DNA of 64,000 bases. Source: Chiloscyllium plagiosum (taxonomy: Eukaryota). This document shows positions 1-64,000 of the stretch, one piece after another. Position numbers and translations under genes: made by a program. The stretch lies in NCBI RefSeq assembly GCF_004010195.1, contig NC_057751.1:12602908-12666907 (forward strand), given 5' to 3'. Positions within the stretch are counted from its first letter, which is position 1; each line of letters starts with the position of its first letter. Below the pieces are notes generated by a model. That model worked only from the letters and a program-made list of their open reading frames with translations, made no database searches and was not told the DNA's origin.

Positions 1-357
1 TATCATAAGCATCAGATTATTGAAAATTCAAGGCTGAGAAAGCACACATACACTCTTGATTTTTACATTTACAATCAAAGGCTGGGAAATATCACAGGTT
101 TCCTCTTAAGCAAAGAAAAATACATCAGAAGTGAGGAAATGACTTAAGATCATCTCCAAAAGCAGATCAGAAATTCAGGATGACCATGTTCAAGGATGGA
201 CAGGTTCCTAGTTGCACTATCCATGAATCAGAGTATAAGCTGTTTCACATCAAGAGTGTCATACGCAAGAACATACAGAGTATAAATTGACTTTTCTAAA
301 TAGCGTAAAAATAGCCCTTTCAGTATGTCTCCTAATTTCTATTTCCTTTGACAGGTT

Positions 358-765
358 TCAGCCATGGCTCAGCTGACGGTGAATAAGTAGGGTTCTGGGT
401 CAGTGTTCCACCCCTAAGAATGTAATTCTGGTTGACGCATGCATACCACATTGAGTGTTATCCTGTCTTGGGCGCATCCTCTTGCGCCCCATTCTCTTGC
501 ATGATGTAAAAGATCCCATGATGCTATTTTGAAGAAGACCAGGGACGTCAGCTACTGCTTCCAAGTCAATCTTTCTCCCTCACTACATCACAGCAGATGA
601 TTTGTCAGTTGTGAGATTGCTGTTTCTGGGAGCATGGTGTGTGCAAATTGACTGTTGCTTTTCTTGAATTTAAACAGTGATATCCTTCAAAAGTACTTCA
701 TTGGTAGTGAAAAACTTTGAAATGTCTTCAGCCATGAAAAGGACTACAAAATTGCAAGTCATTCA
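358..765 (+). mobile_element. Deu-domain SINE (SacSINE1/AmnSINE1-like), decayed
   Basis: tRNA-like head GCCATGGCTCAG; Deu core GTAAAAGATCCCATG..CTATTTTGAAGAAGA; tail GTGCAAATTG..CTTCAAAAGTACTTCATTGG..TGCAAGTC. Confidence 0.75.
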
Positions 766-3485
766 TCTAAAGCAATGTGAATAAAAAATGAGAGATAAAA
801 CAGCTGAATGAGTCACCGTTACCTATTTTACACTGCAGCACAGAGTTAAACTCCGTCTTATAGTTATAAAATTTCATTTCCTAAAGCTTTATGTCTGTAT
901 ATCCTAATAATTCCTGATAGGGTTGGATGTTTAATTTTCTTTGATGGTTTCTCGTTTGAAGTGCCTTGGATATTGTTTTTCACTGTGTTGAGGATGCTAT
1001 ATAATTACAAATTGTTGTTGTTGAGGACTTGTTCAAACACAGAAGAAATTGTGCCCCTCCCCCTGTCCTTATCCTGCATAAATGCTTCTCTAATCTTCAG
1101 CTCTATGAATAAGTGAAAAGTCTGCCTACACAGATATAAGCGAGAAATTATCGGATGTAAAACAGCAAATTTTTGGAAAAGTTGAGGTGCAGCAACTTCA
1201 GACTTCTTTTGAAAAAAATGTTTCAAAATATACAGACAGACAAAGGAAAGCAGACAGTGCGACACATGCTTTCCAATCACGGCCCCACGGGTGTCGTGGG
1301 AACAACGGTGTCCTGACTACCAGGGTCAGTCAAGCCCTTAGTCACTTAGTGAATAGACAGTGGGGGCATGGGTCAGCTGGGCTTCTTTTTCTATGCAGTG
1401 TAGACGGTATCTCTGAATTGCACAGCAGCAAGGAGATTGCAATGTTGCTGGAAAACTAGTTGATTCTTTACAGAGGAGAATGATAATAATTATAAAATAG
1501 CTGTTCGAAGAGTCTTCATAATGAATTATGATGCTATTTGAAGCTATCAATGAATGCCCTTTTGTCAGCTCCAGTGTGTGCAATCATTACTTGGGCTTTG
1601 CTTGCTTTGACAACCTGCTGTCATTAAGCTCTTTATTTTCAATGCAGCCATGCTCAACTTGTCTCATTTACAAGTCTCTTCAAAAGTTTGAACCTTAATA
1701 TCGAATCAAATTTTTTTAAAAAAAACAAAAACCACCCCTGGTTTAACTGAGGTTTTAGTTTGAATGTTTGACAGAGATGGGTGAAATGGAGCCTCCAAAC
1801 CTATACGTGACTTTGGTTGTTGGCTGTATGAGTGACAAAAGTGTGCACTTAGGCCTGGAAAGATTTTGACAAGCCCTTTTCCACACCTTGACTTCAGCAC
1901 ATTTTGCCCCAATTCCCACCACCTGCCTCCCATCTCTTCTGGATCCAGAAGGAATTATTGCCTAATCTGGTGGGTAGGGACTGGGAATCCCAGAGGCCAG
2001 AGTACCCTGCCAAGGACCTGAGGAAGAACATTTTGCAGCTACCCAGTAAGCCTTGGAGAGTGTGGATTGGGGAACCATGTGATTTCATGGCGGTGCCCAC
2101 AACTTAAAAGGGATTCTTCATTTTTCTGCTCTGGTTCATCCTGGGCTTGGGATAAAATTGCACAATGGACTCCATTAGATTTCCTCTGCAAAGTTTAACA
2201 TAGGACCACATGGAGTGAGTGTCCTTGCCACCTGAAATTTGAAGTAGCAGACAGCTAGATTGAAGTGGGATAAGAATGGATTAGATTCCCAGGTCAATAT
2301 CAACTTACCCTGTTCAGTCTGCTGGATAATAGGAGCTGATGTAGGGGGATTGGGTGCAGTTCCCACCTCTCCTTGCATGAATTAACCACACTGCTTCCCC
2401 CAAAAACACAAGTCCCTGTGATCCACCAGACTGGGGAAGTGAAAATTGAATCAATAAGGATCTTGTCATTCTTTCCTTTTAATTGCATGTATTTTTACAC
2501 ATGTGAAGTCAGCGAGGGTTGAGTTAGAAGATGTAAAAAATACAATTTATAATTGCTGAAATAAAAATAGAAATTACTGAAAGAATTCAACATCTGAAGA
2601 ATAAGAAACAGAGTTTCATGTTTAAATTCAAATATAAGAGTTCTTCATGAATGAATTGCTGAATGTTCTGTTATCGGAGAATGCAGGTTTACAGAGATGG
2701 GCAAATGAACTGTGAGTAAAAGCTCAGTGGGCCGAATGGTCTTGTTCTTTGTTGTACAATGGGACAAGTACATGATTTGAACTGTCCCAAGGTAGTGAAG
2801 TGAAGGAGCATTCTTTCCAAACCTGAATGGAAATGGAACAGGACAAAGCAAAAAAAAAGTCACAAAGATAACTGAGTTGTGTCAGATTTCCAGGGGTCAG
2901 AAGCTGCAGTCTGAAAATCACTGATTTACCTTCTTTCTGCTGTAATGTTGGACATTCTACTTTGTGATGGTAGACCTGTGAATCAGCATTGGAGCAATTT
3001 ACCCTGTGTATTTCTCATTTAATTTCAATTTATGATCTGCGATTACAACTATAAATGAAGTATTTGTTGTCATTTATCAACGGGGATCAGCTGGACATGG
3101 CTCCCATGCATGTTCACCATCTGCTCCCTCCTGGAGTTAAAATGGCCCTGGAGGAAAGGTTGCTTTACAACAACAGGGGTATTGTGTCAGGTCACATGCA
3201 ATGTATTATCAAAAATACTGGTTCATGGTGACTGAACAAGACATTGTGTTTTTGTTACATACAGCCAGGAATTTGTATTAATGTCGAGGGATCAAATTCC
3301 ATGAATTTTAAGTTGTCCACAAAAGTTTAAAACTGATGTAAGTGATCATTAATATAGACTCCTTTGTGTTTTTGGAAAGAAAGACATGGATTTAGATGGT
3401 GCCTTTTATGAATTAAGAATATCCCAAAGGGCTTTGCAGTCAACAAATTTTTTTTCAAGTGTTGTGGTTGAATTATGCATCATAA

Positions 3486-3777
3486 GATTAGATTAGATTC
3501 CCTACAGCATGGAAACAGGCCCTTCGGCCCAACCAGTCTACACCGATCCTCTGAAGAATAACCCACCCAGACCCATTTCCCTCTGACTAATGCACCTAAT
3601 ACTATGGGCAATTTAGCATGGCCAATCCACCTGGCTTGCATATCTTTTGGACTGTGGGAGGAAACCCACACAGACAATGTGCAAACTCCACACAGTCAGT
3701 CACCTGAGGCGAGAATCAAACTGGGACTCTGGTGCTGTGAGGCAGCAATGCTAACCACTGAGCCACCTTGTCACCCT
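3486..3777 (-). mobile_element. HE1-type tRNA-derived V-SINE
   Basis: Minus strand reads GGTGGCTCAGTGGTTAGCATTGCTGCCTCACAGCACCAG, with a CR1-like tail GAAGGGCCTGTTTCCATGCTGTAG and a (TCTAA)n end. Confidence 0.9.
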
Positions 3778-4594
3778 AGTGGAGGTCATTCAGCCCATTG
3801 TGTCCTTGCCACCTTTTAGATACAGCTGTTAATTGAACCAGTTCCCTTGCTTTCTCACCCAACCCCCCATAGCAAATGTAGTCCATGTTGTAAAGTAGGA
3901 ACCCTGTATTTTGTCTGTTTCTCAATCATCCAGAGGACACAACATGATAGTAAGTGACATGTAGAATCATACAATACCAACAGTGGGGATACAGGCTATT
4001 TGACCCAACAAGTCCACACTGATGTAAATCTGTGCTCTGCATCAGCCAGTGAATTACACAATGCAGTCATGAGACAGGGTTGCAATGGGTAGCCCATGAG
4101 TATGCCAGTATAATTGACTATGTGGTGTTCTGGTTAACTAACCTATCCTTCCCAGCATCAACAATCTACAGCTTTTGTGGAGTGTCCAAGGTCATCCTTG
4201 CATTGTGGAGCAATATCTTCTCCATTAGAACTAATCCAATTCAACCAGATGCAGCTGTCTCAGTGTGTGCATTGGTTCACTGGGTCTCAGCTCTGCCATG
4301 TTGTCCAGTTGGACAGTTGTGTTAGCCAAGCTAGCAAGCTCTTTGATAATGATGGGAGCACAGCTAATTACAGCAGTTCTGTCTTGACAGACACTTGGAT
4401 AGAAATCCACCTTGGGCATTTATTGCTCAGACTACTCTTCAATCAATACGTGATTTGACTTTGATCAAACTGAATATGGGCGAAGTGTACATCGAACAGT
4501 TGCCATGATGTCCTATTTCACACAGCCCCACAATTCTCTTGCTCACATTTATCACCAACAATTAGTTGATATAATGGGTAGCAGTTGGCACCAC

Positions 4595-5050
4595 TGATTG
4601 ACTAGCAAGGTTAGATCTCATGGAATACAGGGAGAACTAGCCATTTGGATACAGAACTGGCTCAAAGGTAGAAGCCAGAGGGTGGTGGCGGAGGGTTGTT
4701 TTTCAGACTGGAGGCCTGTGACCAGTGGAGTGCCACAAGGATCGGTGCTGGGCCCACTACTTTCTATCATGTACATAAATGATTTGGATGCGAGCATAAG
4801 AGGTACAGTTAGTAAGTTTGCAGATGACACCAAAATTGGAGGTGTAGTAGACAGCGAAGAGGGTTACCTCAGATTACAACAGGATCTGGACCAGATGGGC
4901 CAATGGGCTGAGAAGTGTCAGATGGAGTCTAATTCTGATAAATGCAAGGTGCTGCATTTTGGGAAAGCAAATCTTAGCAGGATTTATACACTTAATGGTA
5001 AGGAGTGTTGCTGAAGAGAGACCTTGGAGTGCAGGTTCATAGCTCCTTGA
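4595..5050 (+). mobile_element. CR1/HER1 LINE ORF2 reverse-transcriptase fragment, truncated by the gap
   Basis: ORF 4598-5014 contains SGVPQGSVLGPLL, YINDL and KFADDTK. Confidence 0.95.
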
Positions 5051-6005
5051 NNNNNNNNNNNNNNNNNNNNNNNNNNNNNNNNNNNNNNNNNNNNNNNNNN
5101 NNNNNNNNNNNNNNNNNNNNNNNNNNNNNNNNNNNNNNNNNNNNNNNNNNNNNNNNNNNNNNNNNNNNNNNNNNNNNNNNNNNNNNNNNNNNNNNNNNNN
5201 NNNNNNNNNNNNNNNNNNNNNNNNNNNNNNNNNNNNNNNNNNNNNNNNNNNNNNNNNNNNNNNNNNNNNNNNNNNNNNNNNNNNNNNNNNNNNNNNNNNN
5301 NNNNNNNNNNNNNNNNNNNNNNNNNNNNNNNNNNNNNNNNNNNNNNNNNNNNNNNNNNNNNNNNNNNNNNNNNNNNNNNNNNNNNNNNNNNNNNNNNNNN
5401 NNNNNNNNNNNNNNNNNNNNNNNNNNNNNNNNNNNNNNNNNNNNNNNNNNNNNNNNNNNNNNNNNNNNNNNNNNNNNNNNNNNNNNNNNNNNNNNNNNNN
5501 NNNNNNNNNNNNNNNNNNNNNNNNNNNNNNNNNNNNNNNNNNNNNNNNNNNNNNNNNNNNNNNNNNNNNNNNNNNNNNNNNNNNNNNNNNNNNNNNNNNN
5601 NNNNNNNNNNNNNNNNNNNNNNNNNNNNNNNNNNNNNNNNNNNNNNNNNNNNNNNNNNNNNNNNNNNNNNNNNNNNNNNNNNNNNNNNNNNNNNNNNNNN
5701 NNNNNNNNNNNNNNNNNNNNNNNNNNNNNNNNNNNNNNNNNNNNNNNNNNNNNNNNNNNNNNNNNNNNNNNNNNNNNNNNNNNNNNNNNNNNNNNNNNNN
5801 NNNNNNNNNNNNNNNNNNNNNNNNNNNNNNNNNNNNNNNNNNNNNNNNNNNNNNNNNNNNNNNNNNNNNNNNNNNNNNNNNNNNNNNNNNNNNNNNNNNN
5901 NNNNNNNNNNNNNNNNNNNNNNNNNNNNNNNNNNNNNNNNNNNNNNNNNNNNNNNNNNNNNNNNNNNNNNNNNNNNNNNNNNNNNNNNNNNNNNNNNNNN
6001 NNNNN
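5051..6005. other. Assembly gap (955 N)
   Basis: Run of N that begins inside a CR1 copy. Confidence 1.
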
Positions 6006-8559
6006 ACTGTCCTGGGGTCATTGGGAAAGAAAATGAACCACTCTGATTTCGCACAGATTCATCGGTCATAGCTGTGGGTGTACGACTGAGAGATCCCACA
6101 CAGCTCACTGGTTGAACCCTGAAAGGAATCAGTAGCACAGAAGCTCAGAGTGACAGTCACTTTCACAGCCTGTGGAAGAGGGTGGTCTCGTACTGCTACA
6201 GTGCTCAGTTCCCACTCCAGCATCTGGCACAGTTCCATTATTATGCCCTGGAACATCTGAAGCCCATGTCGACACTGTGCCTCACTCATCCCTGGAAACA
6301 GAGTGGGAGTGAAAAATCTCTATTGCTCTTGCAGACTCACACATCTTGAGAGACCTTGCAACAGTAACCTCTGCCTGAGCTGGCCATGGTTCACCTGGAT
6401 CTGCCTTCAACTTCATTAGTGACTCATGCCCCACCAGTGGGCAGGGAGCAGAACTCTCAGTGGAAATGAAACTACTTTGGAGTAGAAGGACATCTGAGAA
6501 GAGTCAATGGTATAATATCCTGCAGAAGAGGGCTGGTCATGATTTTCCCTACCTTCTGATAATACATCTCCATCATCCATCCAGTTCCAGGCTTAGCCTG
6601 TATAGCAACTTGGTGAAGATGCCACACTTTTTGAGTGAGCACCCAATATCATTGGAGAGGGAGCTCTGATATTGCTATCTATCCCAGACCGACATCCAAC
6701 ATTGAACTTTTCACTATTCAGTACAGAACATTTTTACGCTTACATGACAGATGATGAAGAAATATTTTGTATGTTTTTCCCCTTCAAACAGCTTTGGCAT
6801 TTTGCAATGCCATTATTGCTGTCCTACCTTGCCTTCCAATGCTGTTCCACATCTCCCCCACCATTCACCTCATGTTATTCCCCATCAGCATCCTCATCCA
6901 CACCACCGTAAGTGTCTTTGCTTTCCCCTGCTAGCCTTGACTCTCCCACTCCTTTTGGCAGTGAGTCCTTCCCTTCACCCACAGAGCCCCCTTAGACCCT
7001 CCTGAAGCATCAACGAATGATGCCGTGGGCTTCATTTGCTCCAGATATCTGACCAACTTTAACTAGCAGCTCCGAGATGTCACTGACCAGGCTCCTGAGT
7101 GCAGTCCTTATAGCTCTCTGAATGACAGTGCCTGACAGCTCATGATGGTCCTACAGGACTGACTGCTGCCCACTCCCCGAAATGTACTGCGACAGATTCC
7201 AAGACTACGAATGTCCTGAGCCCCTGGAGTGTGTGCGGATTGTGCCCCTGACTGATTGACTGACTGGCCAATAGTGACCCCATCCTTGACTGAACTGAGA
7301 ATCTTTTGGTTGAATAAATGGATCACATGTATACCAAGTAGACAGCTGGCAAAAACTATGGCTGTTGTGGTTTGCCATACATCAAGATGCCCCCAACCCC
7401 CTGCCTCCCCAGACAGTTTCCTACTTATAAGCATGACAAACTGTCTCTGTGCGTGTGTGTGTGCTCAAGAGTACCTCAATAGGGCAGTCCTGACAGCCTT
7501 TGGTCCAGGCTGACCACCCAGCAGTCTAACAGTAATGAAAATGACAAGGTACAGCAAGGGATGATGGTGCAAGCATGCAGGTAGGTGCTAAGTGATGGGA
7601 TTTAATAAGAGCGAGCAAGCAGTCCTGAGATGCAGCCTGGTCCAACTGTTGAGCTGTATGCCTGCAAACGTTTCCTTGCTGCAGACATGCAAGGCTAGTT
7701 TCCAGTCTACCCTACAATGGAAGTGTGTGCCAGCTAGTGTCTCAGAGGGAGTTGCACTAATGGCTGTGGGTAGTAGGTAAGTGGTCATGGGTGAAGTTTG
7801 GGTGTGGATGATGCCTGTGAATCATGCCCTGAGATGCAGATTGGCTGTAACAGGTCTAGACAGGTTACATGCAGGGTGGAATTAGGGTGTTGAGCTCAAT
7901 GATCAGCTATGATCATGTTAAATAAGGGAGCAGGTCGCCATGGTCAAATGACCTCCTACTTTTTATGCTCCTACATCAGCAACCTGGAGGCCCTTTGGAG
8001 CAAACAGGGATTAAAATCCACCAGGTACCCGCTCTGATTTCCATGTCATGTTTTCTCAATGTCTCGATTGTATGGTGCATTAGAGAAGATAGAAAGTTGA
8101 ATATTAATGAGATGTCAGCAAGCAGTTCCACAAACAAGAATTTCCCTTCAATATGCAACTTTTTTTCATGAGTTTTTTCCCTCTAGACAGTCACGCCGAA
8201 TGGTCTGTTTCAGTGCTGCTCAGAAAAATGTTGTGTATGTTGTCACTCATATAGGAAAGTGTGTGAAAGTTAACATGTTTGAACAATTTGTACCAGTCTG
8301 GAGTGAAAACTGAGAACAATGTTAATTATATAATCTGCAAAAAGTTGGGGGTTAGGGTTTTCTAAAATGGGCTGCATAGGTTTTTGAAGAGTTTTGCGTG
8401 ATTATCTTCCTCCAGACTATTTTCCTGATGTAACACATATACAAAATGTAAATAAAATAAAGTGACCGAGTGAGAATGACCAGCTCATTGATGAGCTTTT
8501 TGATATGAAGGATTAAACAGTGCAGACTGCACAAAGGTTGTGGGTTCTCTGAGAGGGAC

Positions 8560-9200
8560 CTTTTGTTCCAGGCGGAACTCGGATCGTGGGACCCAGCAAC
8601 CCGGAAGCAGGCGGCGGCACAAGATGGCGGAGGTAGGAGGAGGCGGCGGATCGGAGGAAAGGCTTCTCGGGCTCTGCGACTGAGGGGGTTTGGGAGCTGG
8701 GGGCTGGCGAGAGCGGTTCTGGGCGAGGCCGAGAAAGGGAGTGGGGAGGTGGCCGCGACCTGGTGCCCGCTCGGATGCCGGCGGCTCCCGTGGTTCCCCC
8801 GGGAAACCTGTCCGCCTTCACTGCCCCCCCACCACTACCCTTCACCCTTCCAGGAGGCGATTTGTTTATTTGTGTTTTGTCTGCCTGTCATAGGACAGGG
8901 CTGCTTACTTCACTCACCGATATATTCCGAGGGTTTTCTGGGAAAGGGACGGGGTGCTGGGGTTTGGGGGGAGGGGAGGGGGCAGGAGAGACAGACAAAG
9001 GGCGAGGGAGGGGAAGAGGGTTTGGCGGAACAGAAAGGATCAGGTTGGGTGTGGAAGAAAGGGGGAAATGTCTGGTGGGGGGGACGAAAGTTTGGACATT
9101 GGGTGAGGTCGCAGAAGGGAGGGGCTGTGTGTTTCCAATCACATCCGTCATCACAACTTGAGCATTGAACTCTCTTCACCTACCCCCCCCCAAGCCTTTT
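8560..9200 (+). promoter_or_regulatory. GOLGA7: GOLGA7 CpG-island promoter / first exon region
   Basis: Local GC and CpG enrichment in an AT-rich background. ETS-like CCGGAAG at 8601-8607, YY1 motif AAGATGGCGG at 8621-8630 overlapping the ATG, no TATA box, CCAAT at 9135-9139. Confidence 0.8.
8624..8632 (+). CDS. GOLGA7: GOLGA7 coding exon 1 (Met-Ala-Glu)
   Basis: AAG ATG GCG GAG|gtagga inside a CpG island, with a strong Kozak context (A at -3, G at +4). The phase-0 donor joins in frame to exon 2, which has no in-frame ATG of its own. Confidence 0.85.
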
Positions 9201-9514
9201 GGCTGAGATATAAAACAGAGGCTGCCCCTTTCCAGTGGATATCCCAGATTCCATGGTCACATGTTCAAGAAGTGGAGAGCCCTGAACCCAGAAAGCCGGA
9301 CAACAGTTGTCTCTCAGCTAGAATTCCTTGAAAGTAAACGTAGCTGTTTGTTACTTTTTTGCTTGTCCTTGGAAGCTTGCTGTGTGTAAATTGGCTGGTA
9401 TCATTTTAAGAATTATCGAAATAACTTCACTTTGAAAGTGACTGTGAAGTTGCACGAGTGGCTCAAGTTTGTGGAACGCACTCTTTTCCTTTTTGTTACG
9501 TAATTCTTTTATTA

Positions 9515-9860
9515 CTATGGGCAAGGCCAGTATTCGTTGTCAGACCCTAATTGCTCTTGAGCTGAATGGCTTGCTGGGCCATTCAGTGGGCAGCTAAGAA
9601 AGAACTACATTGCTGTAGGTATGGGATCACCAGGCCAGATTGAGTGAGATTCGTCGATTTCCTTTTTTAAAGGACATTGATGAATGAGGTGCATTTTGAC
9701 AACACTTCATGTTTATATTTGTTATCAGTCTGAAGATGAGCTTTCAATGGCAGATCTTTATTTTTTAAATTGAAGGTGAATTCCTCCGGTTGCCACTCTG
9801 TCTTCACTTGGAGCCTGGATTACTCATCTACTAACATTTGCGCTCTGCCAACCTTTTTCC
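9515..9860 (-). mobile_element. tRNA-headed SINE (second family), decayed
   Basis: Reverse complement resembles the + copy at 15995-16300 (GGCAATAAATGC..CCCACATCCC-type tail). Confidence 0.6.
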
Positions 9861-11873
9861 CCCTTATTAATAACTTCCTTGTTTTGTATGCATTTATAAG
9901 GATGGAACATGTGTGAGGTCACTGAGTGTCATATCACAAGATTTTAGTTTTAAAAATAGGAGCACCAGAAGGAAAAGTAGACAAAAAGTTTTCCTCATGT
10001 TAATCAGCTTTATGAGGTTACAGTTGTTTCAACAGTCACTGGCAGCAGTGGATTCCAGATGCTGACATTTAATTCAGAGCTTTTTTAGGGAAAAAGCTTT
10101 ACTTACATTTTGTTCCTGTTTTATATCCATGATATTTCTGGTCAAAAAATTGTTTTGTGCTGAAGATGCTGTACTTCATGTCAGAAAATGTGTTTATTAG
10201 ATGTATTTATTTCTTTGAATTATTGAGACTCATTCAATCTTAACCCAAGTGGATTCCTGACTTTCTCTTTGGTTTTAGAGATGGATTCAGATGCCACTTG
10301 AACACTGACTGTTGGTCCAATGCATCCTCTTCTGAAGAGTGTTGCATTTCGCAACTGAATCAGATGTTATAATCTGCTCAAAGGGTGTGCAATTGTAATT
10401 GTCCAGTCCCTTCTGCATTTCTACATTTCCCCCCTCTCCCTCATTCCCAGCAGAATTCTGACCTTTTAACTGCCAGACGCACCAAACACTCAAGGCTGAG
10501 ATTTGTTGGGCATTTGCATTCATTTGCTGGCCGCATGCCATCCTTCATATCTAGTCAGCAGTCATGGTATTGTTGCCTTCAGACATGACAGTTTTTGTAA
10601 TGTGTTCATAGCACCATTCTTCATAGGTCCTCCTGTACTGTGAATACCAGCAATCATAGATTTAAAGTAACTCACCTAAAGATTACTTGGAACCTTGTGA
10701 AATATTTGGCCATAGCTCTGTAAGATTTTACAGTCTGCAACCACCAAGTCATGTTTTGGTGTTGATACCTTTGAGTGCATTCTATATTCACAGGAAATGG
10801 TCTGAACTCTTACTGTAGACTTAACTTTGTTGTTTGCTTAATTCTGTAATGTGATCATCTGTCCTTCTAAGCTGTCTGCACTCTTAGAGTGCTGCCATCC
10901 TGCACATTGCGTGTTTGGCACTTCAGTGATGGCACTTGGAATACCTGAGGCTGTCTGTTCTGCAATTCACTTCTATTCCTCTCCACCTACTTAAATCCCC
11001 TTCGTTGAAAACAACTCCTGAAACCTACCTCCTCAACAAAGCTTTTGGTTGTCAGTATTAATATCTCCATATGTGGATCAGTGCTAAATTTGATCGGACA
11101 TTTCTGTGAAGCATCACAGGATATTTTGATGTGCTAAAACCTAAAGCTACTGGCTATTGTTAATTACCTGGGTAAGCTCTGTTACCTCTCCTTCAGTAGA
11201 ACATAAAAATCTGGTGTCACTTTAAACCACCTGATTCCATATTTGACTCAACTTGGATTAATCAGAGAATTTCAAAAGAAAATATGATCTCCCTTTTCAA
11301 GTTCTGTTTTAATAATTCAATTGAATAAGTGGGGAACCTTGTTTTAAAGTCACGTGTGTCCTTTAAATCATTCTGATAACTTCTAATTTTTTTCCCTCCC
11401 TCTTTTGATGATATCTTGACTCGCTGTCAATCCTTACCTGCATTGTATGTTGCATTTGATGTCCGGTATCTTTTTCCCTCCAAGAAAGTAAAAGGACCTG
11501 TGGGCAAGCTGAGAATAGAGGGAGGGTATCAGGTCTATAACATCATCTATCTCTTCTTAGCTACAGTTCCTTTCATGGATGCCGCAGCTGAAGTGTGAGA
11601 GGGATCTGGTATCAAGCATGGTATTGAGTCGTCAGCAGGAAGTGAATCAGTCTCGTGTGTTTGTCAAACATTAAGAAATTGTTGAAGTTCCACTTTTGAA
11701 GGTTGTGATGTCACCTTGGTTGAGCTCCTGGCTTCTATCCACTGTTGACACTCGCTTGTTCAAATCAAACATGGTGTTGAGAAAATGGATAGCACCTGCT
11801 AATTTTCAGGAGTTCAAATTGTCACGCATGATAATTTTGAACGTACTTGAGTAGTCAAACCATTTTTATTGCA

Positions 11874-12120
11874 AACAAAAGTAGAAATCGCTGTAAAATA
11901 TCAGCGGGACTGGCAACATCTGTGGAGAGAAATCAGCGTTAATGTTTCAGGTCCACTGACCCATCCTTAGAACAGTTCGGAGGAACATTGAGGAAGGTTC
12001 TATGGACCTGAAACGTTAACTCTGTTTCTCTGCACAGATGCTGCCAGATGTGCTGAGCTTTTCCAACAATTTCTGGTTTTGTTTCTGATGTCTAGCTCCA
12101 CAGTTCTTTTGGATTTTAGT
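11874..12120. mobile_element. Palindromic Penelope-type insertion with 14-bp TSD
   Basis: Inverted arms around a short spacer. Flanks CCATTTTTATTGCA (11860-11873) and CCACTTTTATTGCA (12121-12134). Degenerate hammerhead core at 11988-12018. Confidence 0.75.
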
Positions 12121-12183
12121 CCACTTTTATTGCAGTTTGAGGCAGTATTTTGTAGAGATGTTTTGTGCATTGTATGATAGAAA

Positions 12184-12895
12184 CATAGTCATAGAGTCAT
12201 AGAGATGTACAGCATGGAAACAGACCCTTCGGTCCAACTTGTCCGTGCCAATCAGATATCCAAACCCGATCTAGTCCCACCTGCTAGCACCTGGCCCATA
12301 TCCCTCCAAACCCTTCCTATTCATATATCCATCCAGATGCATTTTTAAATGTTGCAATTGTACTAGCCTTCACCACTTCCTCTGGCAGCTCATTCCATTC
12401 ACGTACCAACCTCTGAGTGAAAAAGTTGCCATTTTAAATCTTTCCCCTCTCATCATAAACCTATGCCGTCTAGTTCTGGACTCCCCCCACCCCAGGGAAA
12501 AGACTTTGTCTATTTATCCTATCCATGCTCCTCATGATACTGTCACCCCTCAGCCTCCAACCCTCCAGGGAAAACAGCCCTAGCCTATTCCTATAGCTCA
12601 AATCCTCCAACCCTGGCAACATCCTTGTAAATCTTTTCTGAACCCTTTCAAGTGTCACAACATCGTTCCAATAGGAAGGACACCAGAATTGCATGCAATA
12701 TTCCAACAGTGGTCTAACTAACGTCCTGTACAGCCGCAACATGACCTCCCAACTCATGTACTCAATACTCTGAACAATAAAGGAAAGTATACCAAACACT
12801 TTCACTATCCTATCTACCTGCAACTCTACTTTCAAGGAGCTATGAACCTGTACTCCAAGGTCTCTTTGTTCAGCAACACTGCCTGGGACCTTACC
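12184..12895 (-). mobile_element. CR1/HER1 LINE 3' fragment
   Basis: ORF 12470-12835 (LYRTLVRPLLEYC..LERVQKRFTRMLPGL) and a CTCTATGA repeat tail. Confidence 0.95.
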
Positions 12896-13145
12896 TTGAC
12901 AGATCTCAAAATACTTCTCAAAAACGAGTACTTTGATAGTTGCTACTTTTCCAGCAAATGCAGCAGCCAGTTTATATTACTCCACAGTCCGAAGAAAAAG
13001 TAATTTTATGTTGCAGTTGAGGGATAGATAATGCCATGACGCAGTGAGTATTGTTTGGATTTTCTTGGAATAGTATTGAAGGATTTTTGTTTGGTTTACT
13101 GAACAAATTGGCAAAATGGAAAATGAAGTGCAAGACTGTTAATTC

Positions 13146-13821
13146 TGTTGTGAAGATGTCGGTGAACTATCCCTTTTAAGAAAGTTAAAAGCTAGCAGTG
13201 ACCACAACAAGTGTTCTCAATAAGACACAATATAATGTGCTGTACTGACTGGAGTAGCTGGTTGCCTGGAAATGACAAAAAAAAATGCCCTGAAAAAATA
13301 CCAATTTCCAATCAAGTTTGAACAGAGAATATTGACAATCATCATAAAAGCCGATGACATAATTCGATGCCATGGGGTATAAGACCGTGGAAAAATTGAA
13401 CAGTTGGGAGGAGAACTGCTAAGTCTCAGCGGGTAAAAAACTGCCTGAAAAATAGCTCCTTTAAAAAGTACTTTTCAGTCACTAACCTGTGAAGCAGAAT
13501 CCCTAAGAAGAAAAGAAGACACAGGAAGATCCAAATAGAACTAAAAGCTGTCTGGTTTTGAGATGTCTTGTTTTGTAAATCTTAATTGGGAGTTTTATCG
13601 GATTAATATTACAGAAAGAAAGGTAAAAGATAGGTTAGAGTAAGGACTTGTGTGTAGTTGCTAGTTGATTATTCTTTGTTATACTTTAAGAAATAAAGTT
13701 GCTAATTTTTACTTTAAATAGTTCTTGACCACTTGAATTTTTACACATTACTGCACGGGATAAATCTTTTCTGTGTTGCTGGTTTTAAATTAAGCAGCAG
13801 AGTTTACCTCATGTTGTAACA
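13146..13821 (+). mobile_element. Probable solo LTR
   Basis: TGTTG...TAACA termini, flanks AATTC/ATTTC (imperfect TSD), internal TATAA near 13378 and AATAAA at 13692-13697. Confidence 0.55.
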
Positions 13822-15994
13822 ATTTCAATCGTGTCAAATTCACTTCATATTGCACTGGAGTGTTAGTTTTAGTTTATATGCTGAAGGTTGGTCATGGGGT
13901 TTGAGCCTGCAGCCTCTGGCTCAGACAGTAGTGTACTTTAATTGTTTTGGTATTCGTGAAACAGCATTTTGATCTTTTTCCCACTTTATAATGTGGTGTT
14001 CTCACTGAGGTACCTACACAATAGAAACGTCATCTCCGACAAGATAGCAGCTGCTGGCAGAAGCAAAGTTACAGGTTGTCTCACCTTTTAGACAGGGTGG
14101 CCAGGAGGAAATGAAATTGGTTCAAATTTGTAGGAATGGAAGCAATGAGAAATGGTTTAAACATATTCACAAAGATGAACTAGTTGTGATCAAGTTCGGA
14201 GGAGGATTCCGTCGCTTGTGTTAACCACTGCTTTAAACTGCAACATGTCATCTCTTTCAGAGATGATAACTTATAGAAGCTGCCCGTTTGCACTTCCACA
14301 CGGTTTTGGGTGTTCAGGATGTTCCTGAAAGTGTTTTTTTACGAGGTTTCTTCACTTCTTTGCAATGTGATCAGCCTGGTTGCATTCATGAAAAGAAAAC
14401 ACCATGATTTCCCCCACTGAGGTATTGCAACAGATACAAGGTAATGTGCAAATGTAAGCAGATCATTCCTTCCCTGTTTAGCATTTCGTGGGAGCTGTTC
14501 CTTCTGCAGCACCCTAATCTATTCCTTAATTGCACCCAATACTTGTATTGTGAGCCTTCAGTGCAGCCGTACAGAAATACAGATGAATTACTATCACCTG
14601 TAAGAACAGTTTAGGTCCCTGGATGATGGCAGGGTAGAGGTCACAATGGTGGGCGTTGTATTTCTAGTGCACACCATCAGAGGATAGGTACTTTCCTCCG
14701 TGTTCAGAAGGTGAAATGCAGGTCGTGTGAATACATTGCCATTCACCTCAGTTCAGTCTGCTGGTATGACCTTGAACTTTTGGTTACTCGCAATTTTAAT
14801 TAGCCACCCAACACACTTCCTCCTTCTATGTTCCTTGTTTAAACCAAACTTGATGTATTCTTGAGCGAGACTTCATCTCATTATGGAACACTTGAAAATT
14901 GCAAATTCATTTTACAGTTCAAGTTACAGCTTGTAACCTCTGTTTTCGGGTTTCTATGAATTGCAGCTGTGTATGATTCAGCTATGCCTGTTTACATTTC
15001 CCAGACCCATCTTTTGTTTCTTTACTCGTCCCATAATCAAATCCCTTTGTGTTGAAACCTCAGCCCTGTTGTCACGTAATGTCCTGGCATCAATCATGGA
15101 CGTTTGCTTTATTGCTTTGAACCTCAACCCCTTTGCCTGGCTCTGAAATTTCTGAAAAAACATCAGTTCCTTTTTGCATAGATGCTGCCTGATCCCCTGT
15201 ATATTCAATTGTTCTGTGGCTGTTCCAGAATTGTGCACCTCTGCCACTATATGAAACTGTCAAATGAGGAACCTTTTATGATGGTAGGCCTTCCTTCCAG
15301 TGTTGAGAGCAGAAAGTACTGCTACTGGGCCTAAATGTTCTATCTTTTGAAAATAAAATCTAGGAAAGAAATATTTGCCTTGGCTTGGGCTCTTGGGATG
15401 TTGAATTTGGCAAAAGCAACATGTGGTGAAGCTGTGCAGATGAGAAGGCCCCAGGCTTGATTCTTATCTGAACTCAATCAGAGGCAACAAATGGGATGGG
15501 ATAGTCAGGAGTTGAAAGTACGCCAAGGATGTGATTCCTGATCACTAGCCAGTGACCATGCTGAAAAAGCCAGGGGTGGGGAGCCATCATCTGTGAGCTC
15601 TCTTCCTCCCTCCCCCTTCAATCTCTTCATGTTCCAATAGCTAGCTAACACATTGCTTTTGTTACCAGAGGCCACATCTGGGATTGGACCCCATCATCCT
15701 TGGGTGTGTTATTGGCAAGAAGAAAAAGGAATTGACTGGAAGGCTTCTAGTTTTGGTCTGTTGTTCTCATGCTAACTTTGTGCAACTGTGATAATGTGAA
15801 TGTTTCATCAGAACATATTTTGTAATAACTTTCTTGTAACTGCACCCAACAATCCTGTCAAAACTGCATTGTTGTTTAATTGGCTGCACAAGCCAGAATG
15901 AGGTCACTTTAAGCCTGCTTTCTTCCATGAATTCTTTTAGCCTTTTAGAGTGGTAATTTATCTGGCCAAACATCTTCTCAGTTTTATATTTCCA

Positions 15995-16300
15995 AGAGGA
16001 GGTGATGGTCACGCAACTATTAATGCAGAGATCCAGGTCATGTTCTGGGAATGTGGGTTCAAATCCTGCATCGGCAAATGTTGGAATTTCTGTAATTGAG
16101 AGTCTCACGATGACCACGAAACTGATGGCGATTGTTGAAAATGTCCATCTGGTTCTTTGTCCTTTAAGGAAGGACATCTGCTGTTCTTAATTGTCTGGCC
16201 GATGCATCACTCCAATATGGTTGATTCTGAACTGTCCTCTGGGGAATTAGGGTTCGGCAATAAATGGTTGCCCACATCCCATGGATGATTAAAAATAAAG
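15995..16300 (+). mobile_element. tRNA-headed SINE (second family)
   Basis: B-box-like GGGTTCAAATCC and a tail GGCAATAAATGG..CCCACATCCCATG followed by an A-rich end. The same tail appears on the LINE end at 59127-59235. Confidence 0.7.
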
Positions 16301-18390
16301 TCTGAAATGTAGGCAACCAATTGTCCTGTTTAAAAAAAAAATCATGAGTCCATGTACATTGACAATAGAATGTTTTACTTTACCTATCTGGTCAAATTGG
16401 GTTACCAATAGTATTTTTCCATGAGTCACCATGTACCTCATTCCCTTCATTGCTCTGCTGTGGAGTGTTCTCTCTTCCTGTGCCTACATTCCAGGCAGCT
16501 CTCTGGGGTGGTATTTTAACCAAATGGCCAAAGGTCAAATACCAAGTGTTGGAGAGGCTTAACAATTGCTTGTCAGTTATCAGTTAATCTGATAATGTTA
16601 AGTTTAGCAGCAAAATCTGATTAACATGTGTTTTCTCTTTGTTTTTCGATTGGCCGCCAGTCGGATTGGTTAGATGCCTGGGAGTGTCTGTGGCACCAAG
16701 CCAAAGATTGTGGCTCCAAGGTACCAGGCTTGATGTCTGGAAGATTGCAAGGGTCACTTTGGTGGGAAATCTGTAACTTGGTGTGTCGTCATTTTGTTCT
16801 GGAGTTGGGGCATGGGAAGGATAGGGAGCATAGCAGGTCACTAATTCACCTGCCAAAGGGAGAATTCTCCATTTGGAATCATCACTTTCCTTCGCTTAGG
16901 CAAGTGGTCTACTAATTCATGTCATGACAGAATTGCTCTGAATCTGACTTCTGTTACAACTCAAAGTGTGAGGTTAGGGTTGAATTTAAAATCTAAGGAT
17001 TTTTGAAATCTCACTTGACCCGAAATTACCTGTGCTTTCTGCTCTTCCACCCTCAAATGTCAGCAACTGATTGCATTGTAGTTCTTCCTGGTGAGATAAG
17101 TGTTCTGTGCATTTGGCAGTGTAAGAAATGGGCCAAAGAAAGAAGCCTACATCATACCTTTTGAATATGTTTTGTTTAATCTTCATGCATATGTTTGGTG
17201 TTCATTTATTGCTGAAGGGTTAGGTATGAGTAGACAATATGTGACTTGATAGTTTTTCACTGATATCTGAATTGTCATTAAATGGGGTGATTTTGTTGCA
17301 TTCGGATGATTATGTTGGTTTGGGAATCGTCTGCTTTAGATATACTTAGCTCCAGTTTGCCAATGTCTTGTGGCGACCATCTTATAATGTCCACATGATA
17401 TTCTTTTGAAATTATTTGTCCTTTGATTTGAAGATAGTCAACATTATGTTCTGAACCCATGTGACGCAACATTCGTCTTGTTAACAATTCATTTGCAACT
17501 GCATGATCAAACTGTATTCAACTGTGCATTATCTGCTGTACTTTTGATCTGTGTCTGAGAGATTTGTGTTGGATTGTGGTCCCAAGAATGTATGAATCCA
17601 GTGACACTTGGTTAAATGAATTGTTTGTGTCCCTAACTCTTGGAAATATTGATTTCCATGAAATCTTAATCACAGAAGTTTCTACTACTTCAGTTTTGTA
17701 CTTTCTCTTTTACTTTGTTCAGAGATTCATACTTTTAATTGATACCTTTCTAAATTATTGCTTTGAAGAAGATGAGGAACTTTTTGAATAGCTGAGATTC
17801 CTGAAGCTTCATATTCCATTCTTTCAGAAAACATTCTAATTTGAGTAAATTTCACGTACAACACTTTTGCATTCAATGCAGAACTCCCTGTTTAGCCAGC
17901 GTGAGGCAAACATTGCTTCTGGAGGTTGAGCTCAATAGCAAGGAGGTAGCCTCCCTGAAGCTTTTAGTATTTCTATACTGTAAGTGGCCCTAGCGGGTCA
18001 GGTAAAAGGTCAGGAATTATGACTGGATCTGTTAGTGTAAATTTCAGTCTCTTGGTTGCACTGACCTACACCTTCGTGAATTTAAAGCAATAACACAGCT
18101 GACCTTTGATTTTCTGAAGTGCAAGCGATCTCTGCAGAATTTGGAAGTCGGCTTGTGAAACTAACATGTGCTGCCTCTGGGTTCAGTGAACTTCATGCAA
18201 CTGATAGAAAAATTATGGGCTGGAAATATCCCTTTGGTTCTGAGAATTGGTTGGTTTGCACCCTGTGTTCCAATTTCAACTGGATACAAATTTGCCATCG
18301 TGAAGGGAATTTAGCACAGAAGTATCAATGTGATCAAATCAGAAATGGTGCAAAAGTGCATTTGCAAAGAATTTGGTTAAGGTGATTTTG

Positions 18391-18705
18391 GATTAGATTA
18401 CTTACAGTGTGGAAACAGGCCCTTTGGGCCAACAAGTCCACACCGACCCGCCGAAGCGCAACCCACCCAGATCCATTCCCCTACATTTACCCCTGCACCT
18501 AACACTATGGGCAATTTAGCATGGCCAATTCACCTACTTGCACATTTTTGGACTGTGGGAGGAAACCGGAGCACCCGGAGAAAACCCACGCAGACACGGG
18601 GAGAATGTGCAAACTCCACACAGTTAGTCGCCTGAGTCAGGAATTGAACCCGGGTCTCTGGCGCTGTGAGGCAGCAGTGCTAACCACTGTGCCACCGTGC
18701 CGCCC
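18391..18705 (-). mobile_element. HE1-type V-SINE, full length and little diverged
   Basis: Minus strand GGGCGGCACGGTGGCACAGTGGTTAGCACTGCTGCCTCACAGCGCCAGAGACCCGGGTTCAATTCC with CpGs retained; TGATTTTG occurs on both flanks. Confidence 0.95.
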
Positions 18706-19259
18706 ATAATGATTTTGTGGGGCACAAAATGATTTTGTGGGGCACTGCAAACTTGTATTCGTCTCTGGCAAGGCCGCAGTTGTGTGTGCCAATTGCCTGT
18801 GGGAAAAGGGCGTATTCTGGACTTCATGTGGTATTATCAGCTTGTGGACCACAGGAGTTCAGTTCTCTTGCCCTAAATGTCCATTGACTTCAAGTTCCAG
18901 TGGAACCTGCTGATCTTGCGTTGCACTATTATTTTCATAATGTAAGTTGGCAGGACTTGGTCATCATCAAACCCTGGACATAACTGAGTGTTCTGCAAGT
19001 AGCAAAGTTTAGATTTAATCTGCGTACAAAATGTACAAGGATGCAAATATTTCTTTGATGCGATGTATGAGTTTGTGTGGTCGGTTGGGCTGCATTTCAT
19101 AGCAAGTTCAGCCTTCAATGATACCACATCCAAATGCTACAGAGTTCACTCTTGTTGTTAGCCTTTTTCTTGTATGAATTTTGAATAACTCGAGCAACAT
19201 CATCCAACCTAGCCATTTCCTGTTTTCGTTGCGAGGCTATACATGTTGATTACTGTCGA

Positions 19260-19469
19260 TGAATTGGAGGTGTCGCTGTTGGACCGGGTGTACCAAGTTA
19301 AAAATCACCCAACACCAGGTTATAGTTAACAGGTTTATTTGGAAGCACTAGTTTTCGGAGTGCTGCTCCTTCATCAGGTGGATGTGGAGATGAAGGAGCA
19401 GCACTCCGAAAACTAGTGCTTCCAAATAAACCTGTTGGACTGTAATCTGGTGTTGGGTGATTTTCCAAC
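19260..19469. mobile_element. Palindromic Penelope-type insertion (perfect 48-bp stem)
   Basis: 19328-19375 is the exact reverse complement of 19389-19436. Flanks TGATTACTGTCGA (19247-19259) and TGATTACTATTGA (19470-19482). Confidence 0.85.
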
Positions 19470-19710
19470 TGATTACTATTGAGCTAGTCAAAATGTCCAG
19501 CTGACAAACTTGAGGATTGCTGGGAATGTGAATGTCTGTGAGACAAGATGTGTTATTTCTTTGTTTGTGTGATACCTAAAGAATGGTACCTGATTTTGTG
19601 AAAACACTACATCTCTGTTTTGGGGCTTAGTCATATTTTTGAAATGGCTTATTTTTATGGAGTTTACAGTCCTAATCTGTTGTTCCATAATTCTGTTTGC
19701 TGCTTTGTAG

Positions 19711-19836
19711 ACCCACTGCTTGCAAGACCTGAGACAGAACACAGCATTGACATCTAAAGTCTTCATTCAGAGAGACTACTCCAGTGGGACCGTGTGCCAG
19801 TTTCAGACTAAATTCCCTTCGGAGTTGGAGAACAGG
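19711..19836 (+). CDS. GOLGA7: GOLGA7 coding exon 2
   Basis: tgctttgtag|ACC...AAC AGG|gtaagc; 126 nt; translates to [42 protein letters not shown], matching the GOLGA7 [25 protein letters not shown] segment. Confidence 0.97.
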
Positions 19837-20532
19837 GTAAGCTGGAACCATAACTTTGTTTCAAGACACATTGATGTTTCACAATAGGTGCGGGCCACAG
19901 TAAAGCCCATAGCTTTTATTGTCTTATTTCTTGATCACTACTCTCCCATGAAATTTCTGTTATCTCTTTTGTTTCTATTGTGTTATGTCTTGTACCTTCC
20001 TTTTGTTCCTGTCATCTTGTGCTATAAATCTGTTTTAGCTTGGTTTTTGGAGAAAGTTATGCCGAAATAATGTTCTCATTCATGAATCTGTCTTTACTGG
20101 AACCCAAAACTTTTTCCATGGTGACTATTTTATATTCATCATGCTCTCTTGATGGTAAGCATTTTCCCCCTCTGCCTACTGTATGCAAAGGCTGTAAACC
20201 ATTCTACTTGTATTTAGAAGAAAGGTAGTTGAAAGAATGTACTAAAATAGAGGTTGCAAAAACTGTAGGTATTTCAATCTGGGAGATGGTGTGTCCTGTG
20301 TGGTGCCAAATATTGTTGTTTTACTCTATAAAGACAATTAAACCAATAGGTTTGGTATGCAGTTGAAATGTGCTGTAGTATGACTTTGACTACTGAATGA
20401 AAAACTGGTCATGTATTTTGCAGGAAAAATTAATTTCCTGTGGACTAACCGTGCTGCTTTAATGACAGAACTAAATCATGTCCATGCACTGGAAGAGGGA
20501 GGCTAGCAAAACCTGGCAGAGATACATCTATG

Positions 20533-20618
20533 CTGAAAATGTGTTGCTGGAAAAGCGCAGCAGGTCAGGCAGCATCCAGGGAACAGGAGAATCGACGTTT
20601 CAGGCATAAGCCCTTCCT
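20533..20618 (-). mobile_element. 86-bp single-arm Penelope-type insertion with perfect 16-bp TSD
   Basis: CAGAGATACATCTATG at 20517-20532 and 20619-20634; the insert corresponds to one arm of the 60346-60566 element. Confidence 0.9.
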
Positions 20619-21787
20619 CAGAGATACATCTATGTCACAGCTGAGGATTGTAGTTAGCAGTAGTGTTTGCACTGTCCCACTCATCTCCACAGTTTGTATC
20701 TTGGTTAATTGTAAGAATAGAAATTGCTGGAAATACTTAACAGGTTGAGCAGCATCTACTGAGAAAAAAACGATAGCATTTCGGTGTGTGAAGTTTTGTC
20801 AGAATTCCTGCTGAGTTTCATGTTTTCAGTTCCAATTTTGTATTTGCCTTTTTCTTCATTCAGATGTTTCACTTGTGTGGAAACAGGAATATTTTTCGTA
20901 GCTGCATGAAATACTATTTGGGGAAACTGATCCCTCTCTGGGTAGGATCATTCTTAGCAAACCTTGCTTTCTGTTAATAGTAAAACCAAATGGCAATATT
21001 TGGTGCTGTTTCCTTCTGCCAGCTCCTAAACATAATAGTTACGCCACAAAGTACAATTTAGACAATTCCAGGCTCTCATATACTCACTCTTTAGTTCCCA
21101 CAGGCTACAGAGGTGAGTGTGGACACAGTAGGTTCAGGATAGCTCTCAACTCTTAGCACAGTCTCACTATAGCAAACTGAATGGATAATTTAGGAAGTAG
21201 TGGGGGGAAAATTTAGAATGAATAGTGCTTGTTCAGGGTCAATATTTTTGGTTCAGGGTCATCAGTGCCTTGGTTCCCTGTGTTTATAATGCTGAATTGA
21301 TTTTTCTATTCTGCTTTATAAGGTCTGACACTGGATGGTGAAATCTGCTTTGATAATATTGACAGAATGAGCTGGCATATTAGTACCAATTAGTGTGCTA
21401 GTGGTGCTTTCTATGGCTGCCTCACTTGGTTCTCTGGTCACAGATGTGGGGCTAGTTGTGAGTCTGCAATGTGAGCTTTTTCCCAAATGCTGGTAATCAT
21501 GTACTCTTGTAGAAGTGAGAATTACATGCGCGCACACACAATGCTTCCTGTATCATATAAAAATCGGCTGTACTTGGGTGATTTTTCCTGATTATTTTCT
21601 TCGTGATGGATTTGGCAATAAGGGTTTTGGTTCTGGTTTTACTTGGGAGGTAAATTCTGAGAGGGAAGCCTGTGAAACTCCACTTCATCTGCATCAGTTC
21701 CCAGCCTGTTACGGAGCAGAGCTTGAATAAAAGTTGCCTTTATCATATTGCGTGTGATCTTTCATGTAAACACTGTCATCTCCACAG

Positions 21788-21940
21788 ATTGATCGGCAGC
21801 AATTTGAAGAAACCATCAGGGTACTAAACAACCTTTATGCAGAGGCTGAGAAGGTTGGCGGACAGTCCTATGTGGAGGGCTGTTTGGCATGCTTGACTGC
21901 GTACACCATTTTCTTGTGCATGGAGACACATTACGAGAAG
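21788..21940 (+). CDS. GOLGA7: GOLGA7 coding exon 3
   Basis: tccacag|ATT...GAG AAG|gtgagt; 153 nt; [51 protein letters not shown]. Includes the CLAC cysteines (C77/C80 here, equivalent to the palmitoylated human C69/C72). Confidence 0.98.
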
Positions 21941-22199
21941 GTGAGTAGATTTTCTGCACAGCTCCACAAAACGATAAGACTGCTTCCAGCAAATTACAGT
22001 ACTTTATTACTCCAATTTATATGGCACTAATGGAGTTGTAATCCAGAACCTTTTTTTTTACACTCCAGCATCCAATAATGGTTGTAGTACGTACTGGAAA
22101 TGTCAGTGATCCTTAAAATGTTGGATGCAATGATGGATACTGGAAAGAGAGGCAAACAATCTCAAAGACTTGAATTCTCTCATATTTGATCCAGTTATA

Positions 22200-22860
22200 A
22201 GGTTTGATTTGATGTATTATTGTCGCATGTACGAAGAGATAGTGTAAAGTATTGTTTTGTGTGCTGACCAGACGAGTTGTACTGTACAGGGTTAAACAAT
22301 AGAATGTGGAATATAGTGTTAACAGCTGCGGAGGAAGTGCAGCGAAAGATGAACTCCAATAGAGGAGAGATCCATTCTTAAGTCTATTAAGTGTGGAAGA
22401 GGTGTTCAGACTTTTCTATGTTCTGCTCAGTGGAAGAGAGTTTAACTGGTGTACGAGTGGTGTTCTTCTTTACTGAGGCAGTGGAAAGTGTAGACACAGA
22501 CAGTGGAAGGAAGGTTAGTTTGCATGATGAATTGGGCAGCAAATATAAATCTAATTTCTTGCGACCATGTGCAGAGCAGTTATCATATCAAGCTGCAATG
22601 CATCTTGATGGTAAAAAATGGTAAGAGTCCTGGGTCAGGATAGATGGTTTGTGAAATTAACTCATTGGAACTTGAAGCTCTTGACCACCTCCACCTCAAC
22701 ATCATCTATACAGACAGGGGCATGTCCTCCACTCTGCTTCCTGTAGTCGATGACCAGCTCCTTAGTTTTCCTAACATTGAGGTAGAGATTGGTGTCTTGT
22801 CAAAATGCTACTAAGCCATCTTTCTCTTTCGTGTACTCTGTCTCATCATTGTTTGAAATA
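22200..22860 (-). mobile_element. Rex1/Babar-type LINE 3' fragment
   Basis: Minus strand encodes NLYLNVRKTKELVIDYRKQSGGHAPVCIDDVEVEVVKSFKF, typical of the Rex1 RT C-terminus. Confidence 0.8.
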
Positions 22861-24059
22861 TAATTGCATGTGTTCTTGATGTCATGGATTGTATTTTTAA
22901 TTTATTCAGTATATTCATCAAAATATTTTAATTCTGCACTTGAAAATATTTAGGTTGCATTGTGCATGTATCAAGTCCACTTGCCACATGGCATTGATTG
23001 TAGAGGTTGTAAGGTCAGATGATAAGATATGTATCATGCCTGGAATGCAGAATGACCAGTATTTTTTAAATGATTGAATAAGCAGCTTATCAAAGCAGTG
23101 TTCCTGTCAGAAAACTGCTCTATCAGGTCTACATTTTTTCAAAACCTACTGTTTACACGAGAGGCGGTTGTGTAATATTACCACCTTATCATTAATTGGG
23201 TTGACTGAAAACTGGGTCACTTCCAACTTGTGTTTTTCAAAATAAATTTGATAAGGTGTAAGTATATGTTGAATTTATTTGCACTTATGAAAAGAGAACA
23301 AAAAATAGAGATTACATTTGGTTGCAGACCAAAACAATAGCTAGTCTGATCGCTGCAGATTCTGCCTAATCTGCTGCAGGTTTTCTCTCCTTGCAATATA
23401 GTTCTAGTGTTTGTGTTTTCTACCATCTGTTGTTCACAGACCCTTCTGGTTGTGCTCCAGGACAGTGGCTTGTTTGTTGTGTTAACTTCACATGGTGTGG
23501 ATCAGCGGTATTAAAATAGCTGGATGGGCAAGCTGTTTAAGAACTTCTGGGCACGCTTTGTTGCATCAGTTTGTTGGATGGTCTGTGACTGTGGTCAGGG
23601 CCTTGAACAAAGCCTTTGCATGCAGTTTTCAAGTGCGTTCAGTGGTTGAAATATTCTATTCTTGTATGTGAAACCGGCTCACATTCTAGTGCTCAAAAAA
23701 AACCCTCTTGTCCCTCAGTTTACTGGTTATCATGCAAGTTTTTTTTCCCACAGAAAATGTAACGTTAGTTACTGAAGAATTTCTTTTTATAATGGGAAAT
23801 CTATGGAAATTGTGTTTTTCTAAAATTTCTGGTTCATTATATATTTCTGGTTCATCAAATAAGTTTTCCACTGTTGGAAAATTATTGGGAACGCTGCAGC
23901 TCTTGACTGATGGTACTCATCTCTATTATGTGAAATGATATGCAGGATCTTAATAGGAGATGCAGATTCCCTTTATCAGCTGGTGAGTGTGTACAGGGCA
24001 TAATCTTCTAAGAGAATATTGCAAATTGATTTTGAAAAATGGTCCAGCTTCTACCATTT

Positions 24060-24385
24060 TAAAGGTGGTTCAGTGGTTAGCGCTGCTGCTTCATAGCGCC
24101 AGGGAGCCAGGTTTGGTTTCACCTTTAGGTGACTGTCTGTGTGAAGTTTGCATTTTCTCCCTGTGTCTGCGTGGATTTCCTTCCACAGTACAAAGATGTG
24201 CAGTTAGGTGGATTGGACATGCTAAATTGTCAATAGTGTCCAGGAATATGCAGGTGAGGTAGATTAGCAATGGGAAGTACAGGGTTACAGGGATGGGTGT
24301 GGGTCTGGGTGGGATGCGTATCGGAGGGTTGGTGAGGACATGATGGACCGATTGGCCTGCTTTCACACCAGGGTTTCTACAATTT
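24060..24385 (+). mobile_element. HE1-type V-SINE (diverged)
   Basis: GGTGGTTCAGTGGTTAGCGCTGCTGCTTCATAGCGCCAGG head and V-domain GATGTGCAGTTAGGTGGATTGG. Confidence 0.9.
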
Positions 24386-25055
24386 TACTTCACTTTTTTG
24401 ACTCATCTAGGATATGGAGGAGAGTTGAAAGAAATTGATACTGTTGCTTTTCTATCATTTGCTGTCCATAACTTCGTCATCAGTGAAGAGATAATAAACT
24501 TTAAACGTTTGCTGTGAATGCTTGGTCCATTAGCCCCACCTTTGTATCCATCATGTCTAAAATAAATGGGTTAAATTAGTTGATTTGTGTAGTCCTTTAT
24601 ATTTTGTGTTTGATGATTAGAACTGGACCACAAAAGAAAATCATTATTTTTTTTGAGCAAATGACCGGACAGAGAATGTGCGACAGGATTTGTATTAAGC
24701 AGTTTTCTTTCTTCCTTCACCTGATGCTGGCCTCTGCTGAGAACCCAATTCTAATTTTTGTATTTTCCCAATCCTGAACAATTTGAGAGAACATCACTCC
24801 TGATTGTTTTAGTCTTTAGTTCCCAATGCTTTTGCTATTGCCTTCTCAAGGGACTTGAAGATGAGCAACAGTTACTATCTTGACAGCGAAACCCACATTT
24901 CATGAAAGAATTTAAAAAAATGTAAGTAGTTGCAGTTGTGTTGCATGGTCACTTTTGTTTGGTCATTCATTATGCTTACAGAGATCTATGTCCAGAATTG
25001 ATTTATTCACATAGGCCCTGTAATATGTTATCACCACTTTCGATTTTGACTGCAG

Positions 25056-25157
25056 GTGTTGAAAAAGATTGCCAAATACATCCAGGAACAGAATGAGAAG
25101 ACTTATGCTCCACGAGGCCTCGTTATAGTCGATCCAATTGAAAGAGGATTGAGAGTT
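25056..25157 (+). CDS. GOLGA7: GOLGA7 coding exon 4
   Basis: gactgcag|GTG...AGA GTT|gtatcctttt; 102 nt; [34 protein letters not shown]. Confidence 0.97.
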
Positions 25158-25719
25158 GTATCCTTTTTGCTTTCTCTGGTTTTGCATCTCCTGTTTTTCA
25201 ATCCATCTTCTTAGCTGCTTTGCATGCTGCCCATCTTCTTCACGTAGCCATATATGAAGAGACTTCAAGACTTTATAATATTTTTGTGGAGGTGTTGGAC
25301 TGGAGTGGGCAAAGTTAAAAATCTCCCAACACTAGGTTATAGTTCATCAGGTTTATTTGGAAGTACCAGCTTTTGGAGCGCTGTTCCTTCTTCAGCTAGC
25401 TGTGGAACAGAATGATAAGACAGAATTTAAAGCAAAAGATCAGTGTCACGCAACGGATATGATATATTGAACAAACCTAGATTGCTGCTAAGTCTCCCAT
25501 CTTTAGAATGGGTTCCAGGTTTCAGTTCATTATTATGTAAATCCCAGAACTACTTTTAAGTCATATTCTCAAGATAACTTAAGGTTTTATAAAAAATAAA
25601 AGTGACCTCTCAGCTCAGACAATGCATCAAAGACATGAGGTTAGGGTCTGTCTGTATCTCAATGTTGAGTCGGACTGGTTCTATTTCTAAAGTAGGAATT
25701 TATAAAATGTTACATGGAT

Positions 25720-25910
25720 AGACTGACTGTGTGGAGTTTGCACCAGTCCAAAGATGTGCAGGTCAGGTGAACGGGCAATTTAGCATGGCCCATAGTGTTA
25801 GGTAAGGGGTAAATATAGGGGTATGGGTGGGTTACGCTTCGGCGGGTTGGTGTGGACTTGTTGGGCCGAAGGGCCTGTATCCACACTGTAATGTAATCTA
25901 ATCTCATCTA
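25720..25910 (+). mobile_element. 5'-truncated HE1-type SINE
   Basis: GACTGACTGTGTGGAGTTTGCAC...GGGCCGAAGGGCCTGTATCCACACTGTAATGTAATCTAATCT. Confidence 0.9.
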
Positions 25911-26032
25911 AAATCAAAGGACAGACTTGTGTGTTTTTTGACCAAAATAGAATGTGCAATTACAATTCTGCAAATGCAAATTTACCCCAGAGACTTATAC
26001 GTGATTGAGGGAGCAGCGCTGTAAAAGCTATA

Positions 26033-26174
26033 CAGAACAACCTCGATTATCTGAAATAGACGGGCGGGGAGTATTTTCTTCAGAAAACTGAGAGTTTGAT
26101 CACGGATTGTTCAGGTAATGGATAGCATTTTTACAGGACCCTAAGATCTTGTTCAGATAATTGGGGTTTTACTG
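26033..26174. mobile_element. Tc1/mariner (Tigger/pogo-like) MITE
   Basis: TA|CAGAACAACCTCGATTATCTGAA ... TTCAGATAATTGGGGTTTTACTG|TA: imperfect TIRs of about 23 bp and a TA duplication. Confidence 0.8.
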
Positions 26175-26819
26175 TACTTCCAAATAAACCTGTTAGACTT
26201 TAACCTGGTGTTGTGTGATTTTTAGCTTCATAATATTGTGACAAAGCTGCCTCCAGCATGTTGTGAACTCAAACATATCGCCTCTCCTGCTGTAATTTTA
26301 ACTTCAGTTCAAGCATTCTACTCCGTCTTGAACGTGATCTGGAGAAAGTTGAAAGTTTTCTTCTGAAAATCATCTCTAGAAGTTTGTGAATACAGAATGT
26401 ATCTGGTTTTGTTATTTCAGCAGTTCAAAAGTCATGTTAATTGCTCCAAATCTTATTTTCCCCAGTTGAACCCCTGTGCATTAGTTATTGTTTTCTTTAG
26501 AGAGCAGATGAACACCCTGCTTGATCCACCTTGCTATTGTGGAGTGCGCTGTCTGCCCAGCTTAAATAGTCTTCGGTTAACGACCAGTCATCTAATGATC
26601 AAATTTTAGCCTTTTAAGACTGAGATGTGAAAAATATATTCACTCAGTGTTGTGAATCTTTGAAAATATATTGCAGTATATTCAAAATGGGAATTGTCCC
26701 AAATTTGTAATCATTGGGAAAGTGGAATTGAGGTGTTAGTTTAGTTACTGAATGTTAAAGGTTTGAGGGACTGATCCTGTTTCTTGCGGACATTATAAGG
26801 TGCTTTTGTTCTTGTCTTG

Positions 26820-27135
26820 GATTTTCTTTCTTTATCTTTTCTGGGATGTGGGCATTGATTTCATGTCTGACAATTGTTGCCCCTTCCAAATTGTCCTTGA
26901 ACTGAATGGTCTGCTTGGCCACTCACTTGCTGCGGCCCTGGCATCACAGGGTAAGAATGACAGCTTTCCTTCCCCGAAGGATGTGTGAGAACCAAGTGGA
27001 GTTCAACTCCTGTCACTGGTGGTTCTGTGATCACTCTCACTGAGAAGATTTAAATTCCACCAGCACCATGACCACAAAGAATGACCCCGGGTCTCTGCAT
27101 TACTAGCCCAACCATTGACACTCAGTTGCCACATC
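26820..27135 (-). mobile_element. tRNA-headed SINE (second family), decayed
   Basis: TGGGATGTGGGCATTG..GCCCCTTCCAAATTGTCCTTGAACTGAATGG, similar to the copies at 9515 and 52805. Confidence 0.6.
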
Positions 27136-30014
27136 CTGCATTGTAGAACAGCAGTTTGAAGGTTTTGGAGAATATAAAGAAACTGCTTCTGTATCTTCCT
27201 TACTTTCTTGGTTTCACTAAGCTCAGCCTTCAGTAAACTCTTTTTTTTATTTGTACCCTTCAATGACCTACATGCCAAGATATAAAGTGTCTCTCTGAAA
27301 GGAGTCAACTTCATCTTATGTTTGTCAAGTTCATTGAAGTGACAAAGCACGGCTGTAAAAATTTGGCACGTATTGAAGCAATTGTATGCGAAAATCCCTG
27401 GCTACTCTGTTTTTAACCACTGTTGAAGTTTTTTGTGAAAGATTAATTTGGGAATCTAAGTCGATTACTTTGTTGGCACCCTGTAAATAATAAGTTATCA
27501 AATTCCTTTCAATGTGCCTGAATACAATGACCTATTTATAAGTTAAAGCTCAGTCAGAGACCACCTGCTACAATGACAAGCAGTCTTGGTGTGATAAGTG
27601 GTCAGAAACTTCTAAGCATTTGTCTGGTTTGATCACTTGAACTGTGAGAGTCCTTCTGGTAAATGTGATGGAAAAACGATCAACCTTAATTATAAAATTA
27701 GCAAAATTTGTGCTACATGTATGTGTACTCATGATAATAAGTGGAAAATAAACTGTAGTCTTGTGTGAACGTTGACTTCCTGTCTGGGAGTTTCATGAAG
27801 CCCTGCTTTGATTGAGCGAGTGGTAAAGCATAGCTGTCTGCAATTGCTCTTCTGAACTGAATTTAAGCCCTCTTGAGGTTTCTGAATCAATAGTTAGACA
27901 GAGTCACATCATTAAGTACCACAGGAGATCTCAGCAGGTTGCCTGTATTCCATGATCTGCAATGTCATTGGGTGATTCCTGATTAAAATGTAAGTTTTGT
28001 GCTAAGCCCCCCCATGGTTCCTGATTTTTACCATGTATTGTTTATCGAACACTGTTGTCCATCCTGTTGATGGATATTAATTCAGAGTGGCACTCGTCTT
28101 TCATGGATGCGGGTGTATTCGTGCAATGCTGGCTGTCTGGGACTCAGCCTGAGTTAAAAATGATCATGTAGTTCAGTGACAGGTCTCACTGCTATAGCTG
28201 TCAGATGAAACGTCGTGCAAGAAATTTAGACCCCACTGGGATTCAGGAATACCGAATTGTACTTGACTCAAAGTAATGTTTTAAAACTCTGCCAGGAAAT
28301 CCAACAACTCTGAAGAAAGCAGAAAAGCTGTTATGAAATTCAGTTGTCTATTTTGGTGCTGACAATCTTAATGAAAACAATCAGTCATTTTCTCAGAGCT
28401 TGTGTCATCTGTGTCATGTTATCATTATAGTAAAAAGAAGCACAGAGATGAGCACTTTTATGCTGATGTATGATCTCCATGTTTAGATTGTAGACAATTG
28501 CCTCTTCGGTATGTGAATGGACTGCCTTTGTGTTTCTTTTGTGTAGTACAGTGTTAGAGGGATGGAACTCACTGTTATTTTCTGTCATACAGTGAGTTTT
28601 AGGGAAGAGTTCCTCAGGCACAAGCAGTGTGATTTGTTTTGGCCTCCATCTGAAGAGCAGCATTGTTTTTAAAATTGTACCTTTGCTTCATTCATGTTCC
28701 AAAGGTAACTTTAAAAACCTGAGAACATAACAAAAAATTAACCTGATTTTGTTTTGAATTCCTTGGTTGGAAAGTATTCACGCACTGCAATGAAACTACT
28801 TATTAACTTATTGCTCCTTTCCTGAAGATGGATTTTCTCTCTTGAGACCCCTTTCTTTCGATATGGAGTAAGGGCGTGGGTAGAAATTAAGGCATGAAAC
28901 CAAAGGAACGGTTGAAGAGAGGTTTCTGAGTGAGGGAGGGGTCCAGTTGGCCAATGGCATCACTCTTTGTTTTCTGAGTTGCAGGGTCTTTGCGAGGTTG
29001 TAGATAAGAGCTTCCCATTCACTAACTTTAAAAAGCAAATTGCTGCCCCCTGTGCTCAACTCACAAAAAAACACTCTCTTGTGGGGATGATTACTGAAAC
29101 TCTGGACTTCTATGAAGTTGCTAGCAAGTCTTCTGGATGTTTGTCAAACAACCATTTTTTGTGCTGTGTGTTAACGTAAGACTGTTAAGTCTGATTGTCT
29201 TCAGAAAGTTCGTACACATTTACTTCATCTGCTGCAGTGAAGCCTCTGTTGTGATCAGCCCAGTGGACCTTGTGTAAGCTCTGTAGTTCAGGAATGTTCG
29301 ATTCTCAGACTTATCCTCTGAGAATCTAGGTTAGTTTTTTTTTGTAAATGGCAGATTTTTATAAGTGGTTTTAAATATTGTTGGTGAAATGGACTTGTTG
29401 CATTTACTATGGTTAGTTACCTCTGCAGCCCCTGCTGGTCTTGTTGAGATATGCCAATTACTTATGGCAATGTGCCTGTAACTACAGGGATTTTAATTTC
29501 AATTTTCTTGGACTTGAATTAGACACGGTTAGAAAAGTGACTGAAGCAATTGGATCATTTTGTGGTTTAGATTCAAATGTTTGCCTTATGCTGTCAGAAT
29601 ATGAAAATGTGTTGTATGTGCGTGTGTATGTCACACAGATGTTAGCACAGGATGATTGATGCTTGGGACACATTCAACACACTGTATTTATTTAATATTT
29701 AACTAAAATACCACAGCAATTTCATGGTCTCTGCTCTTTCACTTGGTGTGTTTTGAGTTATGGGTGTGTACAGCACAATGGATACAGGAGGAATGAGAAA
29801 CTAGCTGAAAAGCTGGGCAGTTTGCAAGAAGAACCTCTTGAGGGTAATGGGCTGATGTAATTGATGGTGGCATTTTATTGATGTAGGTGCATTTCATAAA
29901 AATGGGAGAGCTTTGCACCTCAGGCACTCCGGTCTCAAGTTTGCTTGAATTGTGATCAGCTGTCAATGGAAGTGGAAAAAAGTACCCTTCCTTCAAGTTG
30001 CTTTGTTTAGATTG

Positions 30015-30400
30015 TTAGCCATGGCTTGGTAGGTCACAGTCTTGCTTGAGTTAGAAGATTGTTTAATCCCAATCCAAGGATTTGGGAATTTCGATGCTGC
30101 ATTGTCAGAGGTGTCAGTTTTCAGAAGGGTGGTCCCGTATGTTCTCTCTTCAAAACTAAACAAAATGAAATGAACCCATTTAAAAGGTCCTTCCTGGTGT
30201 CCAGGCCTAAATTCATCCCTACAATAGCAGCTAGAAAAGAAATGATCTGGTCATTAATACAATGTTATTTTGGGACTTGATTTGGTGCAAATTGACTGGT
30301 GTGTTTCTGACATTACAAAAGTTTTAAGAACTTAAAAAAATATGGTTGTGAAATGTTTGAGGTTGTGAAAAGAGTACCATCTAAATGCCTGTGTTGTTCT
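30015..30400 (+). mobile_element. Deu-domain SINE, decayed
   Basis: GCCATGGCTTGGTAGG head; CCTGGTGTCCAGGCC..ATCTGGTCATT..GTGCAAATTGACTG core, as in 358-765. Confidence 0.65.
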
Positions 30401-32533
30401 TGAATTTGATGTGTTGTCGAAGGCTTTACATGCCATTCTTTTGTCACTTTAATTGTATCATTAGGAACCCAGTTTCGTCCCTGTATTCTGGTTGATAGTC
30501 AGGTAACTAATGCGGAAAGGCTGAATGGAGAAGAGAATTTCACACTTGGGTAAGGTTTTTTTTATTGGAATAAGTTCATCTGATTTTTCTTCATGTGTTG
30601 TCTCCCTTAGAGTCCTAAGGTCATGTTGGAGATTTTGATTAGGTTGCTTCTGTGCACACCGTATGTAAAATCAACCAGAATTGGTGTCACATTTGACCCT
30701 TCAGCTCATTACACTGCTGCAAAATCTGTACCGTTCCAAGATGCAAAACTTAATGCTCAAAATTTTAATGACTGCATATCGTTGCAAGTTGTGTACATGG
30801 TGAGCTAAATCCCTTGACTTGTGCACAATTTCTGATGTCTCACCAATTAAGAAAATTGTTGACCTTGCATTTATTGATTGAAAAATCTTGCCATTTTTCT
30901 CAGATGCCATTGTTTCATCCACTCAGTTAGTCTGCCTGTTTTCCATTGTGACCTAATGCTTTTATCAGCATAACTTAGAGGCAAGTTCAGAAGCAACTGT
31001 CTGCAGACTTTAAGAAGTGATGATATATCCATTGCGTTAGTTTTGTTCTGCATCTGGAGTTAATTGTGTTTGCACAGGTTTGGAGAGGGGTAGTACATGT
31101 TTCTTGCTAGAAGCTTAAGTTTACGGTATCTCCTTACCTGAAACTGCCTAATTTTGTGCCCGTTGACTTCATATATTTGCTCTTAGTCATGCTCATTTTA
31201 AAGCAGATTTGTGAGCACCTGTGGAGTGACACCAGAATTCAAGTTTTACCTTGTGGAAAGTGATCGGTTTGAAATATGATCTCTCTTTTCTCGCTCTGTC
31301 TCTCCTCCTCGCTCTCTCTGTGCTGTCATAACTTCTGAGTGTTTGTACCAATTTTCTAGCATTCTGTGTTTAGTTGTGTGTTTTTTAGCTTTATTTCTAT
31401 CTGCAGTGAAGAGCACAGGATTTTGTCAGTTACTTTGGCCTAACCACATGGGTTACCCGCTATTTACAGCTGTCAGTAAGAAGCATACAAATGTAAAACT
31501 GCTTAGGAAATCAGACTCGACTTGGGGCACTTTCTCTTAATCGGTACATTCTCCAGCCAACTAAGCAGTTGGATATTTACGAATCAGTCTTTTCACGGAG
31601 GTTATGACACACCACTGGAACATATGGGAGTTGAACCCAGTCTTCCTGGTTCAGAGCAAGGGAGACTACCACCGTGCTACAAGAGCTCTCAAAGCATTCT
31701 GTATCTGGTATTCCCAGGCAGTCTCATATTTACTGGCTTTTTTAAGTTTGTGAAAAAAGCCTAATTGAATCAATTATAATTTTCTGGGTAAAGTTTTGTT
31801 GATATCCAAATTTTGTTTTTGAATGTCTGTTGGCCTTCAGTATTTGAAAAATGCTTGATAATCTGAAGAATCGCTCTCTGCAGGAAATGTCCATGGTCAC
31901 AGTTACACTAATTTATGTGGAGTGCATTTATTTGTTAGCATTTCACTTTTGCCAACCTGTTGAGGTACTGAATGAATTGGCAGGTAGTTCACCTTGTATC
32001 TGCAGTCCTTGATGCTTCATTCAAATGGCTTTTCTGTTTGGATCAATGGGGAATTCCATTGTCTAAGACTTGAGTCCTCACCCAGCATCCTCAAGTGGTC
32101 ATTGTCATTGTTAGGGCCCTTGGATGTTTTTTGTGTGCTTGCTGAGAAAGTATTGAAACTGCACCTAATCATTGATGAGGCACTGAATTGCTGATTTGTA
32201 TCATAAACACTTAATTGGTGCACATAACTTCTGAGAACGGAGAATGGATTGCAGCCGTTCTTCAAATCAATTATCCTTATCATTTATGTTTTAGGGAGGT
32301 AGCAAGCAATTTGTCGTCTTTTGAGGTCTGTGGTTAGGACAAGTAGAAAAGCTAGAATTATGGTCTGAACCAGGGCTAGCATATACTGATTAAATGACAA
32401 AAGTTCATTCATATCTTTACCAACAAATTGTCACGTGTTTATGTATTTACACAAATGTCTGTAAAGGAAATGTGTTACACCATGTCAGAGATGCTTTGGA
32501 TTGCATGTTTTGTACTTAACTCTGATTCGACAG

Positions 32534-32581
32534 ATTGAGATCTCCATTTATGAAGACAGAAATTTCAGCAGTGGAAGATGA
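32534..32581 (+). CDS. GOLGA7: GOLGA7 coding exon 5 (stop-containing)
   Basis: ttcgacag|ATT GAG ATC TCC ATT TAT GAA GAC AGA AAT TTC AGC AGT GGA AGA TGA = IEISIYEDRNFSSGR*. The short SSGR end matches GOLGA7 rather than the Ser/Gly-extended GOLGA7B. Total protein 145 aa. Confidence 0.96.
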   Translation: MEISIYEDRNFSSGR

Positions 32582-33492
32582 AGTGCAGAGAAGCTAAGGT
32601 ATGAACTTGCTGGACTGTGGTCACATCTCTGTCTGAAGCAGCAACACATAGGATACTAATTTCTCATTCAAGATCCCTGAAGCTCCATGACCATGGAACA
32701 TTGCCAACATCATACTTGATCATGAAATGACAGGTTGGAGTATCTCTCCCACAGATTTTTGAAAAGCCACTTGATATAGTATAGAAGCGATACAAAACAA
32801 AATCAGTTTCGTTTTCACCTGTTGTCAAGTTCCATTTATCTTGATTGTTATAAATTGTTCAGGCTGGTAATTAGGGGAAGAAAAGCAAGAGTCTTCAGTG
32901 TACAACAGTGCAAAGAAAAATTCAAGTACTTAAAATGTGCTTCAATGAGATGAGATTTCACACTAGCTTCGATTGAGAATTAAATTTAAATGTGCAGAAT
33001 TGAATGCCAACATTTTTGAATTGGTCTAGTTTTCATCAGCATTTACTTTAAGATTTGGACATAGAATGTGTGCCCTGTTTGAAATCTGAATGACCAGAAA
33101 TTTGGATTTCTATACCCAAACCACTTTTGTGTTTAATAAAGTGATAGATACAAGCAGTATTTGCCTATTGTCTCTCAACCTCAGTTTTTCTATGGGCAAG
33201 AAAACACATGGTTGTCCTTGTTCTTTGTGTTTACTCATGTTTCTGCTTCCTTCTCCCCAGTGTTCAACCTTAGCCCCAGAATCAGAAGGGCATACCCTGC
33301 TGCTGGCAGTGTCATTTTTATGACCCCTGAATGACACAGCTTAGATGTTTGTGTTGTGGTGCTGTGAAATCAGTCACTGATCACATTTTGGAATCTCAAA
33401 GGCCAATCTTACTGTGTGAGATGCCAGGCTTGTAGCCCATCAGCTTGTGCTGGGTTGGTGATTGTGTCTTGGAATTATAAAGTTTATTTTAA

Positions 33493-33689
33493 ACAAGAAT
33501 CGAAGTTGCTGGAAAAGCTAAGCTGGTCTAGCAGCATCTATGAAGTGAAATCAGAGTTAACGTTTCGGGTCTGAGGAAGGGTCACCGGACCCGAAACGTT
33601 AACTCTGATTTCTCTTCACAGATGCTGCTGGATCTGCCGAGCTATTCCAGCAACTTCAGTTCGAGTTTCTGATTTAGAGCATCTGCAGT
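33493..33689 (+). mobile_element. Palindromic Penelope-type insertion with intact hammerhead-like core
   Basis: 33547-33571 pairs perfectly with 33588-33612. CTGAGGA-A-GGGTC-ACCG-GACCC-GAAACGTTA at 33571-33601. Flanks TTATAAAGTTTATTTTAA and TTATAAGGTTAATTTTAA. Confidence 0.85.
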
Positions 33690-36600
33690 TTATAAGGTTA
33701 ATTTTAAGCCTGGTGAAATCCTGTTACAGCTCCATTCTCCAAGATTATTAGTTCACGTGCCTTGGGGAACTTTGTGTCCCACTGTCAGGAGCACTACTTG
33801 GCCGTGTGTTTAGGTTGAAGCTGGGCTTGAGGGAAACTGTATAGCCTGAAGCTTGGAAGTAGCATTGAATGTTGATGCAGACCTTTTCCACGAAAGGATT
33901 TGATGTAGGGTGATAAGATGAGGGATTGAGGGAAGAGACATGGAGTACAAAAGTGTTTTATGGAAAAGACTTTTAGAGATGCATCAAATGTACTTTAGCC
34001 CTATTCGCACATAGGCAGAGAAAGTGATTAGCACACCTGCAGAACATGAATTCCTTTGCGTGCTGCTTTTAAATTTGTTTTAAGTTGCAGCTGGCTCCAC
34101 AATATTTTCTTCTTATGTGTTGCAATGACTCAGTTTAACACCACTAATTCTGTCTAATCTGTTTTCAGTGTGATTGTATTTAAGTCTGCTGTTCGAGGTT
34201 TTTCTTAACATTCAGCCCACTCACTGTTTCATTGTTTGATTTGGAAGTGTATTCACAAGGACTTTAGTCTGCCTCACCAAGTGCTGATATATCCTTCCGA
34301 TAGTTTGGCTCAGCAGCACAGTGAGATTTGTAAATGTGATTAAGTAATTACATTTATACAGGTTATGAAAAGGTGGCTCCTTGTTTTACGGAGCACTGCT
34401 TTATGGGTTTGTGCATTGCGCTTTGAACAAGTTATGATTTGTGCCTGCATTTCGCAGAAACTTGGACTTCGTTTCACAGGGTAATTACAGATGAGTAAGG
34501 CCCTTCATTGCTTTGCTATTCCATTCAGAAAAATGTATGGATATTTATTTTGTTTCATCAAATACACAACACAGAGAAAAGGCCACTTTGCCCAACAGTT
34601 CCTGTGAGCATTGACGCTCTACCCTACCCAGAAGGATATTGCAGCTATTGATCATGTGTTTTGGGATTAAATCTGTTGGAAAAAGGAATAAAATGACTGG
34701 TGCAACTGGTGATTGTCAGCCATCGGTATAAGTGTTCCGTTTGAATCACCAAAATGGCCAACTACTTCAATTTTTCTTGTACTGTCTTGAATACACAAAC
34801 TTACACCATGCTTTTTAAATGGACTTAATCTGTTTTTAGAAAGCAAAACTCCCTCCAAAATGAAGTGGCAACACTGGTTAGCATCTAAACTGTATCCTGA
34901 ATTACAAATGCTCTCCTTTTACTCCGAAACAGACATCATCATGCAACACAATCCAACAAAGTGTGCAGAGATGATCTTTTGCTTATAATAAATGATGGGA
35001 TGAAAACTCATAGCCCACTCTGTTTCTTGTTGACAAAGTCCGATTACTGACAGCGAGAGACAGATGGGGAGGATCTTTGGCTTGGATGAAAATCAAGCTG
35101 GACCTAAGATTTGGAAACTCGTCACAGTTCAACTTTGTCATGTTTCCAAGTCTGAGAGGAGGGTTCTGGGATTTTCTTCCTTTATGCTTACCTAGTTTTC
35201 TGAAAACACAAATCAAGTCCAGAAAGGATTGCTAAACAACCATCAACACAAAAATCCCCATAATCTGTTCAAAAGACAGCTTTTGCAGAAATTAAGTTCA
35301 GTCAAATCATCTCTTGCCTCCTAAAAAGATTTGTTTTTATTTTTCCAAAGTAGTTTGATTTTATGTAATCAGCAGGTAGATCATAGCACACATTTAGCTG
35401 TTGACTTCATTACCAAGAAATAGTGATTTAAAGATCTTTCTTTAATCCAAAGTGTCCAAACAGTTCAGTTTCTTCCACTTATTAATCTAGTCCATGCATA
35501 TGTACTCCTCACCATGGACCAGAATTGTATTATGATGTTTAGACAAATTCTAATAAATTTCATTTTATTTTGTTTATTTACAGTGGGACCAAGGCTGTAA
35601 AGGATACAGGCGAATTCTGCTGGGTATCATTTCTGTACCAAACACGTACCCTACCTCGTCTCTGGACTATCATTCCACAAACTCTTGAGGACCTTGGTGC
35701 CACTTTAAACATTGGATGTTTTGTAATCTGCTGTATCCTCAAATAATGTATGCTATGTGAGGGGTAGGTGGGGGTAAGCAACTAACTATTGTGATCAAAT
35801 TAGTATTTTCTTTCTGAAATGTTTTCTTCAAAAAAATCAAAAGAATTTCTAAATTAACATCACTAGAAGACCACAAGAAAGAGTTGAAGGAAATGTTTAG
35901 AGGTATATGGTCATGATACTCTCTGGGAGCATAAGTTAATCGCTGTCAGAAGCCTTGGATATTTTTCCAGGATGAATTGAAGATGCTTTTGTTTCTTGCT
36001 GTGTTGGGACAAGTGGATGTGCCAGCACAATACATTTAGCCCTAAGAGTACTGGAGATTTTTGATGCCTAAATCAAAACTCTCATTTGGTTTACCTGATG
36101 TTTAATTCCACCAAGCTATGTCTAATTGGCTTGATAGACAGTGTCACTGCCATGTATATCATGCTGTCAAATCTAGGAAGTCTCAGGATATCTGGGGAGT
36201 CTCGGCTGAGGCATCAGTAGGGGCAGAAAGCAGTATCCAATTATAGTTGGTTTGGATTCCTGGATCTCTGTCCCTGATGGACCTGCTTGTCCAAGTTTTG
36301 GATCAGATCAGGTTAATTTGAGAGATGATGAAAGCCTTGCAACATTTAGCAACTGAGCTCAGTGATCCTATAGTTGAGCGTGAGGTGAAGCCTGCTGAGA
36401 AGTGCACGGAACAGACTGAAGACAGCAGCAAGTGAAAGAAGGTGCCTTATACAATTGGGGAAAAAAGAAAATTTGGGTTACTTCAGGATATTTGTAACAG
36501 TATGTTGTTAAGTAGAAGTAGAAACTGGTAAGGAGCATGCTTTAAAACAGCAAAGACAATAAAAGTGTTCAAGCGGCACCCCAACTACAAATATAAAATG

Positions 36601-37584
36601 TTCAGCAATATCTTCAGTCACCAAACTCGTGTTGGCACAGACCCCAGTTGTGGTTTCTTTAGTGATGCATGCAATTCAGATTTTTAAAATAAAACATTCT
36701 AGGAGTGTTCTTAATATAAGACTCCATGTTGGCAAATGCTAGCGACACCACAAGGGGCTATTGCATTACATGATTAGGTTGGCTGATATGGGTGTAGTGC
36801 TAGGAAAGTATGAGTTTACAGAGAAATAAATGCTTTACTGACTATTTTCGAACTTTACTGTGTCTATGAAATGAAAAGTTGAAAGCTTTTTTGCAGAAAC
36901 GGACACTTTGGCAACTCGAATTTTACTTTGCTGAGCAAGATATTTTGCTCCCCTTGTCACTGTTCACCTCCCTACCACCATCGATCATGTTCATGGCCAG
37001 CAGCAATTTGCAAGATCATCACAAAGTGGAGTTTTGCTGACCAAGGGCAGTCACAGAACCACACAGATGCATTTCAAAAATTTGAGAAAGGAGAATTCAG
37101 TACTCTTAGTGGTTAATAACTTCGCCATGCACTGTCATTATGTGTAGCTTTTGGCTACTTGGGCTTATTTCCCAGGGTTCCCTTGTGGCTTTGTAAGATT
37201 AGCTAATTTACATGTTAGTGTCCTTGTGTTTCTCTTGCAATAAAATAATGTAGTATGTGACAATTTCAACAACTTCTAAATCTACTGAGTTTATAAACAT
37301 TTGATATTAATGACTTTTTTTTAAACAGTCATTTAGGTTTTTCAGAGAATGTAAGAAGTGAGAAAATGTGAGTTGTGCTTTGTCACAAACCGAACTGTTC
37401 TGCGTTGTGCAGACTGTTCTGAGCAGTTTTGCTGCTTGTTAGTGCATCTAAAGAAAAATACAAAGCCTGACCTTGATCCCGGGCAAATAATTTGAACAGA
37501 ATCTGAGACAATTTGCTGTCAATCATGTCTGACACTAAATCTGACCTTGTATGACCTCAGGAGCGCAAAAGGGAAGAGGTTTGA

Positions 37585-37825
37585 GTTGTGCAGTGGAGTA
37601 GAACGAACAAAATGTTGACCTTTGCGGTTGCAAAAACCTGCATTTCAATCCAGCTCAGACAGGCAGACTGGAGGTCTCTTCAGGGTGACTGTGAAGGGGA
37701 AGCTAGTTTGGTTGAGGGGGGATGGTGTGGATCTTGTTCCCAATGGACACATGTCCACAGTACAAAACTGGCTGTAATTTGACTGGCACTAATTGGGCAA
37801 TCTCGCTCTGAGAGGCCACAGGCAG
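37585..37825 (+). mobile_element. LF-SINE-like ancient SINE remnant
   Basis: GTTCCCAATGGACACATGTCCACAGTACAAAAC..TGGCACTAATTGGGCAATCTCGCTCTGAGAGGCCACAGG resembles the recalled LF-SINE core, with tRNA-like TTCAATCCAGCTCAG upstream. Confidence 0.6.
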
Positions 37826-38819
37826 GGTCAGCAGAAATCAACAGGAGATTTTTGTTTAAAATTCTACAGGACTTTTCAATTTAACTCCCCATTGGTGTGT
37901 ACTCTCTTTCACGTTGCTTATTTTCAAAAATGTTATATAACCTAGTGAAAGAGCCAAAGCAGCCATTACTCACTGTGTTAATTATTTTTCCCACTAAATA
38001 ATGATCTGGATTCAGTTTTGACATTTTTTTGACTTTGTTTGAGCTTTTCATAGCAATCATCAAATGCCTGGGAAGTTATGAATTATTTGTCCCAACCCTA
38101 ACATGTTTTGACTCTGGAAATAGACTTTTGTTAATAGTATCAGGTTTTGTTATTTCATAAAATGGTTTAACTTCTTACACTACTAGTGTTGGCTGGTGGA
38201 AAATTTGATCTTTGACAAAGTCTTGTCTTAGTGGCGGCCCAAAGGAGAGCGGAGGTGATGTAGGAAGTAGAAATCTCTGCACTACTTTGAGGATGATGGG
38301 ACTTGGTTTGTGGCTAGTGTGTCAGAATGTTTTCATTACCTCAGCTTGGGAACTTGGGAAAATATATCTGGAAGACTAACTTTCCTCTCCATAACTGATA
38401 TCCCTTATGCTTTTACACCTTCTTTATTACAAAAGAAAGTTCACCTGAAAATAGAGTACAAACATCATGGCCGAATTGATGGCTCATTTGTATTTAGCTT
38501 GTTTATCTTGATACATCAATTTTTGAAAGATGGTATTCCATGGGAGTTGAAGGCTGCGTGTCTTTGGACACTTGTTTTAAGTCTTTGGGAGCATTTTCAG
38601 AAATGCACAATCAAATAATGTGAAGCTTAGTTTTTGCATTTCTGACATGCTTTGGTCTATTTGTGAAAACCAAATGGTGTAGGTGCCAGTGATAATATTG
38701 AATGTTGTGCAACAGGAACCATTACAAGTTAGGGTGTTAATGTGTATCTACATTTAAAATTTACTACCCTCGAGTCATGGCTCTTCAATTAAAGAAAAGG
38801 CAAACTGCCTGTCTTTTAG

Positions 38820-39950
38820 GGAACCCAGAAGAATTCAAGCAGCTTGCATCTCATTCCATAAGTGACAGCAGCAAGCAGCAGAGATATTAAAACTGCATGC
38901 AGGATTTAATATGTCTGACGGGTCTGAAACCATACTGGCTTTGAAGAAGTCCAGAAATAGTTAACTTCACAAATATTTTTTCTGATCTTGTGGTGGGCTG
39001 GAAATTGAAACACATCTGACTTTAAACCTTTGTTCTGATTTCTGACTTCCTATGTTTGAGGATGTTAGCACTGTCTAGAATCTGTTGGGCTGCTCCTTAT
39101 GGGGGAAAGGGCAATAAATTATTGCTTAGTCCTTTTTTTGAGAAGTGGACCTTTTTTTTTAAAGCTTGCTGTCTTGTCCTGTTCGTGGGGCACACCTGAA
39201 ACTTGTTTCCCAAGGAGGGGAGGTGACAATTTCAGTTCCAGAAATAGGCCACTGCCAACTTGTGCTTCAGTTCAAGTGTAATCTTCACTTATGTTAACGT
39301 GGTAAGTTGACAGTACTTCAATTTGAGTTGCACAACCAAGCCAGATGTGCCGGTTGCAGATTTTTATATCCATCAAGTGTACTAGTTGATGGGACTAATT
39401 CCTAGGAGCTTTTAATGGAAACCAATGTAAAATAGGGGAGCAATTTTCTTGAGTGCAGGTTCGATTTGAAGCCCTGTTTCTAGGATGGTGGTACTGTTAT
39501 AGAGGCAAGCTAAACAAGAGAGGAAGCTTTGTGGGTTTTGAAAGAAAGATTAGTGGACACCTATTTAACAGAAACAAGGAAGCAAAGTCATACTTATTTA
39601 TACAACATAATCCGTACGGATACCCCTTCAGCTGGCATTGAATTTGATACTGATGTGGAATAACTATAGTGTATGAAAATGCTCTGTCAAATCTTAGACA
39701 CTTATTCAATGACTTGGGTAAAATTAGTGCAGCACCTTCTGAAACCTACCATTATTCGAAGAATCTCTCTTTATATTGTGTGCTGTCTCTCAAATGTTTT
39801 GGACCTATTTTATTACTGTATGCTGGAGTCAAACAAGCTGTTTTTAAAACCTGTCCTTTGATACAAATTCATGTGCTTGTTAATATTGTTTTTTTGTTTT
39901 CTATCTTTATTGATTAAAAGAAATAAAAAAGCTTCAACAAAAAGAATGCT
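38820..39950 (+). other. GOLGA7: Putative non-coding terminal (3'UTR) exon of GOLGA7 with polyadenylation signal
   Basis: Donor AAG|gtatga at 32599, 17 nt after the stop. Acceptor ctgcctgtcttttag|G at 38819/38820. About 1.1 kb free of recognisable TEs, ending in ATTAAA (39913) and AATAAA (39922-39927) followed by a U/GU-rich tract. Confidence 0.45.
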
Positions 39951-40723
39951 TCTTGTCACTTTCGCTGTTTCCACAATTTTTTTTTTATTTGGGGTTGGTG
40001 GTGAGGAAGATTACAACAAAAGCTCATTGCGTTTCCTTCAAACATTGCTTAGTTTCAAACTGGTAGTGGAGGGGTTTTGCATCTTCAGTTTCTTTTGAGA
40101 CATGTTTGCCTCAGTGTTCAGGTCAATAATAAAGACAGTATGGTACAAAGCAAAGGACATAGAATGGCAACTGACTGTATTGCAGGCTATGCACCGAGGA
40201 GTTTGTGTGTTAATTTCAATTCAATGTATACTTAATGTGCACATCAATTTGCATCCTTTTAAATTTTACCATATAGGGATGCTGCCTAACATTGGGTAGA
40301 TCGAGTGACCTAAAACAAATGCCGAAATATTGGTTTAACCTTGCATTTTGTGAATTTCATAACCACATACACTTGTTGGATCTTGAATGACTTATTAAAT
40401 ATTTGTTTCAGGTTGGTGTTATACCATTTTTCACAGCTTGTGCCTCCTGTTTTGTTTTTCATGAACTTGGGCCAGATGCATATATTTTCAATCTCACAAG
40501 ATATAAGCAGCAAGAGTGTGTACCAAGATTTGCGCAGCAAAAATATTGTACTAATTGTGGACATTTGATAATTTGTTTCATTTGGCAACTTCTGAAATGC
40601 CAATTGTGCCTCTGCCTGAAAATGGGGAATGTCTGTATGGAGCAGCAACTTTTCAGTTGTTATCTGTGGTTGATGCTTTCACTCATTCTTTGGAGTCAGC
40701 AGTTTCAGCCCTACCTCAGACTT

Positions 40724-42304
40724 AGTCATAGAGATGTACAGCATGGAAACAGACTGTTTGGTCCAACCCATCCATGCCGACCAGATATCCCAATCCAATC
40801 TAGTCCCACCTGCCAGCACCTGGCCCATATCCCTCCAAACCCTTCCTATTCATATACCCATCCAAATGCCTTTTAAATATTGCAATTGTACCAGCCTCCA
40901 CCACATCCTCTGGCAGCTCATTCCATACACATACCACCCTTTGTGTGAAAAGGTTGCCCCTTAGATCTCTTCTATATCTTTCCCCTCTCACCCTAAGCCT
41001 TTGCCCTCCATTCTGGACTCCCCGACCGCAGGGAAAAGACTTTGCCTATTTACCCTATCCATGCCCCTCATAATTTTGTAAACCTCTATAAAGTCACGGT
41101 GGCACAGTGGTTAGCACTGCTGCCTCACAGCGCCGGAGACCCGGGTTCAATTCCCACCTTAGGCGACTGACTGTGTGGAGTTTGCACGTTCTCCCCGTGT
41201 CTGCCTGGGTTTCTGCCGGGTGCTCCAGTTTCCTCCCACAGTCCAAAGATGTGCAGGTCAGGTGAATTGGCCCCCGTAGTGTTAGGTAAGGAGTAAATGT
41301 AGGGTTATGGGTGGGTTGCGCTTCGGCGGGTCGGTGTGGACATGTTGGGCCGAAGGGCCTGTTTCCACACTGTAATGTAATGTAATCTAATCTAATCAAA
41401 ATCACCCCTCAGCTTCTCGTGTTCCAGGGAAAACAGCTCCAGCCTGTTCAGCCTCTACACATAGCTCAAATCCTCCAACCCTGGCAACATCTTTGTAAAT
41501 CCTTTCTGAACCTTTCAAGTTTCACAACATCTTTCTGATAGGAAGGAGACCAGAATTGCATGCAATATTCCAACAATGTCCTATACAGTCGGAACATGAG
41601 CTCCCGACTCCTGTATTCAATACTCTGACCAATAAAGGAAAGCATACCAAACATCACCTTCACTATCCTATCTACCTGCGACTCCACTTCCAAGGAGCTA
41701 TGAACCTGTACTCCAAGGGCTCTTTGTTCAGCAACACTCTCACCAGGACCTTGCCATTAAGTGCATAAGTCTTGCTAAGGTTTGCTTTCCCAAAATGCAG
41801 CACCTCTCATTTATCTGAATTAAACTCCATCTGCCAATTCTCAGCCCATTAGCCCATCTGATCAAGATCCTGTTGTGATCGGAGGTTACCTTCTTCACTG
41901 TCCACCACACCTCCAATTTTGGTGTCATCTGCAAACTACCTCTTATGCTCGCATCCAAATCATTTATGTAAATGATGAAAAGTAGTGGACCCAGCACCAA
42001 TCCTTGTGACACTCCACTGGTCACAGACCTCCAGTCTGAAAAACAATCCTCACCACCCTCTGTCTCCTTTGAGCCAGTTCAGTATCCAAATGGCTAGTTC
42101 TCTTTATTCTGTGAGAACCAGTCTCCCATGGGGAACCTTGTCGAACGCCTTATAGATCATATAGATCACATCTACTGCTCTGCCCTCATCAATCCTCTTT
42201 GTTACTCATTCAAAAAATTCAATCAAGTTTGTGAGACATGATTTCCCACACACAAAGCCATATTGACTATCTCTAATCAGTCCTTGCCCTTCCAAATACA
42301 TGTG
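40724..42304 (-). mobile_element. CR1/HER1 LINE, 5'-truncated and frameshifted, interrupted by a SINE
   Basis: ORF fragments SGVSQGLVLGPLLFIIYINDL, KSCLTNLIEFFE and FTQRVVCVWNELPE. Confidence 0.95.
41096..41398 (+). mobile_element. HE1-type V-SINE nested in a CR1
   Basis: CACGGTGGCACAGTGGTTAGCACTGCTGCCTCACAGCGCCGG head and (TCTAA)n tail; the CR1 sequence resumes at ATCACCCCTCAGC. Confidence 0.95.
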
Positions 42305-43944
42305 TATATTATCTGAGCTGGCACTGCACTTAAGTGGTGTTGCACTGTCATATGTACCATTTCCTCTCCCTTGCCTGCTTAAAAGATGCCATGGTAGTAT
42401 TTGAAGAACAGTTGTCTCGGGAGTCCTAACCAATGTATATCACTCGAGTACCAAGACTGCAACAACAATTTTTATTCTTCCTTTTTACTGTTGTAATGGA
42501 TCTTCTCCAATTGAGTCATCACTAAGCAAACGCAGAGTTATTATGACAGAAAACTTGAAAAGAGTAGTTTTACGTAGAAAGACGTGGCCGTTTACAGGCA
42601 AATCGCTGTGTGTTAGGGCATTAATGGCCAATGGTATAACTTCCAAGAGCTCCAAAAGACAATGCTGAAGAAATCTAAATTGGACAGCTGCTTGTATCTT
42701 AAACACTGCAAACAAGGAAGCTTCAATCTTGAGATGGCTGCAGGGAAACAAGTTGAGCATTTCAAATCTCAGGCATGACAAACTTATGGTGAATTGACTT
42801 TTGTATAAATTAGGAAATGAGCAGTGTGTTATAGATCAACTCAAACTCAATTTTATGGGAAATTCAAAGCAGATGAGAATACATTGCAGCCATGAATTCT
42901 CACAATGGAAATATCAGTGTGATTTTTGGGGCCAGGTGAGCTGACGTCGTGCAGCTGGTTAAAAATCATTTTGATATTAAAAAAGTTATGAAAAATATGA
43001 TTCAGCTTCATAAGGACATCAGGGAATGATGGAATTGCTGAATGGGAACCCATATTTATGGCCAGCATAAAGACGAGCTTTGCTCTCGATTTCAAGCAAG
43101 TTGCTGCTTTAGTGTTATGTTTGTCGAGAGGTCTGACAACTAGTGTTCATCTAATGTACTACATTTTGTGCTGCATGTTTTGGCTGTTCTATTCCCTACA
43201 CTAATTGGTGGACATCAAAGGTAATTGCTTGTGTTTCGGAAGTTGTAAAATGTTTGGAAATCCACGAAATCTTGGGGAATTTATTAATTTTCTTGTGTGT
43301 TGCGACCTTCCTACCAATGTTGCGCATAATTTGAACGAAGCGGGAGGGACTATGAAGCAAAAATGGTATCGCACCAGAAAGAAGCTATGCGTCCACAATT
43401 CCATCAACCTGCGATTTTGTTGTGTGACTTGTACGGAACTTTTCTGTATGGTCACAGCTTTTATTCTGAAGCAGCTAAAAGAAGCCATAATTGATGGATA
43501 AGCGCGCTTTTGTACATGAGCTTACATGTACGGGAGTTCAAATAATATCCTCAAATACCTGTAATTTGGAAGTGAAAGGGAGATAGGGAGGAAAACAAGG
43601 CACTGGGATTACTGGTGAGTGACTAGTACCTGACGGAGTAGTTAACTAGCTACAGAAACAGTCCATGCATTGTTTATATGTTTACAAAATTCCCTTGACT
43701 GTTGAAAAGTGCTATGAGACTGGAAAACAACAAATATAATTCCTATATTTAGGGAATGAGGGAGACAAAATATTTAGTGAAAGGCCAGTTCCCTTCATTT
43801 CTACTTGAAGATGTGCAAGAATATTATTAAGGAGCTTGTGGCAGGTGACTTAGAAAATCTTAGTGTGATCAGGAACAGCTAACATGGTTTTGTTAAAAGG
43901 AAATTGTTTGACTTAAGTTACCAGTGTATTTGAAGCAGTATAAT

Positions 43945-44278
43945 CATAGAATTCCTGTCATGTGGAAGCAGCCCATTCGAGTCCACACTCACCCTCTGCA
44001 GACCTTTCCACCCAGGCCCACCCCACTTCCCTATAATTCCCATAGCTAATCCACCTCACCTGCACATCCCTGGATAAATTGGGCAACTTAGTGTAGCCAA
44101 TCCACCAAGCCCACACGTCTTTGAACTGTGGGAGGCAACAAGAGCACCTGGAGGAACCCACGCAGACGTGGGGAGAGTGTGTAAACTCCACAGAGACTCT
44201 AACCCAAGGCTGGAATTGAACCTGGGTACCTGATGCTGTGAGGCAGCAGTACTTACCACTGAGCTACTGTGCCACTGT
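43945..44278 (-). mobile_element. HE1-type V-SINE
   Basis: Minus strand GTGGCACAGTAGCTCAGTGGTAAGTACTGCTGCCTCACAGC head. Confidence 0.9.
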
Positions 44279-44938
44279 ACAGTACAGTAACCTGTAATGT
44301 GCACCAAGGGTCACCGATGTGTGTGGTGTTTTTAAATTTCCAAAGGATGTGTGCAATATGACATATCAAACATAAGAGATAGTGGTGCAGGGGATAACTT
44401 AGTTTTGTGATTAAAGGATTGGTTGGTAAACACAAAATAGAAAGCACAGAATAAATTTTGTGGCTCACGTTTGGGTTGGCAAGCTGTAAACAGTGGAATG
44501 CCCCTGGGATCATTGCTGAGGTATCAACTTTTTACATTCAACAGAAATAACTTTGGGCAAACAGACTGAACATGTTGATAGTAAATTTGCCGATTACAGG
44601 AAATCTAGATGGCAAGTTTAAAGAGTCTTTCACATTTGATTGAGGCTTTAGATAAGTAAGTCAACAAAATACAGAACAAAGAAAGTTACAGTACAGGAAC
44701 AGGCCCTTTGGCCCTCCATGTCTGTGCCAATCCAGATCCTCTATCTAATCCTAATCTACTCAACTTCTCTTCATAGCTAGCATCCTCTATACCAGGCAAC
44801 ATCCTGGTAAACCTCCTCTGCATCCCCTCCAAAGCATCCACATCCTTTCGGTAATGTGGCAACCAGAATTCTGTGCAGTGTTCCAAATGCGGCCGAAGCA
44901 AAGTCCTATGCAACTGTAATGTGCCCTGCCAATTCTTG

Positions 44939-45147
44939 GCAGAAGAGGGTACTGCAGATGCTGGAGATTAGAGTCAAGCTTAGAGTGGTGCTGGAAAAGC
45001 ACAGCAGGTCAGGCAGCATCCGAGGAGCAAGAAAATCGATGTTCCGGGCAAAAACCCTTCATTGGGCTTTTGCCTGAAACGTTGACTTTCCTGCTCCTCG
45101 GATGTTGCCTGACCTGCTGTGTTTTCCAGCACCACTCTAATCTTGAT
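44939..45147. mobile_element. Palindromic Penelope-type insertion inside a CR1, with 12-bp TSD
   Basis: Inverted arms; flanks TGCCAATTCTTG (44927-44938) and TGCCAACTCTTG (45148-45159). Confidence 0.85.
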
Positions 45148-45518
45148 TGCCAACTCTTGTACTCAATGCCCTGTCCAATGAGGTTAAGCATGCTATATGC
45201 CTGCTTGACCACTTTATTAACCTGCATTGCCATCTTCAGATAACAATGGACCTGAACACCCAGATCTCTCTGTACGTCAATTTTCCCCAGCAATTTTCCA
45301 TTTGCTTTATAGTTCGCTCTTAGATTGGATCTTCCAAAATGCATCACCTCACATTTGCCTGGATTGGACTCCATCTGCTATTTCTCTGCCCATCTGTCCA
45401 ATCTATCTATATTCTGCTTTATTCTCTGACAGTCTCCTTCACTATCTGCTACTCCACCAATCTTGGTGTCATCTGCAAACTTGCTAATCAGGCAACTGAT
45501 AACTTCCTCCAAATCATT

Positions 45519-45582
45519 TATTTATATATATATATATAATATATTTTTATATTTATATATTATATATATATATTATATATAT
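45519..45582. repeat. Imperfect (TA)n microsatellite
   Basis: AT-only tract expanded inside the CR1 RT coding segment. Confidence 0.9.
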
Positions 45583-47059
45583 CACAAACAACAGTGGTCC
45601 CAGCATGGATTCCTGTGGAACAACACTGGTCACAGGTCTCCATTTTGAGAAATTCCCTTCCACTACTCTCGGTCTCCTATAGCACCGCCAGTTCTCTATC
45701 CATCTATCTATAACACCCTGGACGCCATGTGACTTCACCTTCTTCATCAGCCTACCATGGGGAACCATGTCAAACACCTTACTAAAGTCTATGTACATGA
45801 CATATACAGCCCTTCCCCCATCAATCAATTTTGTCACCACCTCAAATAATTCTAAAGGGTTGTAAGACGTGACCTTCCCTGCAGAAAACCATGCTGACCA
45901 TTACTGATTAGCTCTTGTTCTTCTAAATTGGAATAGATCTTATCCCTCAGTATCTTCTCCAACAGCTTCCCTACCACTGACGTCAGGCTCATTGGTCTAT
46001 AATTACCTGGAGTATCCCTGCTACCTTTCTTAACAAGAGGATAAAATTAGCAATTCTCTAGTCCTCTGGGACATCATCTGTGTTCAAGGATGCTGCAAAG
46101 GTATCTGTCAAAGCCCCAGCTATTTCCTCTCTTGTTGCCCTCAGTAGCCTGTGGTTGATTCCCATCTGGACCTGGGGACTTGTCTACATTAATGCCTTTA
46201 GAATACCCAGAACTTCTTCCCTCCTTATGCCAACTTGACTGAAAGATCTATCCCTAACCTCAACATCCATCATGTCCCTCTCCTCTGTGAATACCAATGC
46301 AAAATACTCACTAAGAATCTCACCCATTTTCTCTGACTCCATGCATAACTTGCCCCCTTTCTCGAGTTACCCTCTTGCTCCTTATATATGGAAAAAAAGG
46401 GCTTTGGGATTTTCCTTAAACCTGTTTACTAAAGATATCTCATGACCTTTTTTAGCCCTTCTTAATTCCTCGTTTCAGCTTGGTCCTACATTCCCAATGT
46501 TGTTCCGAAACTTTGTCTGTCTTCAGTAGCCATTTGAATGCATAGGCAGATGAAGTTTGATGTGGGAAAGTGTAAACTTGTGCCCAAAAGAAATACCTTT
46601 TCCGTTAGTAGCACAACATTACAAAATTTAGCTGTATCCTGATCACAAAGCATTCGTCTGTGGATTCAACAAATGTATCAGAAAACAAAGCAAATTCTTC
46701 CGCTTTCTTGCAAGGGGCATGGAATATAGCAGTCGGGAAGTTTTGCTACAACTCTATACATGGTGTTGCTGAGACCAAAGCTGAAGTCCTTGATGCAGTT
46801 TTCATCTTCTTCTGTGGAAAAAGGATGTAATAACACAGACAGCAGTAGACAGTGTCATTGAAGATTTTTGTGAGTTAGATTCTTGACTAATGCGGGAGTG
46901 AAAGGAGAAGGCCAAATGTTGAGGTGAGGCCACAACCACACAGCTATGATCTTAGCAAGTGGCAGAGCAGAGGCAAGGGGCCAAATGGCCTATTCATGAT
47001 CATAAATCACAGATTTGCATGGCTTCTTTGTTTTGAGATCCTAATTGAATAACCGCTCC

Positions 47060-49850
47060 ATGGTGGTGTGGCAGCAGCTCGCAGCAGCCTCTCTCGACCT
47101 AGGGCTATTTAATTTCAGTTTTCTAAGGCACAGAAGGAACAGGAACAGGAAACGATGTTTGCAGATACTGTTAGAGTCTGCAAACACTGCTACAGTGCAC
47201 AAACCGGCCAAAAATGAACCTGAATGGAGAGCCGTTGAAGGGGTTACGCAATCTTGGCTTGCTGCGGAGACCAGGACTCCAGTCCTCTGCTTTGCCTGAT
47301 GCTGGTAGCCTGGGTGTTTAGCCATCCAGAAGTGCTGTGTGAGAAAGTGGAAGCACGGTAAGTGGGCAGGACTTCATGCTTGGCCAAAAACAAACTCATC
47401 TAGCCAGATCTTCATCTATTCTGCTCTCCAATGTCTGCTACCTGGGCAACAAGTTGGACTGCATCCAACTGCGGCAGGTATCTCAGCGTGAGTTTAGAGA
47501 CTGCTGCGTCCCTGTTTTCATGGGAACCTGGCTTAGTGACAGAGTTCCAGACACCGCCATCCAGCTAGATGGGCTCGCCTTTTTTCGCGCCAGCAGAAAA
47601 GCAGCTCTGTGCAGTAAAACACGAGGTGGGGGTCTGCGTGTCTACATCAAAATAGTGCAAGGACTCTGTGCAAGTCTCCAGTTACTGCTCATCACTGGTG
47701 GAGTTTGTGACTGTTAGATGAAAACCAGTTTATTTGCTACTGGAATTCACCACTGTCCTTATAGTCGTAGTGTAAATTCCTCCCAATGCTAATGCTCAGG
47801 AGACACTCTGTGAACTGTATGGGGCTATTAGTAGACTGCAAAATGTCTACTAATGGACTGTTTATTGTTGCTGGAGATTTTAACCATGCTAATCTCAAGT
47901 CGGTGCTCCCTAAATTCCATCAGCATGTGGACTTTGTGATGAGAGGGCGAGCACGCTGAATCTTGTTTATACAAATATCCCAATGCATACAGGGCAGAGT
48001 CTTTGCCCCATCTCGGCTCCTCAGATCACATCTCTGTTATGCTAATCCCAGCAAACAGACCATTCATCAGATGTGTCAATCTGGTTCTGAAGCAGGTGAA
48101 AACCTGGCTGGCAGGAACCATTTCTGCTCTTCAAGACTGTTTTGAGCGCACTGATTAGCACGAGTTCAGGGAAACCGTAACTAATGGTGATTCCATCAAC
48201 TTGGTGTCGGTGATTTGCGACATTAACAAGTGTATTGGTGACGGTGCTGTGTCCAAGACCATCACTTCTCGCCCCAACCAGAAGCCGTGGATGACTGCGA
48301 AGGTGCGCACACTGCTGAGGACCTGTGATTCCATCTTCAGAGCTGATGACAAGGCAGCTCTAACAACAGCAAGGGCCAACCTGACCCAGGCCATCAAAGC
48401 GGCAAAGGCATGCACACACATTCACAGAATACGCAGCCTTCTTCAGGACAGCAGTGATATGCGGAGCATGTGGAAGGGCATTCAGGTCAACAGCAACCAC
48501 AGAATAGCATCGCCTGCTCATGCTGGTGATGCCTCCCTTCCGGATAATGCATGGTTTGAGGCACAAAATGATGTGGCAGCGAAGAAGTCCAACCCCTGCT
48601 CCCCCCCCCCACCCCCCACCTTCTCCCCGCAATGACCAGGTGCTGTGTCTTGTCACAGCTGGCATGAGGAAAACCCTACGCAAAGTCAACCCACGTAAGG
48701 CTGCTGGACCAGATAACATCCCTGGCAGAATGCTCAGAGGATGCTCTGACATGCTGGCAGATGTTCTCCAGGACATTTTTAACATGTCTCTGAGCTGCAC
48801 CATAGTTCCAACGTGCTATAAGGCCACTGCCATCATCCCCATCCCAAAGAAGTCTTCAGTGTTCTGCCTCAACGACTGCCGCCCTGTTGTGTTAACACCC
48901 ATCTTCATGAAGTGTTTTAAGATGCTCGTGATGAGGCATATTAAGATGTTGCTGCCCCCCACTCCTCCACTGGACATGCTGCAGTTCGCGTATCATCCCA
49001 GCCACTCAACAGATGATGCCACCTCCACCACCCTCCATTTGGCCCTCACCTACCTGAAGAAGAAGGACACTTAGGTCAGGTCACTATTCATAGACTTCAG
49101 TTCTGCATTTAACACTATCAGTCCTCGGCACCTGACTGGAAAGCTGAGCCTGCTGGGCTTGAATACCTCCTTTTGTAACTGGATCCTGGACTTCCTGACT
49201 GGGAGACCTCAGTCAGTCTGGATTGGGAACAGCATCTCCAACATCACCACACTGTGCATGGGTGCCCCTCAGGGCTGTGTGCTCAGTCCACTGCTGTTCA
49301 TCCTGCTGACACACAATGATGCAGCGATACACAGTTCAAATCATATTATTAAGTTTGCTAATGACACGACAGTAGTGGGTCTCATTAGCAGGAATGATGA
49401 GTTAGCATACAGAGAGAGGTGCAGCAGGTAATGGATGGTGCAGAGCCAACAACCTGTCTCTGAATGTGGACAAAACAAAAGAGATGGTTGTTGACTTTAG
49501 GACGGCATGGAGCAATCACTCTCTGCTGGACATCGTGAAAATTGTGAAGAGCACAAAATTTCTTGGTGTCCACCAGGTGGGGAATCTCACCTGGTCCCTC
49601 AACACCGGCTCCATAGTCAAGAAAGCCCAGCAGCATCTCTACTTTCTGCGTAGGTTGAGGAAAGCCCACCTGCCATACCCCCATCCTCACCTCATTCCAC
49701 GGAGCAGCTGCATTACTGTTTGCTTCGGAAATTGCACTGTCTCAGATCCTAAGACCATACAGCGGATAGTGAGGACAGTTGAGAAGATCATCAGGCTCTC
49801 TCTTCTCTCCATTACACACATTTACACTACACATTGCATCCGCAAGCCTA
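47060..49850 (+). mobile_element. Rex1/Babar LINE, near full length, inactivated (APE + RT)
   Basis: APE-like [103 protein letters not shown]. Many stops and frameshifts. Confidence 0.93.
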
Positions 49851-50091
49851 ATGTCCGAAGTGACATTAGCATCTTGATCTCCACAAAGTATTCAAAGGTT
49901 TATTTGAAGAATCACAATGTTCAAAAGAAAATGTCCAATTCTTTGAAGGAAATCTCCCAATAACACTTTATTATGGGTTTGGGGGTAGAATTCTTTGCTT
50001 CAAATTTGTTCAAAGAATGTGGTCATAGCCTGAGCTCTCAAGTTAGTGTTGCAGTTTCTTACGTTATCATGTCTGTTTTCATTTCCTACTC

Positions 50092-50450
50092 AAAAGAAAG
50101 AAGACCTTGCATTTATACAGCATCTCACAGCAGTTCAGGATGACGCAAAGTCCTTTACAGCTAACGAAAAGCTTTTGATGTGAGGTCAATTTCTGGACAG
50201 CAGAACATACAGCAACTGATTTAGAAACAACAAGGTCCCATGAACATTAATGGAGTTAGAACCAAATAATCTTTTCTGTAATTATGTTGTTTGAGGAATC
50301 AATAGGGGGAAAGAACTTGGGGATAACTACCTTGCTCTTCTTGGAATTAATACCATGGGATCATTCGTATTCAGTTAACAGGACAGATATGGTAAGGAAA
50401 AAGCACTTCTGACAGTGCAGCTCTCCCCCAGCAGTGTCAGCCTGCAATCA
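50092..50450 (-). mobile_element. Deu-domain SINE, decayed
   Basis: GAAAGAAGACCTTGCATTTATACAGC..CAAAGTCCTTTACAGC..CCATGGGATC is the reverse complement of the Deu-SINE tail and core. Confidence 0.65.
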
Positions 50451-52804
50451 AGTTTATCCTGATGCAGACATTTAGCCACAAAGGAGAAATGCATAATGTA
50501 TCTCTCACAAAATGTGTAGGAGTGTTCAATTAACCAATGGCTGCTGTCTCATTCTAAGTTTCTTGGGCATTAATGATATTTCCCACTTGGAGCATTTATT
50601 AAAATGCCCAATTGATCTTCAAGTGGGGCATTGCTTCAGAAGCAAATTAAAACCAGACCTAAATTTTCACAAGGCACATCATTTATCAACTGAATTTACT
50701 GAAGCAATTCATACTTGCAACTTAAATAATAAAAGTACTCACAAAATGAGTCAATCTTTACAAAGTTGTGTAATTAGGAGCAATGATGTATAAAATTACT
50801 TCAGCTTGTTTGTTCAGCACGCTAAACATCTGGCCTGCCAATTCCCTTATTAGCCTCCAGTTCTGAACAATATGCTTGTTAACTCATCACTTGTTATCAG
50901 CATGGGCTCCTCTGTTTCTTGAGTTCATCACCCAAGAAATCTGGGGCTGTCTGCCAGGCTGGTCCCAATACAAAGAAAGCCTGCCAAATACCATGTGCAT
51001 GGTTTCATTTGTTCTGATGTTACAGTACATGCTAATCCAGCCAATCCTCATGAATTGGCAGACTGCTGTATTGGACCCTTTTCCACAAAGGAATGAGGTG
51101 GTAACATGTGGAGTCTTCAGTAAGCCACACCAGCATGTTAATTGTTTTTGACTCATCAATGACCTTCAGAATCATCAGTTCACAAATCTTCTACATAGTA
51201 GTAATTCTGTCTTATCACTTGGGATTGATGCCGTCATGGTGATTAGAATGCAGCTCTTGATGTATGTTACCAAAGGCACCAAATTCCTCGAGGGAAACTG
51301 CTGATGTGTAAACTTTGAGCACCCAAGGGCATGATATGTTGGAAACATTTAGGGATGACTGCTCTTGAATCTCCTTGTCCTGTAACCAGACAACATGATT
51401 ATTTTCTTCTAAGGACTAATACAGTAACAAAACATAACATTGAGTTGTGGTGCCACAGTAGCCTTCACAAAGCAAATGAGAACATTTAATCTCTCAGAGA
51501 TTGCCTTTCCAAGAGGGAGATTTGTGGTAAAGTTAAGACATGAAATTGTGCCTCCACTCACAGCCCAAGCTCCCAGAATTCCCTCCCTAGCCCTTTGCAC
51601 CTCTCTTTGCTTTAAAAACCCTTTGCTCTCACCAAACTTTTAGTGCCTTAGTTTCAGATTTTGTCTGCTAGCATTCCTGTGCAATAGCTTTAACAGGGAT
51701 AAGAGGCTGGAGTCTTTAGTTTCAGTTGCAAGATTTGAAACTTTGGTAATCTTTCTACCCTCCTACCTTTATTGTCTTTCTAGTACAACTTTGCATCCCA
51801 GTGCTCTATTATTATGATTCTCTTAAGACCACTGTTTTAATTACAGAGCCCAACATTCTTCGTATTTCAGTGCGTTCCTGCCCAGTTTTGCCCATACAGT
51901 ACTGCCCTCTCTCAACACTCTAAGCACCTACCTTTGGTAGTGGCAGCTCGGTGTTGGTTTCTGGTGAACGAGGTTTAAAATTCTAATGCTTGTTATCCCC
52001 CAGCAGAATCTTCACTGTGGATCTTGTCTCCTATCTCAGTCCATCTTCCCTTCCTGCACGGAGTACTTTCAGCTTGCGCCGAGCAATCCTGGTATGAGAT
52101 TTAAAAATGTGAAAAATTCAAATCAAAGTAACATCGACCGAGGACCAGCAGCGAGCAAGATTATTGTCATTCTCGACCTGACTCTTGGACTCTCCGGCGC
52201 CCTCGGTTTCTGCAGAGCTCGCAATCCATTTTGGGATGACCACACGGACAGAAAAGAATTTGTCTGGTGTTAATCACTTTGCTTCCTTGTCCATTGTGTT
52301 GGAGACATTTGAAAACACGAACCCCAGCTTTTACCTGAGCGCGTCCAAAAAGATGAAAAAGTTGCAGTTTGCTGTGACACGTTCTGACTAATTACCATCG
52401 ACCATTTATTGCCTTCCAAGGTTTACTCCTTAATAAAACACAGATGACTTGCGTTGACCGCAGAAATGTGGGGAATTCGCTGCCGTCCCATTGTGTTTCC
52501 AAGACGCCGTGCTCTCTGCAAAGTTTAAACGGAGAGTGAGATCCATCAGTGTTCAGTGCGAGCCAGCAATGCCAGAGGTGAAAGTTTCACCTCAGCATGC
52601 CTCATATGAGCAGTCACTAAAGTGGCGACTGAATCTTTACAAGATGCCCCTATTTAAAAATAATGTCTTTCTGTTGGAGGAAGGGGGACTTTGTTGGACA
52701 GAGCATTCTGCGGGGAATTAAGGCCACATGTTAAATGTTGCCCGATAATGCCAGCATTGCACTCCGTTCTGGGCCAGAGTTCCACTCTGTTGAGAGATGA
52801 TTTT

Positions 52805-53010
52805 TTAAAAAACTCATTCACAGGATGAGGGCATCACAACATTTATTGCCCATCCCCAATTGCCCAGAGGGCAGTTAAGAGTCAACTACATTGTGTGGGT
52901 CTGGAGTCACATGTAGTCCAGACCAGGTAAGGATGGCATATTTCTTTGCCGAAAGGACAGGATTGAATCAGATAGGTTTTCCTTGTCAATAGACAATGGA
53001 TTTGTGGTCA
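52805..53010 (-). mobile_element. tRNA-headed SINE (second family), abutting a CR1
   Basis: CATTTATTGCCCATCCCCAATTGCCC..GGGCAGTTAAGAGTCAAC..GGGTCTGGAGTCACATGTAG. Confidence 0.75.
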
Positions 53011-54197
53011 TCATAGAGTCATAGAGATGTACAGCATGGAAACAGACCCTTTGGTCCAACTCATCCATGCTGATCAGATATCCTAACCCAATCTCGTCCC
53101 ACCTGCCAGCACCCAGCCCGTATCCCCCTAAACCCTTCCTATTCACATACTCATCCAGATGCCTTTTAAATATTGCAATTCAACCAGCCTCCACCACCTC
53201 CTCAGGCAGCTCATTCCATACATGCACCACCCTCTGCATGAAAACTTGCCCCTTAGGTCCCTTTTATACCTTCTCCCTCTCACCCTAAACCTATGCCCTC
53301 TAGTTCTGGAATCCCCCACCCCAGGGAAAATACTTTGTCTATTTATCATATCCATGCCCTTCATGATTTTAAAAACCTCTGTAACGTCACCCCTCAGCCT
53401 CCAACGCTCCAGGGAAAACAGCCCCAGCGTATTCAGCCTCTCCCTAGAGCTCAAATCTCCAACCCTGGCAATATCCTTGTAAATTTTTCTGAACCATTTC
53501 AAGTTTCACAACAGCCTTCCTATAGGAAGGAGACCAGAATTGCACGCAGTATTCCAACAGTGGCCTAACCAATGTCCTGTGCAGCCACAACATGACCTCC
53601 CAGCTCCGGTACTCAATACTCTGATACTCTCTAGGACCTTACCATTAAGTATTTAAGTCCTATTAAGATTTGCTTTCCCAAAACGCAGCACCTCACATTT
53701 ATCTAAATTAAACTAAATCTGCCACTCCTCAGCCATTGGCCCATCTGATCAAGATCCCGGTGTAATCTGAAGTAACCTTCTTTGCTGTCCACTACACCTC
53801 CAATTTTAGTGTCATCTGCAAACTTACTAACTATATCTCTTATGCTCACATCCAAATCATCTATATAAATGACAAAAATTAGTGGACCCAGCATCAATTC
53901 TTTTGGCACTCCACTGGTCACATGCCTCCAGTCTGAAAAACAACCCTCACCACCACCCTCTGTCTTCTACCTTTGAGCTAGTTTTGTATCCAAGCGGCAA
54001 GTTGTCCCTGTGTTCCATGAGATCTAACCTTGCCAACCAGTTTCCCATGGGGAACCTTGTCAAACGCCTTACTGAAGTCCATATACATCATGTCTACTGC
54101 TCTGCCCTCATCAATCTTCTTTGTTAATTCTTCAAAACTCAATCACGTTTGTGAGACATGATTTCCCACAAAGCCATGTTGACTATCCCTAATCAGT
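53011..54197 (-). mobile_element. CR1/HER1 LINE, 5'-truncated
   Basis: CTCTATGA tail; ORFs SGVPKELMLGPLIFVIYIDDL..KFADDTK and LFSLERWRLRGD. Confidence 0.95.
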
Positions 54198-55784
54198 GAT
54201 AGACAGGTCACCACAGATCTGATGGGCTAAAGGGCCTCTTTGTCAGTGCTATATGACCCCTGTACCCTACCGAAGTGCACAAAGTTATTAGAGATATGGA
54301 CAGGTATATCAGAGAAACGTCTCCACTTAATGGAGGGGTCAAGACTATTTAACAGGTTAGGGAGTTTCTGAAACTTACTGCTTGAAAGGATGATTGATGT
54401 GAAAACCCTCAATATATTTAGGAAGTATTTGGATGAGCTCTTGGTATGTCCTCGCATACAAGGCTGTGAAGTGGGATTAGAATAGATATTTGCTTGATGA
54501 TCCAACACGATGGGCCAAACAGCCTCTTTCCCTGGTGCAAAAATGCTGACTCCAGGTCTTTGAACAGTGTTGGAAAGATTCACCATCTTTCAAATTTGTA
54601 GCAGGTATTTCATCTTTTGACAGTGTGGAATGATATATCTGTGGAGGTCTGTGAAAATTAGCCACAGTATTCCTCAGGCACCCAGGAAGATGAAGCCTCA
54701 AAGTTGATATGAGAAACTGCCCAGCAAAGAGGCAATTCCTGAGCTTGTTTTTCTCTTCTGAAGGGAAAACAAATGATCTGAGACGGTAAAGACAACTCCT
54801 GAAGGAGTTCATTTTTTGGATGTTCTGATAAAGAATGAGTTAGGATGATGGGATATAATTTTAACAATAGTGGGGATCCAGAGAGGAAGGTTCACGTGAT
54901 GAAATTTGCATTCAAACAGTTCCTAGATCCCAGGAGCTCTGCAGTACCTGTGTGCACAGAGCACACTTACCCTCATCATGGGGACAAATAATTTGCACCC
55001 AGCAAGGTCCCACAAACGGCAGTTAATCTCACTTGTACTGACATTATTGAGGCAGTTCTTCAGGACATTCCCACCTCTTCTCTGAGTACCACCAGAAAAT
55101 GTTCTATTTTTGTCCAGTTCAACAAGGAGGGACCTCAGTTTAACACATTGGACTTAAGTGGGCATGTCCTTCAGATCAGCACTTTCTTAATCATGAGGAG
55201 TGGGCGTTTGCCCTTCTCACTGCGGCCACTGCCAAAATTAAAAGTTGAGGTTTCACACCAACAATTATGATGATTACTTTACCAGAGAAACAGGAAGGAT
55301 TGAAACTGAGATTAATCTTCAACTGTGATTGAACTGACACAATGCACAGACACAATTAATGTCACATCAAGAGGATAAGACACTGATGATTAAATGTGCC
55401 TGCAATCTAAAACTGATTTGAAACTTGACATTGTTGCTGTCTGAATGCAATGAAGTCACCATGACACAAGAACACGCTTGTGAATCATGCTATTGTCTGA
55501 GATCTAACGCATTGAGCGGAAAACAAAATGACAAGGCCAGCAGCAGTCATTTTTAATCACAAGCGGAGAACTTTGAAAACCCATCATATCCTGATTGCTG
55601 CCTTCCAGATAAAGCAAGTCAAAGATAGCATTTAGCATTCAAGTATGATTAATGGCAGCAATGGACAGCATTGAGTTATTGTTGGAAAAATATCAGGAAT
55701 GTAAAGACACAAAAAACTTCATTACAGCGAGAACACATTCTGGGATTCTGGACAGGATAAACAATAGATGCTTTTACTGCTGAA

Positions 55785-56075
55785 TCTTTTCTTTATTTGT
55801 TCATGCGATGTGGACATTGCTGGCTGGGTCAGCATTTATTGCTGTCCGGAGGATCATTGAGAGTCAACCACATTGTTGTGGGTCTGGGAACATGTGGAGG
55901 GCAGACAACATGTGGACAAAAGATTTCCTTGCCTCAAGGACAACATTGAATCAAATGAGTTTTTCTGATAATGGTTACATGGCGACCACTTTAATTTGCT
56001 ATGGTGGGCTTGAACCCATGCTCCCGAAAGGTTAGTCTGAAATTCTGGACAACGAGTCCATTGATTTTGGCTCCC
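55785..56075 (-). mobile_element. tRNA-headed SINE (second family), decayed
   Basis: GATGTGGACATTGCTGGCTGGGTCAGCATTTATTGC..GAGTCAACCACATTG. Confidence 0.6.
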
Positions 56076-56189
56076 ATTGAATCGTAGTCTAGAACCATAA
56101 GTTCTTTTGCTGATTGGAGTTTGTAACTCTTCTGCTGAAAGAGAGATAGAGTGCATTTCCACTCTATGAATCTGAAATAAAAACACAAG

Positions 56190-56625
56190 TTAGTCATTAG
56201 ATCCTTTGAGCCCACTCTGCCATTTGATAAGATTGTGACTGATGTGGTTGTGACCTCAATACTAGTTTCCTGCTTCCACCTTTATCACTCAAATCCCTTG
56301 TTAGTCAAGAATCTATCCTCTGCTGCCTTGAAAATACTTAATGATGCCACTTTCACAGTTCTGTGAGGAAGAGATTTGTACTGAATTCCTCCTCTCTGTC
56401 TGAAATGCAAGCTCCCTAATTTTTAAACTGTGTTCCCTAATTCAATACCCTTTCAGAATTCACCCTGTCAAGTCCATTAAGGATTATATATGTTTCACTA
56501 AGACCACTCTCATCCTTCCAAACTCCAATGGGTACAGCCACAGTTGTTCCTCATAAGACAACCCCTCAATCTCAGGTATCATTTGAATGAACATTTTCTA
56601 ACCTGTTTCTGATGGAATATTCATC
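56190..56625 (-). mobile_element. Old CR1 3' fragment
   Basis: CCCACTCTGCCATTTGATAAGAT..TTAGTCAAGAATCTATCC..TTTTAAACTGTGTTCCCT, resembling CR1 3' sequence. Confidence 0.6.
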
Positions 56626-57548
56626 TTTTTGATTTAAAAAGATCAAAATTTCTAACACAGCATATCCAGATATGCAACACCTGTGCACTGATAAGGCTCG
56701 GTGTAGATACTTCCAGGCGTGCTGTTTAACCTGAACCAGTATTATATTGCGACCTTTCAATGGAGATGGTCAGTTGAAATCCCATGTGGCTGTTGACACG
56801 GAAGCAATCTATCGAATGACACTAGTCGGAGAAAAGGGCAATTGCCCTTGTGTACTGGTCAGTGTTTAACCATTCAACCAATACCAAATTAACTGGCCAT
56901 TTACATCACCTCATCGCGCACACATTTGCTGTTCAGTTTGCAAATATGTATTCCAAGTACATTTCATATTAATGTAAAAAATATTTGCTGGGTTCAAGAT
57001 ATTGTAGGTCAGTCAGCACCTGAAAACAAAACAACTTAAAACATTGCTTTGAAATGTTTTGGGGGGGTATAGTTAGGAACCTTGGGGGCTTGATTCTCAG
57101 TTAACAGACAAAAATTCAGGACCTTCGTGCACTCAGCAAACCTGGCCTCCTGTTTATAAAAAGAGAGGCAGGATAAATTACTCAAGGTTGAAATTGGAGG
57201 CAGACATCACAGACTTTATTTGAACACTACTGTCATTGAGCATGATTGAGTTTTAGGTTTCAGTAGGATTGCTGATCAAAACTTGGAAAACTCCAAGACA
57301 GTGGAAGAAAATGAAAAGTGCAGAATCTCACAGGTCGAGATGAAAATCCACTGTGTGTCTAAATTATAATGGGAGTAGAAAGTATTTGCATCATCTCGGT
57401 TTCAATGGTGTTGTTGTGACCCTTCTAGCAAAAAAAATGATTTGTCAAAAGTGGCTCAGAAGTCTCATGAGATGCAAATTCTCAAATCCTTGGTCATTGT
57501 TCCTCAGAGAACTTTCCCTCTTGTTTCACTCAAACCTCTGAGATGACT

Positions 57549-57895
57549 GGGCAGCACAGTGGTTCTGTGGTTAGCACTTCTACATCACAGCAGCAGGTAC
57601 CTGGGTTCGATTCCAGCCTCAGGCGACTGTCTGTGTGGAGTTTGCATGTTCTCTTTGTGTCTGCGTGGGTTTTCTCTGGGTGTTCCAGTTTCCTCCCACT
57701 ATCCAAAGATGTGCAGGTTAGGATGGATTGGGAATGCTATATTACTTATAGTGTCCAGGAATGTGCAGGCTAGATAGAGTAGCCAAGGAAATTGCAGGAT
57801 GGTAGGGGATCTGTCTGGGTGGGATGCTTTTCAAAGGGTCAGTGTGGACTTGATGGGCTGAATGACCTGTTTCCACACTGTAGGAATTCTATGAT
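57549..57895 (+). mobile_element. HE1-type V-SINE
   Basis: GGGCAGCACAGTGGTTCTGTGGTTAGCAC head, GGGTTCGATTCC B box, CTGTTTCCACACTGTAGG tail. Confidence 0.9.
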
Positions 57896-58249
57896 AGTCT
57901 ATAATCTATGCACCAGAGAAAGTGGGATTTAAGTGTTGCTGTCATTCCATCTGTGTACGGACCGATGGGCTGTGGTGAGGGCAGCATGGGGGGAGGAAAT
58001 GGTGATGGTGGGGAGGTTCTTGAAGGTGGTTTGATATTTCATCCAAGAAGGAGGTGCAGTGTTGCATAGAAGTATCAGCCACAACTTTCTCCGATGTGTG
58101 CCACTTTGTGTGTCTGAATGATTCTGTCACAAGGTAGGGATTTCATGATATTAGTGACCATGATATGTGACCAAGCGATGATAGTTTGAGATGAGGAATT
58201 GTTTCTTATAAAATAAGGTTCAGTCCTCTGGAAGCTTGAGTAGCCTAAC

Positions 58250-59126
58250 CAAACTGGTGTCATGTCGAATGAAGAAGATTGTCTTAAAGTAGAACAGGAC
58301 ATGATTGGATGGGCTGATGTGCCAAGGAGTGGCAGAAGGAGTTTAACTTAGATAAATGTGAGGTGCTGCATTTTGATGAGACAAATCAGGGCGGGACCTA
58401 TATCCTTAATGGTCAGGTCCTGGGGAGTGTTGCTGAACAGAGAGACCTTGGACTACAGGTTCATAGTTCGTTAAAAGTGAAGTCACGGGTAGTTGGAGTG
58501 GTGAAGAAGTCTTTTGCAGTGCTTGCCTTCATTGATCAGTGCATTGAGTTATAGGAGTTGGGAGATCATGTTGCGATATTGGTTTGGAATACTGTGTTCA
58601 ATTCTGGTCTTCCTGCTAAAGGTTTTGAAAACTTGAAAGGGTTCAGAAAAGATTTACAAGGATATTGCCAGGGTTGGAGGATTTGACCTACAAAGAGAGG
58701 CTGAATAGGCTGGGACTGGTTTGCCTGAAGCATCAGAGATTGACGAGTGACCTTATAAAGGTCTATAAAATCATGAGGGGCATGGATAGGCTGAAGAGAC
58801 AAGATTTTTTCCCTAGTATGAGGAGTCCAAAACTAGCGGGCATAGGTTTAAGATGAGAGGCGAAGGATATAAAAGGGACCTGAAGGACAACGTTTTTACA
58901 CAGAGGGTGGTGCGCATATGGAATCAGCTGCCAGAGGAAGTGGTGGGGGCTGGTACAATTACAACAGTTGAAAGGCATCTGGATGGGTATATGAATAGGA
59001 AGGGTTTAGAGGGACATGGACTAAGTGCTGGCAAATGGGACTCAATTAGTTGGGATATCTGATCAGCATGGATGAGTTGGACCAAAGGGTCTGTTTCTGT
59101 GCTGTTTAACTCCATGACTCTATGAC
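58250..59126 (+). mobile_element. CR1/HER1 LINE 3' fragment
   Basis: QRDLGLQVHSSLK, PGLEDLTYKERLNRLGL and FTQRVVRIWNQLPE; ATGACTCTATGA tail. Confidence 0.95.
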
Positions 59127-59376
59127 TGTATGGACTGCAGCAGTTCAAGAAGGCAGCTGTCCACCACCTTCTCAAAGTCAACTCCAATAGGCAATAAATG
59201 CTTGCTGCCCACAAGACCATGAATTATGAACTTTAAAAATTGGAATAAAAGATATTACCAGGTTCTGAACACAGCTCACACACTTCCCCCTTTCAGTAGC
59301 TGAACAAACAGTCACTGTTGGTCATGCTTCACCATGTAATAGTTTAGTATAATGAGCAGAGTATCTCTGCACATTG

Positions 59377-59549
59377 TGTGACTGTAATCTTTCACTATAA
59401 ATTCTGTGTCTTATGATCCTGTTTCACAGTTACCCGATGAAGGAGCAGCGCTCTGGAAGCTAGTGCTTCTGAATAAACCTGTTGGATTATAACCTGGTGT
59501 TGTGTGATTTTTAACTTTGTCTAGTTCAGTCCAACACTGGCTCCTCCAC
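59377..59549 (+). mobile_element. Single-arm Penelope-type insertion with 14-bp TSD
   Basis: Flanks ATCTCTGCACATTG (59363-59376) and ATCTCCGCACATTG (59550-59563); degenerate hammerhead core at 59434-59462 followed by AATAAA. Confidence 0.8.
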
Positions 59550-60345
59550 ATCTCCGCACATTGACCAATTCAAGAAATTGAGGCTTCTGTGATGGAAGTT
59601 TCCAAACATGAATCAAAGAGCCACAAAGTACCACTGAAAGATTGAAAAATGCATGAATCAAGATGGAGCTGACAGATGTGTTCCCTCCAGCTGGATGTCC
59701 TTACATTGCATTCACTGTTCAATAAACAGCACTGGTAATGGGTTTTGTCCGTCATCTGCTGGTCATGCCAGGCATCTTGTAGGTAAAGACTTCAGGACAA
59801 GCAAAATCCTTTGCAATTTGATAAGCACTGGTTTCCAGTGTTGGTGTGCATAGGTGCTACGTCATTCATGTCCCAGCAAGTGACTAGGATGACCTGAAGC
59901 AACAGTGGGACACTAAATGTTCGGACTGGTGGAGGATCTACACTGTTTCTTAGCATTTTGCTTGCAATGCAGAGTCACACAAGCAGCATAGGTTCAATGC
60001 CCCTATTGGCTGAGGTGACTGTTAAGCTCCTACCTTCTCAACCTCTCCCCTCTTCTGAGACACAGAAATCCTCATCTTAAATTCACCACCAGTCTCTTCC
60101 ATGAGCCAGCAGCCCTGCTTTTCAAGGGAGATCAACTTTGATTGTATTGAATGAACACAAAGAACTCTGGATGCTGGAAATCTGAAATAAAAATAGACAA
60201 TGTTGAAGAATCTCAGCAGATCTGGCAGCATCTGTAGGGAGAGAAATAGAGTTAATATTCCAAGTCCTTGGACATGAATGACGACCGGCCCATCCTTTAG
60301 TCCTTTGCTTGAACAATCTTTATCCTTGGTTTCACCGTGACTGTG

Positions 60346-60566
60346 AGGAGAAAGTGAGGACTGGAGGTGCTGGAGATCAGAGCTGAAAATGTGTTGCTGG
60401 AAAAGCGCAGCAGGTCAGTCAGCATCCAAGGAGCAGGAGAATCGATGTTTCGGGCATGAGCCTTCTTTTCCTGAAGAAGGGCTCATGCCCGAAACGTAGA
60501 TTCTCCTGCTCCTTGGATGCTGCCTGACCTGCTGCACTTTTCCAGCAACACATTTTCAGCTCTTCT
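60346..60566. mobile_element. Palindromic Penelope-type insertion with perfect 11-bp TSD
   Basis: CCGTGACTGTG at 60335-60345 and 60567-60577; inverted arms of about 90 bp (60379-60467 and 60474-60563); CTGAAGA-A-GGGC-TCAT-GCCC-GAAACGTA at 60471-60498. Confidence 0.9.
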
Positions 60567-61034
60567 CCGTGACTGTGCCTGGGCAGAATTTGGTCTCATT
60601 GCTGGTGGAATTTGTTCTGCTTTTGATTAGTGCACCACATTGCCATATAGACAGAGGAAATGCAGACTTCCTGGAGGCACAAAGCATGTGATATGATGGA
60701 CATGATGGGTTGGTTCTTTTGAACAGTGTGGATAAAACTATCATAAGGGCAATTAATTTTGCATGGTGTGTATGTTCACGTTTTCATGGAGATCATGGAC
60801 AGGGTTGGGAAAGCAGTCTGGAAAGGTGGACGGTGTGAATAAGAGGGTGGATTTAGAAGGGAGGTGTTAAAGGCACGGTCACAGTCAATGATAAGTGAGG
60901 ATGCCATTGCAGTTGTGTGTTTATTCCAATCAATTATGATTAGCATTGACTCTTAAAGATTCATCCAGGATGGCTGCTCACTGTTGTTTTCAACAGGATA
61001 TCATGGAGAGATGGGACCCGCAGCAGATGACAAA

Positions 61035-63010
61035 ATAGAAATGTAGGAAAGAAGATCAGGCCCTTTGAGCTTGTTCCACTGTTCAACACTGACATGTGAT
61101 CATTTTGAATGTAGGAGCAGGCTCAAACTGCTCAACGTCCTGTTCCTACACTTTGTATGTGTCTGCTTTTCAATCTAATCATAGTTGATCATCCAACTTA
61201 GTTATCTATTCCTGCTTTCACTCCAAGCCCTTTCAGTCATTTAAGTAGTCTATCCAAATTCTTTTTGAAAACATTCAATATTTTGACATCAATTGCTCTC
61301 TGTGTTTGAGAATTCCACAGGCTTGCGACTCTCTGGGTGAAAAGAATTCTCCTCATCTCGGTCTTATATTATCTGCTTTATATCCTGAAACTGTAATACC
61401 TGGTTGTGGACTTCCCAGTTATCACGAACATCCCTCCTTCATTTACCTTGTCCAGTCCTGTTAGAATTCTACAGGTTTCTATGAGATCCTCCCTCATTCT
61501 GCTAAACTTTAGTGAATCCTAACTGATCCAGTCTCTCTTCATACATCAGTCCAGCCATTTCAAGAATCGGCTTTCGTGATGAACCTTTGTTACACTCGCT
61601 TCATAGACAGAACATCCTTCCTCAGAGAAGGAGTCGAAAACTGAAACAATACTCCTGGTGTAGTTTCACCAAGACCCTGTACACTTGCAGTTGATGTCCC
61701 TGATGCTGCATTTGATTCCACTCATTATGGACGCCAACATACCAATTGCCTTCTTCACTGCCTGCCACATCTGTTCACTGAAATTTGATGACTGGTGTAA
61801 AAGGATACACTCGCAATTGCTTTTATCAACCGATTGCCATTCAGAAAATAGTCTGCCTTCTTATTTTTGCTACCAAAGTGGATAACTGCACATTTATCCA
61901 CATTACACTTAATCTGGCATGCCTTTGCTCACTCACTTAACTTGTCCAAATCGCACTGAAGCATCTCTGCATTCTCCTCACAATTCATCCTCCCACACAC
62001 CTTTATGTTATCTGCAAGCTTGAGGTTATTACAATTAGTTCCCAGATCTAAGTCATTAATATATATTGTGAATAGCTGGGGTCTGAGCATCAATCCCTCT
62101 GGTACCCCACATGCCATTTGAAAAAAGATCCATTTATCCTCCTCTTGGTTTTCCACCTGCCAGCCAGGTCTCTAACCATGTCAGTACAGCACCCCAATTG
62201 TCATGCACTTTTAATTTTACATGCTGATATTTTATGTGGGACCTAATTGAAAACCTTCTGGAAGTCCAAGTAAACCATATCTACTGGCTCCCTCTTATCA
62301 ACATGACTTGTTACCTCCTTGACAAATTCCAGTTGATTTGTCAAGCATGATTCATCTTTCCTAAATTGATGCTGACTGTGTCTGATTCTTTTGCTGTTTT
62401 CCAAGTGCTTTGCTATTCAACCTTTTATAATGGACTCCAGCATTTTCTCTCCTACTCAGGCTAACCAGTTTATAATTCTCTGCTTTATCTCTATCTCCGT
62501 TTAAACAGAGGGCTTACATTGGCTTATGTCCAATCCATAAGAATTGTTCCAGTGTCAAGAGAATCTTGGAAGATGACTGCCAAGGTATCTCGCATTTCTG
62601 AACCTCTTTCTTAAATATTCTGGGATGTCGACTATTGAAACCTGAGGATTTAATGGTCTTTAATCCTGTCAATTTCCCTACCAGTAATAATTTTGTTTAG
62701 TTTCTCCCTATAACTAGACAGGGAGAACATTCCCCACCCCCCTACCCCATTTTTGGGACATTATTTGTGAAGAGTGATCCTTATGTATTTAATTATCCTG
62801 TTACCGCTTTGTTTCTCATTATACCTTTCCCTGTTTCTGACTGCAAGGGATGTATATTTGTCTTCAACAATCTTTTCCTTTTCATGTACCTATAGGAGCT
62901 TTTACAATCAGTTTGTATATTCTTCACAAGCTTACTGTCAGAGCCTGGTTCCCCCTCTTCATCAATCCTTTAGTTCTCCTTCGTTAAAATCTTAACTGCT
63001 CCAAATTTTC
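61035..63010 (-). mobile_element. Older CR1 LINE, decayed
   Basis: ORF 61929-62156 GVPEGLMLRPQLFTIYINDL..KLADNIK, with collinear CR1 remnants on both sides. Confidence 0.85.
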
Positions 63011-63401
63011 AGATCTACTGCTGTCTGGATGGAGGAACTGGCCATACAAAACCATGAATGTGTGCCTTCATGTTATCAATCACAGTTTCAAGGTGGAAAC
63101 ACATTAAGTGGGCAATAAGGAAAAGAAAATGAAGAATACATTGTTGTCTGGGGAGGTGTGGTAGTGGATGGCAATTAATAGAGGGTGAGAAACATTTCCT
63201 CTTACACATGAGAAGATAACAACACAGGTCAATGCAACCCAGTAGAAGTCCATATAAACACTTAGATCAAATTAATGGCGTAAAGACCACCTGAAAATGC
63301 AGCATTTGTCTCTGTCTGAGTTTGGCAGATCTAAAGACAGACTGAATTGGAAAAGTAACTCCTTTGCGGTCTAATTAATAGGATGATCCATCCACATCAA
63401 T

Positions 63402-64000
63402 TGTGATGAAGCTGCTCCTTCAAAAACGTTATGCTGTTTGTCCTTGACTTTTTTTTTCAGAGCGGTTGTAAACACCACAGACTCCAAACGTCTGGGTTTG
63501 ACAGTTTTAGGGCCAATTTGTTTCTCATAACAGATACTGCCTCAGGCTTTCAAGTAAAAACTACACTTGTACAATGAAAGGGAAGTGGCCAGTTCGCCCA
63601 GCTCAGCTTTTCTCTGGTTTGGTTTGGTTTTCAGTAATAGTGTGGAAAAAGCTGCTGGACCCAAAGAAGCAGGTCCAGGCTGGTACTCTCTCTCTGACTG
63701 TAAGAACCTGTGTTTGATTTTACCTTTTGTTCCAAGAGGTGTTTATGGAAATTGTTGCAAGTATTTGGAACAGCATAATTAAGTTGGAATGATCTGTTGG
63801 GTTTTCGGAGAGGCTAAGTTATTCAGTATTCAGTTTTCTTTTGTTTGTGTTTCATTTGGTAACTTTGTGAATAAATTCTGTTTTGTTTAAAACTAAGTGA
63901 TTTTTAACAGCTGCATCACTCCTGCAATATCTGCAGTACACCTGCTGAAATCAACTAGCGAAATTAGGGTCTGGGCTACTTTCTTGAAATGTTTTGAAGG
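63402..64000 (+). mobile_element. Possible LTR running off the window end
   Basis: Starts TGTGATG and has an LTR-like composition with AATAAA near 63870; the 3' terminus is not visible. Confidence 0.4.

Follow-up and report, generated by a model that had tools for sequence, protein, structure and literature searches.

The question raised by this locus is whether the short, mostly palindromic insertions that recur along it, with hammerhead ribozyme cores inside them, are retroelements that propagate themselves. The locus is a stretch of 64,000 nucleotides from Chiloscyllium plagiosum (hereafter the window), and a preliminary description of its sequence had taken the insertions for a non-autonomous, ribozyme-bearing family. 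Our analysis suggests that they are likely one-off twin-primed run-off copies rather than self-propagating ribozyme retroelements. We put at roughly two in three the probability that they are pLTR pieces of three coding families of Penelope-like elements (PLEs), copied singly by RT from the uncleaved, capped front of the RNA onto both nicked target strands.

All eight insertions of the preliminary description proved real and in place, six of them head-to-head and two single arms, with no tandem arrangement among the eight; two old family B remnants had been missed (Table 1). The copy at 25285, which had given a maximum size of 950 bp, exists, and it owes part of that length to a SINE-like repeat nested in it and to a small inverted-repeat element. 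We called target-site duplications (TSDs) by a fixed test: at least 11 nt with at most one mismatch, or at least 14 nt with at most two, abutting both ends. This was passed by seven of the eight insertions, the number claimed earlier, with lengths of 12-18 nt in place of 11-18 bp, and by 5 of 2000 random right flanks. The density had been put at about one insertion per 8 kb here; genome-wide it is about one per 4.2 kb, judged from 397 insertions in 1,668,614 bases of an arbitrary 1.68-Mb sample of the genome (1,678,614 bases for cores).

Table 1. Insertions of the three families in the window; relative positions here and in the text take the hammerhead C3 as 0.
Position	Strand	Feature	Arms and nested repeats	Core	TSD
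11874..12120		Family B, head-to-head	Tail-less arm 11873-11973 (-), tail arm 11989-12108 (+)	Degenerate, decayed, at 11988	11860-11873 / 12121-12134
19260..19468		Family C, head-to-head	Tail arm 19260-19389 (-), tail-less arm 19389-19464 (+)	19349-19377 (-), in tail arm, palindrome mutated	Degenerate 14-mer only, 3 mismatches
20533..20621	-	Family A, single tail-less arm	Spans 0..+89	20594-20621 (-, GUC); stem I 5' strand lost	16 bp, exact, 20517-20532 / 20619-20634
20713..20768	-	Family B, old remnant			
25284..26225		Family C, head-to-head	Long tail arm (-) from 25291, to -189 at least; tail-less arm ~26001-26228 (+), interrupted by small TA-flanked inverted-repeat element ~26030-26176; SINE-like repeat nested at ~25721-25918		
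33493..33689		Family B, head-to-head	Tail-less arm 33491-33571 (-), tail arm 33570-33690 (+)	33571-33601 (+), intact, in tail arm; stem I 5' strand missing	18 bp, 2 mismatches
44939..45147		Family A, head-to-head	Tail arm 44943-45062 (-), tail-less arm 45064-45146 (+)	Decayed or truncated	12 bp
59377..59549	+	Family C, single arm with tail	Spans -53..+118; TATA-like box retained	Degenerate, decayed, at 59434	14 bp
60160..60267	-	Family B, old arm with tail			
60346..60562		Family A, head-to-head	Tail arm 60346-60467 (-), tail-less arm 60468-60562 (+)	60471-60498 (+, GUA), in tail-less arm	15 bp

The hammerhead cores were found where they had been reported, the degenerate ones included, and they are far too frequent in the genome to be fortuitous: the sample held 101 intact cores against 0-2 per dinucleotide shuffle (five shuffles), which extrapolates to about 165,000 intact-looking cores genome-wide (range 124,000-206,000). 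The extra A described earlier as consistent is present in 97 of the 101, and stem I in 78. Every feature of a minimal type I hammerhead is there (CUGANGA and GAAA boxes, extra nucleotide, stem II, palindromic 15.2/16.2, NUH and short stem I), and ten of 11 subfamily consensuses carry the core, the other being an old one with a CpG-decayed palindrome. The suspected covariation in stem II was also substantiated. Among 27 natural family A and B copies, two-sided changes affect six of the eight stem I/II pairs (16 cells), a score reached in 0 of 500 shuffles; the signal comes mostly from the split between A and B and so represents a small number of independent changes. In most family A copies one pair of stem I is mismatched as U-U. 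The helix between body and tail is paired in 96.7% of cases in A and B with no two-sided change, and so gives no evidence of covariation.

Within individual copies we found no excess conservation of the core, which changed at 35 of 1170 sites against 151 of 4226 neighbouring sites (P=0.37), and the majority of window copies have decayed. The cores thus decay neutrally in copies, yet covary between subfamilies. Their structure is inconspicuous: the hammerhead was not the minimum-energy structure of any copy folded from the window (60471, 33571, 19377), and the folding z-scores obtained for natural ribozyme regions, from -0.4 to -1.7, were nothing out of the ordinary. When two copies were cofolded, stems I and II were swapped and stem III did not close. 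The Rfam scan proposed in the preliminary description matched no hammerhead model in the window at E<=10, yielding only chance miRNA-hairpin matches under the gathering score, as expected of motifs without stem III. In RNA from a poly(A) single-cell library, the ends of reads did not accumulate at the cut site.

The suspected Penelope link was supported by parents with the same ends: each of the three families corresponds to the 3' end of PLEs of this genome that encode RT and a GIY-YIG endonuclease. For family A, two loci (L046 and L047) have a single ORF with RT and C-terminal GIY-YIG contiguous with the ends, the arrangement of EN+ PLEs. In L046 a 754-aa open frame continues into the family A end, with RVT_1 over its cut-off and GIY-YIG just below it (E 2.5e-4, 21.7 bits against 22.6). 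For B and C only endonuclease pieces were found, namely a decayed endonuclease C-terminus upstream of B and GIY-YIG-like pieces upstream of the C end in L220. Linker motifs of the Neptune/Nematis type (CX2-5CxxC), as defined in the accessible text of PMC8557442 (other sources are likewise cited from their accessible text), occur in L046/L047 and L220. Some other long "open frames" were rejected, being partly runs of N, and phage records searched by tblastn with the PLE protein contained no match, a result without bearing on the question. A full-length decayed copy (L217) consists of an inverted piece, tail, 5'UTR, RT-EN and a 3' end with tail; in L097, which also holds a partial tandem, the tail is followed by the same 5'UTR. 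The tail is the sequence between pLTR and ORF, and the layout of EN+ PLEs is complete: pLTR, optional 30-40 bp tail, inverted 5' copy and TSD.

In the sample we counted 106 palindromes in 1.67 Mb, which extrapolates to the order of 200,000 genome-wide, and among 610 arms 136 head-to-head against 3 tail-to-tail arrangements. One tail is present in 96 of the 106 pairs, none in 6 and two in 4, whereas single arms with and without a tail are similarly common (A 76/68, B 21/22, C 21/16). Outer ends coincide with one or other limit of the tail, its end (about +120 to +125) or its start (about +85 to +92). The junctions differ in 93 of 96 palindromes, a figure somewhat inflated by alignment noise in old copies; in 63 young pairs, 21 junctions overlap by microhomology and 30 carry 1-12 extra bases. 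TSDs of at least 9 nt flank 51 of these 63 pairs against 5 of 178 controls, measure mostly 14-17 bp in palindromes (11-19 bp overall) and are richer in AT than background (67% vs 59%); they were found for only 25 of 119 single arms. The two arms of a palindrome agree closely, only 3 of 137 comparisons at three diagnostic sites being discordant against about 65 expected under independence, and their CpG decay is private (52 changes, against 4 shared). Long arms are paired (both long in 6, one in 5, neither in 85; P=2e-6), and in five of the six long pairs the ends lie within 15 nt of each other. Which arm is longer varies, the tail arm exceeding the tail-less one in 39 pairs and falling short of it in 53. 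Copy sizes form a continuum up to coding copies, and 98 of the 397 copies extend beyond -40. The diversity of junctions does not fit a SINE-like family, in which a master passes a single fixed internal structure on to its copies. We also rejected a MITE assignment, given asymmetric ends with a tail on one arm only and TSDs of 11-19 bp rather than a short fixed length.

Family A 5' ends peak at -4/-3, and those of B and C also cluster between -10 and +10 (A 136/249, B 21/36, C 35/71); single arms have the same peak (19/126). This pile-up lies where stem I begins on its 5' side, not at the cut site, and follows a motif at the TATA position by about 30 nt. The TATA-position and initiator-like motifs are conserved around a variable spacer, the former 30-32 nt upstream in all three families, and the majority of copies start downstream of this candidate promoter. 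In D. virilis the promoter is internal and lacks a TATA box, and the start lies well 5' of the hammerhead region (PMC2377424; PMC4209133), so the layout seen here is not universal. An extra G occurs in 12 of 23 ends at the candidate start against 12 of 61 elsewhere (P=0.006, arbitrary sample), after filtering by ad hoc exclusions; unfiltered, it occurs in 14 of 31 family A and 5 of 6 family C ends. The -3 peak (38 arms) is largely TTC microhomology and so partly shaped by junction chemistry, and the consensus of loose ends at -4 among RNA reads has a first letter that differs from the extra G (106 reads, agreement 0.37). From the cut site to +3 we counted 14 of 249 family A ends against 4.3 expected, 21 before removal of a minisatellite made of the element (L179). 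These could reflect minor cleavage; depletion at +21..+27 and CpG-decayed flanks favour an alignment-edge artefact, and since the remaining ends are confounded by CpG decay we claim no cleavage-site peak.

We propose that Pol II would start at the first base of stem I, some 30 nt past the TATA-position motif, so that the hammerhead forms the first ~36 nt of the RNA. The endonuclease would nick the two target strands about 15-16 bp apart, and RT would be primed at the tail end from one nick and at the tail start from the other, probably on the same RNA or on RNAs of the same locus. Both cDNAs would run off the capped end, sometimes with the cap copied as an extra G, and would be trimmed and joined head-to-head through short microhomology or a few extra bases; loss of one arm would leave a single copy, with or without a tail. 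Such copying onto both strands would explain the mirror-image layout long known in PLEs. Copying one RNA twice would require strand displacement, a putative step that counts against the model. The hammerhead would be under selection in source elements, would usually not have cut the RNA that is copied, and would be a decaying passenger in copies. In L1 twin priming, synthesis is likewise primed from both target nicks and non-overlapping segments are inverted, whereas here the same segment would be copied twice. Retroviral minus-strand strong-stop DNA is primed near the RNA 5' end and runs off the cap; here there is no tRNA primer or integrase.

The reading of the preliminary description, in which palindromes and short arms are transcribed, processed by their hammerheads and re-inserted by PLE proteins, draws on the very high copy number, on cores conserved with covariation, and on known non-autonomous PLE derivatives (PMC8557442; bioRxiv 10.64898/2026.07.22.740005); copies reaching past -40, such as that at 59377, keep a TATA-like box and could act as secondary sources. 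One search found an identical junction at 8 of 30 loci, but its query itself included that junction, and the arbitrary sample, even allowing for the noise in old copies, gave the opposite picture. As the inferred RT start sites coincide with both outer ends, sizes grade into coding copies, most copies start past the promoter, cores decay neutrally and the cut site holds few 5' ends, we regard this reading as very unlikely, and for palindromes as already largely refuted. It is distinctly unlikely, too, that the RNA was longer and that the 5' pile-up shows where RT stopped, at a hammerhead that was folded or bound by protein, or where microhomology made a hot spot, rather than where transcription began. 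The position of the peak at the stem I edge, the TTC microhomology behind much of the -3 peak and the lack of the extra G at RNA loose ends would suit such a stop; however, RT meets the structure from its 3' side (+31) and the ends lie past the hammerhead, single arms share the peak, and the extra-G excess and the motif conserved upstream in three families speak for a start.

Alternatively, the cDNA, or an antisense RNA (PMC3846280), could fold back near the hammerhead and copy itself, endonuclease resolution then trimming the tail of the second arm. This would account for the alleles common to both arms and their coupled lengths, and both the microhomology at a third of young junctions and the quasi-palindromic CUGANGA region agree with it. 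On cDNA it requires the tail arm to reach further 5', contrary to the 53 pairs in which the tail-less arm does; extra bases at 30 of 63 junctions also weigh against it, as does the fact that about half of single arms are tail-less yet both arms are so in only 6 of 106 pairs. The antisense-template version is compatible with the same tests, and we judge fold-back unlikely overall. Twin priming on two separate RNAs joined by a hammerhead dimer, one per RT subunit, is the kind of pairing that the palindromic ACGU/AGCU would allow (PMC4209133), and the Anolis protein is a predicted dimer (PMC11167929). Discordance between arms within the mutation rate and the close termination of long arms make it highly improbable, even if two RNAs of one source locus are possible.

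The minimal hammerhead, extra nucleotide, inverted pLTR and tail are all already published PLE features. Minimal hammerheads (min-HHR) were described in metazoan PLE pLTRs by Cervera and De la Pena in 2014 (PMC4209133) and share with ours the core, short helix I, extra nucleotide between 9 and 10.1, G10.1-C11.1 pair and palindromic 15.2/16.2, and in both cases most are single motifs from truncated PLEs with some opposite-strand pairs; stem II is 4-5 bp here and 7-8 bp in Schistosoma. That paper counts about 4,000 motifs in coelacanth and 9,000 in Xenopus, naming no shark in its accessible text, against our extrapolated ~165,000 with a different descriptor; with the same reservation, our range equals or surpasses the 126,247 hammerheads of the far larger axolotl genome (PMC7229834). 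EN+ PLE insertions have an inverted 5'-truncated pLTR, a 30-40 bp tail at one end and a TSD (PMC3846280, PMC8557442), and ours share the head-to-head copy, one-sided tail, TSD, heavy 5' truncation and CX2-5CxxC linker. Here, however, the commonest product is the ~200-bp inverted unit alone, without an ORF, and TSDs are mostly 14-17 bp rather than the 8-10 bp of Adineta; those sources attribute the inverted layout to self-priming or endonuclease resolution, not twin priming. In vitro, the Anolis Poseidon PLE protein nicks and extends both strands and starts RT from two sites flanking the tail on uncleaved template RNA (PMC11167929). It resembles our system in all these respects and in AT-rich targets, and differs in belonging to a separate clade and in an ORF that begins within the hammerhead, whereas in family A the tail precedes the ORF; in the accessible text no connection is drawn between the two starts and inverted insertions. 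Non-LTR retrozymes, present in one chondrichthyan genome, are similarly non-coding and PLE pLTR-derived with type I hammerheads and long TSDs, but form head-to-tail arrays that give circular RNA, in contrast to the single or head-to-head units with unique junctions found here (PMC7229834; bioRxiv 10.64898/2026.07.22.740005).

Within our preferred reading of run-off copies, a role for the hammerhead is speculative: it may be protein-assisted, dimer-dependent cleavage that removes the cap-bearing first ~32 nt. We suggest, tentatively and with considerable doubt, that the PLE pLTR is organized like a retroviral U3-R-U5, with a TATA/initiator start at the first base of the hammerhead, which would fill R, and the family C poly(A) site closing R. 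That site, used in RNA, lies upstream of both inferred RT starts, so the only part of a finished mRNA open to priming would be close to its 5' end. Synthesis would then normally begin with a pair of strong-stop cDNAs, one per target strand, of which hundreds of thousands would have been sealed into palindromes. To yield full-length copies, synthesis would have to switch from the 5' R to the 3' R, perhaps assisted by a hammerhead dimer between the R copies, and cleavage, by removing the cap, would act as a feedback switch.

Although the parts of this picture are known, the formation of inverted pLTRs and one-sided tails in PLEs and the role of their hammerheads are still called undefined in the accessible text of PMC8557442. 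The ends of the copies yield sharp rules, namely one tail per pair, one template, a stagger of 15-16 bp, a stop at the hammerhead front and uncleaved RNA, and these are testable in the existing in vitro system. Family C, in addition, disperses poly(A) sites that are used in RNA.

Eight short insertions, six of them head to head, had been reported in this window with hammerhead ribozyme cores and target-site duplications (TSDs), and we recovered all of these features. Seven of the eight pass a fixed TSD test that 5 of 2000 random flanks pass; the TSD of 19260 (insertions are named by start coordinate) is degenerate. Three families are represented, A, B and C, of which B is related to A. Most of the window cores are damaged, with stem I gone at 33571 and 20621 and the palindrome mutated at 19377. 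The hammerhead was not the lowest-energy structure in any of the three window copies folded, and an Rfam scan of the window, a check proposed in the preliminary description, gave no hammerhead match. A GC-rich, promoter- or first-exon-like stretch at 8352-9168 raises the possibility that a host gene contains or adjoins the insertions.

Features of the window and of other loci (L-numbers) fetched from the same genome
Feature	Location	Remark
Family A insertions	window 20533, 44939, 60346	
Family B insertions	window 11874, 33493	
Family C insertions	window 19260, 25285, 59377	
Small TA-flanked element	window 26030-26176	~30-bp inverted ends; within right arm of 25285 palindrome; a few relatives in genome sample (L197, L198, L222)
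Abundant SINE-like repeat	window 25721-25918	nested in 25285 insertion
Abundant SINE-like repeat	window 3485-3701, 18391-18629, 41165-41400	
GC-rich stretch	window 8352-9168	promoter- or first-exon-like
Putative LINE reverse-transcriptase-like coding fragments	window 4598-5014, 12470-12976, 45009-45377, 48159-49963, 53143-53505	
Assembly gap	window, about 5050-6005	
Family C poly(A) site	L099:8121	
Partial tandem	L097:2134-2710	pLTR + tail + 130 nt of 5'UTR + pLTR + tail, plus inverted stub
Fourth hammerhead family	L071:9734(+), L086:521(+), L119 (- strand, scan position 238)	

The insertions are almost certainly end-pieces of Penelope-like elements (PLEs), as the proposed Penelope link implied. 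Near copies of the 60346 arm extend into a GIY-YIG coding region, a search for which gave 124,565 first-look candidates genome-wide, a figure that is not a copy number. L046 has a 754-aa and L047 a 749-aa open frame, each matching RVT_1 and GIY-YIG and ending at the family A hammerhead; both contain the CX2-5CxxC linker, which PMC8557442 assigns to Neptune/Nematis PLEs. For family C, L220 has an endonuclease of its own ahead of the C end (9,216 candidates), and decayed endonuclease ends lie upstream of family B copies. The decayed full-length unit L217 runs in the order inverted piece, tail, 5'UTR, RT-EN and 3' end with tail, and its 5'UTR also follows the tail in L097; these layouts identify the tail, found on the outer end of one arm, as the ~33 nt immediately downstream of the pLTR, from which the arms derive. 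The partial tandem in L097 is a copy extending past the usual tail end.

We drew an arbitrary sample of 174 segments, each 10 kb long and placed at a round coordinate of contigs C1-C24 (1,678,614 non-N bases, unplaced contigs left out). Intact cores numbered 101, of which 78 had stem I and 97 the extra A; shuffles gave 0-2 cores each. Extrapolation to the 3.56 Gb genome yields ~165,000 cores with stem I (bootstrap 124,000-206,000). Insertion density was 1 per 4.2 kb (397 in 1,668,614 bases) with L179 dropped; this locus, a minisatellite of ~44-bp units from family A +31..+74 without a hammerhead, had skewed the first breakpoint histogram.

The claim of stem covariation around a kept core was supported. 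The core is kept in 10 of 11 subfamily consensuses while the stems vary in pairs (stem II GGGC/GCCC, GGGUC/GACCC, GAGUC/GACUC, GGAGC/GCUCC; stem I AUUC/GAAU, AGUU/AACU, CAC/GUG), and two-sided changes occur in six of eight stem pairs among 27 natural A+B copies, a count reached in 0/500 shuffles, but few independent events lie behind them. Excess core conservation was not found in individual copies, whose cores are unprotected (3.0% of core sites changed vs 3.6% of neighbouring sites, P=0.37), which indicates that selection worked on source elements rather than on copies. Three traits of the minimal hammerhead are already in the literature (PMC4209133): an extra nucleotide, a stem III that is palindromic, and weak cleavage as a dimer. 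A fourth hammerhead family, with a stem II of 6-7 bp and lacking the extra A of the A/B/C type, is probably another PLE lineage. A tail-body helix of 7-9 bp, about +44..+52 with +94..+106, is predicted in families A, B and C; its sequence in C is unrelated to that in A/B, where it is 96.7% paired with zero two-sided changes, and it is a candidate RT-recognition structure.

As to how the pieces arose, we give odds of roughly two in three to twin-primed run-off copying, in which the uncleaved, capped front end of PLE RNA would be copied on both target strands. Among 610 arms, 136 pairs are head-to-head and 3 tail-to-tail; exactly one tail is present in 96 of 106 pairs (stricter set), and single arms are evenly split between those with and without a tail. 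The outer ends of arms concentrate at two places, the end and the start of the tail. These correspond to the two sites where RT was shown to begin in an Anolis element, the protein of which nicks both strands and extends them (PMC11167929). Of 63 young pairs, 51 had a TSD, with a mode at 15-16 bp, but only 25 of 119 single arms did (controls 5/178). The 63 young junctions comprise 21 overlapping, 9 blunt, 30 with 1-12 extra bases and 3 with more than 12.

The preliminary description took the insertions for non-autonomous ribozyme-bearing retroelements. A separate mobile family of self-propagating mini-elements was not borne out, junctions being distinct in 93 of 96 pairs; the insertions are real and belong to an already known kind. 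Fold-back priming, in its simple form on cDNA, is opposed by the long arms, which occur in pairs with neither arm regularly longer. Other unlikely rivals are an RT stop at the ribozyme and priming on two RNAs. The two arms of a pair carry matching template alleles (discordant in 3 of 137 comparisons vs about 65 expected, in 51 young family A pairs, targeted loci included). CpG decay is not shared, which together with the common alleles argues against later gene conversion.

About half of arms (identity >=85%) have 5' ends within -10..+10 of hammerhead C3, numbered 0 (A 136/249, B 21/36, C 35/71), with a family A mode at -4/-3, and -4 is the first base of stem I. It is also the A of an initiator-like motif, and about 30 nt upstream family C has TATAAAT, family B an ATAAAA motif and family A a conserved TTATCT. 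With arms that abut a partner or short inverted remnant left out, 12 of 23 arms have an extra G just before this candidate start, as against 12 of 61 at other ends (unfiltered figures are weaker); the extra G is absent from the RNA loose-end consensus. In that separate RNA data set depth drops at -4, and 93% of reads continue into unrelated sequence, so the reads stem from dispersed copies in host transcripts. Few 5' ends lie at the cut site (at most 14/249 in A, 0/36 in B and 2/71 in C, counts that are confounded), which suggests that most copied templates were uncleaved RNA.

Family C also has a poly(A) site that is used in RNA, of element or host transcripts. In run X19, a poly(A) single-cell library, 825 reads representing at least three alleles are polyadenylated at about +55, which is 12 nt beyond a hexamer and ahead of a GU-rich stretch; no genomic A-run was found there in 117 family C arms. 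The hexamer reads AATAAA or ATTAAA in 91 of 106 family C copies, a variation that keeps the signal, and its homologue is present in the 19260 and 25285 arms; families A2-A6 and B have neither hexamer at that place. Both inferred RT starts fall downstream of this poly(A) site.

Judged by title and abstract opening, no paper listed in the literature searches describes these shark-type families, PLE twin priming or a pLTR poly(A) site; subscription papers, Repbase and Dfam were outside the search, and the supplements of PMC4209133 and bioRxiv 10.64898/2026.07.22.740005 may list chondrichthyan motifs. With these end statistics, the question of how PLEs insert and what their hammerhead does can be put to a direct test.
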